A stretch of DNA of 64,000 nucleotides. Source: a virus. Lineage: Duplodnaviria; Caudoviricetes. The notes beneath the pieces were generated by a model that saw only the letters and a list, made by a program, of their open reading frames with translations, ran no database searches and was not told the origin of the DNA. Each line of letters begins with the position of its first letter. Positions within the stretch are counted from its first letter, which is position 1. Below are positions 1 through 64,000 of the stretch, in pieces. The stretch covers positions 1 through 64,000 of IMG/VR virus record IMGVR_UViG_3300020577_006811, one strand, 5' to 3'. The position numbers were made by a program, and so were the translations under genes.

Positions 1-521
1 CGCTCATCGTTGACGCGGCCCACGCCAAACGAAACCGAGCGCGCAATCTCGCGCGCGATATCGGGCACGCGGTCTCGGATCGCAGCGTATGGAGTGTCCA
101 GCTGTACAGCCATCGTCCCGCATGCAATATCGAACCCAACACCGCTGATAGAAATCTGGCCCTCGTAGGCAATGACGCCGCCGACCGGCTGCGCGTAGCC
201 AAGGTGGCCGTCGGCGCACAGCACGCCAGCCACCACGTTGCCGACCTTCATGCAGTTCTTCATCTGCTCAATGGTGCCAGGCTCATGCTCGCCCAGAATG
301 GTCAATGGCGCGTCGGCATACTCGGGCGCCTGCGGTGCGATGGTCGCGCTCAGCGCCTTGGCTTCCGCCTCCACGTGCTCCTCACGCGCCGCCTTGCGAT
401 AACTGCACCAGACGGGCCAGTCTTTGATGCCGTCGGGCCGCATGACGCGGGCGTCCGGGTCTAAGCCGGCGGCAACCGCCATTTCGCGTGCGCGGGTCTC
501 GTATGGGTCGGCTCTACGCAT
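1..521 (-). CDS. rtcB: RtcB-family RNA ligase (N-terminal part, runs off window start)
   Basis: Not in ORF track (no stop in window). Manual translation from ATG at 521 (AGGA RBS) gives ...VLCADGHLGYAQPVGGVIAYEGQISISGVGFDIACGTMAVQLD..., the RtcB DxHxGY/PxGG/VGxDIxCG signature. Confidence 0.9.
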   Translation of the reverse strand, partial: MRRADPYETRAREMAVAAGLDPDARVMRPDGIKDWPVWCSYRKAAREEHVEAEAKALSATIAPQAPEYADAPLTILGEHEPGTIEQMKNCMKVGNVVAGVLCADGHLGYAQPVGGVIAYEGQISISGVGFDIACGTMAVQLDTPYAAIRDRVPDIAREIARSVSFGVGRVNDE

Positions 522-576
522 GGTGTTCCTATCCAGGGACGTAAAAGGTGATAATGGGAAAGCGTTAGGAATTGGT

Positions 577-993
577 CTACCCTTCGGCAACCGGCTTCCA
601 ATCGTACTGAGACACGTTCTGACCATAGACGCCGCCGTAAAAGTACTCTCCCGGCCAGACAAGCGAGCCGCCATAATAGCCGTTGGAATCGTTGCGATAG
701 TCGATAACGATCTCGCCGCGATCTGTGACAATCTTCATGCCGTAGAACGCAAGCACGTCTGAATCGGGGTGAAACGACGATGTGGCCCCATCCGGCATTT
801 CAATGTCCGCGACGGATTGGACGATTGCCGGAAAGCCAAGCGCCGGAAGCTCTACGTGCTCCACCCAAGAGTACGAACAGCAATCAGCATCCACTTTGAC
901 AATCATTTCGCCATCGACCGTCAGAAACCGAAGCGCCTGCCTATCAGCCGCGATCTCAATGCCCTTGATTACCTTTCCAACAAGGGGATTCAT
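577..993 (-). CDS. conserved phage hypothetical protein (CC..W..H / SNGYYGG motifs)
   Basis: ATG 993 with GGAGG RBS just after the upstream stop; DCCSYSWVEH and YRNDSNGYYGG motifs. Confidence 0.7.
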   Translation of the reverse strand: MNPLVGKVIKGIEIAADRQALRFLTVDGEMIVKVDADCCSYSWVEHVELPALGFPAIVQSVADIEMPDGATSSFHPDSDVLAFYGMKIVTDRGEIVIDYRNDSNGYYGGSLVWPGEYFYGGVYGQNVSQYDWKPVAEG

Positions 994-994
994 C

Positions 995-1507
995 TCACAC
1001 CTCCAATACGTCGGTTTCAGCATTCGCGCAGGCGTCAGCTAACGGCCGCAACTCGCGCACCGCGCGGGAGCGCCATATGCACCCTGAGGCGCAGTCCCAG
1101 CTATAATACCAGGGCATGCCATTATCTAAGCGCATGGACCAGACATAGGGTGCGATGATGATGCCGTCGTACCGCTTGGAGAGATCTGCCCAGCGAATAC
1201 GGAAATCGCGCTCCCAACGATGCGTACCGGGCTGGTGGTCCGCCGCCCACTCGCGGTGGAACAGTTTGAGTGCCGCGGCCCCCTGCAGATGCAGTATCTT
1301 GGTGTCGTCGTGAAGCACGACCTCAGTGGGGCATGCGAGATGGCCAAGGCGGAAGTCATTTCCTTCGCACCACGAACGCCAATCGTCATCGCCCTCAACC
1401 GACACCCACAGCCCGGATGGCTTGTCGCCCCGACCACCGAAACCCTCCGGTTGCGGCACGTCCCGCACTTCGGTAAGGTGTGCAGTGCTGTAGTGGATCA
1501 AACGCAT
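995..1507 (-). CDS. phage hypothetical protein, possible ADP-ribosyltransferase-like fold
   Basis: LIHYS, KPSGLWVS, RYDGIII, WDCASGCIW motifs; the fold call is an inference. Confidence 0.65.
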   Translation of the reverse strand: MRLIHYSTAHLTEVRDVPQPEGFGGRGDKPSGLWVSVEGDDDWRSWCEGNDFRLGHLACPTEVVLHDDTKILHLQGAAALKLFHREWAADHQPGTHRWERDFRIRWADLSKRYDGIIIAPYVWSMRLDNGMPWYYSWDCASGCIWRSRAVRELRPLADACANAETDVLEV

Positions 1508-1519
1508 CTCACAATTCCC

Positions 1520-1723
1520 TCATGCCGCTTTCGCGGCCGTTGCACAAATCTCCGCGAGGTAGTCTCGCAAGGGCGCGTTCACCAGCGCTTCGGCAATGAA
1601 CGCCGTTTCGCTCATGCGCACCTTGCCTGCGGCAACGGTAATGACCGTGGGCAGCGCCACCGCGTCAACCGAGCTGATGCCCATCTTGAGGGCGAGATCC
1701 GTGATGGCTTCAATGCGGGTCAT
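1520..1723 (-). CDS. hypothetical protein
   Basis: ATG 1723 with GGGAG RBS, in operon. Confidence 0.55.
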   Translation of the reverse strand: MTRIEAITDLALKMGISSVDAVALPTVITVAAGKVRMSETAFIAEALVNAPLRDYLAEICATAAKAA

Positions 1724-1805
1724 GTCCGTCTCCCTTGCTGATGTGGAGACCGTACTACGCGCCGTAGCGTACGTCAACCGCTGTCAGCAGGAGGCTGTGG
1801 ATCAA

Positions 1806-2030
1806 TCATGGCCGCCCAGGTCGTGCTTTGACTTCCGCAGTCGGCGCCATCTGGTTGATCTCGTCAATTCGGAGAGGCTTGCGCCAATGCGCAGACACAG
1901 CGCGCATTCCAATCAAGCCCGTCATGTCTTCCAGAATGAACGGCTCATCGGTTCCAAGGTTGCGCATGATGCGATCCCGAACCGCTTCCGCATTCCGCCA
2001 TTTCGTCGGGCTCCAACGGAGCACCGGCAC
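1806..2030 (-). CDS. hypothetical protein
   Basis: ORF on the operon strand. Confidence 0.45.
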   Translation of the reverse strand: MPVLRWSPTKWRNAEAVRDRIMRNLGTDEPFILEDMTGLIGMRAVSAHWRKPLRIDEINQMAPTAEVKARPGRP

Positions 2031-2235
2031 CGGCTTGCCGTTGGCTTCCCAAAGCGTGACGCTCAGGTGCCAAAGCGGACGTCCGCCGGCATATCGGGAT
2101 CATTCCATCCCGATATTAACGGTAAGCCCCGCGCTTACCAGCCGATCCATGCGCTTGTGGTGGCCGGGCAGGATCTGCGTTGTTGGATCGTAAACGGGGT
2201 GCTCCAATGCAAAGGTGGCCATCGGTGATCTAAGT

Positions 2236-2700
2236 TCAATCGTCATCGCCGTCGTCCTTTTCAAACTCCGAAAGGTCAGCCTTCCACTTCGCAATGGTGC
2301 CGTCTGGGCCAATCTCCATGATGACGTAGTCGCCATAGCCTTCGCCTTCCGGGCACATCAGGCTAGGCACATAGCCGTCAATCTCGGCAATCACGTTGCG
2401 GTCGGTGTCCAGCAGCGCATAGTCACCATCATCACAGACCTTGTAGTGGATGCTGGCCGTGGTGCCCTGCGGCCAGTTCTCAATGCGGCCGGTATCAAGA
2501 TCAATCGTCGGGCACCAGTTGCCGCCGCCAAGGCTGTCGTTATCCGCAGCCGTCCCCTCGCGGCACGGGATGCGAGAGCCGTTCTCATCCTGCACTCCGT
2601 TGACTTCGCCGTCTTCCCAATAGCGCACGCCGCAGCGGGCGCGCAGGTATTTGACGGGAACGGCCTTCGTTTCCTTCAGGCGTAGAGCGTGCATCGTCAT
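2236..2700 (-). CDS. conserved phage hypothetical protein
   Basis: VRYWED, HYKVCDDG, GYGDYV motifs; GGAG RBS. Confidence 0.8.
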   Translation of the reverse strand: MTMHALRLKETKAVPVKYLRARCGVRYWEDGEVNGVQDENGSRIPCREGTAADNDSLGGGNWCPTIDLDTGRIENWPQGTTASIHYKVCDDGDYALLDTDRNVIAEIDGYVPSLMCPEGEGYGDYVIMEIGPDGTIAKWKADLSEFEKDDGDDD

Positions 2701-2727
2701 CTCCTAACTAGGCTCATAAAGGGGAGT

Positions 2728-3129
2728 TTACGGGAATGCGCGTGCCGCCAGCCGATCTAGCGGGAAGTCTTTATCGGCGGCTTCCTGACATTCTTTCACC
2801 CACTGTTCGCGCTCCTCGTTAGGCGGCGATGGGTACGATGATATCCGCCCATCAGCCGACTCACGTTTGTGAGCAGCGATCCAAGCGTCCCAGCGGTCCT
2901 TCATCAGACGACCAAACAATCGCTTGTGATCTCGCCAATGATCAAGACAGCCGACGCCGCAGAAATGATGTTCTCGGTCAATCGGGGGGCTGATTCCCAT
3001 CAAGGTGTAAAACCCAGAGCCATAACCGGGTTTGCTTTCCGAGTGCAGCACAAGTCGGTAATCTTCTACGTTCGTTCGCGTGCTGAGATCGTTCCCGCAG
3101 CCGTCGCACGTGACCTTTACAAGTTTCAC
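2728..3129 (-). CDS. putative Zn-finger protein
   Basis: GTG start overlapping the upstream TGA; CDGC and HFCGVGC motifs. Confidence 0.65.
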   Translation of the reverse strand: MKLVKVTCDGCGNDLSTRTNVEDYRLVLHSESKPGYGSGFYTLMGISPPIDREHHFCGVGCLDHWRDHKRLFGRLMKDRWDAWIAAHKRESADGRISSYPSPPNEEREQWVKECQEAADKDFPLDRLAARAFP

Positions 3130-3731
3130 GAGGCGCCCTCCAGCGAGCGCCGCAAGGCGGCCACCCACTCCGTGCGCCCTTTTACGCGGTCCACTTCCTT
3201 CTGATGCTCTTCAGCATCGCGGGCAATACGACGTTCCGCTCCCGCAACCTGCGCTGCGTGCCATGCGGCTTCGGTCTGCCGCACCGGCATCTTGTCAAAC
3301 GAGCTTGTCCCGCAGTCAAAATCCAGAGAATCGCGAAGCTGCTCCAGCATGAAGTTCTTCAGTCCAACATGTTCGTCGGTCGGCGGCGTCCACGCCTCCA
3401 CCTTCGCGATCATCGCCTCGTATCGTTCGCGCTCGGCTTTTCGCTTAGCCATCCTCTCGCGCCAATACTCGACGGCTTTTTCGTAATCGGCGTCAACGGC
3501 GCGGGCAATCTCGCGGTCGCTCATCGTCCGAAGATCGGCTAGCCGCGCCTGAGCCGCTGCAAGAGACTTTGCGTGAAAATCGCTTGGCTCAAATGCGTTG
3601 GGAATTTCAGCGTCAATCGGATCGTCGCGCATAGTGATGCAGGCGCCAAACGCACGCGCACATTGCATCGCAAAGTCTTTGAGCTCGGTCACCTTGCCAT
3701 CTTTGACAGCATACGTGTATCCAGTCGACAT
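3126..3731 (-). CDS. conserved phage coiled-coil hypothetical protein
   Basis: N-terminal STGYT...FAMQCARAFGA motif; GGAG RBS. Confidence 0.85.
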   Translation of the reverse strand: MSTGYTYAVKDGKVTELKDFAMQCARAFGACITMRDDPIDAEIPNAFEPSDFHAKSLAAAQARLADLRTMSDREIARAVDADYEKAVEYWRERMAKRKAERERYEAMIAKVEAWTPPTDEHVGLKNFMLEQLRDSLDFDCGTSSFDKMPVRQTEAAWHAAQVAGAERRIARDAEEHQKEVDRVKGRTEWVAALRRSLEGAS

Positions 3732-3751
3732 TGCGTCTCTCCTCTAAATCT

Positions 3752-3943
3752 TCACCCTCTCAACGCCGCGCGGCCGGCGTCCGTGATCACTAGGCGAGAA
3801 TCGTCCGCAGGCCGATCAACCCAGCCCATCTGCTCCAGCTTCACCCGGATCACAGGCGGCACAATGTCGGCGCGTTCTCCGCCCGACCGCCGGCACGCCA
3901 TCGCGATCATGGTCAGCCAGTTCCGTTCTCTGTTGCTCAGCAT
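3752..3943 (-). CDS. small winged-helix-like hypothetical protein
   Basis: LEQMGWV...ITDAGRAAL wing motif. Confidence 0.55.
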   Translation of the reverse strand: MLSNRERNWLTMIAMACRRSGGERADIVPPVIRVKLEQMGWVDRPADDSRLVITDAGRAALRG

Positions 3944-3969
3944 TGGCCCCCGCCTTTCGCTGTTGTTAA

Positions 3970-4176
3970 TCAGTGCCGTTCCCGCGTGCCGTCAGATGCG
4001 GGCAATAACGCGCGGCTTGGTTCGTTGCGGATCGCAATGTACATCTCGTCAAACCTGTTAGCAGCGCGGAAGGTGTACCATTGTGTCAGATCATGGTTCA
4101 CAATGGCCTCTCTCGGAATCAAGCAGCCAAGCCTGCACCTAGCTTTCCAACGGCGGCGTGAAATCCTTTTGCGCAT
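3970..4176 (-). CDS. hypothetical protein
   Basis: ATG overlapping the upstream TGA. Confidence 0.45.
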   Translation of the reverse strand: MRKRISRRRWKARCRLGCLIPREAIVNHDLTQWYTFRAANRFDEMYIAIRNEPSRALLPASDGTRERH

Positions 4177-4289
4177 CAATTCACAGCCTCTGCGTAGCCC
4201 AGCAGCTCGGGCAGGAACGACGCGCCGTAGCAGACGCCAACAACAACCAGCCAAAATATCGCGTCACGGTAGGTCATGGCTAGCTCCTC

Positions 4290-4547
4290 TCAGCGCTCAC
4301 TGCGGTTGCGCAGGAACTGGCGGCAGTCGTGGCGCACCTTTTCCGCATAGGAACCCTGCAGCGTGAACATTTCGCCGAAATCGTTGCAGAGGTCGGAAAG
4401 CTCACCCATCTTGCGGGCCAGAATTTCCAACTCCGCGTCTGTCAGGTGGTCGCCGCGACGATAGACCTCCAGCAAAGTGCTTGGGTGCCGAGGCACAAGG
4501 CCATTAGTTCCGACAGGGCCGAAGCCTGCAAATGCGCGCGGGTCCAT
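4290..4547 (-). CDS. hypothetical protein
   Basis: GGAGG RBS, in operon. Confidence 0.65.
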   Translation of the reverse strand: MDPRAFAGFGPVGTNGLVPRHPSTLLEVYRRGDHLTDAELEILARKMGELSDLCNDFGEMFTLQGSYAEKVRHDCRQFLRNRSER

Positions 4548-4561
4548 AATACGGTCCTCCC

Positions 4562-4879
4562 CTATTCCTTGTGCGCGCGCTCTACCGCGGCGCAGGCCAC
4601 AGAGAACGATTCCGCTTTACCGCTGTCGTGCGTCCAGCCGTTGCGGTAGACGGCCCAGTCCCAAGTCTGCGCATCACCCGCCACGCGGCCAATGATGCAC
4701 TCACCAAGCCAGCCCGCAAACACGCCGGGCCGTTCGCACTCCCAGCGCACCCGTTCGATCTTCTCCATGGCGGCGTAGCGATAGTCCATGCGTTCGTACT
4801 CGCCCATGTCGGACCAGTCGCGGCCGTTAAGTGCGGCCAGATCGCGCGCCAAGGTTTCGGTGCGGTTGGTGTAGGTCAT
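4562..4879 (-). CDS. hypothetical protein
   Basis: GAGG RBS, in operon. Confidence 0.65.
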   Translation of the reverse strand: MTYTNRTETLARDLAALNGRDWSDMGEYERMDYRYAAMEKIERVRWECERPGVFAGWLGECIIGRVAGDAQTWDWAVYRNGWTHDSGKAESFSVACAAVERAHKE

Positions 4880-4886
4880 GACACCC

Positions 4887-5111
4887 TCAATGGTTGGAGG
4901 CGAACGGCGTTTCCGCGTCGCGCCACACGCATCCGGGGATTGTCTCTGCGTTGCGCAGGCGGCGCTGCAATTCCCAGCGGAGTTCGTTGTAGCGCTCGCG
5001 GCGCGTCAGAAACTCGGGGCCGCGCGGGTTCTGCACAAACCTATTCGGGTCGCGCGCCTCCATGGCGTTGATGCGCTCAAGGCGGGCGTAGAGGTTGTCG
5101 GTCGTGTTCAT
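4887..5111 (-). CDS. hypothetical protein
   Basis: In operon, plausible RBS. Confidence 0.55.
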   Translation of the reverse strand: MNTTDNLYARLERINAMEARDPNRFVQNPRGPEFLTRRERYNELRWELQRRLRNAETIPGCVWRDAETPFASNH

Positions 5112-5163
5112 GTCCGCGTCTCCCGTTTCGATACGCAGACGCTACGCTACGGCGCGTATGACG

Positions 5164-5523
5164 TCAAGGAGTTTTCGGGCGCTGCCGCCTAACAGCCTGT
5201 TGATACTTTTCCGCCTCGGTGGGCTCTCGCCAAACGATCTCTGGCTCACGAAGCTCGGCCGCACGCGCGCGGTGTTTCATGCTTTCAGTGACGTTCGCGG
5301 CGTTGATGCCGCCATTCTGACGGCATCCAGTCGAACAAAACTTCGCTAAAGGCTTACCGTCGTCCACCTCCTGCCAAGAGTAGAACCCAACCCACGAGTT
5401 TGACCATGGAGCAAGGGTTCCGCAGATGCAGCAGCAGTGCAGCAGTCGTCCGTCCGAAGTTCGGCGTCGCTGTGGTCCGCGCTCACTGCGATCAAGATCC
5501 ATCACCTTCAATGCGGCTCTCAT
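5164..5523 (-). CDS. putative Zn-finger protein
   Basis: CCICG and FCSTGC motifs; start uncertain. Confidence 0.6.
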   Translation of the reverse strand: MRAALKVMDLDRSERGPQRRRTSDGRLLHCCCICGTLAPWSNSWVGFYSWQEVDDGKPLAKFCSTGCRQNGGINAANVTESMKHRARAAELREPEIVWREPTEAEKYQQAVRRQRPKTP

Positions 5524-5570
5524 GTCTAAAAATCGTAAAATGCCCTTTATGGGCGCAGAAAGGATATTGT

Positions 5571-5918
5571 TCATGCCAGATGTAAAGGCATTCCGCGCCA
5601 CCGCCTTAGGCGAAAACGGCCTTCTAAGAAGGGCCTGTTTTGGCCGTTGCCGCGCAAAATGGTTTCATCGGATTGATCGGGTACGGCTCCAAACAGGCTA
5701 GTTGGAGGGGGAAAGATCATCCAGGCGTACTCAGAACCAAGGTAGGAATCGACAGCCGTTGAAGCCCCTTCCAGCTTAAGCGGCGCCGTTCCGAGCAATG
5801 AAAGAGGGTTGATAATCTTCGCCGGAAGGACGGATACCGGCATCAGACTGCTTGCCCGGACAATTGCCGGTGCGGCAAGGAAACCAAGCGCACCTGTCAG
5901 CAGGCCTCTACGGTTCAT
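5571..5918 (-). CDS. twin-arginine-leader protein carrying a major capsid protein fragment
   Basis: MNRRGLLTGALGFLAAPAIVRASSLMPV leader; LLGTAPLKLEGASTAVDSYLGSEYAW matches MCP 28563-28640 at 11/26 ungapped; AGGAG RBS. Confidence 0.75.
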   Translation of the reverse strand: MNRRGLLTGALGFLAAPAIVRASSLMPVSVLPAKIINPLSLLGTAPLKLEGASTAVDSYLGSEYAWMIFPPPTSLFGAVPDQSDETILRGNGQNRPFLEGRFRLRRWRGMPLHLA

Positions 5919-5928
5919 ACTAGCTCTC

Positions 5929-6138
5929 CTAAGACGCTATGGCGGTGTACGTCGCCACCGCAGCCAAGCCTACGATGCTCGCAAACAGCACCACCATGGC
6001 GACCATGCGAATGTTGGTGCAGACGTTGACGACGTCCCGCTGCTGGCTTGCCGTAGACACCGCCTGCGCGCACAGCATGAACAGCAGCGACCAAAACGCG
6101 GTCAGTCCAAGTAGCATCATCAACTTGGTGGCGGTCAT
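5929..6138 (-). CDS. small two-TM membrane protein
   Basis: Two hydrophobic stretches. Confidence 0.6.
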   Translation of the reverse strand: MTATKLMMLLGLTAFWSLLFMLCAQAVSTASQQRDVVNVCTNIRMVAMVVLFASIVGLAAVATYTAIAS

Positions 6139-6455
6139 ACCGAACCCACCCGAAAGAACGTCGGTATGTCGCCGGAAGCCGCGACCGCGTCCGACGCATT
6201 CGCGACCTCTATGCCAATCTCCTTGAACTTGGTTTTTGATGTCCCGCCAATGTCAACCCACTCAGCGACATGGTTCCCATATTGGTCAAATCCGGAGACC
6301 AACACTGCGCCAGCGCGGCCGGTCTTGTACGGCAGCGGCAGGATCGCGCGAGTTTCCACGGGCAGCACCGACACCGGCATCAGGCTGGAAACCCGGACGA
6401 TGGCAGGGGCGGCAAGCAAGCCAGCAACCCCAGTCAGAAACCCCCTACGGTTCAT
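6135..6455 (-). CDS. twin-arginine-leader protein carrying a fragment of the virion domain found in 30627/32424
   Basis: MNRRGFLTGVAGLLAAPAIVRVSSLMPV leader; VSGFDQYGNHVAE...FKEI resembles VVGYDLYGYPMSE...FKYI; ATGA overlap with the upstream gene. Confidence 0.75.
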   Translation of the reverse strand: MNRRGFLTGVAGLLAAPAIVRVSSLMPVSVLPVETRAILPLPYKTGRAGAVLVSGFDQYGNHVAEWVDIGGTSKTKFKEIGIEVANASDAVAASGDIPTFFRVGSV

Positions 6456-6748
6456 GGCTTCACTTCCCGCGCTTTCAGCATCTCGTCCGCAAGCCGGTAG
6501 CAGGTCTCGGCGACCAACTCGTTGCTCCACCCGCCGTTCGCCCGCGCTGACGCCGAAATCACATGGCCCATGGCCTGCCCAGCCAGCCAATCGCGAATCG
6601 ACATCCCAGTGTGGCCCGGGTCGTGGTAACTGCCGCCGCTTCCGTACCAACGGCCTTGTCCTGGATCAGGAATGGCTGAGGTTGTCGTTTGCGGGACGTA
6701 CTGCGTTGCAGGCCGCGGGAACGCCGGGCCGCCGTCGTGCTGTGTCAT
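6452..6748 (-). CDS. conserved phage protein (DGGPAFP...GMSxRDxxAxxAM family)
   Basis: DGGPAFP and GMSIRDWLAGQAM motifs. Confidence 0.8.
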   Translation of the reverse strand: MTQHDGGPAFPRPATQYVPQTTTSAIPDPGQGRWYGSGGSYHDPGHTGMSIRDWLAGQAMGHVISASARANGGWSNELVAETCYRLADEMLKAREVKP

Positions 6749-6758
6749 CAGTTTTACC

Positions 6759-6941
6759 CTACGTGTTGGTCTTCATCTTCACAAATCCCGCGCGGACGGC
6801 ATCCAATAGCGCTGGACGGATCAGCCCCATGACAACCTCATCAAGGTTGTCACCATGCAAGCCCGTGTTTCTGAGTTCCCTGATCATGCGCCACACCTCA
6901 GACGGTAGTTGCACGACATTTTCCTCAATTCTGCCGGCCAT
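6759..6941 (-). CDS. hypothetical protein
   Basis: GGAG RBS, in operon. Confidence 0.55.
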   Translation of the reverse strand: MAGRIEENVVQLPSEVWRMIRELRNTGLHGDNLDEVVMGLIRPALLDAVRAGFVKMKTNT

Positions 6942-6951
6942 CGTCGCTCCG

Positions 6952-7209
6952 TTACTTTTGATTGACGCGGATAGTGATGCCGCCCGTTTCCGGGTTGGCT
7001 TCCTTGGTCAATGTGGCGTCCGCCGACAAGATCAAATCTAGGTGTGACACCTCAACCTTGCCGCCGCACGCAAGCACCACGGCTGCCAACGCGCGCCGCG
7101 CCTCTACCTCGTGCTGGCGTAGCTTCTCATCCATGATCTGAACCGCACGCGCGCCATCAGAAAGCGCGCGGTCGTAGTCCCGTTCAGCTTGCTCTAGCGT
7201 TCGCATCAC
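6952..7209 (-). CDS. hypothetical protein
   Basis: GGAGG RBS, start overlaps the upstream stop. Confidence 0.65.
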   Translation of the reverse strand: MMRTLEQAERDYDRALSDGARAVQIMDEKLRQHEVEARRALAAVVLACGGKVEVSHLDLILSADATLTKEANPETGGITIRVNQK

Positions 7210-7391
7210 GTCGCCTCCCCTTGCGTCTGCTGCGTTTGGGCTCGCTCCTTTAGCAGCCGGTACGCGTGCGGCTCAGAAATGTTGAACCGCCGCCGCGCGT
7301 CGCGCACCTCTACACCGCTGTCAATGCACCGGAAGAACCGGGCCCGCTCCTTGTCCGTCAGTTTCCCCCTGTCGCGGTCATGCGCTGTCAT
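7206..7391 (-). CDS. small HTH DNA-binding protein
   Basis: VRDARRRFNISEPHAYRLL helix-turn-helix pattern. Confidence 0.6.
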   Translation of the reverse strand: MTAHDRDRGKLTDKERARFFRCIDSGVEVRDARRRFNISEPHAYRLLKERAQTQQTQGEAT

Positions 7392-7414
7392 GGCTTTCTC
7401 TCTCTCATTTACCT

Positions 7415-7942
7415 TCACCAGTATTCCGGAAACCGAAGATCCGGGCCGTATTCCTCCGTCAGGAGTTCGTCGCACAGTTCGGCGTAATATGCCGGGTCTT
7501 CCGTCTTCCAATCTGCCAACGTCATGCATTCGTGGCAGACAAGCTCATCGTCGGGCAGCACATAGTAATCGCTAGGGTCGCATTCATCCCAGTTGCAGCG
7601 CTCGCACGTGCCCATCCAGCCGGCAATGCGATGCGCTTCATTGCGCCCAGTCGTTTCCAGCTTATCGTCTAGGGCCTTGACGCGATGCCCCTCGGGAGCG
7701 CCATAGCATTCGCAGTCCTCTGGCGTGCAGCCTTCGCAAGAGCCGCGCTCGTCCATCCATTCCAGCATCGCGTCGCGAAGCGTCGGCGCGCGCAGCAACT
7801 GCCAGTCTCGGCCACTCTCTGTGCCGATAGCCCACACAGGGTGCAAAACGGGTGGCGCCACAGGCGCGGCAGCCACTGCAGTCGGCACAAGCGGCAATGC
7901 AGCGCCGGCTGCGGCCCCAATTAGAAATTGCCTGCGGTCCAT
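7415..7942 (-). CDS. twin-arginine-leader, Cys-rich protein
   Basis: MDRRQFLIGAAAGAALPLVPTAVAAAP leader; CEGC, CERC and CHEC motifs. Confidence 0.75.
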   Translation of the reverse strand: MDRRQFLIGAAAGAALPLVPTAVAAAPVAPPVLHPVWAIGTESGRDWQLLRAPTLRDAMLEWMDERGSCEGCTPEDCECYGAPEGHRVKALDDKLETTGRNEAHRIAGWMGTCERCNWDECDPSDYYVLPDDELVCHECMTLADWKTEDPAYYAELCDELLTEEYGPDLRFPEYW

Positions 7943-7950
7943 AAGCGCCC

Positions 7951-8106
7951 TCACTTCTTGCCCGCTTCGCGCAAGGCGGCGGCAACTCGTTCCTCAACGT
8001 GCTTGACAAAACACGTTGGATGAAAGGCGTGCCCTGGTTCTCGCAACGGGGTTTCCCAAGACAAGAAGGCAAGCCTGCAATGAGTACAAACTTCGGTCTG
8101 CTGCAT
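7951..8106 (-). CDS. small Zn-binding protein (51 aa)
   Basis: Manual translation MQQTEVCTHC...FHPTCFVKH; CxxC...HxxC. Confidence 0.5.
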   Translation of the reverse strand: MQQTEVCTHCRLAFLSWETPLREPGHAFHPTCFVKHVEERVAAALREAGKK

Positions 8107-8151
8107 TCCGCTTCCTTTCTGCGCCTATAAATGACAATTTACGGGAAAATG

Positions 8152-8394
8152 TCAGTTCGGCTGCGTTCCCGCGCGCATGGTTTCCCGGCCCTCGCCAATA
8201 GCGATGCCCTCATCAACGCCGCGCTCGTACCCAAGCTCGTATGCCTCCTTTGCCAGATCCCGCACGAACTGGCGCCAGTAGTCCTTCTGCGCCTCAGTGT
8301 AGTGCTGGGTGCCGTCCGGCTTCTTCAGCCACTCGCCGCCGTTGTTGCCCTTGGCCGCGCGGATCGCCAGCGCCTCAATCTCTTCGTCGGTCAT
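8152..8394 (-). CDS. hypothetical protein
   Basis: ATG 8394 overlapping the upstream stop. Confidence 0.6.
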   Translation of the reverse strand: MTDEEIEALAIRAAKGNNGGEWLKKPDGTQHYTEAQKDYWRQFVRDLAKEAYELGYERGVDEGIAIGEGRETMRAGTQPN

Positions 8395-8594
8395 GGCTTT
8401 CTCTCCTCGCAATACGCCAGCGGGTACGGCGCCTTCGCATGCCACCCACAAACCTTCCGACCGTCCCGCTTCGTCGTCACACCGTGCCCGCACCGGCCAC
8501 GGTTCACCGTCAAAGCCTCGCACCGACCTTTCCGGTACATGTGCCGGCGGGGTGGCACCCAGAACTCGTCTTCCAACTCGTCAAACTCAGACAC
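8391..8594 (-). CDS. small Cys/His-rich protein
   Basis: RCEA...GRCGH...VCGWH motif. Confidence 0.55.
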   Translation of the reverse strand: MSEFDELEDEFWVPPRRHMYRKGRCEALTVNRGRCGHGVTTKRDGRKVCGWHAKAPYPLAYCEERKP

Positions 8595-8597
8595 GTC

Positions 8598-8963
8598 TCA
8601 CCCCAACAGTATCTTTCTAGCCTCATTCACCCGAGCTGCCAGATAGTCCGACCCTCCGGTGTCCGGGTGCACACGCTGCATCATCTTGCGGTATGCCGTC
8701 TGCACCGCCTCGCGCCCGGCGCCCGGCGTAAGTCCTAAAGCAGAGTACGCCTCGTCTCGGGTCATCTTGGCGCCCTTAAAGACCACACGCTCAACGATTT
8801 TGACCTTCTCTTGCACCTTGACCGCAGCGTCGTGGTTGGAAACCCGCACCAAAGCCATGAACAAGGCAAACAAGCCAACCAGCTCGTGACCAGTGTTCAT
8901 TAAGTACACCCCAAGCGTGAAGCCAGGCAGAAAGATCACGCCAAGGATCAGAACGACAATCAC
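8598..8963 (-). CDS. membrane-anchored J-domain (DnaJ-type) protein
   Basis: Two N-terminal TM segments, then EAYSALGL...AYRKMMQRVHPDTGGSDYLAARVNEARKIL with an intact HPD. Confidence 0.85.
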   Translation of the reverse strand: MIVVLILGVIFLPGFTLGVYLMNTGHELVGLFALFMALVRVSNHDAAVKVQEKVKIVERVVFKGAKMTRDEAYSALGLTPGAGREAVQTAYRKMMQRVHPDTGGSDYLAARVNEARKILLG

Positions 8964-9127
8964 GGCTTCCGCCCTTTCACAGGCACCGGAATGAACGCCC
9001 GGCACTTCTCCTGATCACCACGCTGAAAGTCCGCGTAGGTCTGCCACTCCCCAGGCGTCGCCTTGAAACGGTAGCATCCATCTCGCGACGGGCAGTTCTT
9101 GTCCTCGCACATCGCCACGTCAGGCAT
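8960..9127 (-). CDS. conserved small Cys-rich phage protein
   Basis: MPDVAMC....CP....CYR motif. Confidence 0.7.
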   Translation of the reverse strand: MPDVAMCEDKNCPSRDGCYRFKATPGEWQTYADFQRGDQEKCRAFIPVPVKGRKP

Positions 9128-9247
9128 CACCACTCCCTCACCCACACCAAGCACCGGCCCGGCACGTCGCCCATCATCTCCCGGACCACGCACCGAGGCT
9201 GAGGCAGCGCAATCCACGCGTAGGCAACCAAGATCCGCATGGGCCCG

Positions 9248-9406
9248 TCACCTTTCGTTTACGTCCGTCGCTTTCCATGGCCCTTTGTCCGTATCGCCCT
9301 GCCACCAATCGGACCAAACCATAGCCCTTTGATGCAGCCAGCCCCACTGGCAGCGGTAGGCCATGTCACCAATCCAGAAGCAAATCCAAGCCATCGCCCA
9401 GCGCAT
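9248..9406 (-). CDS. small Trp-rich protein (52 aa)
   Basis: Manual translation MRWAMAWICFWIGD...GPWK; GAGG RBS. Confidence 0.5.
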   Translation of the reverse strand: MRWAMAWICFWIGDMAYRCQWGWLHQRAMVWSDWWQGDTDKGPWKATDVNER

Positions 9407-9418
9407 ACCCGACCTCTT

Positions 9419-9604
9419 TCACTCCGTTATCTTCATCGCCGCGCGGGCGCTCCAGTACAGAGGCCAGACAATGCCGACGTATGCAGCAACCGCGCCCGGA
9501 AACGGCTCTTGAGGTGTCCTCTGGTGCTGATACCAGTACGCTCCGGTCAGCATCGCCGCGCAGTAGTACGCCGCCAGTAGGCCAATGACCGCTCGTTTGC
9601 GCAT
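9419..9604 (-). CDS. small membrane protein
   Basis: Two hydrophobic segments. Confidence 0.6.
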   Translation of the reverse strand: MRKRAVIGLLAAYYCAAMLTGAYWYQHQRTPQEPFPGAVAAYVGIVWPLYWSARAAMKITE

Positions 9605-9605
9605 G

Positions 9606-10139
9606 TCAGCGTCTCCCCAACTCTCGAAACGCCTCAGCCTGCCGCATCAGTTCTTCCAACTCAGGCGTCATCCGCTCCGGCGACAATGGGGGAAACGGCA
9701 GGATGGGCGTCGGCTTGGCTACAGAAACAAGTTCTAGCCGCCGCTCGTCCGCAAGACGATGTTTCAGCGCACCAAGCTTCTCTTCCGCATCCAACGCCCT
9801 TTGCACTAAAGCCCTGGTCGATCTTTTTACCCGAGCGGCAGTGACGGGACGCCTTGGTTGCATGCTCGGGTCGATTTCGCCAAGATGCTCCATGGCAGGC
9901 GTTGACGCGATGTAATCTAGTAACGGCTGAATTGGCCGGAACCACTCCCCTCGCACGCGGGCATGAGCAAAACGCCTATGCAAGTCTTGTTCTTGACGGC
10001 GAGTCCCGGGCATAACCAAAAGCAATTCCAACTCAACCGGCGACGCCGTCAAAAGGCTGCTGAATCGCGTTGCTGGTGCTCGCGACACGCCAATCTTGAT
10101 AAGATTGTCGCCCCCGCAGGCTTGGATGAAATAGATCAC
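9606..10139 (-). CDS. GIY-YIG superfamily (T5orf172/MUG113-like) protein
   Basis: IYFIQ...IKIGVS...RFSSL...EQDLHRRF...GEWF signature. Confidence 0.85.
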   Translation of the reverse strand: MIYFIQACGGDNLIKIGVSRAPATRFSSLLTASPVELELLLVMPGTRRQEQDLHRRFAHARVRGEWFRPIQPLLDYIASTPAMEHLGEIDPSMQPRRPVTAARVKRSTRALVQRALDAEEKLGALKHRLADERRLELVSVAKPTPILPFPPLSPERMTPELEELMRQAEAFRELGRR

Positions 10140-10172
10140 GTGCCGACGTTCCTATGTGCGTGTGCTTCAGCT

Positions 10173-10424
10173 TCAAGCGGGCGCTTTGGTTTTTTGCGGC
10201 CACCGCCATTTGATGTCTGCTTGCTGCATTAGCTTGCGCATGGTGCCTGGGTGGCGCATCGGACGCTCCCCCTGCTCCCAATTCTCAATTGATCTGACGG
10301 TGACGCCGAGATAGTCGGCGGCATCCTTTTGCGTGTAGCGCATGAACTTCCGCCATGCTTTCAACTCGTCCGGAGAAACCGGTTGAGCCGTCTTCGCTTT
10401 GGGTCTAAGTCTTGTTTTCCGCAT
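10173..10424 (-). CDS. XRE-family HTH transcriptional regulator
   Basis: LKAWRKFMRYTQKDAADYLGVTVRSIENWEQG. Confidence 0.9.
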   Translation of the reverse strand: MRKTRLRPKAKTAQPVSPDELKAWRKFMRYTQKDAADYLGVTVRSIENWEQGERPMRHPGTMRKLMQQADIKWRWPQKTKAPA

Positions 10425-10462
10425 GATGCATCATTGCATCCCCTTAGGGGGGCGTCGAGTTC

Positions 10463-10480
10463 GTTGGCAAACTTGCCAAC
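10463..10480. promoter_or_regulatory. palindromic putative operator
   Basis: GTTGGCAA-AC-TTGCCAAC immediately downstream of the leftward -10 element. Confidence 0.5.
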
Positions 10481-10483
10481 ATA

Positions 10484-10512
10484 TAAATACGGTATCCCTC
10501 ATTGGGGTACAA
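10484..10512 (-). promoter_or_regulatory. putative sigma70 promoter for the leftward operon
   Basis: Minus strand TTGTAC-N17-TATTTA. Confidence 0.5.
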
Positions 10513-10855
10513 GAAAAATCGCCACGCTTTCCTAACTGCGCTCATAAATGCCAGTTTAAGGGTGCCGTTAGGAAAACGGCTAGCGAAAACAAACCCGTGT
10601 TGTATCAAGGCGTTACAAATTCCGTCATTCGCCAATGAGGGACTTGTTGAAAACCACGCCCCGCGCCCTCACACCCACCGCCAGCGGCCGATCTCCGTCT
10701 CAAACGCCCCGCCGTCTTTGCCCTCGACCCGCCCGCCGCCGCCCGCAAACCCTGCGCCCGCAGCATCCGCTTGAGCCCCGTTTTGAAGGTTGCACCCGCC
10801 CCTCGAAGCCCCGCTAAAGCTAGTCAAAAAACCACCCCGCGCCCACCCTTTCCAA

Positions 10856-10884
10856 TTGCCTTTCCCGGGGAAAACTGGCATATT
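10856..10884 (+). promoter_or_regulatory. putative sigma70 promoter for the rightward operon
   Basis: TTGCCT-N17-CATATT; palindrome TTTCCC-G-GGGAAA overlaps the spacer. Confidence 0.45.
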
Positions 10885-10938
10885 CTCTATGGTCGCTTCC
10901 GCTTCCCTCACGGACCCGGCCCTCTCTCCAGATGCATG

Positions 10939-10976
10939 AACCCCCGCTGCCCGTCACAGCGGGGGTTTTGCTGTTT
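10939..10976 (+). terminator. intrinsic terminator upstream of the first rightward gene
   Basis: Perfect 11-bp stem AACCCCCGCTG/CAGCGGGGGTT followed by TTGCTGTTT. Confidence 0.6.
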
Positions 10977-11084
10977 ATGGCCCTCGCTTCTGAACCCGCA
11001 CACACCGCAAAGCCCTTACCCCGGCAGCCAACCAGGCGGACGCTCAAGAAGCGAGGGTCGCCCCTCTCGCCCAACGGAGCGCCC

Positions 11085-11249
11085 ATGGCCCAGCCCCTCG
11101 GTCTCATCTGGCTCGCACAGCTCGCCGCCGGTACAATCACCCCCGAGCAGATCGCCGCGCGCTGGCAGATGACTGTGGACGAAGTCACTCGCATCCTTGA
11201 CGTGACCCGCCAGCGCTTCCCCGCCTCTCCCAAATCAGTTATCCACTGA
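11085..11249 (+). CDS. small HTH-like protein
   Basis: GGAG RBS; TPEQIAARWQMTVDEVTRIL. Confidence 0.55.
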   Translation: MAQPLGLIWLAQLAAGTITPEQIAARWQMTVDEVTRILDVTRQRFPASPKSVIH

Positions 11250-11274
11250 CTTCGCAGTCTGGCGTTCAGAAAAC

Positions 11275-11577
11275 GTGAGCGCCGCTATGCCTATGCAACC
11301 CTCCCGCGACATTGACTGCTACGTGGACGCCATCCTTGAGCGCGCCGACCAGGCCCTCAAAGCCGCGCACTTCATCCGCTACCGCAACAAAGAGCGCCTG
11401 TCGGATGACCAGATGGCCGAGATCGGCATCATCCATCTGAACATGGTTTCGCTCCTCGCCAGCCTCACCGACGGCGAGGCCTACGGCGCCGCCGACGACA
11501 GCGTGATCTACGCCCTCCGCGGCTTTGAATGCGACGCCGACGCCCTGCTCCGCGAAGAGAAAGGCATGCTCTCATGA
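11275..11577 (+). CDS. hypothetical protein
   Basis: GC3-rich codon usage, in operon. Confidence 0.65.
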   Translation: MSAAMPMQPSRDIDCYVDAILERADQALKAAHFIRYRNKERLSDDQMAEIGIIHLNMVSLLASLTDGEAYGAADDSVIYALRGFECDADALLREEKGMLS

Positions 11578-11783
11578 AGTTTCGCCCGCTGGTGTCCTCC
11601 AACCTTGAAGCCTGCCACTACGACGAAGCGACGAAAACGCTGACCGTGAAGTTCAAGGGCGGCGGGACTTACGCCTACGGCGGCGTGGTCAAAGACCACT
11701 ATCAAGGCCTGCTGGACGCGAAGTCGGCCGGCAAGTTTTTCCACGGCACCATCCGCAAGAAGTACAAGCACGAGAAAGTGTAG
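11574..11783 (+). CDS. KTSC-domain protein
   Basis: SSNLEACHYD...LTVKFKGGGTYAY...LLDAKSAGKFFH. Confidence 0.9.
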   Translation: MKFRPLVSSNLEACHYDEATKTLTVKFKGGGTYAYGGVVKDHYQGLLDAKSAGKFFHGTIRKKYKHEKV

Positions 11784-11837
11784 CGGCACCAATTATGTCC
11801 CACTTAAAAAGGATTTTGGTTCAGGGCAGTAATTGAC

Positions 11838-12458
11838 ATGACGAAGAAGAGTTCTGCGCCGAAATCGACAAGTTCAATGCCTGCCGTTGTGGAAGAAAAG
11901 CCCGCATCGGTCGGGCGCCCGTCGTCGTTTCAAGAAGAGTACATTGTGCAGACGCAAAAGCTCTGCGCCCTTGGTGCAACAGACGAAGAAATAGCCGATT
12001 TTTTTGACATTTCGCGGCGAACGTTGAGCCGCTGGAAAACGACGTACCCAGAATTCGTGGAAGCTCTGCGTCGCGGCAAAGACGCAGCCGACGACCGTGT
12101 TGTGGACAGCTTGTACCACCGGGCGCTTCCGCGCGAGGTTGAAGAAGAGCAGGCCATCAAACTGAAGAAGGTCATCTACAACGAACAAGGCAAGCGCGCG
12201 AGCGAAGAAGAGCGCGTTGAGATTGTGAAGGTCCGCAAGTTCATGCCGCCTGACACGACAGCGATGATCTTCTGGTTGAAGAACCGTCGCCCAGATCAAT
12301 GGCGCGATGTGCACAAGCATGAGCACGGCGCGGCCGGTGCGTTCAGTTCAATGCCTGAAGAGGAATTGGACAAGTTCATCCTTGAGAACATGAAAGACGT
12401 TACGCCGTTCTTGGATATGTCCGTCCTCAAAGTTGAGGAAGAAACCGATGAGGGCTAG
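11838..12458 (+). CDS. terS: terminase small subunit
   Basis: GRPSSF...GATDEEIADFFDIS..TL.RW...PEF; PPDTTAMIFWLKNR. Confidence 0.85.
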   Translation: MTKKSSAPKSTSSMPAVVEEKPASVGRPSSFQEEYIVQTQKLCALGATDEEIADFFDISRRTLSRWKTTYPEFVEALRRGKDAADDRVVDSLYHRALPREVEEEQAIKLKKVIYNEQGKRASEEERVEIVKVRKFMPPDTTAMIFWLKNRRPDQWRDVHKHEHGAAGAFSSMPEEELDKFILENMKDVTPFLDMSVLKVEEETDEG

Positions 12459-12482
12459 CAACCAACCATTGGAGATGCGGCC

Positions 12483-12674
12483 ATGAGCCATACGACCGAG
12501 AAACCGCCTGCGGGCTACGTGGCGCTGCCGAAGGGCGCGAAGTGCCGGTGCCTGCTGCTCTGGGACGATGGTGATGGGAATTACTATTGCTGCAAGGAAG
12601 TGGGCGCGCTGCGGGGCTTGCCACCGAAGAAAAAGAACGGGAAGATTGTAATGAGGCAGGTGACGGTAGATTGA
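12483..12674 (+). CDS. hypothetical protein
   Basis: GGAG RBS; Cys-rich. Confidence 0.5.
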   Translation: MSHTTEKPPAGYVALPKGAKCRCLLLWDDGDGNYYCCKEVGALRGLPPKKKNGKIVMRQVTVD

Positions 12675-12686
12675 CGGGGGCGAGGG

Positions 12687-13073
12687 ATGACGGCGGATCG
12701 GTGGGCGCAGACGAAAGCCGATGTGTTGCGGCGGTGCGCGGAACGCACAGAGGCGGCGAAACTGAGGGCGAACAAGCCGGCGCTGGATTCCCCGAGGGCA
12801 ATTGCCGAATTGCAGCGCTTGTGGCGCATGCGGGCCCTGACCATGGTTGGCGTGGCTGAACGGTGGTCAGCGTTTCTAGGGGTGACGCTGTCGGTGCATC
12901 AGGTGCGGGCGTTTGCGAAAGCGCGCCGCGCTGAGTTTCCCGACCGCCGCGCGCTCAACTACGGTGTGGTGTCCTACAGCCCACCGCGCAGTCGATTTCG
13001 CCAGCGGATGTTTGTGGACGAGGCGCTGCAGGACCAGCAGTTTGACGTGCTTGATGCACGCGATGTGCTGTGA
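12687..13073 (+). CDS. hypothetical protein, possible GcrA-like HTH
   Basis: GAGG RBS; basic helical sequence; family call weak. Confidence 0.5.
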   Translation: MTADRWAQTKADVLRRCAERTEAAKLRANKPALDSPRAIAELQRLWRMRALTMVGVAERWSAFLGVTLSVHQVRAFAKARRAEFPDRRALNYGVVSYSPPRSRFRQRMFVDEALQDQQFDVLDARDVL

Positions 13074-13501
13074 CCTCCGTCGGCTTCACCGGCACGCAGG
13101 CGGGCATGACCTCGGCGCAGCAGATGCGCCTCATGCAGTTGCTGCGTGGGAGGCAGATCGAGTTTCACCACGGGGATTGCATTGGCTCTGATGCCGAGGC
13201 CCACGAGATCGCGCGGGTGTGCGGCGCGCGGATTATCATCCACCCGCCGTTGAACCAAGCAAAACGCGCCCTGTGCCTTGGCGGCGACGTGCTACCGCCG
13301 AAAGCCTATCTCACCCGCAACCGGGACATTGTCCGCGCCACGGGACGCCTGATCGCGGCGCCAAAGGAAAGCTGTGAGGAACTACGCTCGGGCACGTGGA
13401 TGACCGTGCGGTTTGCGCGTACACTCGGGCGGCCGATTTGGATCTTGTGGCCTGACGGGGCCTGCCGCGTGGAAAACGCACCTGAGGAGATCGCAGCGTG
13501 A
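13070..13501 (+). CDS. SLOG-family protein
   Basis: VGFTGTQ...HHGDCIGSD..AH...RNRDIV...SGTWMTVRFA. Confidence 0.85.
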   Translation: MTSVGFTGTQAGMTSAQQMRLMQLLRGRQIEFHHGDCIGSDAEAHEIARVCGARIIIHPPLNQAKRALCLGGDVLPPKAYLTRNRDIVRATGRLIAAPKESCEELRSGTWMTVRFARTLGRPIWILWPDGACRVENAPEEIAA

Positions 13502-13803
13502 GCAAATTGAGCGAAATGCCCCCAGGCGACGTGGTCGCGCGCGCCGATGCCGAGCGCATGGCCGCAGCCGAATTGCTCGCAAACGCGCGCCAAGCCCTCG
13601 GCAACTACTGGCTCAAACTGGCCGAGTGGCACATTGAGCAGGGCGAACTGGCCATCGCGGAGCAGATCGTCAACGCCACAGACGAGGTTCTGCGCCTCGT
13701 GGCGCCGTCCGAAATCATGGACACGGTGCGGCTGAAGGCCGTAGGCATTGCACTGCCGCAGCCGCCCAAGCCGCCGGGAAGCCACCTGAAGCTGGTGTCG
13801 TAA
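13498..13803 (+). CDS. hypothetical protein
   Basis: GGAG RBS, start overlaps the upstream stop. Confidence 0.65.
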   Translation: MSKLSEMPPGDVVARADAERMAAAELLANARQALGNYWLKLAEWHIEQGELAIAEQIVNATDEVLRLVAPSEIMDTVRLKAVGIALPQPPKPPGSHLKLVS

Positions 13804-13815
13804 GAGAGGGAAGAC

Positions 13816-14007
13816 ATGACCACAGACCCCCGCATCTTGCAGGCCGTCGTCAACGGATGGCGCAACGGCAAGCCGATCTGGTTCATCATGGCTGCGTGCA
13901 GGTTCCCAACCCCAGCCGACTGCATGGACGTCGTGCGCTATCTGCAACTGCCTGAGCGCAGCCCGACGACTTGCGAAATTTTCCTGCCTGAGGAGCCCAT
14001 CACGTGA
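13816..14007 (+). CDS. hypothetical protein
   Basis: GAGG RBS. Confidence 0.55.
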   Translation: MTTDPRILQAVVNGWRNGKPIWFIMAACRFPTPADCMDVVRYLQLPERSPTTCEIFLPEEPIT

Positions 14008-14255
14008 CCGAGCCCCAGTTTGAAGCTGACGTACAGGCGCAAGCCACAGGCATGATCAACGCCATCAACAGAGCGCTGGAAACCTACTCAGAGACAGCAC
14101 CTGACGGCGTTGGAGCAGCTGCAGTTCTCGGCGCACTTGCTATGGTCGCTGGCGACATCATCAGCCAAGCGCCCGAGCCCGAAGTCGCCCGCAGCGCCTA
14201 CGAGAACTTTGAGCGCATTCTGCTGGCCCGCGCTGGCTTGGAGACGAACTCATGA
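14004..14255 (+). CDS. hypothetical protein
   Basis: GAGGAG RBS, start overlaps the upstream stop. Confidence 0.65.
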   Translation: MTEPQFEADVQAQATGMINAINRALETYSETAPDGVGAAAVLGALAMVAGDIISQAPEPEVARSAYENFERILLARAGLETNS

Positions 14256-14391
14256 ACTCGTTTTCATATACCGCCATGAGCGTGAAGTACCCGCCGCGAT
14301 TCTCCGACCTTCAAAAGGTGGCCCAGTGGTGCGGCGCTGCCGCCAAGGCGTACGCCGAGGCTGAGGCCAACCGCAATCAGCAGGCCGCCTA

Positions 14392-14850
14392 ATGCTCTCC
14401 CGCCGCCACCTTGCGTCTGCCGCCGCAGCGCTCATCGGCGCTGTTGGCCTTGCGCGCCCAACGCAGGCGGCTCTCGCGGATCAAGACGACGACTTCACCT
14501 TCCTCCAGGCCAAGCGCGCGCAGCTCCTAGCCGCGACGCACGAAGCCGGTCAGCGCGATCCCTACGGCCGCGAGGTGGACATTCAGCGCGTGGTGCCAGG
14601 TGATCTTGAGCTTGTGGTCCAGTCCTGCAACGGTCTTGACCGCAAGACACGTTATGCCCTGATCCCGATTGATGCCTTGCGCGAGGACTTCAAGGCCGCG
14701 TGGTTCCGCGCCATCGCGCACGTGCTGCCGCCGCTGGAGAACACAGACATTCCAGCGTGGTCTGCGGCCAAGTTCTATGATGATGTGCCGCCGGCCGGCT
14801 GGGAAGTGGTGGGCGAATCCGAGAGCCACGTCATCTGCAAGAAGGTCTAG
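14392..14850 (+). CDS. twin-arginine-leader protein
   Basis: MLSRRHLASAAAALIGAVGLARPTQAA leader with an AxA-type cleavage site. Confidence 0.7.
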   Translation: MLSRRHLASAAAALIGAVGLARPTQAALADQDDDFTFLQAKRAQLLAATHEAGQRDPYGREVDIQRVVPGDLELVVQSCNGLDRKTRYALIPIDALREDFKAAWFRAIAHVLPPLENTDIPAWSAAKFYDDVPPAGWEVVGESESHVICKKV

Positions 14851-15155
14851 GCCCTCAAAGCCGCAAGCCGCTTGGCCTCTGACTCTTGCACAGCCGCCGT
14901 CGGCTTCTGCATCAAGATCAAGCCGTGCGTCTCAATCGCTTCCTCAACGGTGCTGACCGGCGCACCCGGATGTTCCGTCGGTGCCACAAACGTCCACCCG
15001 TTGTCCAGCCGCGCCTGCACGTTCGCCGGGTCCGCGTTACCCAAAAGCGCCGTGCGTACCCACTGATACGTGGTGCCGTCCGGCGCCTTGATGGACCATG
15101 GGTCGTGCCCAGCAGCCCAGCCAGAAACCCACGACGGGTCAAATCTACCATGCAT
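14847..15155 (-). CDS. paralogue of head-region protein 26667-27299; RRGFL leader lies in an overlapping frame
   Basis: PDGTTYQWVR...G..DP...GW..V...PG...GLILM matches 26667; a second frame from ATG 15151 encodes MVDLTRRGFLAGLLGTT. Confidence 0.65.
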   Translation of the reverse strand: MHGRFDPSWVSGWAAGHDPWSIKAPDGTTYQWVRTALLGNADPANVQARLDNGWTFVAPTEHPGAPVSTVEEAIETHGLILMQKPTAAVQESEAKRLAALRA

Positions 15156-15179
15156 TTCCCCTGCGATTTGGCCTGCGGA

Positions 15180-15434
15180 TCAAGTGTTTGATCCAACACG
15201 CGCCGCCGCGCGCTCAACCTGCTTGGAGATGTTCACCACTTCGTCCAGCAGGTGTTCGCGGCTTGGGCCCTCGCCGACGTTCTTCTCAACGTACCGAAAC
15301 AGATGATCCAGGCGCTTCACCACGGCGTCAAAGTCGCTTGGGCGCGGCGCAATAGGTGGCTGCGGTCTCATCGGCTGTCTCCGCGGATAGTGGCCAACGG
15401 GCACTGGACAGACAGCTTCCGATCTTCGGCTCAT
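15180..15434 (-). CDS. hypothetical protein
   Basis: ATG 15434 with GGGG RBS. Confidence 0.55.
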   Translation of the reverse strand: MSRRSEAVCPVPVGHYPRRQPMRPQPPIAPRPSDFDAVVKRLDHLFRYVEKNVGEGPSREHLLDEVVNISKQVERAAARVGSNT

Positions 15435-15553
15435 GGCGCCCCCGCGCTGTAGTTGATGGTGTCCCGTAGCATAACTGTGGCCGCCGCGCGACGGCAAGAT
15501 TGCGTATCAACAGCAAATCGTGCCAGTTGAAAGACCCCATTCAAGAGGACCGC

Positions 15554-15736
15554 ATGGACCTGCGCGATGAACTGATCCAAGGCCTGCTGAAGGAATACGC
15601 CGCGCTCGGGCGCATCCGCGAAAAGCTCGCCATCCAGCTTGAAGCGCTTGGTGTGGATGTAGACACCAGAGACGATGCGGCATTCCAAGACCGCGTTCAG
15701 AAGCTCAAGCCGCAACCTCGCACAGTCACCAACTAA
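15554..15736 (+). CDS. hypothetical protein
   Basis: GAGGA RBS, immediately upstream of terL. Confidence 0.55.
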   Translation: MDLRDELIQGLLKEYAALGRIREKLAIQLEALGVDVDTRDDAAFQDRVQKLKPQPRTVTN

Positions 15737-15741
15737 CCCAC

Positions 15742-18672
15742 ATGCACGCGCCTGCCGATCTCCGCCAGAGGAAGGAACGCATCGCCGCGCTTATCTACGA
15801 AAAGCGCAAGCGGGAAAACCGCATCGTTATGGAAGACAGCCTCTACGAGTTCACGCGCGCGGCGTGGTCTTCCATTGAGAGCAGCACCTTCCAAGACAGT
15901 TGGGCCATTGAGGCGCTGTGCGAGCACCTGCAGGCCGTTACCTACGGCCACATCAAAAGATTGCTTATAAATTTCCCGCCGAGATGCGGCAAGCCGGTCG
16001 CGCACGACAGCCTTGTGCTCACGCGGGCTAAAGGGTTGGTTAAAATTGATCAGATTATCGTCGGGGACGAGGTTCTGACTCACAAGGGCAATTGGAAGCC
16101 AGTAACTGCCGTCCACCGCCAGGGCGTGCTGCCAATATTGCGTGTGCATACTGCTGGAGGCCGCATGGTAGAAGCTGCGCCAGACCACCCGTTTTTGACG
16201 CCTAATGGGTGGGTGGAGGCTGGCGCCCTTATGGTTGACGATGTATTGGGCATCGTACCTCCGCAATCGCCGTGCGGACGAAACTCCATACCTTTAGAGG
16301 AGGCCCGTTTGCTCGGGTACTTTGTTGGCGACGGGCATTGTGGCGGCACGCCAAACATCACATGCGCGGATGACGACATAGCGGCCGACATCATCCATTG
16401 CATCCGTGCGACCGGATTCGTTGCCGCCGACCAGTCGTATCGCATGGCGAATACCGGATACATGCTTCGCCGTATATCAATGAAGCCAATTAGCCACGCA
16501 AAGGAGCGCCGGCACAAAGGCTACAAAGGGCCCGTTCGGCAATGGCTGGCGGACCGTGGCCTAGACCATCAGTCATCATACACAAAGATGGCGCCATCTA
16601 GCATCATGGAGGGCTCGGATGACATCGTGGCCGCTTTCTTAGGGGCCTATTGGTCCTGCGATGGGTTTATCACAGCGAGAGGAAGAAAGGGCGACGGCGT
16701 CGAACGGACCGACCTGCAAATTGGTTGTGACAGCGTCAACCAAGCGTTCATGCGACAGGTTCAGACATTGTTGGCTCGTCTCGGGATAAACTCGCATGTC
16801 CGGACCAAGGTCAACAAGAAGCTCAAAACCAAGCGGCAAGGCGACCAATACGTTTCTTATAGCTTGACCCTCCGCTCGCAAGACGACTGTTATCGTTTTG
16901 CCCAACGCATCAAGCTAAAGCATTCCAAGCGCTTTAAGCTGGAATACGAATACAAACGCCGGTTTGATTTTGACCGCCCCATATGGGGTGAAGTGATTGT
17001 TTCCGTTGAAGAGGCTGGTGAGAAAGAATGCTTATGCCTTACTGTGGCTGATGATGAAAGTTTCACGGCTAACGGATTTGCCGTGCACAACAGTTCAGTC
17101 GCATCCATATGCTGGCCGGCTTGGACATGGGCGCAGCCTGAAGAGCGCCGCTCGTTCGTATGTGGCCCAGGCACGCAGTTCCTTACGGCGTCGTACAATC
17201 ACGCGCTATCCTTGAAACTCAGCACTGCCAGCCGGCGCCTGATCCTCTCGCCGTTCTATCAAGAGTATTGGGGTGACCGGTTTAAGCTTGCAGGCGACCA
17301 AAACTCTAAAACTCAGTACGACACGGACCAGGGTGGCACGCGCATATCTACGTCAATCGGTGGTAGTCTTATCGGTATCGGCGGTGCGGTACTACTAGCG
17401 GACGACCCCCACAACACAGAGTCCGTCGAAAGCGAAGCCGAGCGCGAGACTGTGCTTCGTTGGTGGAAGGAATTCAGCAGCACGCGCCTCAACGACCCGA
17501 ACGAGTCTGCCATCGTCGTGGTCATGCAGCGACTGAACGAGGCTGACGTCAGCGGCGTCATCCTTGAAAGCTCGCGCGACTGGACGCACCTCATGCTGCC
17601 AATGCGCTACGACGAAACGCGCCATTGCCGCACGGTCATTGCCCCCGGAAAGTTTTGGGAAGATCCCCGCAAGGATACAGGCGAATCCTTGATGTGGCCG
17701 GAGCGCTTCGGCGCGCAGAAGGTCAAGGAGATGGAAGACGATCTTGGGCCGTACATGGCGTCCGGTCGTCTCCAGCAGCGTCCGTCTCCGCAGGGCGGTG
17801 GCATTCTCAAGCGCGAATGGTGGAAGACTTGGGAAGAGCCAGAGTACCCGTACTGCTACTATAAGTGGGCGTCTGCCGACACGGCTTATACGGAAGCCGA
17901 AGAGAACGACCCCACGGGTTTTACGGTCTGGGGGCTCTTTGAGATTGCGCACCAGCCGCACATCATCCTCATGGATGCGTGGCGCAAGCGATTGGAACTG
18001 CACATTCCGCAGCAATGGGAAGACAAAGACGGCACCCCATCCAGCCGATTGGAGCAGGTCAAGTCGTGGCAGCGTGCAGCGTGGGCTCAATACAAAGCCA
18101 TGCAACAAGCACAGCAGGGTATGAAGCCGCCGCAGATTTCGCCCGAGTTGGAGCCGTGGTCCACGTACATCCATTACGGCATCAGCAACGCCGACCGCTG
18201 GCCCGACGAAACCTACGAGATGTGGCGACTGCGCACACAGGAGAAGTGGGGTCTGTGCGAATGGATCGCGCATTCGTGCAGGCGCTTCAGCGTCAACGAA
18301 CTTCTGATTGAGGCTAAGGCGACCGGCATCACAGTCGCTCAAGAGCTTCGGCGGCTGAATGGCAACGATGGCTGGGGCATTCAACTAAAGACTCCGCAGG
18401 GCGACAAGGTCGCACGTGCCTATGCGGTGCAAAGCACGCTAAGCTCCGGGCTCGTATATGCGCCAGACAAAGCCTGGGCCGATCTTGTGCTTGAGGAAAC
18501 CAGTTCGTTTCCCAAACACCGCTATAAAGATTTGACCGATTCTACCTCAATGGCGTGGCTTCACGTCCGCGAGATGGGCATGTTGACTAGACCTGAAGAA
18601 CGGTTGCTTGCCGAGCAAATGGCCGCACAATACCGGCCGCAAACCGCCCCACTTTACCCAGGATCGCGATGA
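15742..18672 (+). CDS. terL: terminase large subunit (intein-interrupted)
   Basis: Spliced Walker A LINFPPRCGK|SSVAS; Walker B LLADDPH; VVMQRL; QQRP; C-terminal nuclease SADTAY / IEAKATG / DLTDSTS. Confidence 0.95.
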   Translation: MHAPADLRQRKERIAALIYEKRKRENRIVMEDSLYEFTRAAWSSIESSTFQDSWAIEALCEHLQAVTYGHIKRLLINFPPRCGKPVAHDSLVLTRAKGLVKIDQIIVGDEVLTHKGNWKPVTAVHRQGVLPILRVHTAGGRMVEAAPDHPFLTPNGWVEAGALMVDDVLGIVPPQSPCGRNSIPLEEARLLGYFVGDGHCGGTPNITCADDDIAADIIHCIRATGFVAADQSYRMANTGYMLRRISMKPISHAKERRHKGYKGPVRQWLADRGLDHQSSYTKMAPSSIMEGSDDIVAAFLGAYWSCDGFITARGRKGDGVERTDLQIGCDSVNQAFMRQVQTLLARLGINSHVRTKVNKKLKTKRQGDQYVSYSLTLRSQDDCYRFAQRIKLKHSKRFKLEYEYKRRFDFDRPIWGEVIVSVEEAGEKECLCLTVADDESFTANGFAVHNSSVASICWPAWTWAQPEERRSFVCGPGTQFLTASYNHALSLKLSTASRRLILSPFYQEYWGDRFKLAGDQNSKTQYDTDQGGTRISTSIGGSLIGIGGAVLLADDPHNTESVESEAERETVLRWWKEFSSTRLNDPNESAIVVVMQRLNEADVSGVILESSRDWTHLMLPMRYDETRHCRTVIAPGKFWEDPRKDTGESLMWPERFGAQKVKEMEDDLGPYMASGRLQQRPSPQGGGILKREWWKTWEEPEYPYCYYKWASADTAYTEAEENDPTGFTVWGLFEIAHQPHIILMDAWRKRLELHIPQQWEDKDGTPSSRLEQVKSWQRAAWAQYKAMQQAQQGMKPPQISPELEPWSTYIHYGISNADRWPDETYEMWRLRTQEKWGLCEWIAHSCRRFSVNELLIEAKATGITVAQELRRLNGNDGWGIQLKTPQGDKVARAYAVQSTLSSGLVYAPDKAWADLVLEETSSFPKHRYKDLTDSTSMAWLHVREMGMLTRPEERLLAEQMAAQYRPQTAPLYPGSR
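15994..17091 (+). mobile_element. intein (366 aa) with LAGLIDADG homing endonuclease
   Basis: Starts PVAHDSLV after GK; block B AAPDHPF; LLGYFVGDGH and FLGAYWSCDGF; ends SFTANGFAVHN|S. Confidence 0.92.
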
Positions 18673-18914
18673 TGGACCCAGCCACCGCCTTGAAGCAGGA
18701 AGCCGTTTGGATGGCACGCGGGCAAGCCACCCAAGAGGCATCGCAGCGTGCGCAGGCTTACCGTCCACGGCTTGGCATGCACCAGTACACGTGCCCAAAG
18801 TGCTGGATTCTTCGCGCTCAAATGAGCCCCATGCGCTCTGTGCCCGGCACCAGCGAATACGACGTGCTGGTGTGCAACACCTGCGACGGCGATGTCGTGA
18901 TCCCCTTTGACTGA
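18669..18914 (+). CDS. small Zn-ribbon protein
   Basis: CPKC...CNTC; overlaps the terL stop. Confidence 0.65.
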   Translation: MMDPATALKQEAVWMARGQATQEASQRAQAYRPRLGMHQYTCPKCWILRAQMSPMRSVPGTSEYDVLVCNTCDGDVVIPFD

Positions 18915-18923
18915 AGGAATGCC

Positions 18924-19151
18924 ATGTTCACCCAACTGAACCCACCCCTCCCCGTCTTCGTCGTGGGGCGGGGCAAAGGCTCTGCAATCGCAGTCATTGA
19001 CTACGGCCAAGAGCACAACCTGATTTGGGTCACGGCCATTGACGCCACGGGCGAAATCTGGTGTGCACCGAACCCAAGTGTGCGAATGCAATCCAACTGG
19101 ACCATGGGGCGACAGCTTACGCCTCAACCGAGCGAGCCGACCAAGGCGTAG
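18924..19151 (+). CDS. conserved phage hypothetical protein
   Basis: QLNPPLP...IDYGQEH..IWV...GEIW...NP.VR...N.T.GR motif. Confidence 0.8.
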   Translation: MFTQLNPPLPVFVVGRGKGSAIAVIDYGQEHNLIWVTAIDATGEIWCAPNPSVRMQSNWTMGRQLTPQPSEPTKA

Positions 19152-19153
19152 AC

Positions 19154-19309
19154 ATGCAAGCCGTTGTCACATCCCAGTCGGAAATGCGCGCCGCGGTCAA
19201 GGAAGCCGCGCAGAAGGGCCTGCGCTGGACGCAGATCAGCACGCAAGGCCTGCCGTCCGGCACGATGCGGCTCACGTTTTACCCAGAAGCGCAGAGCATC
19301 AACGGTTGA
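19154..19309 (+). CDS. hypothetical protein (51 aa)
   Basis: In operon. Confidence 0.5.
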   Translation: MQAVVTSQSEMRAAVKEAAQKGLRWTQISTQGLPSGTMRLTFYPEAQSING

Positions 19310-19430
19310 CGCAGCGACAACGCTGTGCCATGCAAGGCCATGGACCGATTGGCACTCATATCCGGCCTCTCCACGCGCTCGCGATACTTACGCTGAGCCC
19401 CCGCGCGTTTGCGCAACACTTCTCTTAAAC

Positions 19431-19506
19431 GTCACGGTACCCCAACGGTAGAGGGCCCGGCCTCAAACCCCGGTCAGTGTCCGTTCGAATCGGACCCGTG
19501 ACACCA
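19431..19506 (+). tRNA. tRNA-Leu(CAA), short variable loop
   Basis: Acceptor GTCACGG/CCGTGAC; loop CT-CAA-AC; T arm GTCCG-TTCGAAT-CGGAC; A73; CCA. Confidence 0.8.
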
Positions 19507-19510
19507 TCAC

Positions 19511-19587
19511 ACTCGTCTGGCGGAATTGGTATACGCGGTGGGCTTAAACCCCACGTCATGATCCCGGTTCGAACCCGGGGACGAGTA
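19511..19587 (+). tRNA. tRNA-Leu(TAA)
   Basis: Acceptor ACTCGTC/GACGAGT; GTGGG-CTTAAAC-CCCAC; no encoded CCA. Confidence 0.85.
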
Positions 19588-19588
19588 C

Positions 19589-19678
19589 GGGAAGGGTTCC
19601 CCTCAGCGGTCTGTAAAACCGCCGGCTTTGAAAGAGAGGGGTGGCTGCCTAGAGGATCGTAACCTCCCCAACCCACCA
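19589..19678 (+). ncRNA. non-canonical tRNA-like RNA, anticodon GTA (Tyr-like)
   Basis: GGGAAGGG/CCCAACCC acceptor, GCGGT-CTGTAAA-ACCGC arm, GAGG-ATCGTAA-CCTC T arm, ACCA end; no canonical D arm. Confidence 0.7.
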
Positions 19679-19681
19679 TTT

Positions 19682-19756
19682 CGGCCTGTGGTGTAACGGT
19701 CAGCACCCTCGGCTCATAACCGAGTTGTGTGGGTTCAAGTCCCACCGGGCCAACCA
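19682..19756 (+). tRNA. tRNA-Met(CAT), initiator-like
   Basis: C1:A72 mismatch; CTCGG-CTCATAA-CCGAG; CCA. Confidence 0.9.
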
Positions 19757-19913
19757 TCTAAGTAGATTGCCCTTGCAATGTCTCGCGCACCATGCCATGC
19801 AGGGCCATGGACACGACGATCACAACACGACGACCGAGACGGCCACGGCGACCCGCCAGGTAACGTCCGCATTCCGTGTTGTGCGCATCGCGCGCAAATC
19901 CTCCATCATTATA

Positions 19914-19988
19914 GCTGGTTTAGCTCAGCGACAGAGCAGCGGTTTTGTAAACCGAAGGCCGTGGGTTCAAATCCTACAACCAGCACCA
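19914..19988 (+). tRNA. tRNA-Thr(TGT)
   Basis: GCTGGTT/AACCAGC; loop TT-TGT-AA; CCA. Confidence 0.9.
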
Positions 19989-19992
19989 AACC

Positions 19993-20068
19993 GCGCACGT
20001 GGCCCAATGGATAAGGCGTCGGTCTACGGAACCGAAGATTGCAGGTTCAAGTCCTGCCGTGCGCTCCA
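19993..20068 (+). tRNA. tRNA-Arg(ACG)
   Basis: GCGCACG/CGTGCGC; TCGGT-CTACGGA-ACCGA; CCA. Confidence 0.95.
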
Positions 20069-20073
20069 CCTTT

Positions 20074-20152
20074 CAGCGCGTAGGGAAGTCTGGTCGTTCC
20101 CGCCTGCCTTGGAAGCAGGAAACCGCTGGTTCAAATCCAGCCGCGCTGACCA
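20074..20152 (+). tRNA. tRNA-Pro(TGG)
   Basis: CAGCGCG/CGCGCTG; CCTGC-CTTGGAA-GCAGG; CCA. Confidence 0.95.
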
Positions 20153-20156
20153 CTTT

Positions 20157-20232
20157 GCACGCCTAGCTCAGCGGATAGAGCGCTGGTTTCCGAAACCAGA
20201 GGACGCAGGTTCGACCCCTGCGGCGTGCTCCA
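20157..20232 (+). tRNA. tRNA-Arg(CCG)
   Basis: GCACGCC/GGCGTGC; CTGGT-TTCCGAA-ACCAG; CCA. Confidence 0.95.
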
Positions 20233-20238
20233 CAGACT

Positions 20239-20321
20239 GCGCAAGTAGCCGGTTCCGGCTTCTACCCGGTTATCCGTAATTGGAGCTGAAAATGAGGGTT
20301 CGAATCCTTCCTTGCGCGCCA
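20239..20321 (+). ncRNA. non-canonical tRNA-like RNA, probable anticodon TCT (Arg-like)
   Basis: Perfect GCGCAAG/CTTGCGC acceptor, CCGG-CTTCTAC-CCGG arm, GAGGG-TTCGAAT-CCTTC T arm, GCCA end; no canonical D arm. Confidence 0.7.
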
Positions 20322-20353
20322 AACAAAAACGGCGGGGCCTTTCGGCACCCGCC
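20322..20353 (-). terminator. intrinsic terminator between the convergent tRNA groups
   Basis: Minus strand GGCGGGTGCC-GAAA-GGCCCCGCC followed by GTTTTTGTTT. Confidence 0.65.
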
Positions 20354-20446
20354 TGAGTTGGGATAGAGCTGAGCCCTGATCTCAGCGCACCCACTCTAAC
20401 CGCAGCGGCGTTGCACGCCTACAAGATCGCGGCGGTTCTCCACAGA

Positions 20447-20520
20447 TGGCAGCCCCTCCCCGAGTTGAACGGGGCCTTACGCAGTCAAAGTGCGTCGTCA
20501 TACCGATAGACCAAGGGGCC
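20447..20520 (-). tRNA. tRNA-Gln(TTG)
   Basis: GGCCCCT/AGGGGCT; ACGCA-CTTTGAC-TGCGT; G73; CCA. Confidence 0.9.
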
Positions 20521-20522
20521 GC

Positions 20523-20596
20523 TGGACGAGCGCCGGGGAATTGAACCCCGTACCACCGATTTGCAGTCGGCTGCGTCACCGTCCCGCCCGCGCTCG
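20523..20596 (-). tRNA. tRNA-Cys(GCA)
   Basis: CGAGCGC/GCGCTCG; GCCGA-CTGCAAA-TCGGT; U73; CCA. Confidence 0.9.
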
Positions 20597-20716
20597 TTGC
20601 GTGCGCTATCTACACTGATCATGGTTCTTGTTTCAACCGCCGACCAGCGTTGACCCTCCCGCCAAATTGTGCCAGCCATCTTGGAACCGCGTCGCGTTCA
20701 ACCCAAGAGGATGCCT

Positions 20717-20950
20717 ATGACGGACGAGACCACGCCTGACGCCGATGCCATGATGCTTTCCCCCCGCGACATCGCCAACGCCTTGAGCGGCGGCCTTGCG
20801 GACCTCACCACCTACGTTCGCACCAATCCAGCCCCCGATCCGCGCGCCATCATGGCCGAGATGGAACGGCTGGCCCTGAACTTCGTGCGCCGCCTGCCCG
20901 TGCCGCAGGCCCAGGCCGGTGACGTCCCCTCCGAGGCTCGCCCCAACTGA
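20717..20950 (+). CDS. hypothetical protein
   Basis: AAGAGG RBS, GC3-rich. Confidence 0.65.
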   Translation: MTDETTPDADAMMLSPRDIANALSGGLADLTTYVRTNPAPDPRAIMAEMERLALNFVRRLPVPQAQAGDVPSEARPN

Positions 20951-21123
20951 TGTTTCGGGTGGTCCATCTCCGCCCATTTATGCGTCCAGGGGAAGTCGTC
21001 ACCGCTGACGGCCGAACCTGGACGATTGAGCATGTCGGTTTTCTTGACGGTCTGCGGCGTATCTTTGTATCTCGTGTAGAGAACGGCCGCGTCATTGTTC
21101 AGTCCTGGCTGATTGCGAACTGA
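20950..21123 (+). CDS. hypothetical protein (57 aa)
   Basis: TGATG coupling; manual translation MFRVVHLRPF...WLIAN. Confidence 0.45.
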   Translation: MFRVVHLRPFMRPGEVVTADGRTWTIEHVGFLDGLRRIFVSRVENGRVIVQSWLIAN

Positions 21124-21164
21124 ACAAGGGCGCCCGTGGCGTCCGAGCCACGAAAGACCGGCCC

Positions 21165-23747
21165 ATGGCCAAAAAGCCCGCCAAGTCCCGCTCCAAGAAA
21201 AAGATCCAGGAAATCCCGGCGTTCGAAGTCGGGGGCGCCATCATGGAGCCGGAAGGCGAGGCCGCGGCGCCGACGATGGATGCAGCCTTTGGCCCCGCCA
21301 TCACCATCGTTAACGACGACGACAGCGTGACCATTGAGTTTGACACGGGCGAGGAAGAACTTCCCGACCCCGAGTTTGAAGACAACCTTGCAGAGCATAT
21401 CGATCGCACGACGCTCGGGCGCATTGCCAGCGACCTGCTGGAGCAGATCGAACAGGACGACCGCGACCGCTCCGAGTGGCTGACCCAGCGCGCCGACGGC
21501 CTAGAACTGCTGGGCACGAAGGTGGAAAAGCCAGGCGGCGGCGCTGTGGGCACGTCGTCTACGGCGGTGCCGGGGCAATCCACCGTGCGCGACGGCATTC
21601 TCAACGAGGCCGTGATCCGCTTCCAGGCCAACGCCTTTGCCGAGCTTTGTCCCTCTGAAGGCCCGGTCAAGGTCATGAACTATTCCAGCGAAACGCTGGA
21701 CGACGACAAACTGGCTGAAGACCTTGAGAAAGACCTGAACTTTTATCTGACCGGAGCCGGCGGCTCGGCCACAGCGACCGAGTATTACCCCGACACCCGC
21801 AACATGCTGTGGTGGGTCGGGTATGCCTCTGGCATGTTCAAGAAGATCTACAACTGCCCGCTGCGAGGGCGCCCCGTTTCCGAAAGCGTGGACGGCTCCG
21901 ATCTGATTGTGCCGTCCACAGCCACCAACCTGCACAACGCCCGCCGCATCACGCATCAGATGACTATGAGTCCGGTCATCATGAAGCGGATGCAGGTGCT
22001 GGGCGAATACCGCAACGTCGCCTTGCAGCAACCGAGCCCGCACAACAACGCCCTGGTTAACAGTGAAGCCGACATCGTCGGCATGAACCCGAACCAGACG
22101 CGGCCCGAGGACCAGGACTTTACCGTCTACGAGTGCTACTGCGACCTGGACATCCCAGGCTTTGAGCACACCGACAAGAAGGGCGAGCCCACGGGGCTGC
22201 CCGTGCCCTACATCGTGGTGATCGACAAGGACTCGCAAGAGATCCTGAGTATCAAGCGCAACTGGGATAAGCCGAAAGAGGGCGAAGAGGCCAAGCTTCC
22301 CAAGGCCAAGATTCCCTTCGTGCTGTTCCCGTATGTCACCGGGCTTGGCTTCTACGGCCAAGGCCTGCTGCACCAGCTCGGCAACTACACCACCGCGCTT
22401 ACCGCGATGCTGCGCGAGTGCATCGACGCGGGCATGTTTGCCTCGTTCCCGGGCTTCCTGTTTGCCAAGCCCATGGGGCGCCAGCTTCAAAACGAGTTCC
22501 GCGTGCCACCGGGCGGCGGCGCACCGATCGATGTCTCTGCCACCGGCAACGACATCACCAAAGCCGTTATGCCGCTGCCGTACAAGGACGTGTCGGCGGC
22601 CATGGTCGCGCTCATGTCGCAGACGCGGGAGCAAGCGGCCCGCTACGGCGGCATGGCCGAATCACCGACTGGAGAAGGCGTCATCAACGCGCCCGTGGGC
22701 AGCGTGCTGGCGGCCATCGACCAGGCCACCCGCATTGAAGGCGGCGTCCACAAGGCCCTATATGCGGCGCAGCGCGAAGAGTTCGAACTGCTGTTTTCCT
22801 TGTTCAAGGACAACCCCGAACCGCTGTGGGCCGGCAACCCACGCCCGGCCATGGGCGCCGATCCCGCCACGCGCATGCGCCGCTGGGAGCAGGCCACCAA
22901 GCATTGCAGCCTGACGCCTGCGTCAGACCCGAACGTGCCCTCGCACATGCATCGCTTGGCCAAAGCCAGCACGTACCTGCAGACGGCTCTGGCCGTCCCC
23001 GGCGTGTTTGACATGCGCCGCGTGCTGACCCGTTGGGCCGCCATGGTGCGCATTGACGACATTGAACAGGACTTCCTGCCCGAGCAACCGCCAATGCAGC
23101 CGCCGCCGCTCAATCCGCTGCAGGTCGAGAAGCTGCGCATTGACGACAAGAATGCCGATACCCGCCGTCTTGACGTGGTTCTCAAGCACCAAGGCGCGAC
23201 CGCCAAACTGCAATCGGATCAGGAGATTGCAGCCGCCAAGATGGCCGAAGGACAGGCAACGGCTTTGGATCAGGGCCAGATTGACCCGCTTCAGGCGCGT
23301 GCGCTTGACCTCAAACAGCAGCAGTTGGACCAGAACGCGCAGAAGCTGGCCGTTGACGCGCACCAGAAGCATGCCGAACTGAACAGCAAGGAGTCTATTG
23401 AAGCGCTGAAACTGGTCAACGCTGCCTTCGTGCACCCGGAGTCGCAGGGAGTAGCAAGCCAGGAGATGGCAAAGCTTCAAGACATCATCGCGCCAGCTGC
23501 CGACAACAACCACCGCCCCGCCGCCGCGCCGTTCGGGTTGTCGTCCATGGCAGCCGGCGGCCCCGTGCGCGACGAAGAGACAGTCATTGAACCGGACGAG
23601 ATCATCGTCATCCGGCCTTACGAAGCCCCCTCTGAAGACGACATCGCGCAGGCCGTTGTGGAAGACGCCGCCTACAGGGCGCAGTTGGATCAAATCCTGC
23701 ACGATTATCTTCTTGGGCGTCGGCAGGAACGCGCCTATACCAATTGA
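21165..23747 (+). CDS. portal protein
   Basis: 860 aa after the terminase; DD.DRSEW...GLELLG, E.VIRFQA.A..EL.P..GPVK, FYG.GL.H.LG motifs; long coiled-coil C-terminus. Confidence 0.85.
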   Translation: MAKKPAKSRSKKKIQEIPAFEVGGAIMEPEGEAAAPTMDAAFGPAITIVNDDDSVTIEFDTGEEELPDPEFEDNLAEHIDRTTLGRIASDLLEQIEQDDRDRSEWLTQRADGLELLGTKVEKPGGGAVGTSSTAVPGQSTVRDGILNEAVIRFQANAFAELCPSEGPVKVMNYSSETLDDDKLAEDLEKDLNFYLTGAGGSATATEYYPDTRNMLWWVGYASGMFKKIYNCPLRGRPVSESVDGSDLIVPSTATNLHNARRITHQMTMSPVIMKRMQVLGEYRNVALQQPSPHNNALVNSEADIVGMNPNQTRPEDQDFTVYECYCDLDIPGFEHTDKKGEPTGLPVPYIVVIDKDSQEILSIKRNWDKPKEGEEAKLPKAKIPFVLFPYVTGLGFYGQGLLHQLGNYTTALTAMLRECIDAGMFASFPGFLFAKPMGRQLQNEFRVPPGGGAPIDVSATGNDITKAVMPLPYKDVSAAMVALMSQTREQAARYGGMAESPTGEGVINAPVGSVLAAIDQATRIEGGVHKALYAAQREEFELLFSLFKDNPEPLWAGNPRPAMGADPATRMRRWEQATKHCSLTPASDPNVPSHMHRLAKASTYLQTALAVPGVFDMRRVLTRWAAMVRIDDIEQDFLPEQPPMQPPPLNPLQVEKLRIDDKNADTRRLDVVLKHQGATAKLQSDQEIAAAKMAEGQATALDQGQIDPLQARALDLKQQQLDQNAQKLAVDAHQKHAELNSKESIEALKLVNAAFVHPESQGVASQEMAKLQDIIAPAADNNHRPAAAPFGLSSMAAGGPVRDEETVIEPDEIIVIRPYEAPSEDDIAQAVVEDAAYRAQLDQILHDYLLGRRQERAYTN

Positions 23748-23807
23748 CGTGCTGACTGTGCCGCGTATCTCAACTCAAACCAGAGGGCGCCACGCGGCGC
23801 GGTTCCC

Positions 23808-24245
23808 ATGAAGCTTCCCATGCGGTCCAAGATGGGCCAATCCCCTAAGCTCCGTCGCATCGGGGCCATGGGGTCCATGAAGATGGCCAAGAAAGCCGAG
23901 AACGCGCCGCGCAAGTACGCGAGCGGCGGTATCGTTGAGGCGGGCCCCGCCGTGGAGGGCGATGCGCCGAAGGCCCGTCTGGATAAACCCGGCCGCAGCA
24001 AGGGCAAGAAGGACGCCGGCAAGAAAGGCACCACGGTCAACATCGTAATTGCATCCGGCAGCAAACCCGCCGCACCTGACGCTATGCCGATGCCGCCCCC
24101 CGGCGCCGGCCCCATGCCGCCTCCGGCCCCCCCGCCCGGCATGCCGATGCGCGCCAGCGGTGGTCGCGTGCACGACGACAAGGCCCAAGACGAGGCGCTG
24201 TTCAACAAGATGATCAAGGCGCACGACGCGAAGAAGAAGTCCTAA
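23808..24245 (+). CDS. small basic Pro-rich protein with AxGG motifs
   Basis: KYASGGIV, VEGDAPKARLDKPGR, MRASGGRV. Confidence 0.7.
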   Translation: MKLPMRSKMGQSPKLRRIGAMGSMKMAKKAENAPRKYASGGIVEAGPAVEGDAPKARLDKPGRSKGKKDAGKKGTTVNIVIASGSKPAAPDAMPMPPPGAGPMPPPAPPPGMPMRASGGRVHDDKAQDEALFNKMIKAHDAKKKS

Positions 24246-24269
24246 CCCCAACCTGACGGAGACTGCCCC

Positions 24270-24380
24270 ATGTCCAAAGCCCCAAAGCCGCAGAAGTCCA
24301 TCATGAAGATCAAGGCCGGCGCCGGTTCAGCGGTTGGCCGACTGCAGAAAGCCGCTGCGCAGGCCAAGAAGGGAAAGTGA
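24270..24380 (+). CDS. small basic protein (36 aa)
   Basis: GGAG RBS; MSKAPKPQKSIMKIKAGAGSAVGRLQKAAAQAKKGK. Confidence 0.6.
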   Translation: MSKAPKPQKSIMKIKAGAGSAVGRLQKAAAQAKKGK

Positions 24381-24383
24381 CGC

Positions 24384-24668
24384 ATGACGGCTAAGACCGC
24401 TGCGACTGCCCCCGCCCCTGTACAAGAACCGCCGGCTCGGGAAGCCTACATCCCGAGCCATCCTGTCCTAGCGCCAGACCCAGTTGCCGTTCACCCGAAG
24501 GATCGCGACTGCTGCGGCAACTGTCCCGGCTGGAAGCAGGCGCACCCAAAGGCCCCATTTGGGCAGTGCCTTCCGGCCATCCGCTGGCTCGGCGCCCCCA
24601 TGTACACCCCCGATCTTGCCGGGTGCACGCTGGATGAGGCAACCAAGGCCAAGGGCGCAACGCGCTAA
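24384..24668 (+). CDS. Cys-rich hypothetical protein
   Basis: CCGNC...FGQC...AGC. Confidence 0.65.
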   Translation: MTAKTAATAPAPVQEPPAREAYIPSHPVLAPDPVAVHPKDRDCCGNCPGWKQAHPKAPFGQCLPAIRWLGAPMYTPDLAGCTLDEATKAKGATR

Positions 24669-24673
24669 CCGCC

Positions 24674-24898
24674 ATGGCCGCACTCACCCTTGATACCGCC
24701 GCCCTGCGCCTGTTGGCCAAGAAGGTTGACACCCTCATTGAGATCAACCGGCACAACCTCGGTACGGGCAACGCTCTCGTCCCCGGTGACGCAAATGCCA
24801 CAGCGCTCAACTATAGTAGCGCTGTCGGCTACATTCGTGCGCTGCACGATATTCTCGGCATGTGCGAAGACGTAGAGGATGAACTTCGCAAGATGTGA
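24674..24898 (+). CDS. hypothetical head-region protein
   Basis: In operon, GC3-rich. Confidence 0.65.
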   Translation: MAALTLDTAALRLLAKKVDTLIEINRHNLGTGNALVPGDANATALNYSSAVGYIRALHDILGMCEDVEDELRKM

Positions 24899-24950
24899 CG
24901 ACTGATTTGGCTTGTATTGCGTACCGTCCGAAACCTGAGGGTCCGCAACC

Positions 24951-25403
24951 ATGAGCACGCTTCTCAAGTCCCCCATTCTCAGCCGCATGAAGATTGATCT
25001 TCAAAAGCTGGCAGAGCGGGACGGGAAAACATCATTCAAGGACTTGGTCTTCAAGAACATTGGCAAGCTGGACGACTTCGTCGTGCTTGGCGATGACGTC
25101 TTGGTGGCGACCTACGTCAAGATGGGCCGCACCGCTGGCGGCATCATTCTCACCGACAAATCGGTGGACGAGGACCGCTGGCAGGGCAAGGTGGGCCTCG
25201 TTCTGAAGCTTGGCGAAAGCGCCTTCAAGTACGAAGGGGCCTACGAATACAAGGGCACCGTTCCCAAGGTTGGCGACTACGTCGTGTTCCACACCAGCGA
25301 CACGCGAGAGGTTGGCATCAATGGCCATTCTTGCCGCACGGTGTCTTCCAGCTTGGTCCGCATGATCCTTCCAGATGAAGCCGCCGCCGATTCGATCTAC
25401 TGA
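24951..25403 (+). CDS. groES: GroES/Cpn10-like co-chaperonin
   Basis: LGDDVLV...RTAGGIILTD...G.VLKLG...KVGDYVVF. Confidence 0.85.
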   Translation: MSTLLKSPILSRMKIDLQKLAERDGKTSFKDLVFKNIGKLDDFVVLGDDVLVATYVKMGRTAGGIILTDKSVDEDRWQGKVGLVLKLGESAFKYEGAYEYKGTVPKVGDYVVFHTSDTREVGINGHSCRTVSSSLVRMILPDEAAADSIY

Positions 25404-25448
25404 CCGGGCCTGCGCTTCCTCTGACCTTCAACAACCACGGACACCGTC

Positions 25449-26618
25449 ATGATTGACAACACGCAACCCATCCCCGTTGACGACGACTTCAGCGACCTTC
25501 TCGTGGAGATCGCCCCCGACAGTATGGAGATGGGGCAGGATGCCGACGGCATGCCAAAGGCGATGCCGGCCGAAGCCAAGGCCGCTCCTGTGGCCAAGGA
25601 GATGGTGGAGAAAGCCCCCCCGGTTCCCAAGCCCAAGTTCAGCGATGCCGATTACGAAGCGACGCAGGAAGCCCTGCGGCAGGCGCGCGAAGAGGCGGAA
25701 GCCTTGGCCCGTGACCGCACGCAGGAGCGTGAGGCACGGCTGAAGGCCGAACGGGACGCGCACAAACTGCACTACGCGGCGGTCAACGCGCATGCGCAGA
25801 AGGTGCAGGCGGAACTGGACCATGTGACCGACTCCATCAACCACTGGGAGACGACAGCCGAAGTGGCGCGGCGCAATCTGGCCTTGTCGCTGGAAGCGCA
25901 GAACGCCGAAGAAATCTCGAAGTGGACCAGCGCTATTGCCAAGGCGGAAACGTCAATCTCATCCCTCAAGAACGCACTGCCGACGCTGGAACACGAACAG
26001 CGGCTGGCGGCCCGGGATGTTGACATCGCGTCACGCACGCCGCAGCCGGAAGCCAAGAAAGAAGACCCAGCACCTCCTAAGCAGCAGACCCCCGACGACT
26101 GGATTGCCACGCAGCGCAAGGCGGTGGGCAGCAAGTTTGCGGATTGGCTGGACAACAACCGCGAGTTCGTCACCAACCGCAAGATGCATGAGAAGTTTCT
26201 GGCGTTCGCCAACAACTTCCAGGTCGTGGAGGAAATGCCCCTCAACAGCGACCAGTTCATTGAGGCCCTGAACGCCAAGTTCTTGGGCAAGCAACCCAAG
26301 CCGGAGGCCGAGGCCGTGAACGAAGAGCCCGAGACCCACGAGGACGCAGAGGAAGCCCCGGCCGCAACACCGGCCAAGCGCACGACGGTGGCGGCTCCCG
26401 TAACGCGCGGTCGCCCCGCCCAGCCGTCGTCGTCGGCCAACAAGATCACGCTGACCCGGGAGCAGTATGGCATCGCCCCGGATCTCTACCCCTCGTACAA
26501 CGACCTCTCCCCGGAAACGCGTGCCAAGTTCCCGGCCTGGTCGGAGAACGCCGCGCGCTATCAGTACAGCCAGGATCTGAAGCGCGCACAGGCCGACGGC
26601 AAGTTCAGCCGCGGCTAA
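25449..26618 (+). CDS. putative capsid scaffolding protein
   Basis: Acidic coiled coil upstream of the capsid genes; C-terminal KITLTREQ motif. Confidence 0.7.
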   Translation: MIDNTQPIPVDDDFSDLLVEIAPDSMEMGQDADGMPKAMPAEAKAAPVAKEMVEKAPPVPKPKFSDADYEATQEALRQAREEAEALARDRTQEREARLKAERDAHKLHYAAVNAHAQKVQAELDHVTDSINHWETTAEVARRNLALSLEAQNAEEISKWTSAIAKAETSISSLKNALPTLEHEQRLAARDVDIASRTPQPEAKKEDPAPPKQQTPDDWIATQRKAVGSKFADWLDNNREFVTNRKMHEKFLAFANNFQVVEEMPLNSDQFIEALNAKFLGKQPKPEAEAVNEEPETHEDAEEAPAATPAKRTTVAAPVTRGRPAQPSSSANKITLTREQYGIAPDLYPSYNDLSPETRAKFPAWSENAARYQYSQDLKRAQADGKFSRG

Positions 26619-26666
26619 CCCCCTTTTCTGTTGCGTCCCCTCAGCCTCTCCTAGGAGACACTGCCC

Positions 26667-27299
26667 ATGGCCACCCGCACCGCCCGTCCTGCCGCCGCTG
26701 AGCCCGCCCGACAGGCCCCCGCCGCCCCGCCGCCCGACCGCGAACCCGCGCGCGCCGAAGCCCGCGAGGCCGTCAACACGGGACCCATCATCCCAGGCCG
26801 CGCCGTTGCCTACAACCGTGCCGGCATGCCGATCCAGCGTGCAGGCGCCGAAACCGGCGTGGACGAGTTCTTCATCCCGCCGCACCTGCCCCCCGCCGGC
26901 TGGTCCTGGGAATGGAAGCGCGAGAGCAACCGCGGCGAAACCGACCCCTTCTACATGAGCAAGCTCATGCAGGTCGGCTGGGAGCCCGTCATGTACGAAA
27001 GCTACCCCGGCGTCTTCGCGCCCGTCTACGACGACCAAGGCAAGGAAATGAAGGGCCCCGTTCGCCGCAAGGGCCTGATGCTTATGGAGCGCTCGGCCGT
27101 TCTGACCGAGGAAGCGTTTCTGGACGAAAAGCGCCGCGCGGACGAACGGGTCGGCACCGCCAAGCACCAGTACAGCCGTCTGGATACCGGCGGCACGTCC
27201 ACAGTCGAGATTGACGACGCGGCCCGCCGGATGTCCGGCATCCGGACTACGCGCGAGGTTGTCGATTATCCGCCCGGTCAACGTCAGCGGATTGAATGA
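26667..27299 (+). CDS. conserved head-region protein
   Basis: PAGWSWEWKR...G..DP...GWEPV...GLMLMER; AGGAG RBS. Confidence 0.75.
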   Translation: MATRTARPAAAEPARQAPAAPPPDREPARAEAREAVNTGPIIPGRAVAYNRAGMPIQRAGAETGVDEFFIPPHLPPAGWSWEWKRESNRGETDPFYMSKLMQVGWEPVMYESYPGVFAPVYDDQGKEMKGPVRRKGLMLMERSAVLTEEAFLDEKRRADERVGTAKHQYSRLDTGGTSTVEIDDAARRMSGIRTTREVVDYPPGQRQRIE

Positions 27300-27333
27300 C
27301 CTGAGTGACGCGTGTGCGAGACGCGAAACGCAG

Positions 27334-27365
27334 AAAGGCGCTCTTCGGGGCGCCTTTTTTGTTTT
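27334..27365 (+). terminator. intrinsic terminator
   Basis: AAAGGCGCTC-TTCG-GGGCGCCTTT followed by a T run. Confidence 0.8.
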
Positions 27366-27489
27366 CCACGCCACACATTTTGGCTTGCTTGCCGGAAATT
27401 CAAAAAATGCGTGGTTAATTTTATTGACGCTTGACACCTGCGCATGGATAACCATCCGCACAGTGTTCATTGGCGTACCCGAAACCGAA

Positions 27490-27706
27490 CCATCTCCAAC
27501 AACAGAGATGGGAGGGCGACCAATGCCCCGGGAAAGTAATCTCCCACCGGCCACGCCGGTTGAGTAAGGTGAAAGCCTAAGCGGAGACCAGCAGCCCACG
27601 CCCCCGACGTAAGTTGGGAGTGCGTCCGTTCCTGAAACGGCGCTGGTCTCTTTCCCGTTGCGGATGACGCAGCGGCCAGAGAAGCGCCTAAACAAATAGG
27701 TGCTTC
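27490..27706 (+). ncRNA. putative structured 5-prime leader RNA of the capsid operon
   Basis: At least nine stems including a 9-bp long-range helix and two GNRA loops; last stem covers the RBS. Confidence 0.55.
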
Positions 27707-27711
27707 CTCTC

Positions 27712-28362
27712 ATGGCAAATCAGTTCGCACCCTATGGTCTCCTGCCGATTCAGTCGGCAGTCGGCGCCGCCTCGAATTTCGAGATGGTGCAGGCGCAAAT
27801 CGCCTACAACGATACGACGCCGATCTACCGCGGCGACCCGGTCAAGCTCCTCAGCACCGGCTACGTGTCACAGTGGAGCGCCGGCACTGCCGTGTCGCAA
27901 CTCTACGGCATCTTCTGGGGTGTGCATTACCTGAGTTCGTCTCAGGGCAAGCTTGTCCCCAATAACTTCTGGCCCGGCGCCGACGTTGCCTCCACAGCCC
28001 AGAACACCATCGTCGCCGATATCATCCCCTGCACCGGCAGCGCCCCGCCGCTCTTCCGCGTCCAGTCGGATGCCACGGGCGTTGCTTTCGCCGACATCGG
28101 CCAGAACATTGACGTGGCCCTCGGCACCGGCAGCGCGCTCAGCGGCAAGTCGGGCGCCTACCTCAACACCAGCACGCTCAACACCACGGCCACGCTCCCC
28201 TTCCGCCTCGTCCAGCTCTACGGCGGTCTCCCCGGCGCAGGCGGCTTCATGGGCGCCCAGCCCAACGACGCGGGCAACCCCTACGGCGGCTCTGCAACCG
28301 GCGCCTACAACTGGGTCATCGTCCGCGCCAACGTCACGGGCGCTGGTGCAACCGGCATCTAA
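27712..28362 (+). CDS. putative head decoration / minor capsid protein
   Basis: MANQFAPYGL.P...IY.GDPV; directly upstream of the MCP. Confidence 0.7.
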   Translation: MANQFAPYGLLPIQSAVGAASNFEMVQAQIAYNDTTPIYRGDPVKLLSTGYVSQWSAGTAVSQLYGIFWGVHYLSSSQGKLVPNNFWPGADVASTAQNTIVADIIPCTGSAPPLFRVQSDATGVAFADIGQNIDVALGTGSALSGKSGAYLNTSTLNTTATLPFRLVQLYGGLPGAGGFMGAQPNDAGNPYGGSATGAYNWVIVRANVTGAGATGI

Positions 28363-28412
28363 GGCCGAACACGTCTCTCTCAACGGCCGCTGAGCCAAAA
28401 GGAAACTGACAC

Positions 28413-29324
28413 ATGGCAGCTAATAGCGCACAAATTCGCAACCTCCTCCTCCCGGGCCTGTACAAGGTCGCGGGTCAGTACGAGCGTTACCCCAAGGAGT
28501 GGTCGCAGATCTTTACGACCGTCAAGAGCACCCTGCAGACCGAATCTGCCGTGCAGACCCGCATTCTGGGCCTCGCGCAGATGAAGGTGGAAGGCGGCGC
28601 AACGGCCTTTGACAACAACATGGGCCAGCGCTGGGTGTGGAACGCCACCGCCTTCGAAGTGGCGCTCGGCTACGCAATCACCCTGCGCGCCATTGAAGAC
28701 AACCAGTACACCAAGGATTTCAACATGATGAACCTGAAGCTGATCGACAGCTTCAGCCAGTTCAAGGAAATCCAGGGTGCCAACATTCTCAACAACGGTC
28801 AGACCTACGATCCGACCGTTGGCGGTGACGGCGTGGCTCTGTTCTCCACGGCGCATCCCTACGACCTCGGCACATGGGCCAACACGTTCTCCACGCAGTT
28901 GGACCTCAACGAGTCGTCCCTGCTGCAGGCCTACGTGAATATCGGCTCCACGTTCGTGGACGAAGCCGGTCTGCGCGTGAACGCCAAGGCCACCAAGCTC
29001 ATCGTCCCCCCAGCCCTTGAGCCCGTTGCCCTGCGTCTGATGCGCTCGGAAATGCGCCCCGGCACCAGCAACAACGACCCCAACGTCATCCCGATGATGG
29101 AGGCCGGCACCGACAAGATGATGGTCTACCATTACCTCACGTCCAACTACGCGTGGTTCGTGAAAACCGACAAGGACGGCCTGCACTACTTCGACCGCAT
29201 CGCATTTGATGCGGACTCCTGGATCGACAACGTCACGGACAATATCCTACATAAAGGGAGAGAGCGCTACACATTTTCCTACCGCGATCCCCGAGCCATT
29301 TGGGGAAGTTTCCCTACATCCTAA
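28413..29324 (+). CDS. major capsid protein
   Basis: AQIRNLLLPGL, K.EG....D, .ALG.AIT..AIEDN.Y, DGVALFSTAHP, LIVPP.LE..A.RL, RY.FS..DPR motifs. Confidence 0.9.
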   Translation: MAANSAQIRNLLLPGLYKVAGQYERYPKEWSQIFTTVKSTLQTESAVQTRILGLAQMKVEGGATAFDNNMGQRWVWNATAFEVALGYAITLRAIEDNQYTKDFNMMNLKLIDSFSQFKEIQGANILNNGQTYDPTVGGDGVALFSTAHPYDLGTWANTFSTQLDLNESSLLQAYVNIGSTFVDEAGLRVNAKATKLIVPPALEPVALRLMRSEMRPGTSNNDPNVIPMMEAGTDKMMVYHYLTSNYAWFVKTDKDGLHYFDRIAFDADSWIDNVTDNILHKGRERYTFSYRDPRAIWGSFPTS

Positions 29325-29491
29325 CAAAAATGGGGCTGAGAGCATGTACCGCTCTCAGCCCAATCCTCTAATATCGCAAACTGACCTGCTCACGGTAAAT
29401 TAACAATTAAAGTCGAAGGAGGCCTTGTCCTGATATGGGTGCGGCTATACACATATCTCTGTCGGTAGACCGCCCATCGAAAGGAACGCCC

Positions 29492-30619
29492 ATGTCCCGT
29501 CACGCTGAGAACGTTTTGTCCACGGTCACGCAAGATCGCCTCATGCATCTTCTCGCCTACGACCCTGACACTGGATCACTGTCATGGCGCAACCCCTTGT
29601 CCCCCGCCGTCCGAGCTGGAGACGTGGCCGGAACGGTGTCCGGTAAAAACAACAAATATCGGTATGTATCCATTGATGGCAGTGTGTTTCTTGCGCATCG
29701 GCTTGCGTGGCTTATGGTTTATGGTGCTTGGCCAGGGGCCGAAATTAGTGCGCGAGACGGCAACCTTCTCAATTTAAGAATTGGAAATCTCTACATCCGC
29801 TCCAAGGCGGAAGTTATTGCGGCGCGCAAGACCCGCTCTAAGTCCGGCATTAAAGGCGTCTATCAACAACCTGGGGGCAAGTGGTCGGCTCAAATTCGGC
29901 GCGACTACCAATTTGTGCATTTGGGCACGTTTGCGACTAAAGAAGAGGCTGGCAAAGCGGTGGCCGCCGCAAATGATCAACCACTTGATAAGTGGCCGCG
30001 CAAAGAAACGAATGACCTAGCGCGGCGCTCAACACGCAACAGCCTCTTGCATGGACTTTGGAAGAGAACCTTGCGCGACAACACCGTTGCTCCTGAATGG
30101 AACGCCTTTTCGGCTTTTGCCGCCGATGTAGGAGAAATGGCGTATCCGCACTGCAGGCTTGTCCCGCTGGATGGAAATGCAGTTCTTGGGCCCGAAAACT
30201 TCAGTGTTGAAGCCCGGGCGAAATTCGATCGCAAGACACCAGAAGGACGCCGCGCGTACTATTTGCACAAAAACAAAGTGCGCAAGCCGCAGATGCGCGA
30301 ACACCATCTTCAGCGAAAATTCGATCTTTCGCTTGAGGAGTACGCCGCCATGTCAAAGGCTCAGGGCGATGTATGCGCCATCTGCAGGCAGCCAGAAACG
30401 GCAACGCGCCTTGGCACGAAATTGCCCCTTGCCGTGGATCACTGCCACGGCAGCGGCGAAATTCGCGAACTGCTGTGCCGTGATTGTAACCACGTGCTTG
30501 GCAAGTTCAAAGACGATCCCTCGCGCTTCCGCGCGGCAGCCGACTACCTTGATCGGCATCGCGCGAAAGTTGATAGCGTTCCCGCGTCTTCTCCCGTCCC
30601 CCTAGAAAAGGAGCGCTAG
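29492..30619 (+). CDS. composite homing endonuclease: degenerate HNH + AP2 + second degenerate HNH-like module + endonuclease VII domain
   Basis: FLAHRLAWLMVYG.WP; SGIKGVY...W.AQI...HLGTF; CAICRQP...LAVDHCH...RELLCRDCN. Confidence 0.85.
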   Translation: MSRHAENVLSTVTQDRLMHLLAYDPDTGSLSWRNPLSPAVRAGDVAGTVSGKNNKYRYVSIDGSVFLAHRLAWLMVYGAWPGAEISARDGNLLNLRIGNLYIRSKAEVIAARKTRSKSGIKGVYQQPGGKWSAQIRRDYQFVHLGTFATKEEAGKAVAAANDQPLDKWPRKETNDLARRSTRNSLLHGLWKRTLRDNTVAPEWNAFSAFAADVGEMAYPHCRLVPLDGNAVLGPENFSVEARAKFDRKTPEGRRAYYLHKNKVRKPQMREHHLQRKFDLSLEEYAAMSKAQGDVCAICRQPETATRLGTKLPLAVDHCHGSGEIRELLCRDCNHVLGKFKDDPSRFRAAADYLDRHRAKVDSVPASSPVPLEKER

Positions 30620-30626
30620 TCGCACC

Positions 30627-31583
30627 ATGACAGAAGTCGTTTACTCTGGCCCGCTCGTCACGGCTCCATCGAACCCGCTGGGCTCGACGGGCACGGGCTC
30701 GGCCAACCAGAACCCTCAGTCGGCGCCGAATTTTTGGCTGCACGGTGATGCGCTGATCGATCCGCGGACGCCGTTTACCTATAAGCCCGGTAGCGGCAGC
30801 GGCCCGTCTGGCAATTCGATGGCGTCGCGGCCGGTGTACGGCTGGTACGGCATGGGGTGCCAGGTGATCAACGCGGTTCCGTCCACGATTTCGGCGGTGA
30901 ACATTGCGGCGACGCAGGCTGCGGCGGCGACGATCACGCTGGTGTCGTCGTCGGGTGCTGGCATCACGGTGGGCGTGTCGATCACGAATGCGGTGACGGG
31001 CGCGACGGTGACGGGTCTGCTGGCGATTGACACGGCGATGGCGGGTCAGTCGTACGGGCAGGATGCGAAGTACAACGTCTGGGACCCGACGAAGGCGATC
31101 TCGCGCAATGTGCGCATTACGTCGGCTGCGGATGACAGCGGCAAGACGTTTACGGTGGTGGGGTACGATCTCTACGGCTACCCGATGTCGGAAGTGATCA
31201 CGGGCTCGAATGCGAGCGTGGCTTCGGGGGTGAAGGCCTTCAAGTACATTGCGTCCGTGACGCCGTCCACGACGCCGGCCGGCAACGTATCGGTGGGCAC
31301 GGGCGACGTGATCGGTCTGCCGCTGCGGTCGGATTACTTTGGCGACCTGCGCATTGTTTACAACAACGCGGTGATCACGGCCTCGACGGGGTATACGGCG
31401 GCGGATACGACGTCTCCGGCGACGACCACCACGGGCGACGTGCGTGGCACGTATGCGCTGCAGACGGCTTCGAACAACTCGCGGCGTCTGCAGGTGATCT
31501 TGATGCCGCCGGCTGCGAACTGCGCGACCGTTACTGGTTTGCTGGGCGTGGCGCAGAACCTGTCGTCCACGAACGGCAGTTAA
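30627..31583 (+). CDS. virion structural protein
   Basis: Ser/Thr/Ala/Gly-rich; RNVRITS..D.SGKTFTVVGYD.YG.P.SE domain. Confidence 0.75.
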   Translation: MTEVVYSGPLVTAPSNPLGSTGTGSANQNPQSAPNFWLHGDALIDPRTPFTYKPGSGSGPSGNSMASRPVYGWYGMGCQVINAVPSTISAVNIAATQAAAATITLVSSSGAGITVGVSITNAVTGATVTGLLAIDTAMAGQSYGQDAKYNVWDPTKAISRNVRITSAADDSGKTFTVVGYDLYGYPMSEVITGSNASVASGVKAFKYIASVTPSTTPAGNVSVGTGDVIGLPLRSDYFGDLRIVYNNAVITASTGYTAADTTSPATTTTGDVRGTYALQTASNNSRRLQVILMPPAANCATVTGLLGVAQNLSSTNGS

Positions 31584-31590
31584 GATTTCG

Positions 31591-31614
31591 CGGGGCGGTC
31601 TTCGGGCCGCCCCG
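31591..31614 (+). terminator. GC-rich hairpin / probable terminator
   Basis: CGGGGCGGTC-TTCG-GGCCGCCCCG; weak T tail. Confidence 0.5.
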
Positions 31615-31715
31615 TCTGCTTTCAAATTGCTGTCTGAAAAATTTCCTGTTTGTCCGTTTATGCGCTAAGCAAAACGTGTGCTCGCGTCTTCCTTACAATT
31701 TGGCAGGAGAAGATC

Positions 31716-32240
31716 ATGGATCTTTCCAAGATGCGCGCGCGCACGAAGATGCGCACAGTTGCGGGGCATTCTATTGCTCGGCAGAACCGGACATCGAAGG
31801 CTTTCACGAAGGCGGAGGCCGAGGCGAAGAACGCGCCGTATGCGGGCGAGTCTGGGATTGACGTTGAGGGCAACAAGCCGAAGCCGCGGCTGGATCGTCC
31901 GGCGCGGGCGTCGGGCGGTCGGGTGTGCCGCGCGGACGGCGGCGTGACGCTGTCTGAGGACAGCAAGAAGATGGCCGCGAAGTTGCGCGAAGACGCTTCT
32001 GACGATCAGAAGAGAGCTATCTTTAACGGCGGTGTCGCCGCCATGCTGGGCGGTTTGACAAAAGGCTCCAAGGTCGGCAAGGCGCTATTTGGTGCTAACG
32101 CGCTGATGGCCGGCACCGGGGCGCTTTCGGCTACGGGGAAAAGACTGGAAGCCAGAGAGATTGAACGTGGCCGCGCGGAAGAAGGCAAGGAAGACCGCAA
32201 GCGCGGCGGCCGTGTCGCTCGGGACAAGGATTGCGACTGA
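31716..32240 (+). CDS. basic AxGG-cassette protein (paralogue of 59572)
   Basis: RLDRPARASGGRVCRADGGVTLSEDSKK...GKEDRKRGGRV; AGGAG RBS. Confidence 0.75.
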   Translation: MDLSKMRARTKMRTVAGHSIARQNRTSKAFTKAEAEAKNAPYAGESGIDVEGNKPKPRLDRPARASGGRVCRADGGVTLSEDSKKMAAKLREDASDDQKRAIFNGGVAAMLGGLTKGSKVGKALFGANALMAGTGALSATGKRLEAREIERGRAEEGKEDRKRGGRVARDKDCD

Positions 32241-32422
32241 TGACTGGCAAGAACTGGATCAAGGCCGCGGTCGGCAAAAATCCGGGCGGCTTGCACAAGT
32301 CTCTTGGCATTCCGGCTGGCGAGAAAATCTCGGCAAAGAAATTGGCCAAGGCAGAGCATTCGTCCAATCCGAAGGTGCGCCGCCAAGCGAACCTGGCCAA
32401 GACGTTGAAAGGGCTGAAGTGA
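32240..32422 (+). CDS. small basic conserved phage protein
   Basis: KNWIKAAV...PGGLHKSLGIPAGEKI..KKL...ANLAKTL; TGATG coupling. Confidence 0.8.
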   Translation: MTGKNWIKAAVGKNPGGLHKSLGIPAGEKISAKKLAKAEHSSNPKVRRQANLAKTLKGLK

Positions 32423-32423
32423 T

Positions 32424-33422
32424 ATGAGCCGCCCCATCACAGTCACCGTCGGCGGCCTGGCCGCTGCGTCTGCAACCAAGCTCGGGTTGAGCCAGAAGGC
32501 TGCGATTGCGGGCACGAACTATCTGGTGCTCAACGGCGCGTCGGGCTCGTTCGTGGCCAACAGCGTATGCGCCTCGCAGACGCCGGGCGGCGCGGGCGCG
32601 CTGGTGCTCAACGGCACGCTGGCCAGCAGCGTCCAGACGGGAACCGCAATTGCCTACCTGCCGTCACTCTCCCGTATCTACATTACAGGTGGCTCCAACG
32701 AGAGCGGCAAGACGTTCACCGTGCTCGGCTACGTGTTCACGGCTGCGGGCGGGCCCGTGGCGGTGACGGAGACCATCACTGGGCCCAATGCGTCTACGGT
32801 CTCCAGCATCTACCAATACCAGCAGATCATCAGCATCACGGCCTCGGCCGGAACTGCGGGCGCGATTACCGTTGGCCACTACGGGACGGCCACGCAGGAT
32901 TACGCCCGGCAGGTGATCATCACGTCGGCGGGCGACGATTCATCGAACACGTTTACGATCTCAGGTACGGATTGGGCCAACAACCCGATCAGTGAGAACC
33001 TGGCGGGCGCCAACGCGGGCGTGGCTACGTCCGTCCTGAGCTACAAGACCGTGACCAGCATTGCCAGCAGCGCGGCGGTCGCCTCTACGTTGACCATTGG
33101 CACGAACACTGTGGCGTCGTCGGACTGGGTGCGGTTCGATGACTATTCGGCTGCTGCGCAGGTGGCGATCCAGGCCAGCGTGTCCGGAACCGTGAACTAC
33201 ACGATCCAGCAGACCATGGATGATCCAAACGATCCATCGCGGAATATCTACAACAATCCGGCTGGCGTGGTGTGGGTCAATCACCCTGATGCGGCATTTG
33301 TTGCGGCATCGGCGACAGCGCAAGGCAACTATGCCTACACCCCTATCTTCGCACGCGTGGTGATCAACAGTGGCACGGGTACGGTGCGGGCAACTTTTAG
33401 GCAAGTTGGGACCTGGTCCTGA
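32424..33422 (+). CDS. virion structural protein with two copies of the 30627-type domain
   Basis: RIYITGGSNESGKTFTVLG and RQVIITSAGDDSSNTFTISG. Confidence 0.8.
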   Translation: MSRPITVTVGGLAAASATKLGLSQKAAIAGTNYLVLNGASGSFVANSVCASQTPGGAGALVLNGTLASSVQTGTAIAYLPSLSRIYITGGSNESGKTFTVLGYVFTAAGGPVAVTETITGPNASTVSSIYQYQQIISITASAGTAGAITVGHYGTATQDYARQVIITSAGDDSSNTFTISGTDWANNPISENLAGANAGVATSVLSYKTVTSIASSAAVASTLTIGTNTVASSDWVRFDDYSAAAQVAIQASVSGTVNYTIQQTMDDPNDPSRNIYNNPAGVVWVNHPDAAFVAASATAQGNYAYTPIFARVVINSGTGTVRATFRQVGTWS

Positions 33423-33607
33423 TGGGTGGTCTCATTGACAGCAGCACGGGGCTCGCGTTTGGCGAAGGCTTGCAGTTCCAGACGCCCATTGGCGGCGCTG
33501 GGCTGACGATCCAAGTCAATACGCCGCCGCCCACGGGCTCTGTCATGATCACGGAAGCTACGGACAGAATGATCACCGAAACCGGTGACGTCATGATAAC
33601 GGAATGA
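33422..33607 (+). CDS. small tail-fibre-associated protein
   Basis: Triple MITE repeat at the C-terminus. Confidence 0.65.
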   Translation: MGGLIDSSTGLAFGEGLQFQTPIGGAGLTIQVNTPPPTGSVMITEATDRMITETGDVMITE

Positions 33608-33613
33608 TCGCCC

Positions 33614-35920
33614 ATGGCTGACGTCAAATGGTCTGCATTTCCATCCGGCACAACGATTGCTGGTGTGGATATCGTTGTGGGGTTGCAGGGTGGCGCCAAC
33701 GTCCAGTGGACCTGGAGCCAAGGGCTTACGTACATCGCGAGCGGCACCGCGACGCTGACCAACAAGACATTTGACACGGCCGGAACGGGAAATTCGTTTT
33801 CGATTGCCGGGGTCGCGGTCACGGCCAACACGGGCACGGGCGCCGTGGCACGCGCGACCTCTCCGACTTTTGTCACGCCGGCTCTGGGAACGCCTTCGTC
33901 TGCCACGCTGACCAATGCGACGGGGCTTCCCATTGGGACCGGCGTTTCAGGACTCGGCACGGGGGTCGCGACCGCTCTTGCTGTCAACGTTGGCAGCGCG
34001 GGTGCGTTTGTCACGTTCAACGGGGCGCTAGGAACGCCAGCCTCTGGCGTTGCAACAAACCTGACCGGACTTCCCCTTACAACGGGCGTTACCGGCGTTC
34101 TCCCGGTTGCCAACGGCGGCACGAATGCAAGCTCTGCCAGCATCACGGCCTTCAACAACATCACGGGTTACACGGCAGCTGGCGCGACTGGCGCCACGTC
34201 AACCAACCTCGTATTCTCAACGTCGCCCACGCTGGTCACGCCTGTCCTTGGGGCCGCCACCGGCACATCGTTGTCTGTGACAGGCGCTCTGACCGCCTAC
34301 AGTGGCACGGCTATTCCTGCCGGTGGCACGACGGGTTCAGGCATTAAGTTCTCATCCACGAGCAACTACGGTATTTTCTTTGGCTCTGGCGCCCCGACGC
34401 TGTCGGCGGCGCAGGGGTCTATCTATCTGCGCTCAGACGGTACGTCCTCGACCACCATCTATGCCAACACGGATGGATCTACGACGTGGGCGGCTGCTGG
34501 CGGTGGTGGAACTCCGGGCGGCTCCTCTGGTCAGGTCCAGTACAATAATGCTGGGGCGTTTGGTGGAGCGGCGGGCTTCACGTTCAACGGAACGGCGACA
34601 CTGACGCTGGGAGTCGCTGCGACGTCAACCGGCTCGCTGGTGCTTTCCAACGCAACGTCTGGAGCAGCAACACTTACCTCTGACGCGGCGAACACGCTCG
34701 CCCTGCGTAACTCGACAAACGCGCAGACGTTCAACGTCTACAACACCTACACCGACGCCTCGAACTACGAGCGCGCCTTCCTTGGGTGGTTCTCGAACGA
34801 CTTCTATATCTCGACGCAGAAGTCTGGAACCGGCGGCGGCCGCGCCATCGTGTTTCAAACAAACAACACGTCGCGCTGGTTTATCGAGGCAACGAGTGGC
34901 AATTTCCTTGCTGTCTCTGACAACACGATTGACATCGGTTCGTCGGGCACGAACCGCCCGCGCACGGGCTACTTCGGCACGTCCGTTGTGGCGCCGGCTT
35001 TCATCGGCTCGACGTCGATGTCGGCGCCGTACATCACCTTGACGCAGGGCACGATCACGGCCGACGCGCCGCAGCTCAATGGTTCGGTGACGTGGAACAA
35101 CTCCGGCGTCACGTTCACCGGCTGGAAGCTCAACGTCACGGATACAGCCTCTGCCTCTGCCTCCCTGCTGATGGACCTGCAGGTGGGGGGAACGAGTCAG
35201 TTTAAGGTGAATAAAGCGGGTGTTGGCACGTTGATTGGGGTGCTCACATCGGGTGGCATCGTAACGACAGGATCTTCCGCCGTCGCCGCAGGCGGGAATG
35301 TCTTTGTTGGCGCAAGCGACAACACCAAATCGATACTCTTCGGCACTGCCACCGACGTCATCCTCGCCCGCGACGCGGCGAACACGCTCGCCCTGCGTAA
35401 CTCGACAAACGCGCAGACGTTCAACGTCTACAACACCTACACCGACGCCTCGAACTACGAGGTCGGCATTTTCTCGTGGTCGTCTAATGTTCTGACCATC
35501 GGTGCGCGCAAAGCTGGGACGGGATTGCAACGCGGAATCAAAATTGAAGGCAACACAGCGGATACCTTAAATTATGGGGTCACAAATGCCGGTTCATGGA
35601 CATTTGCCTACAATAGCGGGTTTTCGTTCGTCATCGACGGCAACAGCGGAATGTACACATGGGGAACAACGTCTTCTTTCCCCGCGCTCAAGCGCGATGG
35701 TGTAGGCATCCGCGCTCGTCTTGCAAATGACGGTGCTGATACTTGGTTCAAGGTGCTGCGCACTGTTGTTGCCAGCCTTCCTTCCGCCGCCACCGCAGGC
35801 GCTGGCGCCATGGCTATCGTTTCTGATGCTACCGCGCCCGTGAAGGGCACAGCAGTGACGGGCGGTGGCTCAGTGCAGACGCTGGTCATCTCCGATGGTA
35901 CCAACTGGCTTGCAGGCTAA
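33614..35920 (+). CDS. tail fibre 1
   Basis: 768 aa Gly/Thr/Ala/Ser-rich; TLTNKT and SPTLVTP.LG motifs. Confidence 0.85.
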   Translation: MADVKWSAFPSGTTIAGVDIVVGLQGGANVQWTWSQGLTYIASGTATLTNKTFDTAGTGNSFSIAGVAVTANTGTGAVARATSPTFVTPALGTPSSATLTNATGLPIGTGVSGLGTGVATALAVNVGSAGAFVTFNGALGTPASGVATNLTGLPLTTGVTGVLPVANGGTNASSASITAFNNITGYTAAGATGATSTNLVFSTSPTLVTPVLGAATGTSLSVTGALTAYSGTAIPAGGTTGSGIKFSSTSNYGIFFGSGAPTLSAAQGSIYLRSDGTSSTTIYANTDGSTTWAAAGGGGTPGGSSGQVQYNNAGAFGGAAGFTFNGTATLTLGVAATSTGSLVLSNATSGAATLTSDAANTLALRNSTNAQTFNVYNTYTDASNYERAFLGWFSNDFYISTQKSGTGGGRAIVFQTNNTSRWFIEATSGNFLAVSDNTIDIGSSGTNRPRTGYFGTSVVAPAFIGSTSMSAPYITLTQGTITADAPQLNGSVTWNNSGVTFTGWKLNVTDTASASASLLMDLQVGGTSQFKVNKAGVGTLIGVLTSGGIVTTGSSAVAAGGNVFVGASDNTKSILFGTATDVILARDAANTLALRNSTNAQTFNVYNTYTDASNYEVGIFSWSSNVLTIGARKAGTGLQRGIKIEGNTADTLNYGVTNAGSWTFAYNSGFSFVIDGNSGMYTWGTTSSFPALKRDGVGIRARLANDGADTWFKVLRTVVASLPSAATAGAGAMAIVSDATAPVKGTAVTGGGSVQTLVISDGTNWLAG
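34682..34771 (+). repeat. 90-bp perfect direct repeat, copy 1
   Basis: GACGCGGCGAACACG...TCGAACTACGAG identical to 35372-35461. Confidence 0.9.
35372..35461 (+). repeat. 90-bp perfect direct repeat, copy 2
   Basis: Identical to 34682-34771, in frame, 690 bp apart. Confidence 0.9.
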
Positions 35921-35923
35921 CCC

Positions 35924-36589
35924 ATGAACTATGCTATCTCCCTTTCTGGTCAATCCTATACCCTGTCTACACCAGACGACGCTCAGATTGCAGCGATTGC
36001 TGCATGCAGGGCGCGCGTGAATGCTGCAATGCCTCAGACGGTCAAGGACGGCGATAACGACATCCCGAACCCGGAACTGTTGGCAGATTACAATGCCTTC
36101 CTGCAGCGTGCTTTCGAAGCGTGGGCGACCACCAATCCGGGGTTCACTGCGGAGGAAGTGGAAGCTACAAAGGTTCGCGCCTTCGCCTCTTACGCAGGCC
36201 AGAACCCTCCTGAACAGATCGTTGAGGATGTCCCGCTCACGGGCGATGCCCTGAAGGCGGCCCTCAAAGCCTACGCCGCAAGCAAGCGCTACACCGTCGA
36301 AACAGGCGGCATGACCGTCAACGGCATGGCCATTCCTACGGATCGCATCACGCAGAGCAAGCTCTCTGGTGCGGTGCTGGCCTTCCAAGCTGGCGCCCTT
36401 ACCGGCTCCATTGATTGGAAGACCTCTTCGGGCTGGGTCTCTCTCGATCAAGCCTCCGTCACGGCTCTGGCCTCCGCCGTCGCCATGCACGTCCAAGCCG
36501 CCTTCTCCGTCGAAAAATCCGTCTCTGACGCCATTGATGCAGAGACCATCACAACCATTGATCAGATCAACGCAGCAGCGTGGGCTTAA
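35924..36589 (+). CDS. DUF4376-like tail fibre assembly protein
   Basis: KRYTVETGG...TDR..QSKL...DWKT..GWV.L...AV..HVQA.F. Confidence 0.75.
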   Translation: MNYAISLSGQSYTLSTPDDAQIAAIAACRARVNAAMPQTVKDGDNDIPNPELLADYNAFLQRAFEAWATTNPGFTAEEVEATKVRAFASYAGQNPPEQIVEDVPLTGDALKAALKAYAASKRYTVETGGMTVNGMAIPTDRITQSKLSGAVLAFQAGALTGSIDWKTSSGWVSLDQASVTALASAVAMHVQAAFSVEKSVSDAIDAETITTIDQINAAAWA

Positions 36590-36598
36590 GGACGCGGG

Positions 36599-37306
36599 AT
36601 GACCACGACGAGCACGTACACATTTTCGCAATCTGCCGCCTCCGGATTGACGCTGGTGGCGTTCAGCCGGATCGGGTTGCGCCGGACGGAACTGACGGTG
36701 CAGCATCTGCAGGACGCGGCGGTTGAGGCGAATCTGCTGCAGGTCAGCATTGCTGGAAATCAGCCCAACCTGTGGTCGTCAGAGATCTACGACATCACTC
36801 TCGTGGAGGGGCAGGTGGAATATGACCTGCCCGCGCGAATGATCGCAGTCCAAGATATCTACCTGACAACCACCCCAACTGGAGGCACGTCGCAGACGTC
36901 AACCGACCGCGTGCTCGGGGCACTCTCGCTGTTCGAATACGATTCCCAGGCCAACAAACTGCAGCAGGCCCCCCCGACGTCCTACGTCGTGTTCAAGACC
37001 TTGCAGCCGACCATCAAGTTCTGGCAGGTGCCCGACGGCAACGCCACCTACGTGGCGCACGTCCGCATGCTGACCCAGATCCAGGACGCCAGCCAGCGCA
37101 ACGGAACGACGCTGGATCTGCCCTACATCTACCTTGATACCTACGTCGCGGGGCTTGCCTACCGTATGGCGCGCATCTACGCCCCCGACAAGGAAATGAT
37201 GCGCAAGCAGGACTACATGGAAGCGCTGGCGATCTCGCAGAACACGGACACGCAGGACTCGGTTGGTCTCTACATCCAGCCGGATTTCAGCGTCTACAAT
37301 AATTAA
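36599..37306 (+). CDS. putative head-tail adaptor / tail tubular protein
   Basis: TTSTYTF...AFSRIG...NLL...NLW N-terminus; position. Confidence 0.7.
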   Translation: MTTTSTYTFSQSAASGLTLVAFSRIGLRRTELTVQHLQDAAVEANLLQVSIAGNQPNLWSSEIYDITLVEGQVEYDLPARMIAVQDIYLTTTPTGGTSQTSTDRVLGALSLFEYDSQANKLQQAPPTSYVVFKTLQPTIKFWQVPDGNATYVAHVRMLTQIQDASQRNGTTLDLPYIYLDTYVAGLAYRMARIYAPDKEMMRKQDYMEALAISQNTDTQDSVGLYIQPDFSVYNN

Positions 37307-37328
37307 CTGACTTAATAAATGGTGACCT

Positions 37329-38054
37329 GTGACCTACCGCCCATACCCAAAGTATGCCAGCCGCGACCCACACGCGGGCCCATTGACGACGTGCTCGACC
37401 TGCGGGTTTTTGTGGAACGGCACCAGCATGGGCTTCCAGTACGATTTCCGCGGCGGCAGCACGCCTATCAACACCCAGCTATTACGTTGCCCGAGGTGTT
37501 TTGACTCGATTTCATACCAACAAAAGCTTCTGATCATCCCGCCCGATCCGCCGACGTTCTACAACGTGCGCCCGGAAAATTACACCGTGGATGAAACCAA
37601 TTGGCTGACCACGACTGACGGCCAAGAGATCATCACGACCGAGAGCAACGAGCCGATCATCACCAACTTCCCGAATCCGGGAGACGCTGGCAATGCGTCG
37701 GTCTTGACGTGTCGGATCTCTGCGCCAGGCGGCAGCGTTGCGGTGGCGTACCTTGATCTGTTCCTTGGCGCGCCCTCGCAAGGGGGCGTATCGGTGCTGC
37801 AAAGCATCACTGGCTCAGCAACGCGGACAAACATCGCGAGCGCGTTGACGACGTCGAGCGGCGTGGCTACCAATCCTGATTACATCGTCCTCACATCAGC
37901 GTCGGCCGCGCAGACCAACGTGACATACGTTGGCATCTATGACGCCGCAACGCACGGCACGCTGCTGATGGAAGGCGCCGTAGGTGCGTCCCCGTCCATC
38001 GGCCTCGGCAATCCGGTTCAGTTTAATCAGCTGGGGCTTTCCATCACTCTCTAG
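37329..38054 (+). CDS. tail-region protein with N-terminal Zn finger
   Basis: CSTCGF...CPRC..D...PPDP...RPE. Confidence 0.7.
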   Translation: MTYRPYPKYASRDPHAGPLTTCSTCGFLWNGTSMGFQYDFRGGSTPINTQLLRCPRCFDSISYQQKLLIIPPDPPTFYNVRPENYTVDETNWLTTTDGQEIITTESNEPIITNFPNPGDAGNASVLTCRISAPGGSVAVAYLDLFLGAPSQGGVSVLQSITGSATRTNIASALTTSSGVATNPDYIVLTSASAAQTNVTYVGIYDAATHGTLLMEGAVGASPSIGLGNPVQFNQLGLSITL

Positions 38055-38065
38055 GAAGCCACCCT

Positions 38066-38317
38066 ATGACGGATCACGAGAAGCAAATTAAGAAGCTCAA
38101 CGACATGCTGCAGGCTGCGATCAACCAACGCAACGCCTCGCAGAACGAGTGCGTGCAATTGGGGGCTCATTTGCAGGAAGCCGCCCGTGAGATTGAGCGG
38201 CTGGCCGCCGAAGTGAGCGCGCTCACAGAAAAGTTGGCCAGTGACGCCGCTGATGATAAACCAGATTTGAGCACGCCCAAGGCGAATGGGCATGCAGAGG
38301 AGATGTCCGCCGCGTAA
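38066..38317 (+). CDS. coiled-coil tail chaperone-like protein
   Basis: QRNASQNECVQL heptads; AGGA RBS. Confidence 0.65.
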   Translation: MTDHEKQIKKLNDMLQAAINQRNASQNECVQLGAHLQEAAREIERLAAEVSALTEKLASDAADDKPDLSTPKANGHAEEMSAA

Positions 38318-38347
38318 AGACAAATTGCCTTCGCGCGTGGAGACGTC

Positions 38348-41300
38348 ATGGCTAACATCAATGTTGGCAATCTGCCTGTTGCTATCAGTGTCACAGGGGA
38401 CGACTATATTCCCTTGGACCAGGGCGGCGTCACGAAGCGCGCGAAGGCCTCTCTTATCGCAGGTACAGCCACGGGGTTTGTGCCAACTACCCGCCGGATA
38501 GATGCGGGTGTCGGACTGAGCGGCGGTGGTACGCTCGCTACCGACGTGACGATCAATTTCGACCCCAGCGTTCTGTTCGCTGCCACCACGCAGGCCGCCG
38601 CTGACCAGTACGTTATCCAGCAGGCCGCGACGAGCCTTCCTAAGACTATTACGTTCGCCAATTCGATGAAGGCCATCGGCACGCTGACAGCGTCTCCGGC
38701 ATTGGATTTGACGGCCGACAAATTTGTTGTTCTGCGGGCGGCTGATGGCCTGACGTATTCGGCGACCGCGTCTCAGATCTCGCTGGCGGCGGGCAACGTG
38801 CCAGCAGGCGGCACCACAGGTCAGGTGCTCGCCAAGAATTCGAGCACGAACTACGACACGGCGTGGATCAACAACTCCATCACGCTGGATGCGCTCTCCA
38901 TCGCTGCCAACCCGACAGGCGGCGCCACGACCTCAACGTCGGTTACTCTCGGCGCGACGCTTGCGTTTTCTGGCAGCAGTTTGCGAACGGCGGCCGCGAC
39001 AGGCGATGTCACATGGTCGGCCAACAGCTTCGCGACCACGATTGCAGCCAACGCCGTCACCAACGCCAAATTCAGGCAGAGCGTGGCCGTGTCTGTGGTC
39101 GGCAACGCCACCAATGCGACGGCCGACGTCGCAGACATCGCTGGCACCGCCAACCAGATACTGCGGGTCGATGGGGCAGGTACAGGGCTGGCATTCGGGT
39201 CGATTGACCTTGCGCAGACGGCGACAGTCGGCACCTCCATCCTGCCCGTCCCGAATGGAGGCACGGGCGTCGCAACCACCACGGCCTACGCGCTTCTGGC
39301 AGGCGGCACGACCTCCACGGGCTCGTTACAGAGCCTCGCGGGTGTCGGCACAAGCGGCCAAGTGCTGGTCTCCAATGGGGCGGGCAATCTGCCAACGTGG
39401 CAGACGGCGACGGCCGCCATCGGGCAGGCCCTGACCAGGGTTGACGATACCAATGTGACCCTGACGTTGGGAGGATCCCCCACGACGGCGCTACTGTCCG
39501 CCACCTCTCTGACCCTTGGCTGGACAGGCCAACTTGCGCTCACGCGTGGTGGCACGGCGGCGTCCCTGACCGCTTCGGACGGCGGCATTGTGTATTCGAC
39601 GGCCACCGCGATGGCCATCCTATCCGGCACGGCGACGGCGGGGCAGATCATCCGCTCTGGATCTAGCACCGCGCCCTCGTGGTCAACCAGCACCTACCCT
39701 GCGACCAGCGCCGCAGGCACTATCCTCGCCTCCGGGACAGACAACACCATTACCGCCACCGCGACCCCAACGCTTGGCGTCGCAGGCACGACGCTTGGCA
39801 CGCTAGCCTTTGCGGGCAACACGTCTGGCGTCGTGACGATCACCCCGCAGGCCGCGGCCGGCACGCCGACCCTCACATTCCCCAATGCGTCAGGCACGTT
39901 TGCAGTCAGCGCGACGGCCCCGATCACGCTCAACACCACCACGGGCGCCATTGGCATCACCTCGGCGGCGCTCACCAAGGTCGATGACACCAACGTCACG
40001 CTGACCCTCGGCGGCACGCCCGGCTCGGCGCTGCTCGCGGCTACGTCTCTGACCTTGGGATGGACGGGTCAGCTGGCCCTCACCCGAGGCGGCACGGCAG
40101 CGTCCCTCACCGCCTCGAATGGCGGCATTGTGTATTCGACGGCCACCGCGATGGCCATTTTGTCAGGAACAGCAACGGCCAATCAGATCCTGATGTCGGG
40201 GTCGTCGGCTGCACCCGCGTGGTCGACGGCCACTTATCCCGCCACGACCACCATCAATCAGCTGCTTTATTCGTCGTCGGCTAACACCATCGCGGGGCTG
40301 GCGACCGCCAATGGCGGCATCCTCAACGCCAACAGCAGCGGCGTGCCGTCTATCACGACAAGCCCGACGCTCGGCGTTCAACAAACGACCCGCGGGCAAT
40401 TGATCTTGGCCAATACGGCGGCGGGCGCCTTCCCAGCGACACTTCAGTCGTCCAATTTGGCGACTGCGGCGACGACGCTGACGCTGCCGCCGGATGCGGG
40501 CACCAGCGGCTACGTGCTGTCCACGGACGGCGCTGGCGTTCTGACGTGGGTTGCCGTCGGCGGCACGGGCACCGTCACCAGCCTGACGCCGGGAAGCGGC
40601 CTCACATCGACCATCACGGGAGCGCCCCCCGGAAGCGCCATCACAACAACCGGGACGCTGTCCAGCACGCAGGTCGTCAACGCGCAGACCGGCACCACGT
40701 ACACGGTACTCGACAGCGACCGCGCCGGTCTGGTGACCTTCAGCAACGCTTCGTCGATCGCCGTGACGCTGCCGCAGGCTGGGGCCGCCAGTGCCTTCCA
40801 GGCTGGCTGGTTTGTGACATTCCGCAATATCGGCGCTGGCGTCGTCACCATCACGCCGACAACCTCGACAATTGGTGGCAACGCCACTCTGGTTTTGACC
40901 AAGGGCCAATCCGCCTGCGTCACGTCAGATGGCACAAATTATCAAGTTAGCGCACGAACGCCTCTTGTGACGCAGGCGCAGTGCCGATTGGATTATGTCA
41001 GCACCACGCAGATCCAACTCAATCGCTACAACGGCCAGTACCTGTTCATCAACGGCCAGAATGAGGTCATCCCGGCGACAGGCCCGACATTGGCCAATAC
41101 GGGTCTGACGGCGGCGACGCTCTACTACATCTACGCCTACATGAGTTCGGGCACGATGACGTTGGAAGCGAGCGCGACGGCGCCTACCAGCGACGCCACA
41201 TTTGGCATCAAGATCAAGACTGGCGACGCGACACGTTCGCTCGTCGGCATGGTCTACATGGACGCCGGCACGCCTGGGACTTTTGCGGATAGCGCGACTG

Positions 41301-41725
41301 CGCGGTGGGTGATTTCATACTACAATCGGGTCAGTGCGGCTCTGACCGTCAACTCTGGCGGTCTTCTCACTGTCAGCAGCAGCCCGTGGGTTGAAATCAG
41401 TTCAACCTTACGCACGGCGTTCCTCCACTGGGCGGATGAAACCATTTCGTGCGCAACGACGGTTATGATCTACCACGCTTCCGCCAACGTCGCAGTTTAC
41501 GCGCGCATTGGTTTTGGTGTTGCAGTCGGCACCTACGCAACCGGAAATGCTTGTGCCTTTTTTGGCGTGTCTGCCGCTTCGAATTACTACAGCGACGTAT
41601 CAACGGGAGGATATTATGCCCCGCAAGCGGGCCTCAACACCGCAACACTGCAGGGCGGTAGAGACAGCGGCACAGGAAACTATGCTAGCGGCTACACAGG
41701 TTACACGCTCATGATCGTGAAATGA
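38348..41725 (+). CDS. tail fibre 2
   Basis: 1125 aa; GGT.GQVL, LPV.NGGTG, NAQTGTTYT motifs. Confidence 0.85.
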   Translation: MANINVGNLPVAISVTGDDYIPLDQGGVTKRAKASLIAGTATGFVPTTRRIDAGVGLSGGGTLATDVTINFDPSVLFAATTQAAADQYVIQQAATSLPKTITFANSMKAIGTLTASPALDLTADKFVVLRAADGLTYSATASQISLAAGNVPAGGTTGQVLAKNSSTNYDTAWINNSITLDALSIAANPTGGATTSTSVTLGATLAFSGSSLRTAAATGDVTWSANSFATTIAANAVTNAKFRQSVAVSVVGNATNATADVADIAGTANQILRVDGAGTGLAFGSIDLAQTATVGTSILPVPNGGTGVATTTAYALLAGGTTSTGSLQSLAGVGTSGQVLVSNGAGNLPTWQTATAAIGQALTRVDDTNVTLTLGGSPTTALLSATSLTLGWTGQLALTRGGTAASLTASDGGIVYSTATAMAILSGTATAGQIIRSGSSTAPSWSTSTYPATSAAGTILASGTDNTITATATPTLGVAGTTLGTLAFAGNTSGVVTITPQAAAGTPTLTFPNASGTFAVSATAPITLNTTTGAIGITSAALTKVDDTNVTLTLGGTPGSALLAATSLTLGWTGQLALTRGGTAASLTASNGGIVYSTATAMAILSGTATANQILMSGSSAAPAWSTATYPATTTINQLLYSSSANTIAGLATANGGILNANSSGVPSITTSPTLGVQQTTRGQLILANTAAGAFPATLQSSNLATAATTLTLPPDAGTSGYVLSTDGAGVLTWVAVGGTGTVTSLTPGSGLTSTITGAPPGSAITTTGTLSSTQVVNAQTGTTYTVLDSDRAGLVTFSNASSIAVTLPQAGAASAFQAGWFVTFRNIGAGVVTITPTTSTIGGNATLVLTKGQSACVTSDGTNYQVSARTPLVTQAQCRLDYVSTTQIQLNRYNGQYLFINGQNEVIPATGPTLANTGLTAATLYYIYAYMSSGTMTLEASATAPTSDATFGIKIKTGDATRSLVGMVYMDAGTPGTFADSATARWVISYYNRVSAALTVNSGGLLTVSSSPWVEISSTLRTAFLHWADETISCATTVMIYHASANVAVYARIGFGVAVGTYATGNACAFFGVSAASNYYSDVSTGGYYAPQAGLNTATLQGGRDSGTGNYASGYTGYTLMIVK
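39431..40246 (+). repeat. diverged 276-bp (92-aa) internal repeat pair: 39431-39706 and 39971-40246
   Basis: LT(R/K)VDDTNVTLTLGG...WST.TYPAT occurs twice with many synonymous differences. Confidence 0.85.
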
Positions 41726-42204
41726 CCATGCCCCCGGTTTCTCATCTTATCCCAGCGCAAGTGACAGAAGCGGTGGGCGCGGTGGCGCCCATCACAGGCA
41801 TGGCCTTTGGCGATCTCGACGACAAGAGCACATGGGCATGCAGTTTTAAGGACGAGGCGACGGACGCACAGAGGCTGGCGGCACAAGCCGTGATCGACGC
41901 CTACGTGCCAAAAGCCCCCGTGCCGGACGTAATCAGCGACCGCCAATTCTTCCAGCAACTCGCTGTGCTCGGCATCATCACCACGGATGAGGCGCTGGCG
42001 GCGGTCGGCCCCGGCGACATCCCGGCGGCGCTCGATGCGCTCATTGCGCAACTGCCGCCCGACAAGCAGTTTGCAGCCCGCATGCTGCTCTCAGGGGCAA
42101 CGCAGTTCGACCGCAAGCATCCGCTGGTTGCTGTCTTCGCCTCGGCATTCGAATGGAATGCCGACCAAATCGATGCCTTCTGGACTGCGGCTTCGGCGCT
42201 TTAA
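41722..42204 (+). CDS. tail fibre assembly-like protein
   Basis: VISDRQFFQQL...GATQFDRKHPLV...QIDAFW. Confidence 0.7.
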   Translation: MTMPPVSHLIPAQVTEAVGAVAPITGMAFGDLDDKSTWACSFKDEATDAQRLAAQAVIDAYVPKAPVPDVISDRQFFQQLAVLGIITTDEALAAVGPGDIPAALDALIAQLPPDKQFAARMLLSGATQFDRKHPLVAVFASAFEWNADQIDAFWTAASAL

Positions 42205-42261
42205 TTTGTGCTCAGATGAAGCGTTTGCGTCTCGTGCTCGTCCCAATCGAGATCCAGATCC

Positions 42262-43023
42262 ATGCCAATCATCTTTTCCAGCGACTTTCTGTCTGGCGAA
42301 CCGCGCCCTCTCGCGCTCTACAACCAAAACCCCGTTTACGTCGAGATGGCGCCGCGCGCCGTCAATAATGTGCAGACGGCGGCCTCCGCTGGCGGCCCCG
42401 GGGTAGCGTGGTGGCCCGATGGGAACCACACGACGCCCGGGCTCGCAGGCTGGCTGAACCTTGTGTCTGTCTGGTATGCGACCAGTATGGTCGACCCGCT
42501 GGGCCGCGTGGGCAACATCCCGGCCGCAGACCTGCGCGACGCCGTCGTTCGGTTGCGCTGCCGCGCCGTCGCGGGCCCTGGCTATCAATACGGGTTCTAC
42601 TTGCCGCGATCGACGCGCCTTGGCTGGTGGATCCAAACCTACGATCCCGCCGCCTGCAATGGCCTTGGAGGCTACGCGAACTGGTTTCAGACCCGCAACC
42701 TGATTTGCGAACAGATGGGTGTGAACAGGCCGTATGTTCGCAACGGCAACGACGCTGTCATCATGGCCTCGAAGGGGTGGGTCGACTGCGTGATCCCGCT
42801 CTCGACGGACCCGGGCGATTGGATGGCGATGGGGTGCAATCCCGGCAAGGCGACAACGTACGGCAACTCAAGCATCGGCTACGCACTGAAGACGTGGTCG
42901 CACGACATGGGTATCATTGCAGTGACAGGTGAGCATGGGGCAAGTTACCCAGCCTACACTTACCCGCTTGGCTTTGGTGGCGGTGAGTTTCACATCGACA
43001 GCATCTCGATAGAGACGCCATAA
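42262..43023 (+). CDS. hypothetical protein in the tail module
   Basis: 253 aa, aromatic-rich, ends FHIDSISI; GC3-rich. Confidence 0.7.
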   Translation: MPIIFSSDFLSGEPRPLALYNQNPVYVEMAPRAVNNVQTAASAGGPGVAWWPDGNHTTPGLAGWLNLVSVWYATSMVDPLGRVGNIPAADLRDAVVRLRCRAVAGPGYQYGFYLPRSTRLGWWIQTYDPAACNGLGGYANWFQTRNLICEQMGVNRPYVRNGNDAVIMASKGWVDCVIPLSTDPGDWMAMGCNPGKATTYGNSSIGYALKTWSHDMGIIAVTGEHGASYPAYTYPLGFGGGEFHIDSISIETP

Positions 43024-43064
43024 CCAACAACACGCGCAATTCATCAGCCGAAAGGCCATGCAGC

Positions 43065-43793
43065 ATGAACTACACCGACATCACGACCGAGTGGTCGAAC
43101 ATCACCATGATCCCGCTGACTGACGCGGACTTCGTTGCAAATTTGCCTTCCACAATTGCGTATGCGGAGGGCCGCATCACCCGCGATCTTGATTTGATGG
43201 CGGCAAATGTCCGCGACGACACCGGCAGCACCGTAGCTGGATCAAGAAACTTCAATCTGCCGACGACTTACGGCACGTTTCTTATCGTGACCGGGATCAA
43301 TATCATTACGCCTGCCTCTGTCGCGCCGGACAGCGGCACGCGCAACGCACTCACCTACGTATCGCGTGACGTTCTCGATTACACCTACGGCAGCAGCACC
43401 AGCAGCGGGGTGCCTACGCAATTTGCGTACATTACGCAGGATACGCAGTCTGGAGGCCAATCCCAGATCATCTTTGGCCCTTGGCCCGACGCCACGTACC
43501 GCGTCGAGGTTATCGGAAAAATTCAACCGGAGGCGCTGTCGGCGAGCAACCCCAACACGTGGCTTAGCGACAATCTGCCAGAACTCTATTTGGCCGCGGG
43601 CATGGTTTGGCTGTCGGGCTACATGCGCAACTACGGCGCCGCCGCGGACGACCCCAACATGCCTGGAAGCTGGGAAGCACGCTACAAAGAGCTTCTGGCG
43701 TCTGCTTCGGTTTACCAAGCCAGGGCACGATTTGGGGGTGCCTCGTGGACACCACATCAAGTTGAGCCGACTGCTGTCCCGCAGCGTGGGTGA
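43065..43793 (+). CDS. putative tail tubular / adaptor protein
   Basis: MNY..I...F...LP..I..AE.RI.RDL; G.P..FAY...FGP.PD..Y...NTWL.DN.PELYL. Confidence 0.75.
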   Translation: MNYTDITTEWSNITMIPLTDADFVANLPSTIAYAEGRITRDLDLMAANVRDDTGSTVAGSRNFNLPTTYGTFLIVTGINIITPASVAPDSGTRNALTYVSRDVLDYTYGSSTSSGVPTQFAYITQDTQSGGQSQIIFGPWPDATYRVEVIGKIQPEALSASNPNTWLSDNLPELYLAAGMVWLSGYMRNYGAAADDPNMPGSWEARYKELLASASVYQARARFGGASWTPHQVEPTAVPQRG

Positions 43794-43873
43794 TTTGTGT
43801 TGATGCCCGCCGCGCGAATAGTTATCCACTGAGGGTGTGTACCGCGTACCTTTAAGCTAGAGGAGCGCGTGTC

Positions 43874-44692
43874 ATTCCATTTACGACCAATCGTCTCTAC
43901 AGCGTCCAGGCGACCGGCACCAACGCCGGCACGTGGGGCGCGGGCACGAGCGACTCGCTCAACGAAGGCGTTATGCAGATCATGGATGCCAACATGGGTG
44001 GCATCACGGCTCTGTCCTTAACGAACGTGAATGTGTCCTTGACACAAACGCAGGCCAACAATGGCATGCTGCGTCTGACGGGGGCATTGACCGGCAGCGT
44101 CATCATCAGCCCAACTGCGGGCGTCACGATGAGCGGCTTTTATTACTTTGAAAACTTGACCACAAACTCTTCATTCAGTGTCACGTTCAGCAACGCCGGC
44201 GGCGCGGTGATCTTGCCACAAGGTCGGCGAGGCACGATGTGGGTCGATACCACCTACGGACCACGGGTCATTTCCAGCGTCGGCTCCGCACAAACAGACA
44301 TTATTCCCGCAGGCTCCGTCGTCACGTTTTACAACAGCGCTGCGCCGACGGGATACACGGTCGTCGCGCTCAGCGATTACGGACTTCAGGTGGTGCAAAG
44401 TGGCGGCGGCTCAACATTTGGGTCCGTCGCGTATTCGACGCTTTTTGCGACGACGTCAGTCGGCTCAACGACGCTGACGGAAGCGCAAATCCCAAGCCAC
44501 TCGCATGCCCTGCAAGGTTTCAGCGTCCCGACTTACGATGGCTTTTACAGTGTCAGTGGCGGCAGTCTGCAGGTGGCTGCCAGCATTGGCTTCATTTCTA
44601 CGACCAGCAACACGGGCGGCGGATCGGGGCACACCCACGCGCTCGACATGCGCGTGCGGACGGCAAAAGTCATTCTAGCGACCCGCAATTAA
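43874..44692 (+). CDS. tail/fibre-like structural protein, probable ATT start
   Basis: Open frame extends 33 codons above ATG 43973 (PFTTNRLY...GTWG); AGGAG lies 8 nt before ATT 43874; in-frame TAA at 43853. Confidence 0.65.
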   Translation: MPFTTNRLYSVQATGTNAGTWGAGTSDSLNEGVMQIMDANMGGITALSLTNVNVSLTQTQANNGMLRLTGALTGSVIISPTAGVTMSGFYYFENLTTNSSFSVTFSNAGGAVILPQGRRGTMWVDTTYGPRVISSVGSAQTDIIPAGSVVTFYNSAAPTGYTVVALSDYGLQVVQSGGGSTFGSVAYSTLFATTSVGSTTLTEAQIPSHSHALQGFSVPTYDGFYSVSGGSLQVAASIGFISTTSNTGGGSGHTHALDMRVRTAKVILATRN

Positions 44693-44696
44693 AAAC

Positions 44697-45074
44697 ATGC
44701 TCCCAGACAAAACCACAAAATGTCATCGGACTGGGTTTCAGGAGACGTGCTTCAAGTGCGTCACCGAGCACAATTGCCGTCTTTGGAAACGCGTCACGCT
44801 AGAGCACCACCCAGAGACGGGAGCCCCGGGCGTCGATCATTACGATTGCGTCGATAGTCTGCAGGATCTTTACCTAAAAGACATGTTGCGGCGTCAGGTG
44901 CAGACGACGGCGACGATCGATAGCCTGCGCCGCGAGGTTCAGAACGCCAACGACGCCGGAATGGCCAACGCACTGATGGGTATCAACCAGCAAATTCGGG
45001 CTCTCAGCAATCAGGCTGCGGCACCTGCGCTGCCGCCTGCCGCCGACGACGACGTTAAGATGCTGGAGAATTGA
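44697..45074 (+). CDS. conserved Cys-rich tail-region protein
   Basis: C...CFKC...CRLW...P.TG...YDC...DSLRRE. Confidence 0.7.
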   Translation: MLPDKTTKCHRTGFQETCFKCVTEHNCRLWKRVTLEHHPETGAPGVDHYDCVDSLQDLYLKDMLRRQVQTTATIDSLRREVQNANDAGMANALMGINQQIRALSNQAAAPALPPAADDDVKMLEN

Positions 45075-45075
45075 G

Positions 45076-47367
45076 ATGGCGTGGAGCACCATCGTAATCA
45101 AACCCGGCGTCAACACCGAGGTCACGAGCACGCTCAACCAAGCTGGCATCTCGTCGTCGGCATTGATCCGGTTTAAAAACGCGCTGGCGCAGAAACTTGG
45201 TGGCTGGGAGAAGCTCTACGCGTTCGCGGTCGGCGGCATCCCTCGGGCGCTGCAAGCGTGGCAGGATTTTAACGAGATAGACCGCCTTGCGGTCGGCACG
45301 ACAACGACCCTTGGCGTCATCGCGGACGGTGAGTTCACGCAAATCACCCCCCAGATTTACCAAACAGACGGCGGCCCCAACCTTTCCACAACCTCTGGGT
45401 CATCGCTTGTTGCCATTACAGACATCAACGTCACGAACCCAACCACAGACGACACGGTCGAATTCAAGACGCCGGTTTCTATCGGCGGTCTCATTCTTTC
45501 GGGTGCGTATCCCATTGATCTGGTCACAAGCACCAACGCCTTCCGCATTGACGCCAGCGCTAACGGGGTCGCCACAAGCACGCAGGCAAACGCCGCCATC
45601 ACAGGCATTACGAATGCAAACCCCGCGGTTGTCACGACAAGCGCCGCGCATGGCTTCACCTCAAATCAGCTGATCTACATTTACAATGTCGGCGGCATGA
45701 CGGAGGTCAACGGGCGCCTGTTTGCCATCACCGTGGTGACACCAACGACCTTCTCGTTGCAGGGCACGAATTCGTCTGCCTACACCACCTACACATCGGG
45801 GGGCGTCGCGAGCCCGGCCTCAGTGCCAAGGTTTGCGACGTCGTCTGGCAGCAACGTGGTGACGGTGACTTTTCAAGCGCATGGGCTGTCGGTGGGCGGG
45901 AAAATCAATTTCCCAATCGAAACGACAGTGGGCGGCGTCACCATTTTAGGCACGTACGCGGCCACCACCATCGTCAGCACCAATGCCTTCACCATCGCTG
46001 TTGATCAATTGGCGACGGCATCAGCGACAGCCATGATGAACGACGGCGACGTCGAGCTGCTCTACTATATTTCTCTTGGTCCGCAGCCAACATCAGTTGG
46101 TTACAGCATCGGAACCTACGGGTCTGGAGGCTACAGTACGGGCTCCGTCGGGTCTGCGCAGACTGGGACGCCCATCACGGCAACAGACTGGACCCTCGAT
46201 AACTGGGGTGCGACGCTGCTGGCCTGCCCAGCAGGCGGCGGCATCTACGAATGGACGCCGGACACCGGCTTTCAAAATGCGAAGCTTCTCTCTGCGGCGC
46301 CTCTTAACAATGGTGGGATCTTGATTGCGCAGCCCGCGCAAATTCTGATCGCGTGGGGCGCAAGCTCTCCGCAGGAGATTGGCGTTGACGCCGACCCACT
46401 TACTTATACGTGGTCAGATCAGCTCGACTACGCCTACTGGACACCAGGGGCCGTCAACCCCGCCACAAACCTCCTCTCTCAGGCTGGATCGAACCGCATT
46501 CCGACTGGTTCTAAGATTGTCGCAGGGCTCACCGTATCGCAGCAGGTCTTGCTGTGGACCGACTTGGATTTGTGGGCGATCAACTACATCGGGCAGCCCG
46601 AGACAGGGCTTATTTTTGGACAGAATAAGATCGGCGGCGCCTGCGGCACGGTTAGCGCCCACGCTGTGGGGCAGCTCGGCAGTACGGTTGCGTGGATGGG
46701 GCGCTCAAATTTTTTCCAATTGAGCGGCAACGGCGTCGTGCCGATCCCCTGTTCTGTGTGGGACGTCGTCTTCCAAGACCTCGACACCAACAACCTCGAC
46801 AAGATCCGCTGCTGTCCCAACACGCCGTTCAACGAAATGATGTGGGAGTTCCCCAGCGCCTCTGGGGGCACCGGCGAAAACGACACTTACGTCAAATGGA
46901 ACATTGTTGAGAACACCTGGGATTTTGGCCCACTGGCGCGCTCAGCGTGGGTTGATCAGTCGGTGCTCGGCATGCCCATAGGGGCGACCCCCAGCGGCAT
47001 CATTTATCAACACGAAGTGGGGGAGAACGCTGACGGGCAGCCCCTCATGTGGAGCTTCACGACAGGCTACTTCCAGCTTGGTGAGGGCGAAGACTTTCAG
47101 GTTGTGGACTTGATTGTGCCAGATTTTAAGTATGGCACGTATGAGGGAAGCCAGGGCGCTATTGTGCAGATGATGGTGTACGCCACAAATTTCCCCGGCG
47201 AGACGCCGCGCGAGTTCGGGCCCTACCAATTCAACTCAAGCTCAACCCAGCAGAATGTGCGCATCCGCGCGCGGCAGATGTCGTTCAAATTTTTTGGCGA
47301 AGACCTGAACAGCTTCGTACGCCTTGGCCGCGTCCGCATTCGCGTTGCACCCGACGGCAGGAGGTAA
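45076..47367 (+). CDS. tail nozzle / DNA-stabilisation protein (podoviral gp10-like)
   Basis: 763 aa; IKPGVNTE, QKLGGW, WSDQ.D...W, RIP.GS.I, W.G..NFF; internal ITNANPAVVT..AHG module. Confidence 0.75.
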   Translation: MAWSTIVIKPGVNTEVTSTLNQAGISSSALIRFKNALAQKLGGWEKLYAFAVGGIPRALQAWQDFNEIDRLAVGTTTTLGVIADGEFTQITPQIYQTDGGPNLSTTSGSSLVAITDINVTNPTTDDTVEFKTPVSIGGLILSGAYPIDLVTSTNAFRIDASANGVATSTQANAAITGITNANPAVVTTSAAHGFTSNQLIYIYNVGGMTEVNGRLFAITVVTPTTFSLQGTNSSAYTTYTSGGVASPASVPRFATSSGSNVVTVTFQAHGLSVGGKINFPIETTVGGVTILGTYAATTIVSTNAFTIAVDQLATASATAMMNDGDVELLYYISLGPQPTSVGYSIGTYGSGGYSTGSVGSAQTGTPITATDWTLDNWGATLLACPAGGGIYEWTPDTGFQNAKLLSAAPLNNGGILIAQPAQILIAWGASSPQEIGVDADPLTYTWSDQLDYAYWTPGAVNPATNLLSQAGSNRIPTGSKIVAGLTVSQQVLLWTDLDLWAINYIGQPETGLIFGQNKIGGACGTVSAHAVGQLGSTVAWMGRSNFFQLSGNGVVPIPCSVWDVVFQDLDTNNLDKIRCCPNTPFNEMMWEFPSASGGTGENDTYVKWNIVENTWDFGPLARSAWVDQSVLGMPIGATPSGIIYQHEVGENADGQPLMWSFTTGYFQLGEGEDFQVVDLIVPDFKYGTYEGSQGAIVQMMVYATNFPGETPREFGPYQFNSSSTQQNVRIRARQMSFKFFGEDLNSFVRLGRVRIRVAPDGRR

Positions 47368-47371
47368 GGCC

Positions 47372-47716
47372 ATGGAAAATTTTCCGCGCGTGGATACCAA
47401 TGTCATTGCCAACCAGTTGGCGCTCAGCAATCAGCTGATGTCGAAGCTGGTGGGGATTTTCTCCAACCTGTTTCCGCGCTCCACGGGCACGTTCACCTTG
47501 TCTGCAGCTTCCAGCAAGGTCGTGACGGACGTCAACGTGGCAACGACCAGCATCATCACGTTGATGCCGACGAACGCGGCAGCAGCAACTTTGATGGGGT
47601 CAAACAAAGCGCTCTACGTCACAACGGCTGCTGGTTCCTTTACGGTCACAACGGCCTCTGGCGCCGCTGCCGCAGGCACTGAGGCGTTTTCCTACGCGGT
47701 CAATACGCCGGTCTGA
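47372..47716 (+). CDS. small tail-associated protein
   Basis: GGAGG RBS; GTFTL...GSFTVT...FSY. Confidence 0.7.
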   Translation: MENFPRVDTNVIANQLALSNQLMSKLVGIFSNLFPRSTGTFTLSAASSKVVTDVNVATTSIITLMPTNAAAATLMGSNKALYVTTAAGSFTVTTASGAAAAGTEAFSYAVNTPV

Positions 47717-47807
47717 ACGCGCATATTTTTTTCAAGACACTCTGCCGTGACCTGTGTATTTCTTGGGTTGCCTGTGCTGCGTCCAAAATTCAAACCCGAG
47801 ACGCCGC

Positions 47808-50800
47808 ATGGCTCACCCGCTTGCCACCGCTCTTGCCCGCGCCGAACAGCAGACCGAGACGTCGCTGACCGACAAGGCACGCGAGGAGGGCAGTTACCGC
47901 AAAGGCAAACTGACCTGGAATGACATCCCTATCGCGATTGAGAACCCGAAAGGGTCCATTCGCACGGGCGTCGGCCGCGATGGCAAGCGCTGGTTCTGCG
48001 AGATGCCTGCCGCCTATGGCGAGGTGCGCAGGAGCGAAGGCCAGGACGGCGACCCGGTGGACGTCTACGTGGGGCCCGCGCACGGTAGCAAGCGCGTCTG
48101 GGTTATTGACCAGGTGGATGCCGATACGGGACGCAGTGACGAACACAAGTGTTTGCTTGCTTTCCCGAACAAGGACGCGGCGCTGAAGGCCTACGAGGCG
48201 TCGTTTTCCGACGGGAAAGCTAAACAGCGCATTGGCGCTGTGACGGAACTCTCGGTCGCGGAGTTCCGCGATTTCCTGAAAAACGGGGACACCACTAAGC
48301 CCATGTCTCAGCAGAAAAAGTCCGACAAGGCATTGGAAGTCGCGCAGCGCTACACCAAGGGCTACGCCTACGGTGGCCGTGTGGGATACGCCGAAGGCGG
48401 CCCGGCTGGCGAGATCGCATCAGAGATGACCCGCGATCTGCGCCGGGACCGGCAGCGGCGGGCGCTCGCAGGGCGCGAACTGACGCCCGATGAGGAGGCT
48501 GCCTACGCCGACTACGTGGCGCGGTTGCCCGAGCGGCGCGAAATGAAGGCCCGCGAACTGGACGGCTTTACGTCGGGTATCGGCGACCTGCTGACGCCGG
48601 GCGAAACGCTGCCGATGATGGACGCGCGGACGCGTCGCCAGATTGCGGCTCGGTCGCTTGCTGGGCGAGATCTGACCTACGACCAGATGCGCGAGTTGGC
48701 AGATCAGGAGGCGGTCAACGAGGAGCGCAGCGCGCGACTGGGCGTGCCCTTGGGCATTGCTGCAACGGAACTGACGGGCGTGCCATCCATCATGCGCGGC
48801 GGCAGCAACGTCGTGCGCGGCATTGAAGAGCGCGATCCGGCCCGCATTGCGGGTGGTGCTTTGGAAGGCGTCATCGGGGCGGCTCCGCTGGGAATGGTGG
48901 CTCGGCCCGTGGCCGCAGCCTTGAAGCCGCTGACTGGATCGGTGCCGCGGTTTACGGCGACCAGCATGGGCGCGTCTGGCTTGACGTCCTACGCGGACGA
49001 CGCCAAGGCGGCCGAACGCAACGTGGCGACGCGCATTGCGAGCGACCCGGAAGTGAAGGCCATTATTGACAAGCGGACAGCGGCGCTGGCTGAGATCCAG
49101 CGGGTGCAGGAAGACCTGATTGCGAAGAACCCCGCCATCCAAGCTTTGGAGGCAAAGCGGGCGCAGCAGCAGCTCCTGCGCAAGGCGACAAACGATAAGT
49201 ATGCCAAGGCGGGCCCCGAGACGCAGAAGCAGGCGCTGGCGCCGTTTGACGAAGAGATCAAACGCATCAATGGCCAGATCCAGGAAATCAGCGACGGCGC
49301 GTTAAAGCCTTATAAGGACGAAGTGACCCGGCTGACGGCGGCTCTTGGCACTGCCGAAGATCGCGCGCGCGCGGCCTACATGGATGAAGCTACGTTCCGC
49401 GAAAAGTACCCCGGCGTGCCGATGGCGCTGATGGCTGGCGGTCTAGGTGTGGCTGGCGCGCTCCCGTTGATGAAGGCGGGGCTGGGCCGGGTCACGGACA
49501 GTTGGAAGCGCAAGTCTATTGAGGACGCGACGACCAAGACGGAGAACGCGTTCGCGGGCGGTCTGTCAGATGCGGAGACGGCCATCGCGCAGCAGCGGTT
49601 GCAGCGGCATTTGGATCGCTGGGACGCTGACCATGGGAAGATTGCAGGTGGCTGGAATTTTCTCGCCAATACCGGCAAAGGGGCGCTGTTGGGCGCCGAG
49701 GCGTCGCAGTTGCCGGAGCAATTGGATTACCTGACCAACGCGCCGGGGCACCCCGCACGCGAGGCGGCCGTCAAGCAATTGCAAAACCCAGAGTATTGGA
49801 AGGAGCGTTGGGGCCCGGCGCTACTTGGCGCTGGCAGCGCCATCATGGGGCACACGGCGGCGCACATGATCCCGCAGAACCGGGAGTTTCTGGTGCCGGC
49901 GCGAGAAGTGGCGTCACGCGGGGCCGAGCCGTCGCGGGTGGACGCGCTGTTGGCGAAGTTGCACGGGCGGAGCAAGCCCGAGGGCCCGACCGAGGACGCC
50001 ATCAAGCAGGTGCAGCGGTATCGGTCTGCTGTTGGGCCTTCCGGTGCGCGTGAAGACGCCAAGATGCTCGAAGGGCTGCTTGATACGCCTCCGGGCTCAG
50101 GCGCTCCTTTGCCACGGCCCACTTCTCCTGAATTGACAGCGTTGCCCAGTCCGTCGGTAATCCCGCCGTCTGCACAGGCTCCAAGTCCGTCGCGGTCGCC
50201 CGAAGCGCTTTCCAATCTGGAGTCTGCGGCATCCAAGGCCTCTGATGTGATCAAGCAGTCCAAGCGTAGCGCGGATATGCGGCCTTGGGAAGGCGCTCCA
50301 CCCAAGGGGGTTAAACTGCCCAAGGGAACTCTGTGGGACGCGAACATGGGGCGGACTCGGCGCGAGGACGGCACGTTGGGGCCGGCTCCTCGGTACAGTG
50401 CGCCTCGAAAAAAGGATAACCCGCAAAGCTTACCCAAGTCTGAACAGGGGGAAGGCAAGGCGTCGGGCGGGATTGTCGGGCGAGTTTTCGACGTCGTGCG
50501 CCGGTATGCTGGTGGCGGCCGAGTGGTCCCGCATGGGTTGATGGCGGGGGACACCCCAGGTCGTTCCGACAAATTGCCGGTGCAAGTCCCAAATGGCGCC
50601 TATGTACTGCCCGCAGACTTTGTCTCAGGCCTTGGCGAGGGCAATACCATGGCCGGCTCAAAGCGGTTCAAGGAAATGTCGCCGCCCCCTGCTCCTGGGT
50701 TTGCGCGAGGCGGCCACGTTGAAATCATGATCAGCGACGGCGAAGAGGTGGTGCACCCCGACGTCGTCGCGGCATGGGGTGGCGGCGATTTAGATAGAGG

Positions 50801-50885
50801 GCACAAGGTTCTTGACCAAATGGTGAGGCAAGGTAGATCAGAGACGATCCGTAAATTAGCGTCCCTTCCACCGCCCGCGAAATAG
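47808..50885 (+). CDS. putative polyvalent ejection protein: N-terminal inorganic-pyrophosphatase-like domain, AxGG motifs, C-terminal tandem SD..P...(P/S)xG(A/E)xV domains
   Basis: IAIENPKGS.R...YG.V...G.DGDPVDVYVG...DEHK; YAYGG, YAEGG, YAGGG, FARGG; PGRSDKLPVQVPNGAYV and ISDGEEVV. Confidence 0.75.
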   Translation: MAHPLATALARAEQQTETSLTDKAREEGSYRKGKLTWNDIPIAIENPKGSIRTGVGRDGKRWFCEMPAAYGEVRRSEGQDGDPVDVYVGPAHGSKRVWVIDQVDADTGRSDEHKCLLAFPNKDAALKAYEASFSDGKAKQRIGAVTELSVAEFRDFLKNGDTTKPMSQQKKSDKALEVAQRYTKGYAYGGRVGYAEGGPAGEIASEMTRDLRRDRQRRALAGRELTPDEEAAYADYVARLPERREMKARELDGFTSGIGDLLTPGETLPMMDARTRRQIAARSLAGRDLTYDQMRELADQEAVNEERSARLGVPLGIAATELTGVPSIMRGGSNVVRGIEERDPARIAGGALEGVIGAAPLGMVARPVAAALKPLTGSVPRFTATSMGASGLTSYADDAKAAERNVATRIASDPEVKAIIDKRTAALAEIQRVQEDLIAKNPAIQALEAKRAQQQLLRKATNDKYAKAGPETQKQALAPFDEEIKRINGQIQEISDGALKPYKDEVTRLTAALGTAEDRARAAYMDEATFREKYPGVPMALMAGGLGVAGALPLMKAGLGRVTDSWKRKSIEDATTKTENAFAGGLSDAETAIAQQRLQRHLDRWDADHGKIAGGWNFLANTGKGALLGAEASQLPEQLDYLTNAPGHPAREAAVKQLQNPEYWKERWGPALLGAGSAIMGHTAAHMIPQNREFLVPAREVASRGAEPSRVDALLAKLHGRSKPEGPTEDAIKQVQRYRSAVGPSGAREDAKMLEGLLDTPPGSGAPLPRPTSPELTALPSPSVIPPSAQAPSPSRSPEALSNLESAASKASDVIKQSKRSADMRPWEGAPPKGVKLPKGTLWDANMGRTRREDGTLGPAPRYSAPRKKDNPQSLPKSEQGEGKASGGIVGRVFDVVRRYAGGGRVVPHGLMAGDTPGRSDKLPVQVPNGAYVLPADFVSGLGEGNTMAGSKRFKEMSPPPAPGFARGGHVEIMISDGEEVVHPDVVAAWGGGDLDRGHKVLDQMVRQGRSETIRKLASLPPPAK

Positions 50886-50893
50886 GACGCCAC

Positions 50894-51409
50894 ATGCTTG
50901 CCTACACCGACTTGAAGGTGCGCCCTGCCGACCCTCGCGATGAAGAGGATCTGGTGGATATGTGCCGCCTGCTGCACCAGGAGAGTGGCATCCGGGATGG
51001 GCAGAACGCGCCCTTTCCGTTCGATGAATGCAAGGTGCGCGCGATGGTGCAGCAGGTGACCACGCCGCAGCGCAACGATCCTGCGGCCGGCCATTCGTTC
51101 TGCGGCATCATTGGACCCTACGGCGACATTCAGGCCTCCATCTATCTGACCCGCTCCGAGCCTTGGTATTCGTCGCAGCCGTTCCTGCAGGAGGTCTGGA
51201 ACTTCGTGCATCCAGACCACCGCAAGGGTCCCCACGCCAAGGCGTTGATCGCTTTCTCCAAGGTGATGGCGCAGTGCTGGGAGCAGACCTTGGTGGCTGG
51301 CGTGATGTCCACGCAGCGGGTGGAGGCCAAAAAACGCTTCTACGCCCGTGAGTACCAGGTTGAGCCGTTCGGCGCCTTCTTCGTCTACAACCATCCGCAG
51401 GGGGCCTGA
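50894..51409 (+). CDS. GNAT-like acetyltransferase-fold protein
   Basis: VRPA...D...L...L..E; L.EVWNFVHPDHRKGP.AKALI.F. Confidence 0.7.
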   Translation: MLAYTDLKVRPADPRDEEDLVDMCRLLHQESGIRDGQNAPFPFDECKVRAMVQQVTTPQRNDPAAGHSFCGIIGPYGDIQASIYLTRSEPWYSSQPFLQEVWNFVHPDHRKGPHAKALIAFSKVMAQCWEQTLVAGVMSTQRVEAKKRFYAREYQVEPFGAFFVYNHPQGA

Positions 51410-51414
51410 CCGCC

Positions 51415-53241
51415 ATGGGCTTCATTTCCGATCTGTTCGCGCCAAAGACCTCGCAGCAGGCACAACAGCAGGGCACGTCCACCACCAGCAACAATGCCTG
51501 GGGTGCGGTCCAGCCGTACATGAACCAGTACCTGCAACAGTTCTCGGCCGGGAACATTGCGGGCGCGCAGACTCCGGTCACGCCGTATCAATACGCAGCT
51601 GCCGACAGTCAGATGGGCACGGCGGCCAATCTGACGCCTGCGTATGCCGCGGCTGGCGATGTGGCGTCTGGCGGTATCAACCCCGCAAAGATCAGCGGGT
51701 ACATGTCGCCCTACATCTCCAATGTGGTGGACGCGACGCGGGCTCAATTTGCGAACAACAATGCGCGTACGTTGGCAGGCCAGCAGGCCTCCACCGCAAA
51801 AGCGGGCGCTCTGACAGGGACGCAGCGCGCGGTCGGCCGTGCCATCTCCGAAGGACAATTGGCGGCGGCTCAAGACCCAGTCATTGCCAGCCTTTACAAC
51901 CAAGGCTACGGGCAGGCGGCCAATCTCGCGCAGGCAGATACGAACGCTCGGCTGGCAGGCGCTAGCACATTAGGGAGTCTTACAGGCGCACAGACAAGCG
52001 CCAATTCGGCCTTGGCCGCCATGGGTAACCAAATCTGGAACAATCAGTACCAGAACACGCTGACGCCTTTCAATCTGACCACGCAAGGTGCCGCTGGGTT
52101 GACCCCACTCACCAACGCCGCTGGCACCGCTACAAGTTCTAGCGGGTCGTCAACGGGGACGACCACACAAGCCCCAGGCGCCATCCAAAGTCTGATGGGG
52201 CTCGCGGGGCTTGGATTGTCCGGTTACGACTACGGGGTTGGCAAGGGCTGGTTTGCGGACGGTGGTCGCGTGGGCTACGCAGAGGGTGGCTCCGTGATCA
52301 AGCCCTTTGAGGGCGCCAGCGAGCCGTTCCACGCCAAGATGGAAAAGGCTTTCCACACAATCCAGCGGCTCAAGGAATACGCCAAGGGCGGTCCCGTGTC
52401 GTCGCGCTATGCCGATGGGGGCGCCATCGGGCCTTGGGAAACCACAGTTGAGCGCGCCCCCGCGGAGCCAACGCCAGAGGCACAGTTCGGCAAGCGGCTT
52501 GAATCCATCGGCACGGCCATGACGCCTTATCGTGCGTCTGGTGACGATGTCGGCGGCGTCGGCAGCCTGACGCGGTTCATGGAGGGCGTGCGCAGCGCCA
52601 ATATCCCGCGCTATGCGGGCGGCGGCTTTATTGATCCAAAAGACAACGATCCGGCCATTACGCCGTATGGGGCCGAGCCAAGCGCACCCCCGTCCTACCT
52701 CGGGCGCGGCACGCAGCCTCCTTCTTCCTCAGTCCAGCCGAGAGAACCGATGAGCACGGTGCGGCCGATGTCACCGGAAGCTCAGTTCGCGTCGGTTTTG
52801 CTGTCCGGAAGCCCGATTGCTGGCAGCGGACAGGCGATGCGCGATCTGCAACAGCAGCGCATTCAGGAAGAAGAAAACAAGCGCAACAATGCCCTGGCGC
52901 AAGCGCGGTACGCGCTGGAGGCGGCGCGCAACCCGCATCTGATTGAGCAATTGAAGGCGCACAGCATCGGTGGCCAGAAGGAACTGAAGTCGTACGAATA
53001 CACGATGCAGAAGGATCTGGAAGCCATCAAGAGCCTGCGCGAAATCGAGAAGGGCATTGATGATGCGGTCATGTATGGCGTCATCACCCCGGATGAAGCC
53101 AACATGCGGCGACAGGCGGCGCGTGACCAGTACCAGCAGAACCGCGGCCTGATCCAGGGCGTCAAGACGCCACCGAAGGCCATGCCGACATCGCCTCCGG
53201 GCGCGGTGCGGGAGTGGGTGCCGGGCAAAGGCTTGCAGTAA
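51415..53241 (+). CDS. putative DNA ejection / internal virion protein
   Basis: Gln/Ala/Gly-rich; YMSPY..NVVD motif; five AxGG motifs. Confidence 0.75.
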   Translation: MGFISDLFAPKTSQQAQQQGTSTTSNNAWGAVQPYMNQYLQQFSAGNIAGAQTPVTPYQYAAADSQMGTAANLTPAYAAAGDVASGGINPAKISGYMSPYISNVVDATRAQFANNNARTLAGQQASTAKAGALTGTQRAVGRAISEGQLAAAQDPVIASLYNQGYGQAANLAQADTNARLAGASTLGSLTGAQTSANSALAAMGNQIWNNQYQNTLTPFNLTTQGAAGLTPLTNAAGTATSSSGSSTGTTTQAPGAIQSLMGLAGLGLSGYDYGVGKGWFADGGRVGYAEGGSVIKPFEGASEPFHAKMEKAFHTIQRLKEYAKGGPVSSRYADGGAIGPWETTVERAPAEPTPEAQFGKRLESIGTAMTPYRASGDDVGGVGSLTRFMEGVRSANIPRYAGGGFIDPKDNDPAITPYGAEPSAPPSYLGRGTQPPSSSVQPREPMSTVRPMSPEAQFASVLLSGSPIAGSGQAMRDLQQQRIQEEENKRNNALAQARYALEAARNPHLIEQLKAHSIGGQKELKSYEYTMQKDLEAIKSLREIEKGIDDAVMYGVITPDEANMRRQAARDQYQQNRGLIQGVKTPPKAMPTSPPGAVREWVPGKGLQ

Positions 53242-53253
53242 GGAGACGACGCT

Positions 53254-54345
53254 ATGGGCATTACGGTTCGCGATCCGGACGGCGGCACGCACACGTTCCC
53301 GGACGGCACGCCCGACAGCGTGATCAATGCGGAGATGGAGCGTCGCTGGTCGTCTCGCGGACAACCGCAGGCGCCCCAGCCAAAGCCGCTGACCACGCCG
53401 GACAAGCTCCCGCCCGGCGCTAATCCGGGAACGATCTCGGCCAAGCCCGGATCTGTTCTGGAGGCCGACATGGTGCCGTTGTCGGCCGATGCACAGCGCG
53501 GCCTGCGCATGATTGCCGGTGGGGGCGCCACGAACAACCGTGCCATGGAGCAGGCGGGTCGGCTGCTGGTCGATAAAGACCCGACGTACCAGGCGCGCAC
53601 GGCACAGGTGAAAGCCATCGGCGACGCTGCGGGCAAGCGACAGGCCGCACGACTGGCCGGCGAGAACATCTTTGGCAGTTTCGCCAAGCTTCTGCACACC
53701 TTCAACGAGGCGGACGACGACGCCCTGGAGGGCGCAATCGGTCCATACGCAGCCAGCCCCTATATGGGGAAAATGCCCTTAGTCGGAGGCATGACGCCAC
53801 CACAGGCGGCGGCAGCTTACGGTGATCATTGGGCAAATCCGTTGAGTTGGATGTCAGGCGCAAAGGACGCCGATAAATCCTGGAACCTGCAGAACCTGTT
53901 CTCGCATGACGTCCATGGCATCACGAATGCACTGGTGTCGGCGGCGGGCAGCGGCGTGAAGATGTCTGACGCGCGGCAGGAAATGTTTGATTCCGCCATG
54001 CGCGACTTCATGAAGTCTACCAACCGCAAGGATGCGCGCAAGATCCTCGACCACGCCATGGGCATCATCGCCAATGACTTCCACATCACGCCGCAAGAAT
54101 CCAAAATGCTTCTGGAAAACAATCTGAAGCGGATAAAGGCCGAAGCCCGCGAAAAACAGGAGGCCCTGACCCTGCGCGCGGCAGAAGTGCCTCCGGATGC
54201 CGTCCAATTGCTGTTGCAGAACGCGAAGAACAAGAAATATCGGACCGACTTCAACAAGACGTTCAACGACGGCGAGGAAGGGCTTGCGGAAATCTTGATC
54301 AAGAGCGCGGACGCCCGTACCAAGAAAAAGCAACCTCAGGAATAA
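53254..54345 (+). CDS. putative ejection protein
   Basis: V..PDG....FPDGTP...I N-terminus; AGGAG RBS. Confidence 0.7.
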   Translation: MGITVRDPDGGTHTFPDGTPDSVINAEMERRWSSRGQPQAPQPKPLTTPDKLPPGANPGTISAKPGSVLEADMVPLSADAQRGLRMIAGGGATNNRAMEQAGRLLVDKDPTYQARTAQVKAIGDAAGKRQAARLAGENIFGSFAKLLHTFNEADDDALEGAIGPYAASPYMGKMPLVGGMTPPQAAAAYGDHWANPLSWMSGAKDADKSWNLQNLFSHDVHGITNALVSAAGSGVKMSDARQEMFDSAMRDFMKSTNRKDARKILDHAMGIIANDFHITPQESKMLLENNLKRIKAEAREKQEALTLRAAEVPPDAVQLLLQNAKNKKYRTDFNKTFNDGEEGLAEILIKSADARTKKKQPQE

Positions 54346-54354
54346 AGGCGCCCC

Positions 54355-56733
54355 ATGGCGGACGATAACAATCCCTTCGCGCGCTTCGTGGCCAAGAAGC
54401 CCGAAGAGGACAACCCGTTCGCCCAGTTCGCGCGGCCTAAGCCGGAGACGCCTGCTGAGGCCGACACCGGGAATGTCGGCGCGTATGCGCGCGCGTTACC
54501 TACGGACGGGGCGGCATCCAGCCACGCCGATGGCAAGGACAACCGGTCGTGGACGCAGTGGGCGCGCGACAGCGTCATGGGGCGCCATGACCCCGTGTAC
54601 CACGGCATCCCCACGTTTGACGAGGCCATGCAGGAGGAGAACAAAGGCAACTTCTTTGCCTCTCCGGAGATCCGGCGCATCCGCACAGGTGCCATGACGG
54701 CGGGTGACGACGCGATCTACGGCGACATCATGAAAGCGGCCATCGGCGACCGGTTCATTCGGAAGGAGACCGACGCCAATGGCTACGATGTCATCGTCTA
54801 CCACGGTAAAGACGGCACCGAAAAGAAGGCGTACGTGAACCGGCCGGGTCTTGACGCCGAGGATGTCAGCCGTGGGTTGGCAAGCGCTATTCCTTACGGG
54901 CTGGCTGGACTGGCTGCCGCGTATACTGGGGGCACCGCGCCCTTGATCGCACGTGGCGTCGTGCAGGGCCTCAGCCAAGCCGGAACCAGCATCGGCATGG
55001 ACATGCTGTCTAAGCCTCTTGGTTCGGAGCAGGGGGTGGACAAAACCCGTGCTGGGATCATGGGCGCCATGGGGGTCGCGGGCGAACTTGCAGCCCCCGC
55101 CGTCGCTGCGGCTTGGCGCAATCTGGTAACGGTGCCGGGGCTGTTTGATGCGGCCGTTGGACGTTTGACTCCGAAAGGGTATCAGGTCGCGATTGATATC
55201 GGACTTGACCCTAACACCTTCACCAAAGATATGGCGAAAGCCTTCGCCAAGGAATACGCCATCACGGGCGATGCGGCGGCAGCTGGGCGGCAGGTGGCTG
55301 CGTCCGACCTTGGGATTGTTTCTACCGTGGGACAGCGGTCCAAAAATCCGCTGGAACTGCTGGAAGAGATGTCCATGCGCAAGGGCCTAAAGGGTACCGC
55401 CGCACAGGAGGAGATGAAGCGATTTGACGACTTGCAGGCGCAGCAATTAACGCGCGCCGCTATGGGCGATGCAGAGAACGCGGGCGCCGGCAATCTGCCG
55501 AACAGCAAAGGCATTGCAGCAGCACTCAACCCGTCGCGTGATCTGAAAGACGTCGTCCCCGCCGAACTCGGCACAGACATCAAGGAAGGCGTGAAGGCCG
55601 CTCAGCGGGCTGCGCGCGACGCCGAAAACCAGGCATGGCAGGGACTGCACAACGTTACCGCGCACCCCGACGCCATGAAGTTGCTGCCGCAAGCCATTGG
55701 CACTGAGTTGGGCGACCGCGCCGTGGATCAGACCGTGACGCCTGCGGCTTACAACATGGCGAAGATGCTGCAAGGCTACATGAGTGGCGACGCCATGAAG
55801 CAGCCGTTTGAGGTGTTGGGCCAGACAGCGGCGACGCCAACGGTTGACGGTATGCGGCGGCGCTTGCTGGCCGGCATGGGCGGCGCGGCGACGCCTGAGG
55901 ATCGCGCAGTGGCAGGAAAGATCTACGACGGGTTCAACAATTGGATCAAGGAAGCGGCGGACGCTCAGTTGCTGGCTGGGCACCCGGACGCCGCCGTGGC
56001 CTTGCGCAGCGCGCGCGAGATCAGCCGCGAGGTCAAGGATCTGTTCCAGCCCCGGGACCGATCCGGCACCACGGCCGCAGGCCGGATTATTGACCGCGTT
56101 CTGTCCAAAGAAGATACCCCCGAAGGCGTCGTGCGCGCGCTGGTGGGCACGCCAAGTTCCGATCTGAAGACTGGAACGGTTGACGCGCTGAGCCGGATGA
56201 AGAAGGCCTTGGACACCTACGGTGGGCCGGAGGGCGTCAACACATGGAACGACATCCGCAGCGCTTACTATATGCGTATGGTGACGGAGCCGACTGGGAA
56301 GTTATTGTCACCGCAGAAGATGCTGACGTCCATTGAGAAGGCCTTCGGCAAGCAGAAATCGGCGCTGGATGTTCTGTTCACGAAAGACGAACTCGGCCAG
56401 ATGAAGAAGCTTCAGAAGTCGCTGGAGCAGATCACGTACAAGGACCCGAACCCGTCAGGCTCCGGTTACGCCATCGCTCAGTTCGTCAAGGACGCGATGG
56501 GCAAGTTGCTCTCTGTTGTCGAAATGGTTCCTGGCGGTGGCTACGCTACCGCTCCGTTGCGGGTCGCTGGCCACATCACGAGTACAGCGCGCAAGGAAAT
56601 GGCTGGCGCCAAGGCAGCCGCAGCAGCCACCAGTCAAGTGGCGCCGCGCACGCCGCCGCCTGCACTCGGGCCGCAGGCGTCGCTTCTAGCGCAGCAGTAT
56701 TTGCGGATGCGCGAGCCCGAGCGCCGCGACTAA
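54355..56733 (+). CDS. putative large ejection protein
   Basis: Tandem NPF..F N-terminal repeats; helical; last gene of the tail module. Confidence 0.7.
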   Translation: MADDNNPFARFVAKKPEEDNPFAQFARPKPETPAEADTGNVGAYARALPTDGAASSHADGKDNRSWTQWARDSVMGRHDPVYHGIPTFDEAMQEENKGNFFASPEIRRIRTGAMTAGDDAIYGDIMKAAIGDRFIRKETDANGYDVIVYHGKDGTEKKAYVNRPGLDAEDVSRGLASAIPYGLAGLAAAYTGGTAPLIARGVVQGLSQAGTSIGMDMLSKPLGSEQGVDKTRAGIMGAMGVAGELAAPAVAAAWRNLVTVPGLFDAAVGRLTPKGYQVAIDIGLDPNTFTKDMAKAFAKEYAITGDAAAAGRQVAASDLGIVSTVGQRSKNPLELLEEMSMRKGLKGTAAQEEMKRFDDLQAQQLTRAAMGDAENAGAGNLPNSKGIAAALNPSRDLKDVVPAELGTDIKEGVKAAQRAARDAENQAWQGLHNVTAHPDAMKLLPQAIGTELGDRAVDQTVTPAAYNMAKMLQGYMSGDAMKQPFEVLGQTAATPTVDGMRRRLLAGMGGAATPEDRAVAGKIYDGFNNWIKEAADAQLLAGHPDAAVALRSAREISREVKDLFQPRDRSGTTAAGRIIDRVLSKEDTPEGVVRALVGTPSSDLKTGTVDALSRMKKALDTYGGPEGVNTWNDIRSAYYMRMVTEPTGKLLSPQKMLTSIEKAFGKQKSALDVLFTKDELGQMKKLQKSLEQITYKDPNPSGSGYAIAQFVKDAMGKLLSVVEMVPGGGYATAPLRVAGHITSTARKEMAGAKAAAAATSQVAPRTPPPALGPQASLLAQQYLRMREPERRD

Positions 56734-57062
56734 CGCAGTCCCAGCCACAATAGCACCGCGGCGCCTCCCACCACCATAAATGGGACGGCGCCGTCTTTTA
56801 TTTCGTCGGGCGGCAGGCGCTGCCAGGCGGTGCGCACGCTGTTGTAGGTCGCCCAGATGAAGAACGGCGGCAGGGCGACGTTGAAGCAGAACGCGGTCCA
56901 TGCGGCGGAGTGGTCGGGGAGCGCGGCGCCAAGGTAGCCCCAGGCCACGGCCTGCAGCAGACCGTAGCAGCAGGCGTGCACGATGAGGAGCCGGCCGGGC
57001 CGGTTGCGGGCGTCGGCAAGGTAGTCTCTAGCTTGAGCTAAGGCGGTTCCCAGCGTCCCCAT
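56730..57062 (-). CDS. multi-TM membrane protein, convergent to the ejection genes
   Basis: Three hydrophobic segments; stop overlaps the stop of 54355. Confidence 0.55.
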   Translation of the reverse strand: MGTLGTALAQARDYLADARNRPGRLLIVHACCYGLLQAVAWGYLGAALPDHSAAWTAFCFNVALPPFFIWATYNSVRTAWQRLPPDEIKDGAVPFMVVGGAAVLLWLGLR

Positions 57063-57306
57063 CAGGGGTGGCTAGGCTGATTTGCGTGGTCCGGACAGGG
57101 CAGCGAACGGCTTATCCACGGCCGTTGGCCTCTCAAAGAAGCCAAAATCGCGCAAGATGCCCACTTTGGGTCGGGGGCGTCTATTGATCCTTAGGTGAGC
57201 GGTTGCCGGCACAATCCTTGCCGTGCGGGCTTTGGTCCAAGGCGTGGCTAGTCTATGAGCGCTGTCCTATGTTCCGTTTGCCTAAAGATTGGTCCAAGGC
57301 CGCATC

Positions 57307-57774
57307 TCAGGCAGCTTGCTCAACGAGATCGGTTGCTGGGCCAACACTTGGCCTTTGCCGGCGCCCGATATGGCGCCAACGAGCCGCCTTTGCTGCCTTC
57401 AGAGATATGCCCATTTCGCGCGCAATCCCTTCGTCATTCCCGTGCTTTGCGTCGGCCGCCTTAAGCTTGGCGATGCGCTCGGCGTCCCAGGTGCGCCAGC
57501 CGCGCTTGCTGAACCTTGGCAGCGGGGCTTTCTGGTCTGTGGCCTCAAACGCTCGGGCCATCGCTTTCGCGACAGCCACACGGTGAAGCGGCGAAAGGGC
57601 CGCATAATTTTCAGCGTATTTCGGGCTGGCCAGGAAATCCCGGAACGTCTTCATGTTCCCAAACTTCGCGATGTGCGCGAATTTCTTGAGCAGGAAGCTG
57701 TTTGCCTTATAGGGCGAGATGTAGCGAATGCTCATGGTCTCCGGCGATAATTTTTTATTTGGTGCTGGCATCAT
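57307..57774 (-). CDS. protein with C-terminal GcrA-like HTH
   Basis: W..ERIAKLK...IAREMGIS.KA...R; lower GC. Confidence 0.55.
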   Translation of the reverse strand: MMPAPNKKLSPETMSIRYISPYKANSFLLKKFAHIAKFGNMKTFRDFLASPKYAENYAALSPLHRVAVAKAMARAFEATDQKAPLPRFSKRGWRTWDAERIAKLKAADAKHGNDEGIAREMGISLKAAKAARWRHIGRRQRPSVGPATDLVEQAA

Positions 57775-57875
57775 GGTCGGCTTACTCCTCACGCTACATC
57801 CGTTCGCTGCGTTCCCCAAAATTAAAATCCCACGCTGAAGGCGCCGTCAAGGCGACAGTAGCAGGAGCGCATTGC

Positions 57876-58988
57876 ATGCCGATCATCATGAAGCCTGACG
57901 TGCTGGACTTATCTTCTTGGAACAACGTTGAGGACTGGTTCGCCGTCAAGAATTCCGGCATCAAGGGGATCATTCACAAGGCGTCAGAGGGTGTCGGCTT
58001 CGTGGACCGCACCTACGCCAAGCGCAAAGCCGACGTTGAGCGCGCGGGGATGCTCTGGGGCTCGTACCATTTCCTGAACCGGGCACCCGCCGACCAGCAA
58101 GCGAAGCACTACATCAAGGCGTCGCTGTGGACGCCGGGCGCCAACATGCTGCTATGTTGCGACTGGGAGCCGTACGGCGCCAACACCGCGTCACTGGCTC
58201 AAGCCAAGGAATTCCTGCGCATCGTCTACGAGGAGACGGGGCAGCGCCCGGTGCTCTATTCCGGCAACCTCGTCAAGGAACAAGGCCGCGGAGATCCGTT
58301 CCTGTGCCAGCACCGACTTTGGCTGGCGCAATACACACAAGGGCGCCCGCAACTCCCTAGGGGGTGGTCGCAGTATTGGATGTGGCAGTACGCGGGGGAC
58401 GGTATCTTTGGCACGGGCACCATCCCAGGCATTTCCACTAAGGGCATTGACTGCAACACGTTTGGCGGCGTTGACCTCGCTGCCGAATGGGCTGGACGCT
58501 TGCAAGACCGGCGCAACGCGCCGACGCCAGAGCCGAGCGAAAGCCCGTACATTGAGCCCGTAGATCCTGCGGAAATGGCGTCTGGCGCACCTGCGGCTGG
58601 TGGCGCCGGGCCAACAACTGAGCCCGTTTCGCTGACCTCACGCATCGTGACCGCAAGCACGACGGCCGCAGCCATCAATGAGCTTAGCGATCAGGGATCA
58701 AGACTTGGCAATCTGTTTCGTACCGTCAAGCAGCGCTTTTGGAAGGCGGTAGCCACCACGGGGGCTGTGGGCGGTGCCGCTGGCGGCGTGGTCAAGACCG
58801 ATCAGGGCAACGCCGCCACCATTGCGGACTGGGCGCAGGCGCACCCTATCGCTTTTGGCTGCATCATCGGCGGCGGCATCGGTCTACTGGTCGGCGGTAT
58901 CCTGCTCTACTTCGTGGTCAAACGCGGCGAACGCTGGTTGGCAACGGCCTACAACGCCGGCCGCTACGAGCCGCGCAAGGAGGCTTGA
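57876..58988 (+). CDS. GH25 muramidase endolysin with C-terminal membrane segments
   Basis: DLSSWN, KASEG, G.YHF, CCDWE, LWLAQY, WQY; hydrophobic C-terminal stretches; AGGAG RBS. Confidence 0.9.
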   Translation: MPIIMKPDVLDLSSWNNVEDWFAVKNSGIKGIIHKASEGVGFVDRTYAKRKADVERAGMLWGSYHFLNRAPADQQAKHYIKASLWTPGANMLLCCDWEPYGANTASLAQAKEFLRIVYEETGQRPVLYSGNLVKEQGRGDPFLCQHRLWLAQYTQGRPQLPRGWSQYWMWQYAGDGIFGTGTIPGISTKGIDCNTFGGVDLAAEWAGRLQDRRNAPTPEPSESPYIEPVDPAEMASGAPAAGGAGPTTEPVSLTSRIVTASTTAAAINELSDQGSRLGNLFRTVKQRFWKAVATTGAVGGAAGGVVKTDQGNAATIADWAQAHPIAFGCIIGGGIGLLVGGILLYFVVKRGERWLATAYNAGRYEPRKEA

Positions 58989-58991
58989 GCC

Positions 58992-59303
58992 ATGATCCCG
59001 ATTGGTTTCGACGTCGCCATGGTGCTGCGATTTATTGCCGGGCTCGGCATTGCGGCAGCCGTCTGGTGGGTTGCTGACGCCATTGGCGACGCGCGTGAAG
59101 CGAAAATCTACGCTCGCATTGATCGTGCGATCGAAAGCACAAACGCAGAAATTGACAAGCGCCTGACGCTTGATGAAAGAGTAGCGGCAGTCGCTGAAGC
59201 GGCCCGCGCGAAAGCGCTGTCCGATGCGTTGCGTCTCCCCTCGGTTGCTGTTGCGTGCCCCGCCAACAAAGCTCAGGCCGAAGCCCTGAGCGCAATCAAG
59301 TAG
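58992..59303 (+). CDS. putative i-spanin (Rz-like)
   Basis: N-terminal TM followed by coiled coil, after the endolysin. Confidence 0.65.
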   Translation: MIPIGFDVAMVLRFIAGLGIAAAVWWVADAIGDAREAKIYARIDRAIESTNAEIDKRLTLDERVAAVAEAARAKALSDALRLPSVAVACPANKAQAEALSAIK

Positions 59304-59310
59304 GCGCCTT

Positions 59311-59568
59311 ATGCGGAAATTCGCTCCCCTTGTCTGCCTCGCTCTCGGCGCTTGCGGCACCGCGCAGGCCGTGCCGACTGTGCCAGGCAAGATCACGCCG
59401 CCGTCGCGCGAACTGATGAAGCCGCCGGCCGACCTGCCGAAGCTGACCGAAGGCGACAGCATTTACGATCATGCGGCCATGTGCCGGGCCGAGTACGGGC
59501 GCGTTTCCAGCCAAGTCACAGGGCTCCAATCGTGGTCCACCATCGTCACTCGCCGGAAAGGAAACTGA
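59311..59568 (+). CDS. putative o-spanin lipoprotein (Rz1-like)
   Basis: Lipobox LALGA|C; Pro-rich periplasmic part. Confidence 0.7.
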   Translation: MRKFAPLVCLALGACGTAQAVPTVPGKITPPSRELMKPPADLPKLTEGDSIYDHAAMCRAEYGRVSSQVTGLQSWSTIVTRRKGN

Positions 59569-59571
59569 CCC

Positions 59572-60270
59572 ATGGCCGCGAAGTCTAAACTGATGCTGAT
59601 GAGCAAGATCAAGGCGAAGAAGAAGCCTGAGCACAAGGCGGCCGTTGAAGGCGACGCGCCTCGCCAGAGACTGGACCGTCCGGGCCGGATGCGGATGCGT
59701 CGCGCGGATGGCGGGGTGACGATCAGCGAGGATAGCAAAAAGGAAGTCGAGCGTCTGCGTGATCATGGAGACAAGAACGCCATGATTGCAGCCGGCAAAG
59801 GCGCCACTGCGGGTTTTTTGATTAACAGACTTGGCCAAGCTATGGGTGGTTCAAAGCCCGCGTCCCGGGCTGTCGGGACAGCCGCTGGATTGTTAGGGAT
59901 GGGCGCGGACGAACGTACAAAAAAAGCGGCCGACGCATTTCGCGAATCCAACCGCATTGAACGCGGCGAGGCCGAGCCCGGCAAGGAAGACCGTGCCGCC
60001 GGAGGTCGCGTCAAGCGCGCAGATGGGGGCATCGTTGAAGATTACATCAAGCCCGGACTTCCGACTGCGGTGCCCGCTGCTATCCAATCGCTTGCCCGTC
60101 GTTACCTGCCATCGCGCCGCGACCCGGAGATGGAGGCGAAACTTAAAGACGCGGCCTCTAACGCGGCGACGGGAGCAGGTGGCGCCCTTATGAAAGCGGG
60201 TCTCCGGCCGTCTGGCAAGGCGGTTGACGGCAAGGAAGATCGCAAGCGCGGTGGGAGGGTTTGCAAATGA
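59572..60270 (+). CDS. basic AxGG-cassette protein (paralogue of 31716)
   Basis: RLDRPGR..RRADGGVTISEDSKK...GKEDRAAGGRVKRADGG...GKEDRKRGGRV. Confidence 0.75.
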   Translation: MAAKSKLMLMSKIKAKKKPEHKAAVEGDAPRQRLDRPGRMRMRRADGGVTISEDSKKEVERLRDHGDKNAMIAAGKGATAGFLINRLGQAMGGSKPASRAVGTAAGLLGMGADERTKKAADAFRESNRIERGEAEPGKEDRAAGGRVKRADGGIVEDYIKPGLPTAVPAAIQSLARRYLPSRRDPEMEAKLKDAASNAATGAGGALMKAGLRPSGKAVDGKEDRKRGGRVCK

Positions 60271-60425
60271 AACACCACGCCCGCCGCCGTTGGGACGAAA
60301 GCAAGCACGTGATGATCGGGTCGGCTATCACCATTGCCGTCATCTTCGGTCTCGTATTTGGCGTCGGCTACGGTGTGCGGCCGCCAGACCCGGTTCTGGT
60401 GGCACCGCAAGCGTTGGGGAAATGA
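60267..60425 (+). CDS. small single-TM protein (52 aa)
   Basis: ATGA overlap; MKHHARRRW...IAVIFGLVFGVGYG. Confidence 0.55.
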   Translation: MKHHARRRWDESKHVMIGSAITIAVIFGLVFGVGYGVRPPDPVLVAPQALGK

Positions 60426-60427
60426 CC

Positions 60428-60601
60428 ATGTCCGACGTCGTCTCTATCGCCAATTATAGCCGCCCATCGGCCACACCCCGTGATGCAGCGCAGAACGGCG
60501 TGATTAAAAATTTCACGCAGGCGTTGAATATCTGTACGATATGCTCGTCTTCATCGCATCGTGCGTCGAAGTGCCCCCAACGCGTGAAGGACATGGATTA
60601 A
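60428..60601 (+). CDS. small protein with CCHC zinc knuckle
   Basis: CTICSSSSHRASKC = CX2CX4HX4C. Confidence 0.55.
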   Translation: MSDVVSIANYSRPSATPRDAAQNGVIKNFTQALNICTICSSSSHRASKCPQRVKDMD

Positions 60602-60625
60602 CGCGAGCTTCAAAAATGGCAGACG

Positions 60626-61036
60626 ATGTACGAACCGAACTGGCCCGGGCGGCACGAAAATTCTCCTACGTTGGGGCTGGCCCGGCTGGAAGGGAAATTA
60701 GATTCGCAGACGCAAATCCTGCTGCACCTGGTCCGTTTGAACGAGACAGCTATTACGGCCTCGCGGACCTCTACGCCAGCCGGCAACCGGACATCTGGCC
60801 CACGCCGCTCACGGCCGCTCCCGCCCAGGCCACTCACGCCGCCGCAGGGCCATACGGACGAGAGCCTGCTTATGACCGTGCTTCGCCATTTCGCACCGAA
60901 GGCATTGATGTGGGCGGCTGGCCGCCTGTTCAGCCTAGCGCTGCAGTTCCTGCTGCCGACGCTGGTTCTGGCCTGGGCGCTGACACAGAAGGGACTTGGT
61001 ACGGTCTGGCAACTGCTGCTGGGAGCGCTGTCATGA
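60626..61036 (+). CDS. membrane protein, holin-like candidate
   Basis: Coiled N-terminus and hydrophobic C-terminus; in the lysis region. Confidence 0.55.
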   Translation: MYEPNWPGRHENSPTLGLARLEGKLDSQTQILLHLVRLNETAITASRTSTPAGNRTSGPRRSRPLPPRPLTPPQGHTDESLLMTVLRHFAPKALMWAAGRLFSLALQFLLPTLVLAWALTQKGLGTVWQLLLGALS

Positions 61037-61131
61037 TCGCGGCAGGATGGCGGCTGATCAAGAAGCACAAAGTGGCCGCGACCCTGTGGTGCCTTGCGCT
61101 TATTGCGCTGATGCTGCCGCATCCGTACTGA
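61033..61131 (+). CDS. small hydrophobic peptide (32 aa)
   Basis: ATGA overlap; one TM segment. Confidence 0.4.
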   Translation: MIAAGWRLIKKHKVAATLWCLALIALMLPHPY

Positions 61132-61150
61132 GTGCGCTCAACAGTTCAAC

Positions 61151-61192
61151 AAGAAATGGCGGCGCGTGTTCCCACGGCCGCCATCTTTATTT
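61151..61192. terminator. hairpin between convergent operons
   Basis: ATGGCGGC/GCCGCCAT stem with A-rich left and T-rich right flanks. Confidence 0.5.
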
Positions 61193-61344
61193 CCAGTGCG
61201 TCATTCAACGACGCCCGCATGACGCTCTCGGCGCTGATCGCCGACCCGCCGCAACACGCGTAGATGAAATGCCCCCTGCGCTCCGCGTGCTGCGATTATG
61301 TCACGACGTTTGGATCAACGCCGAAGAACGAGCCGGGGTAGACG

Positions 61345-61650
61345 TCAAATCAGTGCGGGCTCCTCTTCGTCCTGCCGCGCGAGGTAGTCGCCCATCGGGG
61401 TGTCGTCCAACATGCCCAAACCATGAAGGTAGGTACTTAAAACTGCCTCTTCTTCCTCCCGCTCTGTCTTGGACTTCTTCCGAAGTGCAATCACCTTCCT
61501 GAGAATCTTTGCGTCAAAGCCAAGATTTTTACCTTCGGCGTACTTGTCGCGGATGTCGGCGGCGATGGCCTTGTGCTCCTCGGAAAGACGCTCAATCTGT
61601 TCAACGAGCTGCCGCAATTGTTTTTGCGCTGAAACCTGCAATGTCGTCAT
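61345..61650 (-). CDS. gapR: GapR / DUF2312 (UPF0335) nucleoid-associated protein homologue
   Basis: [15 protein letters not shown]...[22 protein letters not shown]...EEE.VL..Y..LGM. Confidence 0.9.
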
Positions 61651-61716
61651 GTTCGCTCTCCTGTCGCTTCCGCCGACACGTCCGATGCAACGTGTCGGCG
61701 TTTTGCCAGATTGCCG

Positions 61717-62397
61717 TCAGAACTTGAAGTTGATGGCACCCTTGATGGTGTCCACGCGCACGTCACTGGTGTTGGTGTACTGGAAGCCAATCGGCGCGTC
61801 GGTGATGCTGGTCTGCAGCGCGTCCTTGCTGCCGAAATCCATGCGGGTCCAGTCCACGCGCAGGCTCCAGCCGTTGCCAAGCGCCTGTTCAAGGCCTGCG
61901 CCGTAGACAAAGCCGGACATGGCACTGGAGCGGGTGGTCTCGTACCCAGGCTTGGTGGTGGTCTGGCCAGCGGTGGCGCCCCAGTAGGCGTAGCCGCCCT
62001 TGCCATAGATCATGGTGCGATCCAGGGCGATGCCAAGGCGGCCGACGGCCATGCCGTACCAGCCGCCCGTGAGATCCAGGTCTTGATGGTAGATGGGGTT
62101 AGACGACGGCACGAGACCGGTGCCGGTCAGCTTCATGTAGCCGCCTTCAATCTCCGCGCCCAGCACCAGCATGCCGAACTGCTGATTGACGCCAAGCTGT
62201 GCGCCGCCCGTAAACCCTTTGGGGCTGTAGTCGAAGGGGCCTGGGGGCACGCCGCCGTTGGTGTCCGTGGTGGACACGTCTCCCATGCCGTAGCCGGCGT
62301 TGAGGCCCCAGTAGAAGCCCGACCAGTTGTAGGTCTGGGCCGATGCGGTGGTGGCTGATGCAAGCAGCAGGGCTGCGACAAGTGCAAAACGCTTCAT
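61717..62397 (-). CDS. outer-membrane beta-barrel (Omp25/Omp31/RopB-like) porin
   Basis: Signal peptide; YNWSGFY.G.NAGYG, GG.Q.G.N.Q, RLG...DR..IY.KGG.A, G...GAG.E; C-terminal F. Confidence 0.9.
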   Translation of the reverse strand: MKRFALVAALLLASATTASAQTYNWSGFYWGLNAGYGMGDVSTTDTNGGVPPGPFDYSPKGFTGGAQLGVNQQFGMLVLGAEIEGGYMKLTGTGLVPSSNPIYHQDLDLTGGWYGMAVGRLGIALDRTMIYGKGGYAYWGATAGQTTTKPGYETTRSSAMSGFVYGAGLEQALGNGWSLRVDWTRMDFGSKDALQTSITDAPIGFQYTNTSDVRVDTIKGAINFKF

Positions 62398-62441
62398 GCT
62401 CTCTCTCCGTGTGTTGCTTTCCAATTTCCAATTTTTCAAGC

Positions 62442-63116
62442 TTAGTCCTTTTTCAGCAAGCGACGCCAGATCCTTGGTTTCCGTGGCGCGTCAGGGTCGC
62501 GCGGTTCGGTCAGGCGCACGTCATAACCGCGATTTTCCAGTTGCCGAATGGCGGCCTCGGTGGCCGGGTCGCCCGTGTCGGCGACCTCTTGCTTGGAGCG
62601 GCATGGGATGGCGTCAATGCTGCACTGGTGGAGTTCACGACCACCGAAGTCAGCCATCTTTTCTGAGGCGCGATTGCCCGTTGCGGAACGCCAGCACTCA
62701 AAGATTGCGGCCTCGCCGTTGGCGACATCCATGTATCGGCCACCGATGCGAGCGCGCACGATCTCGGCCCATGCCGCCTGCGCCTGCTCTTTAGCCTTGT
62801 CCTTGTCAAAGGCTTCAATGCCGATGGCGCTGATCTTGCCCGTGTGGCAGCGCGGGCCTTGCGCGGTGTCCTCGCGACGCACATAGCCGTACACCTGCGG
62901 CGTATAGTATGGGCGAGGCGCGTGATAGTGCGGCTCTACGCGACGGTAGGGGCCCCAATCGTACTCGCAGGAGCGGGCGCCAGTGAACGTGTTGGTGTAA
63001 CAGCGCTTGCCGATGGCGCGACGGACCCAGCGGCCGTCCTCAGAATAATCGAAAGCCGGCTGCGCGCTAGCCGGCGCCGCGGCGATCAGTGCCGCCAGAA
63101 GAATGAACTTTCGCAT
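62442..63116 (-). CDS. secreted hypothetical protein
   Basis: Sec signal MRKFILLAALIAAAPASA; Tyr/Pro-rich segment; Cys pairs. Confidence 0.75.
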   Translation of the reverse strand: MRKFILLAALIAAAPASAQPAFDYSEDGRWVRRAIGKRCYTNTFTGARSCEYDWGPYRRVEPHYHAPRPYYTPQVYGYVRREDTAQGPRCHTGKISAIGIEAFDKDKAKEQAQAAWAEIVRARIGGRYMDVANGEAAIFECWRSATGNRASEKMADFGGRELHQCSIDAIPCRSKQEVADTGDPATEAAIRQLENRGYDVRLTEPRDPDAPRKPRIWRRLLKKD

Positions 63117-63267
63117 TGTGCCCCTCTTTCGCCTCCACAGCGGCCAGCATGCGGGCCGCCTCGTACTTCCCCAAGTAGCGCCCGCCCTGGTCTACCAAAT
63201 GTGCAGCGGCCTCGTCACCGACCCGCACCGGCTTTTTCTGAACCGGGTCCAGAACCCATTTAGCCAT
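63067..63267 (-). CDS. hypothetical protein
   Basis: GGGAG RBS, but overlaps the downstream gene by 50 bp. Confidence 0.4.
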   Translation of the reverse strand: MAKWVLDPVQKKPVRVGDEAAAHLVDQGGRYLGKYEAARMLAAVEAKEGHNAKVHSSGGTDRRGAG

Positions 63268-63279
63268 TACACGCTCCCG

Positions 63280-63945
63280 TCAACGATTATTGCGTATCCT
63301 ACGCTGTTGCGCGAGGGCCTTCAGCGTGTTTTCCAAGGTTACCTTGTCGTCGTTGGAGCGCAAGTTTCCTTTTTGCCCGAGCGCGCGTTGCCGGGATAAG
63401 AATTGCGCGGCGGCCTGCAAGGTGCGAAACATTCCGCCGTAGCCGGCCCAGCGCTGGGCCTCCACGGATCGGCCTGGCAGCATCAGGGCGCCGCTGTCTT
63501 CCAGACGCATGGGCGTACCGTCGGCGCGCTGACAGACTTGCAGCACGAACCACTCTATGTCGCGCATGAAGTCGGCGTGCCATTCGGCGCGCATTTTTTC
63601 CAGAAGCACCTTGGCGTCGCGAATCTCGTCTTGAAGGTCGTCGCGCTTGCGGCCCTTGGGGGCGGCGTCAAAGGTCTGCGTGACCTTCGGGGTCGCTTCG
63701 GCCAGAAGAAACAGCCGCACCAGTTCGCGGGCGGCTTCTTCCAGTTCGGCGGGGATTTGGTTGCGGTAGCGATCCAGCGGCGCGGCGGTCTTGCGCGCGG
63801 CGACGGGGGCTACTGCTTTGCGTTTTGAAGTGGCTGCGGAAATCTGCGCCTGCAGCGCGTGGCGTCGGTCGGGCGCCAAAAGGTCTTCAAGGTCGATCTG
63901 GTCGGGGTGAGAAGATACCGCTTTGTTGGGATCGCGGGCAGCCAC
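63280..63945 (-). CDS. hypothetical protein
   Basis: GTG start, GAGG RBS, GC3-rich. Confidence 0.65.
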   Translation of the reverse strand: MAARDPNKAVSSHPDQIDLEDLLAPDRRHALQAQISAATSKRKAVAPVAARKTAAPLDRYRNQIPAELEEAARELVRLFLLAEATPKVTQTFDAAPKGRKRDDLQDEIRDAKVLLEKMRAEWHADFMRDIEWFVLQVCQRADGTPMRLEDSGALMLPGRSVEAQRWAGYGGMFRTLQAAAQFLSRQRALGQKGNLRSNDDKVTLENTLKALAQQRRIRNNR

Positions 63946-63967
63946 AGCATCAACCTCTTGGGTGTTT

Positions 63968-64000
63968 GCGGCGCCCCCAGGAGCGAGTTGGGGGCGCCGC
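63968..64000. repeat. 12-bp perfect inverted repeat
   Basis: GCGGCGCCCCCA-9 nt-TGGGGGCGCCGC at the window edge. Confidence 0.7.

What the first reader, a model, noticed from the sequence alone, without database searches (positions are those of the whole stretch)
20239..20321. Second rearranged tRNA-like RNA (TCT anticodon) with the same topology
Seen: perfect 7-bp acceptor and canonical T arm, G73-CCA, but only 8-9 nt before CCGG-CTTCTAC-CCGG. CCGGTT (20249-20254) can pair with AATTGG (20278-20283), again enclosing the anticodon arm; the D-loop-like TAATTGG sits 3-prime of the anticodon. Two sequence-unrelated elements sharing one fold in one array argue for a class rather than decay. An alternative local fold (GCCG-GTTC-CGGC hairpin) cannot be excluded.
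Basis: partly seen in the sequence, partly recalled or inferred. Interest (0 to 1): 0.8.

Follow-up and report, generated by a model that had tools for sequence, protein, structure and literature searches.

The report
Rewired phage arginine tRNA gene
This 83-base phage gene is very probably a working arginine tRNA (anticodon UCU) with all the usual tRNA parts threaded in a different order, so it is not a cloverleaf and gene finders mostly miss it; hundreds of phages share the design, and I found no paper on it.

Summary
Window 20239-20321 has a perfect 7-bp acceptor stem, a T arm, G73-CCA, and an anticodon hairpin (UCU) that starts 8-9 nt after the acceptor.

It is not decay. A pattern scan and two covariance models found more than 100 distinct relatives in viral contigs. 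Copies checked in cultured Pseudomonas, Vibrio, Caulobacter and Microbacterium phages are unannotated.

Covariation supports one fold:
- nt 9-11 pair with the 3 nt after the D-loop (H1);
- nt 12-14 pair with the 3 nt before the D-loop (H2);
- the anticodon arm sits inside H2;
- a canonical D-loop (A14, A15, G18, G19, A20) follows the anticodon arm.

The tertiary 15/48 rule is kept across the family. All Arg members keep A20. The few Ile/Met members have U there.

No RNA or charging data exist, so function is inferred.

This scan has already noted the same class at least eight times on other DNA. I found no description in the literature. The neighbouring GUA element (19589-19678) is a related but different rewiring, with one conserved relative.

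The parts
20239..20245 (+). Acceptor stem, 5' strand (nt 1-7)
   Evidence: Pairs perfectly with 20311-20317. All 7 pairs show both-sided changes in relatives and 99% of cells are paired.
20246..20246 (+). U8, invariant
   Evidence: Invariant column in both alignments. Inferred partner of A14, as in canonical tRNA.
20247..20249 (+). H1, 5' strand (AGC, nt 9-11)
   Evidence: Pairs with 20285-87. Pair 10:51 is GC 12 / AU 6; pair 11:50 is CG 10 / UA 4 / UG 2.
20250..20252 (+). H2, 5' strand (CGG, nt 12-14); the equivalent of the D-stem strand 23-25
   Evidence: Pairs with 20274-76. Pair 13:39 is GC 11 / CG 4 / AU 3 / GU 1. In the short subfamily H2 is 98.2% paired and all 3 pairs show double changes.
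20253..20271 (+). Anticodon arm: tandem U.U (20253-54 with 20270-71), 4-bp stem CCGG/CCGG, 7-nt loop 20259-65, anticodon UCU at 20261-63
   Evidence: The four inner stem pairs are 100% paired and all show double changes. The two outer pairs are often mismatched; loci L079 and L069 show the same UU/UU. The loop has U33 and A37.
20272..20273 (+). 2-nt connector (AU) between the anticodon arm and H2
   Evidence: Present in subfamily I as AA/AU/AC.
20274..20276 (+). H2, 3' strand (CCG); the equivalent of the D-stem strand 10-12
20277..20284 (+). D-loop (UAAUUGGA): A14 20278, A15 20279, G18 G19 20282-83, A20 20284
   Evidence: Nearly invariant. All parsed Arg members have A after GG, while the Ile/Met members have U.
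20285..20287 (+). H1, 3' strand (GCU)
20288..20293 (+). Variable-region equivalent (GAAAAU); U48 at 20293
   Evidence: 15/48 rule across 102 members: A15 goes with U48 in 69 of 72; G15 goes with C48 (17) or G48 (13) and never with U48.
20294..20310 (+). T arm: 5-bp stem and UUCGAAU loop
   Evidence: 100% paired in relatives, with 3 pairs showing double changes.
20311..20321 (+). Acceptor 3' strand (20311-17), discriminator G (20318), encoded CCA (20319-21)
   Evidence: The other tRNAs of the array also encode CCA.

Best explanation
This is a gene for a phage tRNA-Arg(UCU) of a conserved non-cloverleaf design. The acceptor stem, T arm and anticodon loop are standard, but the D/anticodon domain is threaded as a circular permutation. 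After U8 the chain runs down one strand (H1 5', then H2 5', which stands for D-stem 23-25) straight into the anticodon arm. It returns through a 2-nt connector into the other D-stem strand (H2 3', standing for 10-12). It then forms a normal D-loop (A14, A15, G18, G19, A20), closes H1, and reaches the T arm through GAAAAU (U48). Inferred: H2 stacks on the anticodon stem as a D-stem does, G18-G19 dock on the T-loop, and A15 pairs with U48, which gives the usual L shape. Also inferred: RNase P and 3' trimming release it from the tRNA array, host ArgRS charges it through A20 and C35, and it reads AGA/AGG, for which the phage has no other tRNA. Shown here: the fold, its conservation and its spread. 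Inferred only: expression, charging and decoding.
For: - Fold: on an alignment not fitted to structure (MAFFT, 19 sequences), 95.2% of cells pair, 20 of 24 pairs show both-sided changes, and the covariation score is 0.857, against 0.247 for shuffles and 0.08-0.17 for slid controls. H2 in 37 short-subfamily sequences is 98.2% paired.
- Independent membership: model R2, built without this sequence, scores it 60 bits (E 2e-16) and aligns CGG with CCG.
They yielded 102 distinct parsed members with GC of roughly 0.39-0.66 and all six Arg anticodons.
- Cultured phages: BLAST matched 357 GenBank phage records. The four I inspected (Pseudomonas FBPa8, Vibrio PG07, Caulobacter CcrColossus, Microbacterium Pumpernickel) have the same layout and carry no annotation.
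- Tertiary and identity signals: the 15/48 rule is kept. A20 is present in all Arg members and is U in the Ile/Met members.
- Context: it is the last gene of a same-strand tRNA array, 6 nt after the CCA of tRNA-Arg(CCG), and it encodes CCA.
- Need: the 82-kb record holds no other AGA/AGG reader, while AGA plus AGG make up 98 of 1001 Arg codons in the long ORFs.
- Its acceptor stem (GCGCAAG) is 6/7 identical to that of the phage's canonical tRNA-Arg(ACG).
Against: - There is no direct evidence of transcription, processing, charging or decoding.
- Nearest-neighbour folding prefers another structure: the model fold is -23.7 kcal/mol against an MFE of -29.4 here, and it lies about 1-11 kcal/mol above the MFE in all 19 relatives. 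In this copy a 5-bp competitor hairpin consumes half of the anticodon stem.
- This copy has only 4 Watson-Crick anticodon-stem pairs plus tandem U.U.
- Some phages carry a canonical tRNA with the same anticodon right beside the rewired one (CcrColossus ACG/ACG, L077 GAU/GAU). Simple codon supply therefore does not explain the design.
- The 3D equivalence is argued from sequence and not modelled.
- Family members are related, so shuffle controls overstate significance.
Confidence: 0.75

Rival explanations
1. It is a folded, conserved tRNA mimic that does not decode. For example, it could be a decoy or sponge for an Arg-specific anticodon nuclease, for ArgRS, or for a tRNA-modifying enzyme.
For: Canonical and rewired genes with the same anticodon sit side by side in some phages, which suggests a non-redundant role. 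A decoy for an Arg-specific enzyme would also keep the Arg anticodons and A20.
Against: Members carry six different Arg anticodons plus Ile and Met ones, each with a proper 7-nt loop. They keep a 7-bp acceptor, a discriminator and often an encoded CCA. This phage has no other AGA/AGG reader.
Confidence: 0.13
2. This particular copy is a decaying member of the family: a pseudogene with a weakened anticodon stem and a competing hairpin.
For: It has only 4 Watson-Crick anticodon-stem pairs plus tandem U.U. The MFE fold destroys the anticodon stem.
Against: Every invariant family position, H1, H2 and the 15/48 pair are intact, and its score is at the top of its subfamily (the model contains this sequence). 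The same UU/UU feature occurs in L079 and L069 with different stems, so it is a lineage trait. Contigs from several wastewater and river runs lay on the stretch with no differing letters listed, but their coverage of 20239-20321 itself is thin.
Confidence: 0.07
3. It is an ordinary cloverleaf read in the wrong register: a D hairpin at 20248-59 and an 'anticodon' CCG in the stretch 20270-80, which is how ARAGORN calls the Vibrio phage copy.
For: ARAGORN calls L123 2469-2551 as tRNA-Arg(ccg). The MFE fold of the window sequence resembles this reading.
Against: Across 19 relatives the two helices this reading needs are 52.6% and 55.9% paired and show hardly any both-sided changes. Its loop would have U at position 37.
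Confidence: 0.03

Closest known systems
Canonical class I bacterial/phage tRNA-Arg (Rfam RF00005), e.g. this phage's own tRNA-Arg(ACG) at 19993-20068
   Same: 7-bp acceptor (6/7 identical to that gene), discriminator, CCA, T arm with UUCGAAU, 7-nt anticodon loop with U33 and A37, D-loop motif with A14, G18, G19 and A20, and the 15/48 rule.
   Different: Chain order. One D-stem strand and the whole D-loop lie after the anticodon arm, so there is no D hairpin and no four-way junction. Subfamily I adds a 3-bp closing helix (H1).
D-armless mitochondrial tRNAs (e.g. metazoan mt tRNA-Ser(AGY), nematode and mite minimal tRNAs)
   Same: Only a short connector lies between the acceptor and the anticodon stem. 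Standard finders have trouble with them.
   Different: Those have lost the D-loop/T-loop elbow contacts. Here a full D-loop with G18-G19 and a 3-bp D-stem equivalent are kept, only relocated, and the length is 80 nt rather than 50-65.
Permuted and split tRNA genes (Cyanidioschyzon merolae, some archaea)
   Same: The order of tRNA segments in the DNA differs from that of the cloverleaf.
   Different: There the 3' half precedes the 5' half, and processing restores a normal cloverleaf RNA. Here the acceptor halves are in normal order and no cut-and-join could give a cloverleaf without removing the anticodon.
tRNA-like structures of plant RNA viruses (e.g. TYMV TLS-Val)
   Same: As an idea: a tRNA shape reached with a different backbone connectivity, and charged by a host synthetase (own knowledge; papers seen only as titles).
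   Different: Those are 3' ends of RNA genomes with a pseudoknotted acceptor and do not act as decoders. This is a free-standing gene in a DNA phage tRNA array.

Membership tests
Cloverleaf tRNA (RF00005) | 7-bp acceptor stem, discriminator, 3' CCA | tested here: met
Cloverleaf tRNA (RF00005) | T arm: 5-bp stem, 7-nt UUCRANY loop | tested here: met
   20294-20310; 100% paired in relatives.
Cloverleaf tRNA (RF00005) | Anticodon arm with 7-nt loop, U33, purine 37 | tested here: met
   Loop at 20259-65. The stem has 4 Watson-Crick pairs plus U.U.
Cloverleaf tRNA (RF00005) | D hairpin (10-13 with 22-25) lying between the acceptor and the anticodon arm | tested here: not met
   Only 9 nt lie there. 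The candidate hairpin is 53-62% paired across relatives.
Cloverleaf tRNA (RF00005) | Score over the Rfam gathering threshold; called by a tRNA finder | tested here: inconclusive
   32.5 bits against a cut-off of 29. Not listed for RF00005. Not called by ARAGORN.
Rewired phage tRNA class (unnamed; D-loop after the anticodon arm) | H2: 3 nt of the 5' linker pair with the 3 nt just 5' of the D-loop and enclose the anticodon arm | tested here: met
   20250-52 with 20274-76. Covariation; aligned the same way by the independent model R2.
Rewired phage tRNA class (unnamed; D-loop after the anticodon arm) | D-loop U-A14-R15-..-G18-G19 placed 3' of the anticodon arm, 4-16 nt before the T arm | tested here: met
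   20277-84.
Rewired phage tRNA class (unnamed; D-loop after the anticodon arm) | Subfamily I: H1 (nt 9-11 with the 3 nt after GGA), followed by GAAAAU | tested here: met
   20247-49 with 20285-87; 93% paired in relatives.
Rewired phage tRNA class (unnamed; D-loop after the anticodon arm) | 15/48 rule and A20 together with an Arg anticodon | tested here: met
   A15 at 20279, U48 at 20293, A20 at 20284. Family counts.
Rewired phage tRNA class (unnamed; D-loop after the anticodon arm) | Expressed, charged with arginine, decodes | not testable with these tools
   No usable RNA data.
tRNA-Sec (RF01852) | 8/5 or 9/4 acceptor/T geometry, long D-stem, UCA anticodon, score of 47 bits or more | tested here: not met
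   23 bits; 7/5 geometry; UCU anticodon.
Permuted tRNA gene | The 3' half lies upstream of the 5' half and processing yields a cloverleaf | tested here: not met
   The acceptor strands are in normal order at the two ends.

The most novel reading that the evidence does not exclude
Bacterial translation naturally uses elongator tRNAs that are not cloverleaves. Phages evolved this circularly permuted D/anticodon core so that their Arg (and Ile) tRNAs keep working when structure-reading tRNA nucleases, either host defences or the phage's own host shut-off enzymes, destroy the canonical ones. That would explain why canonical and rewired genes with the same anticodon sit side by side.
Probability: 0.25. 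Interest if true: 0.92.

Novelty: new variant of a known kind. Interest (0 to 1): 0.8.

Why it matters
The cloverleaf is treated as universal for cytoplasmic tRNAs. If these RNAs are charged and decode, the L shape can be built from a different chain order, and ArgRS, RNase P, EF-Tu and the ribosome accept it.

It would also mean that phage tRNA inventories, and the codon-supply analyses built on them, systematically miss Arg and Ile genes. One annotation tool even reports a wrong anticodon.

The rewired/canonical gene pairs offer a natural test of whether tRNA architecture matters in the phage-host contest over tRNA cleavage. The design could also be a source of orthogonal tRNA scaffolds.

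Tried and rejected
Rejected.
- MFE-type hairpin nt 9-13 with 18-22: 62% paired. Rejected.
- Forced cloverleaf with a CCG 'anticodon': 53-56% paired. Rejected.
- RNA evidence: no RNA holder is listed. The runs labelled 'RNA?' are contigs and probably DNA, and the one raw-read run laid nothing. This says nothing about expression.
- Promoter and terminator scan of 19200-20750 found nothing.
- BLAST of the whole tRNA array against GenBank phages found no syntenic relative.
- The first genome-contig scan, using the subfamily-I signature, found 0 hits among 185,579 species genomes. The second, looser scan found 23 hits, all in MAGs. About 12 are class members; the four loci I scanned lie in dense tRNA arrays, and phage-like genes (HNH, PNK-like) flank the two whose ORFs I tested.
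- Literature: eight full-text searches found no description of this layout.
- Lead that PAK_P3 'sRNA2', an abundant ~100-nt phage RNA with a T-loop 11-mer (PMC4933390), might be such a tRNA: its published sequence does not fit the class. PAK_P3 is not among the BLAST carriers, although PAK_P2 is.

Full report
**What is there.** The window is part of an 82-kb IMG/VR virus record. It has 61% GC, and its portal protein is distantly related to those of podophages of Pelagibacter, Roseobacter and Caulobacter. Positions 19431-20232 hold seven canonical tRNA genes on the + strand, and two more lie on the - strand at 20447-20596.

The element starts 6 nt after the CCA of tRNA-Arg(CCG).
- a perfect 7-bp acceptor stem;
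- a 5-bp T stem (one G.U pair) with a UUCGAAU loop;
- G73 followed by CCA;
- a CCGG / CUUCUAC / CCGG hairpin only 9 nt after the acceptor;
- a UAAUUGGA motif after that hairpin.

ARAGORN does not call it. Rfam cmscan listed only tRNA-Sec at 23 bits. RF00005 scored through the genome search reaches 32.5 bits, just over its cut-off, so a covariance model can flag it only marginally.

**It is a family.** An exact-pattern scan for the anticodon arm plus the T-loop found a second copy in an unrelated low-GC 174-kb viral contig, with a different acceptor stem and the same layout. About half of those were canonical tRNA-Thr. The rest had this layout, and all of them had Arg anticodons.

Parsing all held loci gave 102 distinct members with the anticodons UCU, CCU, UCG, ACG, CCG and GCG. 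Covariance-model searches added copies with GAU, UAU and CAU anticodons, and showed that single contigs can hold two or three members.

BLAST against GenBank phages matched 357 records. I inspected Pseudomonas FBPa8 (PA11-like), Vibrio vB_VpS_PG07 (T5-like), Caulobacter CcrColossus and Microbacterium Pumpernickel. All four have the same layout and no annotation at that place. The short subfamily is matched in records of Agrobacterium, Stenotrophomonas, Limnohabitans, Streptomyces and Pseudomonas PAK_P2-like phages; I did not inspect those sequences.

In 185,579 prokaryote species genomes, the subfamily-I signature has no match. A looser pattern found members only in MAG contigs. The four loci I scanned lie in dense tRNA arrays, and phage-like genes flank the two whose ORFs I tested.

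**The fold.** A MAFFT alignment of 19 subfamily-I members was almost gapless. On it I tested this structure:
- acceptor stem;
- H1 = nt 9-11 with the 3 nt after GGA;
- H2 = nt 12-14 with the 3 nt before UAAU;
- anticodon stem;
- T stem.

The result was 95.2% paired cells and 20 of 24 pairs with both-sided changes. The covariation score was 0.857, against 0.247 for shuffles and 0.08-0.17 for slid partners. H1 was 93% paired and H2 89.5%. In 37 members of the short subfamily (73-77 nt, no H1), H2 is 98.2% paired and all three pairs show double changes.

Three alternative structures fail on the same alignment:
- the MFE hairpin (62%);
- a forced cloverleaf with a CCG 'anticodon', which is how ARAGORN reads the Vibrio copy (53-56%).

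A model built from the short subfamily, which does not contain the window sequence, scores the element 60 bits and aligns CGG with CCG.

**Reading the fold.** The stretch between H2 and H1 is a textbook D-loop: A14, A15, U, U, G18, G19, A20. The base before the T stem follows the Levitt-pair rule. A15 goes with U48 in 69 of 72 members. G15 goes with C48 (17) or G48 (13) and never with U48, and this holds across all length classes. U8 and A9 are invariant.

All parsed Arg members have A after G18-G19. From established knowledge, A20 is the main D-loop identity element for bacterial ArgRS, together with C35. The three Ile/Met members have U at that position.

From this I infer that H2 is the D-stem, built from strands in swapped order. 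The 5' strand runs directly into the anticodon stem, as nucleotides 23-25 do. The 3' strand precedes the D-loop, as nucleotides 10-12 do. The D/anticodon domain is therefore circularly permuted: opened between 21 and 22, and closed between 44 and 10 by a 2-4-nt connector. In subfamily I, H1 ties the two new ends together. This would preserve the L shape. That last step is inference, because no 3D model was available.

**Function.** The phage has no other AGA/AGG reader in the 82-kb record. It uses AGA and AGG for about 10% of its Arg codons. The gene sits in a tRNA array, with encoded CCA like its neighbours. I therefore think it most likely that this is a working tRNA-Arg(UCU).

Several points argue for caution:
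- There are no RNA data.
- ViennaRNA places the supported fold 5.7 kcal/mol above the MFE for this copy, and above the MFE for all 19 relatives.
- This copy's anticodon stem has only four Watson-Crick pairs plus tandem U.U. Two other members share that trait with different stems.
- Canonical and rewired genes with identical anticodons lie side by side in CcrColossus and in locus L077. This hints at a role beyond codon supply, perhaps resistance to tRNA-targeting nucleases.

**Novelty.** Eight full-text searches found nothing describing this chain order. The scan's own notebook shows that the class was noted at least eight times on other DNA, by first readers and follow-up agents who reached the same reading. 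I formed my reading before that look-up. Those notes are not independent evidence.

**The neighbouring element.** The stretch 19589-19678 (anticodon GUA) has one conserved relative, L167:398-487. That relative also lies in a tRNA array where ARAGORN called no tRNA-Tyr in the 6.6-kb locus held. It shows compensatory changes in the 6-bp enclosing helix and in the acceptor stem. Its helix is uninterrupted and is followed by UGG, its T arm is 4 bp with an AUCGUAA loop, and the window copy has two A.A mismatches in the acceptor. It is a related idea, not the same fold.

Noticed in passing
window 19589-19678: The first 'rearranged' element (anticodon GUA, 8/4 acceptor/T geometry, AUCGUAA T-loop) has a conserved relative, L167:398-487 (L173 holds a near-identical copy). 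The enclosing 6-bp helix and the acceptor stem show compensatory changes. The window copy has two A.A mismatches in the acceptor. This could be a Tyr-type rewired tRNA, an isotype that the scan's earlier notes did not report.
   Followed up: partly
L122 1411-1636 (Pseudomonas phage vB_PaeP_FBPa8, ON857932): The rewired tRNA-Arg lies between what look like the two halves of a canonical tRNA. The acceptor 5' strand plus D arm are at about 1411-1436, and the T arm plus a matching acceptor 3' strand and CCA are at about 1610-1636. A Thr-like CUUGUAA loop lies in between. ARAGORN calls nothing in this locus. It may be a disrupted gene or a nested arrangement; this is unexplained.
   Followed up: partly
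L077:7511-7591, L077:5764-5853, L056:4321-4397, L021:5506-5582: Members of the same architecture carry GAU, UAU and CAU anticodons (Ile/Met), with U instead of A after G18-G19.
   Followed up: partly
L124 2465-2545 and 2553-2630; L077 7511-7591 and 7597-7672: A rewired and a canonical tRNA with the same anticodon (ACG/ACG in Caulobacter phage CcrColossus, GAU/GAU in a viral contig) are direct neighbours.
   Followed up: partly
L123 2469-2551; L124 2452-2548; L006 4493-4585: ARAGORN calls some family members in distorted form. The Vibrio phage copy is reported as tRNA-Arg(ccg) although its anticodon loop reads ACG. Others are reported as 93-97-nt genes. In one search, one Streptomyces phage record (Mildred21) lists a 'tRNA-Phe' feature under the match.
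   Followed up: no
L292 about 4413-4499: Another odd UAU element has a 6-bp helix enclosing the anticodon arm, an AUCGAAA T-loop, and the GG motif placed before rather than after the helix's 3' strand. It may be a further variant of the rewiring.
   Followed up: no
L130 (MAG, 4.2-Mb Methyloligellaceae contig) 1-8000: A rewired tRNA-Arg lies in an array of 13 tRNAs, flanked by a polynucleotide-kinase-like ATPase and a PHROG 'RNA-binding protein' (phrog_850). This may be an integrated element with RNA-repair genes.
   Followed up: partly
window 20327-20356: A GC-rich hairpin without a U tract directly follows the element. The simple terminator scan did not call it.
   Followed up: no

Follow-up and report, generated by a model that had tools for sequence, protein, structure and literature searches.

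The window (the whole stretch of DNA analysed, 64,000 nt of an 82-kb phage genome) carries five late genes whose products, three small basic paralogs and two proteins of the ejection cluster, share a short motif centred on two glycines. The features concerned are the following:

23547..23567, plus strand: MAAGGPV at the C-terminus of the portal protein, not conserved and left out of the system
23808..24245, plus strand: small basic protein following the portal, pI 10.4, Pro-rich (from sequence)
31716..32240, plus strand: second basic paralog, assigned by the motifs it shares with 59572..60270
47808..50885, plus strand: cargo-carrying protein in the position of T7 gp14, assigned by a Pfam match to InPase and by module homologs
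50502..50882, plus strand: C-terminal module of this protein, predicted by AlphaFold as two tandem hairpin-plus-helix units
50894..51409, plus strand: GNAT-type acetyltransferase (phrog_1249)
51415..53241, plus strand: ejection protein, the family of its N-domain matching phrog_4287, 'DNA ejection protein'
59572..60270, plus strand: third basic paralog, located after the spanin genes (from sequence)

The motif consists of seven residues: a bulky residue, Ala, any residue, Gly, Gly, any residue and Val or Ile. The strict pattern was defined as [YFRK]-A-x-G-G-x-[VI] and the broader heptad as [R/K/Y/F/M]-A-x-G-G-x-[V/I]. The five proteins contain about 20 copies in total, and every motif string given in the preliminary description was found in the gene named for it. 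The protein following the portal carries YASGGIV (23916) and RASGGRV (24150) together with an additional short motif, K-x-R-L-D-K-P-G-R. RASGGRV (31905), RADGGVT (31929) and RKRGGRV (32196, 13 residues before the C-terminus) are present in the second basic paralog, and RADGGVT (59701), RAAGGRV (59992), RADGGIV (60016) and RKRGGRV (60241, 4 residues before the C-terminus) in the third; these two proteins also have VEG..P..RLDRP and GKEDR..GGRV in common. All three small basic proteins are probably internal to the virion. The cargo-carrying protein has a doublet, YAYGGRV-G-YAEGGPA (48363, 48387), followed by a middle part of approximately 690 residues, after which KASGGIV (50457), YAGGGRV (50505) and FARGGHV (50700) are found. 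The ejection protein has five copies in the linker after its N-domain: FADGGRV (52252), YAEGGSV (52276), YAKGGPV (52378), YADGGAI (52408) and YAGGGFI (52612).

The preliminary description had placed the motif in the ejection proteins, the small basic proteins and the portal. The first two assignments were borne out and the last was not. The portal copy begins with Met, copies of the MAAGGPV type are absent from the portal C-termini of the clade relatives, and the portal tail gave no score with an HMM of the hairpin unit; this copy looks indistinguishable from chance. The motif had also been described as absent from the capsid, scaffold and early proteins. Our scans of the phage's proteins did not find it in the capsid and scaffold proteins, but the early region contains a stray strict match, YAYGGVV at 11670, in an ORF of 84 aa. 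Another stray match, RAAGGKV at 81401, lies beyond the 64,000-nt window.

Enrichment over a composition-matched background had been put forward as a test of the motif, and it was found to be strong. There were 14 strict matches, compared with 0.31 ± 0.56 expected from within-protein shuffles of whole proteins and 0.09 (maximum 2) from shuffles in 20-residue blocks, whereas the mirror-image pattern did not occur in the scan of the same proteins. A six-frame scan of the 82-kb genome gave 16 strict matches, 14 of which fell within the five carrier ORFs. GG dipeptides stood in the motif context in 17 of 35 cases in the five carriers but in only 3 of the 137 present in the rest of the phage's proteins. 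Codon usage varies from copy to copy, which shows that selection acts on the protein and that the motif is not a DNA repeat. Conservation is even on both flanks of GG (R at −3, G at −1, V at +2); GG is followed by a variable residue, V and then G, D or P, and G, A, P, D and S abound in the flanks. No published description of the motif was found in the literature.

The motif is retained across a large uncultured clade of hundreds of phages with SU10-type tails, which has no cultured member. Its sites there are the disordered interdomain linkers of the module protein in the gp14 position, the large ejection proteins and the basic protein following the portal. Enrichment across related genomes, also suggested beforehand, was evident: the module proteins contain 240 copies (12 expected), the ejection family 89 (14 expected), and 149 representatives with less than 50% mutual identity 363 (20 expected), while the minus-strand ORFs used as a control contain 8 (10.5 expected). 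The commonest short spacing is a doublet of copies 8–9 residues apart. A motif-bearing ORF is located directly downstream of the portal gene in 16 of 30 portal loci of the relatives; among the matches listed, these ORFs mostly encode small, basic, Pro-rich proteins with 1–8 copies of [RK][AK]xGG[RK]V. Chance, Gly/Ala-rich composition or recent internal duplication might be invoked for a genome of about 60% G+C with three paralogous basic proteins, but such an origin is ruled out for practical purposes by the shuffle, reversal, codon and conservation controls, the last including retention both in homologs at 30–50% identity and in the 149 divergent representatives.

The position of the copies relative to protein domains is best seen in the cargo-carrying protein. 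Its InPase domain (approximately 47877–48281; Pfam, E 3e-43) is N-terminal, with residue 176 as its last, and the doublet begins at residue 204. In homologs, the same C-terminal module is fused to different N-terminal enzymes, the cargo of relatives being lysozyme and InPase or LPD23 and CHAP. In nine cargo proteins all copies lie outside the Pfam domains, for example in the gap between lysozyme and InPase or immediately C-terminal to InPase, and in the AlphaFold models they lie at borders between order and disorder, not within folds. The C-terminal module was modelled with pLDDT 80 and pTM 0.71, and no matching fold was found among solved structures. Each of its hairpin-plus-helix units opens with a motif copy, and the long helix comes last and ends with LPPPAK (LPGPAK/KKD in relatives). 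A hairpin thus follows the two module copies, with G-A-Y-V and not G-E-x-V in the first half; in the second half the spacing from motif to hairpin has a median of 11 residues. No downstream hairpin was seen at the other copies on reading the sequences. A relative of the module is encoded by 496 IMG/VR stretches, 1,310 cluster representatives match it at E ≤ 1e-30, and the 34 minimal module proteins compared, at 43–98% identity to the reference, all retain GG in their first copy.

The 31 homologs of the ejection protein have 1–6 copies in the same region, with invariant GG columns. In some of them, a self-cleaving Peptidase_S74 domain is inserted at the same spot of the linker, which indicates that separation at this point is used within the family; as S74 and the motif occur in the same proteins, the motif is not merely a substitute for S74.

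Tape measure proteins of lambda and T5 are cleaved, as has been known for about five decades. The processing of lambda gpH to gpH* and gpHC was reportedly described by Hendrix and Casjens in 1974, and Boulanger et al. are said to have described in 2008 the maturation cut of T5 pb2 that yields pb2* and pb2C. Mass spectrometry placed the pb2 cut after R1127 (Linares et al. 2023, PMC10038345). The sequence around this bond, VPR/AEGGMMY (the slash marks the bond), fits our motif exactly, and a cut there leaves a C-terminal fragment of 92 residues, in agreement with the published one. Since pb2 (1,219 residues) contains only two matches, the other being RALGG at residue 138, away from the cut, the probability that a chance match falls on the exact bond is about 0.002. 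T5-like phages at 37–69% identity retain the site as RAEGG, RASGG or RASSG. In T5 the motif is followed by GEHGTEVVTP, that is, a G-E-x-G-x-E-V-V-x-P hairpin about 10 residues further on, comparable to the second half of the module, although sequence homology between the module and pb2 is not detectable. In T5, cutting detaches an enzymatic C-terminal piece from the structural part; here, cargo domains are set apart by the motif in the same way. In contrast, long-tailed T5 has the joint in a single protein, as one C-terminal copy at the cut, whereas the short-tailed phage studied here, known from sequence alone, has about 20 copies in five proteins, most of them without a hairpin.

A fragment of approximately 14 kDa is removed from lambda gpH, and both the cut site and the catalyst were still unknown according to the 2025 Ur-lambda paper (PMC12617516). 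The Gly-rich C-terminal region of gpH in which the cut falls is covered by no Pfam family (PF09718 ends at residue 701) and contains FATGG, HRGEFV, GVGNL and YATGG, in the same order as the elements of our C-terminal module. The module and gpH aligned in register (motif, GE[YF]V, GxG[DN]), although the match was weak by both hhalign (E 5e-4, probability 30%) and hmmsearch (2.5–5.7 bits). The C-terminal joint of siphophage tape measure proteins likewise has a G-E-x-V hairpin about 10–15 residues after the motif. The motif would predict a gpH cut at F733/A734, for which fragments of 79.8 and 12.5 kDa were computed, or at Y778/A779.

Because the motif matches the sequence cut in T5 pb2, it may well be a processing joint cut before Ala, a reading which we prefer to the alternatives but to which we give slightly less than an even chance; the T5 cut inside the same motif provides the experimental precedent for a proteolytic role. 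The motif would then be a conserved joint in the disordered linkers between modules of proteins packed in the head and ejected, carried by the InPase-fused protein in the gp14 position, the large ejection protein and the three small basic proteins. Enrichment, conservation, placement at domain borders and identity with the T5 cut sequence are established, whereas the cutting of any copy in this phage is inferred. At many copies the bond joining the bulky residue to Ala would be broken, in the course of assembly or once the proteins have been ejected, so that cargo domains and short basic peptides would come free of the virion-anchoring parts.

The protease families searched were S78, ClpP, C39, C48 and JAB. 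Neither the S78 prohead protease (PF04586) nor ClpP (PF00574) was present in 33 related records, of which 25 have a completeness of 90% or more, and this speaks against sites of an HK97 S78 or ClpP-like prohead protease. The C39 (PF03412), JAB (PF14464) and C48 (PF02902) peptidases were absent from the 33 records as well. The analogy drawn in the preliminary description to double-glycine leaders and ubiquitin-like systems was abandoned: besides the lack of these peptidases, the copies are internal, multiple and located in disordered linkers, and the T5 cut precedes Ala and does not follow GG. As no protease was recognised in the phage, the enzyme would be that of the host or the adjacent hairpin unit itself. 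That the hairpin-plus-helix unit is a small, undescribed phage maturation peptidase, or a clamp or reader for [bulky]/A-x-G-G, appears improbable; within tape measure proteins it would act in cis, and here also in trans on the other internal proteins. Such an enzyme would explain the cutting of lambda gpH and T5 pb2 and would imply a processing code shared by the ejected proteins of long- and short-tailed phages. In the structural model, cutting at both module copies would split a domain folded as one unit. Moreover, one site per junction would suffice for processing, yet the copy number of one linker ranges from 1 to 6 among homologs, which speaks against it, as do the lack of a recognised protease, the lack of a downstream hairpin at most copies and the weak similarity to gpH and undetectable similarity to pb2.

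The variable copy number, the 8–9-residue doublets and the copies near C-termini are accommodated equally well by multivalent docking. The motif could thus be an uncut tag, a short linear motif through which internal proteins are held, while the internal core assembles, to a partner repeated in the virion; candidates are the ring of module proteins, the portal, the scaffold and the inner face of the capsid. It would then serve as the capsid-loading signal. This is possible, though we consider it rather doubtful. The restriction of the motif to head-internal and ejected proteins, its location in disordered linkers, the turnover of copy number and position among homologs, the copies 4–13 residues from C-termini, the balanced conservation on either side of GG and the lack of a detected protease all agree with a tag. 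So does the finding that 47 of 59 loci have the module together with motif-rich ejection proteins, but this test has no power since nearly all loci have both. On the other side, AlphaFold leaves the cis copies undocked on the module, and the same sequence is a mapped cleavage site in T5.

A structural hinge, in which the bulky residue and Ala stop a helix and Gly-Gly forms a flexible joint, would need neither a specific partner nor an enzyme and could help long proteins to unfold and thread through the tail channel. In the AlphaFold model of the minimal module protein, helix 26–42 indeed ends with R41-A42 and confidence collapses from G44, and the composition of the flanks is suitable. Nevertheless, a hinge is an unlikely explanation: many copies have no preceding helix, some following Pro-rich or Gly-rich stretches, the reversed pattern is not enriched, and a plain hinge would give hundreds of lineages no reason to retain Val at +2, a bulky residue and an Ala that hardly varies.

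The motif also resembles the mobile loop of GroES, [KR]-small-x-G-G-x-[VI], in E. coli K-S-A-G-G-I-V-L, and might mimic it to recruit host GroEL to unfolded ejection or ruler proteins. The phage's own GroES-like loop is R-T-A-G-G-I-I-L, the phage GroES gene is retained in 30 of 33 clade records, and the T5 copy continues with three hydrophobic residues (GG-M-M-Y). However, in the clade GroES loops GG precedes three hydrophobic residues (I-[IFY]-L), whereas the motif, continuing as described above, lacks most of the GroEL-binding surface, and a block of tail assembly may account indirectly for the dependence of T5 on GroE. Such a handle is thus very unlikely.

Proteins with several effector domains resemble the polyvalent proteins, which are described as virion-delivered and multidomain, with InPase, CHAP, lysozyme, ART and LPD23 among their domains (Iyer, Burroughs, Anand, de Souza, Aravind 2017, PMC5512222); here too effector domains are combined with a virion-module protein, InPase being fused to the module in this phage and two enzymes (lysozyme and InPase, or LPD23 and CHAP) in relatives. 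That paper argues that polyvalent proteins have to be processed into separate units, for which it proposes a built-in zinc peptidase (MPTase), and its passages with the terms linker, glycine and cleavage describe no junction motif. MPTase was not found in our carrier or cargo proteins. A processing joint would carry the idea of the tape measure joint over to short-tailed phages, in a very large uncultured clade where it would stand between a shared anchoring module and exchangeable injected enzymes. If cut, the joints would be a route by which phages release injected effectors; if uncut, they would be a new virion-loading tag. Whichever holds, searching metagenomic phage genomes for the motif is a practical way of finding ejected cargo proteins.

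The order and sizes of the genes (adaptor, nozzle, a protein of about 180 residues, large ejection proteins) and the presence of small basic proteins, gp6.7 and gp7.3 in T7, are similar to T7. Unlike here, T7 gp14, gp15, gp16, gp6.7 and gp7.3 do not carry the motif, and the tail is of the SU10 type (PF24175 adaptor). The acetyltransferase gene, considered merely as genomic context, lies between the two motif-rich ejection genes; its GNAT family (Pfam Acetyltransf_7, E 7e-7) was found in 92 of 139 loci, 3′ of the module gene among the gene orders listed.

The bulky-Ala-x-Gly-Gly-x-Val/Ile motif is strongly over-represented in this genome. All the strings listed in a preliminary description were located in the sequence, and the 78 proteins contain 14 copies of the strict pattern [YFRK]-A-x-G-G-x-[VI], compared with 0.31 ± 0.56 copies expected from within-protein shuffles and 0.09 from shuffles of 20-residue blocks. 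The mirror-image motif is found in none of these proteins. A composition artefact was rejected on the basis of both shuffles and the reversed motif, and a DNA-level repeat was rejected because the copies are encoded by differing codons. The GG dipeptides stand in motif context in 17 of 35 cases in the five carrier proteins (the small basic paralogs 23808-24245, 31716-32240 and 59572-60270 and the ejection-cluster proteins 47808-50885 and 51415-53241) vs 3 of 137 in the other proteins. A six-frame scan of the whole genome gave 16 strict matches, 14 of them within the five carrier ORFs; a stray match, YAYGGVV at 11670, lies in an 84-residue early-region ORF (11529-11783), a putative gene. The portal, which had also been described as a carrier, was dropped: its MAAGGPV is the weakest copy and has no counterpart in the portals of relatives, and an HMM of the hairpin unit (the hairpin that follows a motif copy in the module described below) gave no score on the portal tail.

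The window corresponds to the initial 64 kb of a phage contig that is 82,194 bp long and has a G+C content of about 60%. Its late region is arranged as follows.

Late-region features in window coordinates
15742-18672, large terminase
between large terminase and portal, array of nine tRNA genes
21165-23747, portal
23808-24245, small basic protein
24951-25403, GroES-like protein (Cpn10, E 6e-7), in the head module
25449-26618, scaffold candidate, acidic coiled-coil
28413-29324, major capsid protein
between major capsid protein and nozzle-like protein, tail and fibre genes
45076-47367, nozzle-like protein
47808-56733, ejection cluster
after the ejection cluster, GH25 muramidase and spanins

No tube, sheath or ruler gene was found in the late-region annotation and the homologous cluster of relatives matches the SU10 adaptor family; the phage is therefore short-tailed. 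The large terminase has 976 residues and its terminase matches begin near residue 450; a short N-terminal stretch (residues 88-153) matches part of a ribonucleotide reductase family, possibly as an inserted or fused domain.

The 47808 protein ends in a module of 150 residues common to proteins with differing N-terminal parts, among which are InPase, CHAP, lysozyme, SLT, ADP-ribosyltransferase and LPD23 domains. The module is encoded in 496 IMG/VR stretches, and 1,310 of the 1.84 billion cluster representatives searched with a profile matched at E<=1e-30. The IMG/VR relatives were recovered by alignment-based scans; IMG/VR scans with single-protein queries (ejection protein, portal) found nothing. 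In 32 of the 33 long records bearing these genes, many of which represent complete, terminally repeated genomes 55-104 kb in length, the portal is 29-53% identical to that of the window. The module-bearing phages form a single, large and uncultured clade: among the cultured phages of the GenBank phage set none carries the module, and the cultured relatives DSL-LC04 and CRP-902, with only a few motif copies and one copy respectively, are both devoid of it.

The enrichment extends to the related genomes. The module proteins contain 240 copies vs 12.4 expected and the ejection N-domain family 89 vs 14, while minus-strand ORFs contain 8 vs 10.5. In 149 module proteins with mutual identity below 50%, 363 copies were found vs 20 expected, and 143 of these proteins had at least one. 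A test of module-motif co-occurrence had no power to discriminate. The clade motif profile has R at −3 and G at −1, followed by [R/Y/F/K/M]-A-x-G-G-x-V-[G/D/P], in surroundings where G, A, P, D and S abound; among the short spacings, the most frequent is that of doublets 8-9 residues apart. In homologs of the 51415 ejection protein (32-59% identity over the aligned part) the linker that follows the conserved N-terminal domain likewise contains 1-6 copies, with invariant GG columns.

In the clade, the adaptor and nozzle genes are followed in a conserved order by those for a protein of about 118 residues, the module protein, a GNAT acetyltransferase, a large ejection protein (1,200-1,800 residues, often with Peptidase_S74 and a wall hydrolase) and a protein of about 700 residues. 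The module protein corresponds in its location and size to T7 gp14; the parallel does not include the motif, which is missing from T7 gp6.7, gp7.3, gp14, gp15 and gp16. None of nine cargo proteins has a copy inside any Pfam domain; one has a copy between lysozyme and InPase and another just C-terminal to InPase.

The AlphaFold model of the module (pLDDT 80) consists of two tandem hairpin-plus-helix units and a long C-terminal helix. No solved structure resembling it was found in the PDB by Foldseek, VIA-align or sequence, and a BFVD fold search gave only unknowns from uncultured phages. In the model of a minimal 183-residue module protein, both motif copies lie at order-to-disorder borders: helix 26-42 stops at R41-A42, with a sharp drop in confidence from G44 onwards, and the second copy immediately precedes the disordered stretch 119-123. 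An extra N-terminal helical hairpin in this model is DUF6496. In the minimal protein (L068:9794-10345) and its relatives it starts with M-P-L-K-K-G-S-S-Q-K-T-I-S, and it is absent from the module protein of the window. The minimal protein has matches in over 1,000 short proteins (30-99 aa); the best 120 are mostly standalone DUF6496 hairpins of 40-76 aa. A mature protein end at GG was rejected, since these standalone proteins terminate in Lys/Arg tails and not in the motif.

A mapped cleavage site in phage T5 matches the motif. The cut of T5 pb2 was located by mass spectrometry after R1127, immediately N-terminal to a segment with muralytic activity (Linares et al., PMC10038345). The T5 genome record places residue 1127 at the Arg of V-P-R/A-E-G-G-M-M-Y (slash, cut), followed by G-E-H-G-T-E-V-V-T-P, and the resulting C-terminal piece has 92 residues, in agreement with the published size. 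There are only two motif matches in the 1,219 residues of pb2, and T5-like phages (37-69% identity) retain both R-A-[ES]-[GS]-G and the G-E-x-G-x-E unit. Lambda gpH contains, within residues 733-783, F-A-T-G-G followed by H-R-G-E-F-V, G-V-G-N-L and Y-A-T-G-G. This protein loses a piece of about 14 kDa from a Gly-rich region, the site and catalyst being stated as unknown (2025 Ur-lambda paper, PMC12617516). If the T5 rule holds, gpH (L194) would be cut by analogy between F733 and A734 or between Y778 and A779; the former cut is calculated to give pieces of 79.8 and 12.5 kDa. The lambda segment is covered by no Pfam family. Its profile alignment with the module keeps the register but is weak (E 5e-4, probability 30%), and the HMM scores are not significant. 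These matches lead us to claim that the joints of this phage and those of the tape measure proteins are of the same kind, homology not being proven.

We tentatively consider the motif copies to be a processing joint with a putative cut before Ala, and put this at somewhat below an even chance. It is favoured by sequence identity to the mapped T5 cut, by the copies at domain borders and by the self-cleaving S74 chaperone domain that some homologs carry as an insert at this place, directly after the N-domain of 51415-type ejection proteins (P0004, P0008, P0010, P0016, P0018, L067:6809-10756 and L030:9722-14167). Processing would free the cargo domains, and the need for their release was counted in favour of cleavage. 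An uncut docking tag is rather unlikely but deserves consideration: the copy number, which is both variable and redundant, the doublets, the copies a few residues from C-termini, the two copies within one predicted fold and the lack of a recognisable protease all speak for it and against cleavage. No S78, ClpP, JAB, C48 or C39 peptidase was detected in the 33 clade records by searches that yielded matches in control genomes, and no peptidase emerged when the unknown late proteins were scanned with Pfam and PHROG. A plain structural hinge is improbable, as it leaves the fixed Ala, the bulky residue, the Val and the missing reversed pattern unexplained, and explanations beyond the four given here have together only a slim chance. 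Mimicry of the GroES loop to engage GroEL is the least probable of the four: the motif resembles that loop (R-T-A-G-G-I-I-L in the window protein), the clade retains its own GroES (a Cpn10/GroES gene in 30 of 33 records and in CRP-902) and the work of Zweig and Cummings 1973 on the cleavage of T5 tail proteins is cited in support of a host chaperonin need in phage assembly, but the motif profile compared with the clade GroES loops lacks two of their three hydrophobic residues.

Tape measure cleavage as such is already known. No published description of the motif was found in the literature searched, where string searches gave only noise; that it recurs in many copies, and in several of the internal proteins of short-tailed phages, is new relative to that literature.

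Several neighbouring genes deserve mention. A GNAT acetyltransferase gene (50894-51409) sits between the two motif-rich ejection genes; a GNAT family occurs in 92 of 139 related loci and, where gene orders were listed, lies 3' of the module gene, and the enzyme could modify ejected proteins or be an injected effector. The lysis cassette (57702-59568) encodes a GH25 muramidase whose C-terminal segment is hydrophobic and Gly-rich, followed by an i-spanin-like protein and by a lipoprotein of o-spanin type (lipobox L-A-L-G-A-C), and the third basic motif protein (59572-60270) follows directly 3'. A motif-bearing ORF lies just 3' of the portal in 16 of 30 portal loci; most of the listed ones encode small basic proteins with a high Pro content and 1-8 copies of the type [RK]-[AK]-x-G-G-[RK]-V. 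An ESM Atlas search with the basic protein gave nothing useful. The three basic proteins of the window and those of related loci (L141-L169) bear additional short motifs, K-x-R-[LM]-D-R-[PA]-x-[RK] just upstream and H-x-D-x-x-Q-D-x-x-L-I just downstream of a joint motif, and many of the relatives have a C-terminal D-A-G-A-G-S-G-x-G-R-L-E-K-I.

Follow-up and report, generated by a model that had tools for sequence, protein, structure and literature searches.

The DNA analysed here (the window, 64 kb in length) is the first part of a viral record of 82,194 bp that is about 82% complete. Its structural genes lie on the + strand from ~15.7 kb to 61 kb. The features needed in the following are:

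15742-18672, + strand: large terminase gene (976 aa)
19431-20520: cluster of eight tRNA genes (seven on the + strand, one on the - strand) between the terminase and portal genes
21165-23747, + strand: portal gene
after the portal gene in the gene order, + strand: GroES-like gene
+ strand: gene of a 389-aa acidic coiled-coil protein, scaffold-like in appearance
+ strand: gene of a 210-aa protein, the last gene before the terminator and leader region
27332-27359, + strand: intrinsic terminator (12-bp stem and T run) that ends the upstream unit, from the portal gene to the 210-aa gene
27424-27452, + strand: sigma-70-like promoter with -35 TTGACG (27424-29), a 17-nt spacer and a weak -10 GATAAC (27447-52)
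27431-27458, + strand: alternative promoter with TTGACA (27431-36), a 16-nt spacer and CATCCG (27453-58)
about 27460-27711, + strand: structured leader RNA, 5' of the decoration and major capsid protein (MCP) genes
27712-28362, + strand: probable capsid decoration/cement protein gene (216 aa)
28413-29324, + strand: MCP gene, Mu gpT-like / Phage_capsid_4
29435-30619: fused HNH / AP2 / endonuclease VII gene, following the MCP gene

The tail and lysis genes are located after the HNH/endonuclease VII gene, on the + strand. The scaffold-like gene belongs to the upstream transcription unit and does not lie behind the leader.

Some features of the surrounding genes were noted in passing. The terminase profile matched the large terminase only from ~residue 450 on, and residues 88-152 weakly matched an anaerobic ribonucleotide reductase PHROG; the N-terminal stretch may be an extra domain or an insertion. 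The HNH/AP2/endonuclease VII gene was also found behind the MCP gene in most relatives (L290, L292, L294, L295 and L299-L301). As a conserved neighbour, it is therefore not a sporadic homing insertion. Directly 3' of the MCP gene lies a 12-bp hairpin (29333-29361) with a T run on the - strand only and a preceding A tract on the + strand. This hairpin would terminate antisense transcription or serve as a 3' stabiliser, rather than mark the end of the capsid mRNA. A 560-aa ORF on the - strand (26031-27713) was rejected as coding: it had no PHROG match, crosses the terminator, the promoter and the indel-rich RNA, and is probably a GC-rich artefact.

The 216-aa product of the first gene behind the leader matched PHROG 37556 (unnamed) and no Pfam family. 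Its AlphaFold model was built from 33 homologues and had a pLDDT of 80. The nine best structural matches of the model were all capsid decoration or cement proteins (Z 8.2-5.2), namely those of HFTV1 (Z 8.2), FCWL1, BB1, Sf11, the TW1 capsid-stabilising protein, Pam3, XM1, SHP and lambda gpD (Z 5.2). Judged by the model, with Z values that are middling, the protein probably has the lambda gpD / SHP-like decoration fold. All relatives have the gene order decoration, then MCP, and the lambda D-E arrangement is alike, with the decoration gene immediately before the capsid gene. Accordingly, the leader heads a unit for the two most abundant shell proteins. A nucleotide search with 27300-28400 against 50,697 phage records gave no match. 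The protein search with the decoration protein returned two distant matches only (uncultured or poorly annotated) and no experimentally studied relative, and a scan of genome contigs with the same protein found no prophage copy and hence no clue to the host.

The terminator at 27332-27359 is the sole strong + strand terminator within 14-54 kb. The initial annotation had proposed a TTGACG-N17-GATAAC promoter behind a terminator, and both elements were confirmed. At the corresponding position, at least 14 leaders have a -35 box (G)TTGACG followed by a spacer of 17 nt (L002, L013, L015, L017, L018, L035, L097, L290, L294, L295, L297, L299, L300 and L301); the -10 was weak and variable. The consensus promoter scan missed the promoter at 27424-27452 because of its weak -10. 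Terminators upstream of the leader were visible in L290, L292, L295, L300 and L301, and relatives with a co-directional upstream gene usually had one ahead of the leader. The order of terminator, promoter and leader is kept in relatives. In one of them (the contig of P0045), the leader is directly preceded by a gene of 68 aa whose product weakly matches sigma-70 region 4 and could be a small transcription factor.

We folded 27453-27730 with RNAfold and used 200 dinucleotide shuffles as control. The + strand reached -116.8 kcal/mol vs -87.9 +/- 5.4 kcal/mol for the shuffled sequences (z -5.41), and no shuffle was as good. The - strand was less exceptional (z -3.28). The leader is base-paired throughout, beginning near the 5' end. 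Every stem that had been listed beforehand from the letters is present on the + strand:

27490-27496 / 27505-27511: CCATCTC/GAGATGG
27514-17 / 27525-28: GGGC/GCCC
27530-33 / 27542-45: GGGA/TCCC
27546-51 / 27555-60: ACCGGC/GCCGGT
27568-77: GGT-GAAA-GCC
27584-92 / 27642-50: GAGACCAGC/GCTGGTCTC, 9 bp
enclosed by the GAGACCAGC/GCTGGTCTC helix: CCCGAC-GTAA-GTTGGG
27626-30 / 27636-40: CCGTT/AACGG
27655-62 / 27668-75: CCGTTGCG/CGCAGCGG
27681-90 / 27697-706: GAAGCGCCTA/TAGGTGCTTC

All but one of these stems were in the minimum-free-energy (MFE) fold and/or kept in homologues. The exception is GGGA/TCCC, a stem of the MFE fold that relatives do not keep. Their GGG is paired with a CCC further upstream (P0), and their TCTCC with GGAGA (P1). 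The leader of this phage is divided into the following elements:

27478-27532, + strand: P0 domain, with closing stem CCCG (27478-81) / CGGG (27529-32) and hairpins 27490-27511 and 27514-27528
27540-27587, + strand: three-way junction P1/P2/P3
27540-44 / 27583-87: P1, TCTCC/GGAGA
27546-27560: P2 hairpin
27561-67: conserved joiner UGAGUAA
27568-77: P3 hairpin, variable in length in relatives
27578-82: joiner UAAGC
27584-27650, + strand: P4 domain, with the GAGACCAGC/GCTGGTCTC closing helix, variable hairpin A (27597-27625) and conserved hairpin B (27626-27640)
27637-27648, + strand: near-invariant box ACGGCGCUG(A/G)(C/U)C, on the 3' side of hairpin B and the 3' strand of P4
27655-27675, + strand: P5 hairpin CCGTTGCG-GATGA-CGCAGCGG
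27676-27716, + strand: hairpin occluding the Shine-Dalgarno sequence (SD) and AUG, with the anti-SD arm (27676-27690), SD AGGUG (27698-27702) and AUG (27712-14)

From 5' to 3', the architecture shared with relatives starts with the P0 stem, which closes zero to two hairpins, followed by a short AUGU linker. P1 then closes the three-way junction (P2, UGAGUAA, P3 and the joiner AAAG), and P4 is a long-range helix that directly abuts P1. The 3' part holds the near-invariant ACGGCGCUGACC box, P5 and the SD/AUG hairpin. The conserved core comprises ~170 nt with at least seven helices, and the invariant box 12 nt. A leader peptide was rejected: the ATG of the conserved AUGU is absent here (AAGT), and L001-type leaders do not preserve the frame from it to UGAGUAA.

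Relatives were collected by protein-guided searches of viral and metagenome contigs and by look-ups of the encoding contigs, which yielded loci with the same gene pair. Some of them are IMG/VR contigs. The upstream intergenic region of the closer relatives aligned with the leader of this phage. In all relatives, the leader is on the same strand as the decoration gene and immediately 5' of it, with one copy per genome. The upstream neighbour differs among relatives, even in orientation, and the placement of the leader is unchanged. Conserved position, single copy and variable neighbours fit a leader that acts in cis on a capsid cassette which is insulated and has its own promoter.

The main alignment (A8) comprised 22 distinct leaders from metagenomic phages. 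The absence of covariation in homologues had been named beforehand, together with a reporter insensitive to stem mutations, as the result that would speak against the leader; the covariation score of A8 was 0.323 vs 0.136 in column shuffles and was reached by none of 500 shuffles. With partners slid by 1-3 columns, the score was at most 0.09. As A8 was fitted to a covariance model, its pairing counts are inflated: 89.3% of cells pair (76.1% in column shuffles), and compensatory changes on both sides were found in 15 of 26 pairs. These changes affected all five pairs of P1, three of six in P2 and five of six in P3.

Alignment-free tests were added for this reason. The duplex energy of two strands from one leader (cognate) was compared with that of strands from different leaders (non-cognate) in 20000 permutations. 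The cognate strands paired better in P1 (-8.9 vs -6.1 kcal/mol; 0 of 20000 permutations), in the P0 domain (-12.2 vs -9.9 kcal/mol; 0 of 20000) and in lower P4 (-9.0 vs -7.0 kcal/mol; 14 of 20000). G-U pairs were frequent, which places the structure in the + strand RNA. The variants of the P0 closing stem were all complementary (CTCGG/CCGAG, CCCGAG/CTCGGG, CTGTCGAG/CTCGACAG and CCCGGAGA/TCTCCGGG). The first P0 hairpin is lineage-specific and missing from L290 and L300. At the position of P5, relatives hold a hairpin of other sequence (CCTGC/GCAGG, TCTGC/GCAGA or GACC../..GGTC). The near-invariant box was conserved in the alignments A4, A7 and A8. RNAalifold on raw MAFFT alignments gave a partial fold only, because the variable hairpins shift the columns.

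The covariance model R1 was too specific, and R2 was built from 18 leaders. R2 recovered four leaders outside its seed (L049, L097, L294 and L299) with 29-33 bits and E ~1e-6, each directly upstream of a homologous decoration gene. It found no member in ~110 loci with a decoration protein 37-50% identical; the breadth given here for the leader family is a lower bound. A pattern scan of viral contigs with GAGTAA-N65-95-CGGCGCTGR hit 118 places, all of which were chance matches on inspection. Taken on the covariation and the strand bias, the element is almost certainly a genuine, conserved, strand-specific structured RNA. Probably, it also belongs to the 5' leader of the mRNA that encodes the decoration and capsid proteins.

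Other leaders showed partial similarities. In L019, L026, L092, L029 and L021, leaders with three or four hairpins were seen ~200 nt before the decoration gene. The hairpins have in common a CGC triloop closed by G-C (CCG-CGC-CGG) and a CGGCGC(U) box; these leaders may be a diverged form of the leader RNA or repeated protein-binding sites. In the low-GC freshwater relatives L155 and L086, the leader of the decoration gene is much shorter and has a CGGCGCU box in addition to a CCCCCGGUG..GGAAG hairpin. The heptamer CGGCGCT occurred up to 220 nt upstream in 25 of 136 unique loci, with ~9 expected from its rate in downstream coding sequence. A conserved CAUGAC(C) was seen just 3' of P4 in L001, L003, L016, L297, L300 and L035. 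Its pairing partner in the L003-type clade is a distal GGUCAUG, and the two enclose a long hairpin.

The SD of the decoration gene (AGGTG, 27698-27702) lies 9 nt before the ATG at 27712. The local fold of hairpin 27676-27716 had -17.8 kcal/mol, with AGGUG and AUG both paired. In the leader of this phage, the SD was unpaired with a probability of 0.11, and it was paired in every constrained fold but the one with the box paired to the anti-SD arm. In 18 leaders, the arms of the SD hairpin gave -15.9 kcal/mol for cognate vs -11.4 kcal/mol for non-cognate strands (0 of 20000 permutations). The same test on the MCP start region as a control gave no signal (-8.3 vs -8.5). Distal pairs changed in concert (GAAG/CUUC, AGAG/CUCU, CCAAG/CUUGG, UCAG/CUGA and GGAUG/CAUCC). 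As the arms covary and the MCP control is null, occlusion of the SD is a selected feature. Hence, the earlier reading that the last hairpin buries the ribosome-binding site held, for the AUG as well as the SD, and with compensatory changes in relatives.

The start-region accessibility differed modestly in the comparison with the MCP gene (0.37 vs 0.46). The clade of L001, L003, L016 and L297 is without a strong SD hairpin, and L003 and L297 have a U-tract hairpin in its place. A terminator inside the leader was rejected as a general platform, with U tracts in L003 and L297 only.

The core contains pairings that compete with each other. The purines of the P1 3' strand are also the 5' strand of the lowest P4 pairs, and in this phage, all five P1 purines are common to both. 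The P1 5' strand and the P4 3' strand are equally good partners for columns 151-153 of A8. In column 153, a G-to-A change was matched by C-to-U in both partners in five sequences. Such double compensation was found in three lineages (this phage, L292 and the clade of L294, L097 and L299). P1 and lower P4 are mutually exclusive and both maintained, which hints at a conformational switch. Only three to five pairs take part in the toggle, which alone is not enough to free the box.

Complementarity was also found between the invariant box and the downstream anti-SD arm. In 15 of 19 leaders, the best downstream partner of the box was located 20-26 nt ahead of the AUG, and the complementarity persists in L035 and L292 despite the different sequence of their SD hairpin. 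The mean energy of box and anti-SD arm was -13.3 kcal/mol vs -9.7 kcal/mol for coding-sequence windows (6 of 18 leaders individually below 0.05; median p 0.11; p 0.087 in this phage), which is only suggestive of a real alternative pairing, with the complementarity partly expected because the box is SD-like.

The nearest-neighbour energies of three folds of the leader of this phage were compared:

minimum-free-energy fold: -115.3 kcal/mol
comparative fold with P0 and P1 enforced: -106.8 kcal/mol
fold with P0, P1 and the box paired to the anti-SD arm, SD open: -101.1 kcal/mol

The comparative fold was 8.5 kcal/mol worse than the MFE fold, and the SD-open fold was 14 kcal/mol worse than the MFE fold and exceeded the comparative closed fold by 5.7 kcal/mol. 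By default, the SD is therefore closed. To open it, several kcal/mol would have to be put in, and a bound factor could be their source.

Rfam 15 was searched at the gathering threshold over the whole window and gave only the eight tRNAs (19.4-20.5 kb). With E up to 10 over 27300-27800, the rows over the structured leader were noise. The best row was MicX, with 27.4 bits vs a gathering score of 75, and it was on the terminator and promoter stretch, not on the leader. Ten homologous loci gave no match with E up to 0.05. The Rfam/Infernal comparison suggested in the initial annotation thus links the leader to no Rfam 15 family. We found no description in the literature of a capsid-operon leader of such kind. 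Structured cis-regulatory leaders are a known kind of element; we found no prior description of the family, and its association with capsid-shell genes and its fold are new.

The Mu-gpT-DE RNA motif of Rfam is associated with Mu gpT-like major head genes and lies downstream of gpT. The leader differs from it in lying upstream of the gene that precedes the MCP gene, and it did not match this motif in Rfam. A computational survey of IMG/VR reported 10,006 structured-RNA candidates (Fremin and Bhatt 2023, PMC10690425). Five of them are upstream of the PHA00201-type major capsid gene and are named without description. They are alike in being predicted cis-regulatory structures directly upstream of capsid genes of uncultured phages. 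Compared by that paper's brief mention alone, these candidates and the leader family may overlap.

The leader shares several features with riboswitches and orphan candidates that have translational platforms. It has a covarying multi-helix domain in the 5' UTR with conserved unpaired junction nucleotides, and so a conserved, aptamer-like domain supported by covariation was found. A downstream SD-occluding hairpin and mutually exclusive helices that share a strand are also alike. As in riboswitches, the putative platform varies by clade, with an SD hairpin in most and a U-tract hairpin in two. The leader differs from riboswitches in being tied to a phage structural-gene pair, not to metabolic or transport genes, and in being larger than most aptamers. 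It matches no Rfam class.

Autogenous translational operators are known from ribosomal-protein leaders, T4 gene 32, the regA targets and the MS2 coat-protein operator. The P22 scaffolding protein controls itself post-transcriptionally and is a phage precedent for feedback by a morphogenetic protein. The leader is like these operators in being a structured RNA that heads an operon for abundant assembly proteins and acts, as we propose, on translation initiation. It differs from them in its first encoded protein, which is acidic and poor in lysine and arginine, and in the scaffold-like gene, which is in the upstream unit. The decoration protein has a pI of 4.98 and 7 K+R in 216 residues and is therefore unlikely to be an autogenous RNA binder. 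The pI of the MCP is 5.45. These values argue weakly against simple autogenous feedback by the two proteins, which is therefore not favoured.

The course of events reads as follows. The terminator stops the upstream transcripts, and transcription starts anew at the conserved host-type promoter. The new transcript opens with the multi-domain RNA, i.e. P0, the P1/P2/P3 junction, P4 with the ACGGCGCUGACC box, and P5, and the stable hairpin pairs the SD and AUG with the anti-SD arm. We propose that translation of the decoration gene would thereby be held down by default. This control would reach the decoration gene and perhaps the whole decoration/MCP pair. The conserved core would be a sensor that binds a small molecule or a protein of the phage or the host, re-pairs and thus relieves the occlusion. 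The shared P1/P4 purine tract would toggle between its two partners, and the invariant box would leave P4, capture the anti-SD arm and free the SD.

A cis-regulatory leader that acts on translation initiation as a responsive switch, with the core as its presumed sensor, has in our estimate about an even chance of being correct. The narrower proposal is tentative, and we consider it possible rather than probable: the core would be a true sensor, either a riboswitch of a new type or a protein-responsive RNA switch of a new class, gating capsid-shell translation by the state of the host or the infection.

The main rival is a constitutive leader without a switch, which would protect a very abundant late mRNA from 5'-end-dependent decay or serve as a processing site. 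Expression would thereby be held at one level, as it is by the 5' stem-loops of the T7 gene 10 and ompA leaders. In a processing variant, a cut by e.g. RNase III would open the SD hairpin. An insulated high-expression cassette (terminator, strong -35, leader and the two most abundant virion proteins) agrees with a constitutive leader, as does the pairing throughout the leader from near the 5' end and the strong thermodynamic preference for the closed state. That no ligand or partner was found points the same way. However, a 5' hairpin suffices for a stabiliser, and the ~170 nt here keep the unpaired joiners UGAGUAA and AAAG. Moreover, the invariant 12-nt box lies inside helices that are otherwise free to covary, and two alternative pairings are both maintained. 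Permanent occlusion of the SD and AUG would also be odd for a protein present at hundreds of copies per virion. On this evidence, we consider a constitutive leader rather unlikely.

A gene for an independent trans-acting small RNA, with host or phage targets and merely located upstream of the capsid genes, would explain the separate promoter, and the U-tract hairpin of L003 and L297 could end a transcript of ~250 nt. Most members, including this phage, are however without a terminator between the core and the gene. Relative to the decoration gene, neither position nor strand varies, and the last hairpin contains the SD and AUG of that very gene, which makes a small RNA very unlikely.

Processive antitermination of the HK022 put type would require the nascent leader to bind RNA polymerase and cause read-through of the terminators in the late operon. 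The leader resembles put RNA and the lambda N-leader hairpin, which occludes a ribosome-binding site, in being a cis-acting structured phage RNA close to a promoter. It follows the promoter immediately and heads ~30 kb of + strand structural genes, and L003 and L297 have their U-tract hairpin between the core and the gene. The leader differs from both in size and architecture: put RNA consists of two stem-loops in ~70 nt, whereas the core here has ~170 nt and at least seven helices and is about three times the size of put RNAs. There is also little to suppress. No convincing + strand intrinsic terminator that would need read-through was found at 27.4-54 kb, and in the hairpin that follows the MCP gene, the T run belongs to the - strand. 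Covariation of the SD hairpin speaks for a role in translation. We regard antitermination as highly improbable.

A self-cleaving ribozyme or a packaging-type RNA, both offered in the initial annotation, agrees with the size and complexity of the fold only and is the least credible reading: no Rfam ribozyme or other family matched the leader (E up to 10 here, up to 0.05 in the ten homologous loci), and this phage packages dsDNA with a large terminase, with nothing to tie the leader, which always accompanies the start of one gene, to packaging. The other part of that interpretation, a cis-regulatory RNA for capsid stoichiometry, was partly supported, in that a large + strand structured leader of the capsid pair was confirmed.

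To our knowledge, structured cis-regulatory RNAs are well known for metabolic and ribosomal-protein genes, and none has been characterised for the capsid-shell genes of tailed dsDNA phages. The high, balanced output of capsid and decoration proteins in these phages is mostly explained by promoters alone. If the proposed switch is true, it would be the first switch known to control capsid production, with the P1/P4 exchange and the pairing of the box with the anti-SD arm as its moving parts. If an effector exists, it would form a new ligand-RNA or protein-RNA pair with the leader. If there is no effector, the element would be a compact, portable high-expression leader, with design rules readable from the alignment. 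Entry points are given by the ~170 conserved nt with their strong covariation, the 12-nt box, the selected SD hairpin and the doubly compensated alternative pairing. With them, post-transcriptional control of virion production can be put to the test in a group of uncultured phages found in metagenomes of soil, groundwater and other environments.
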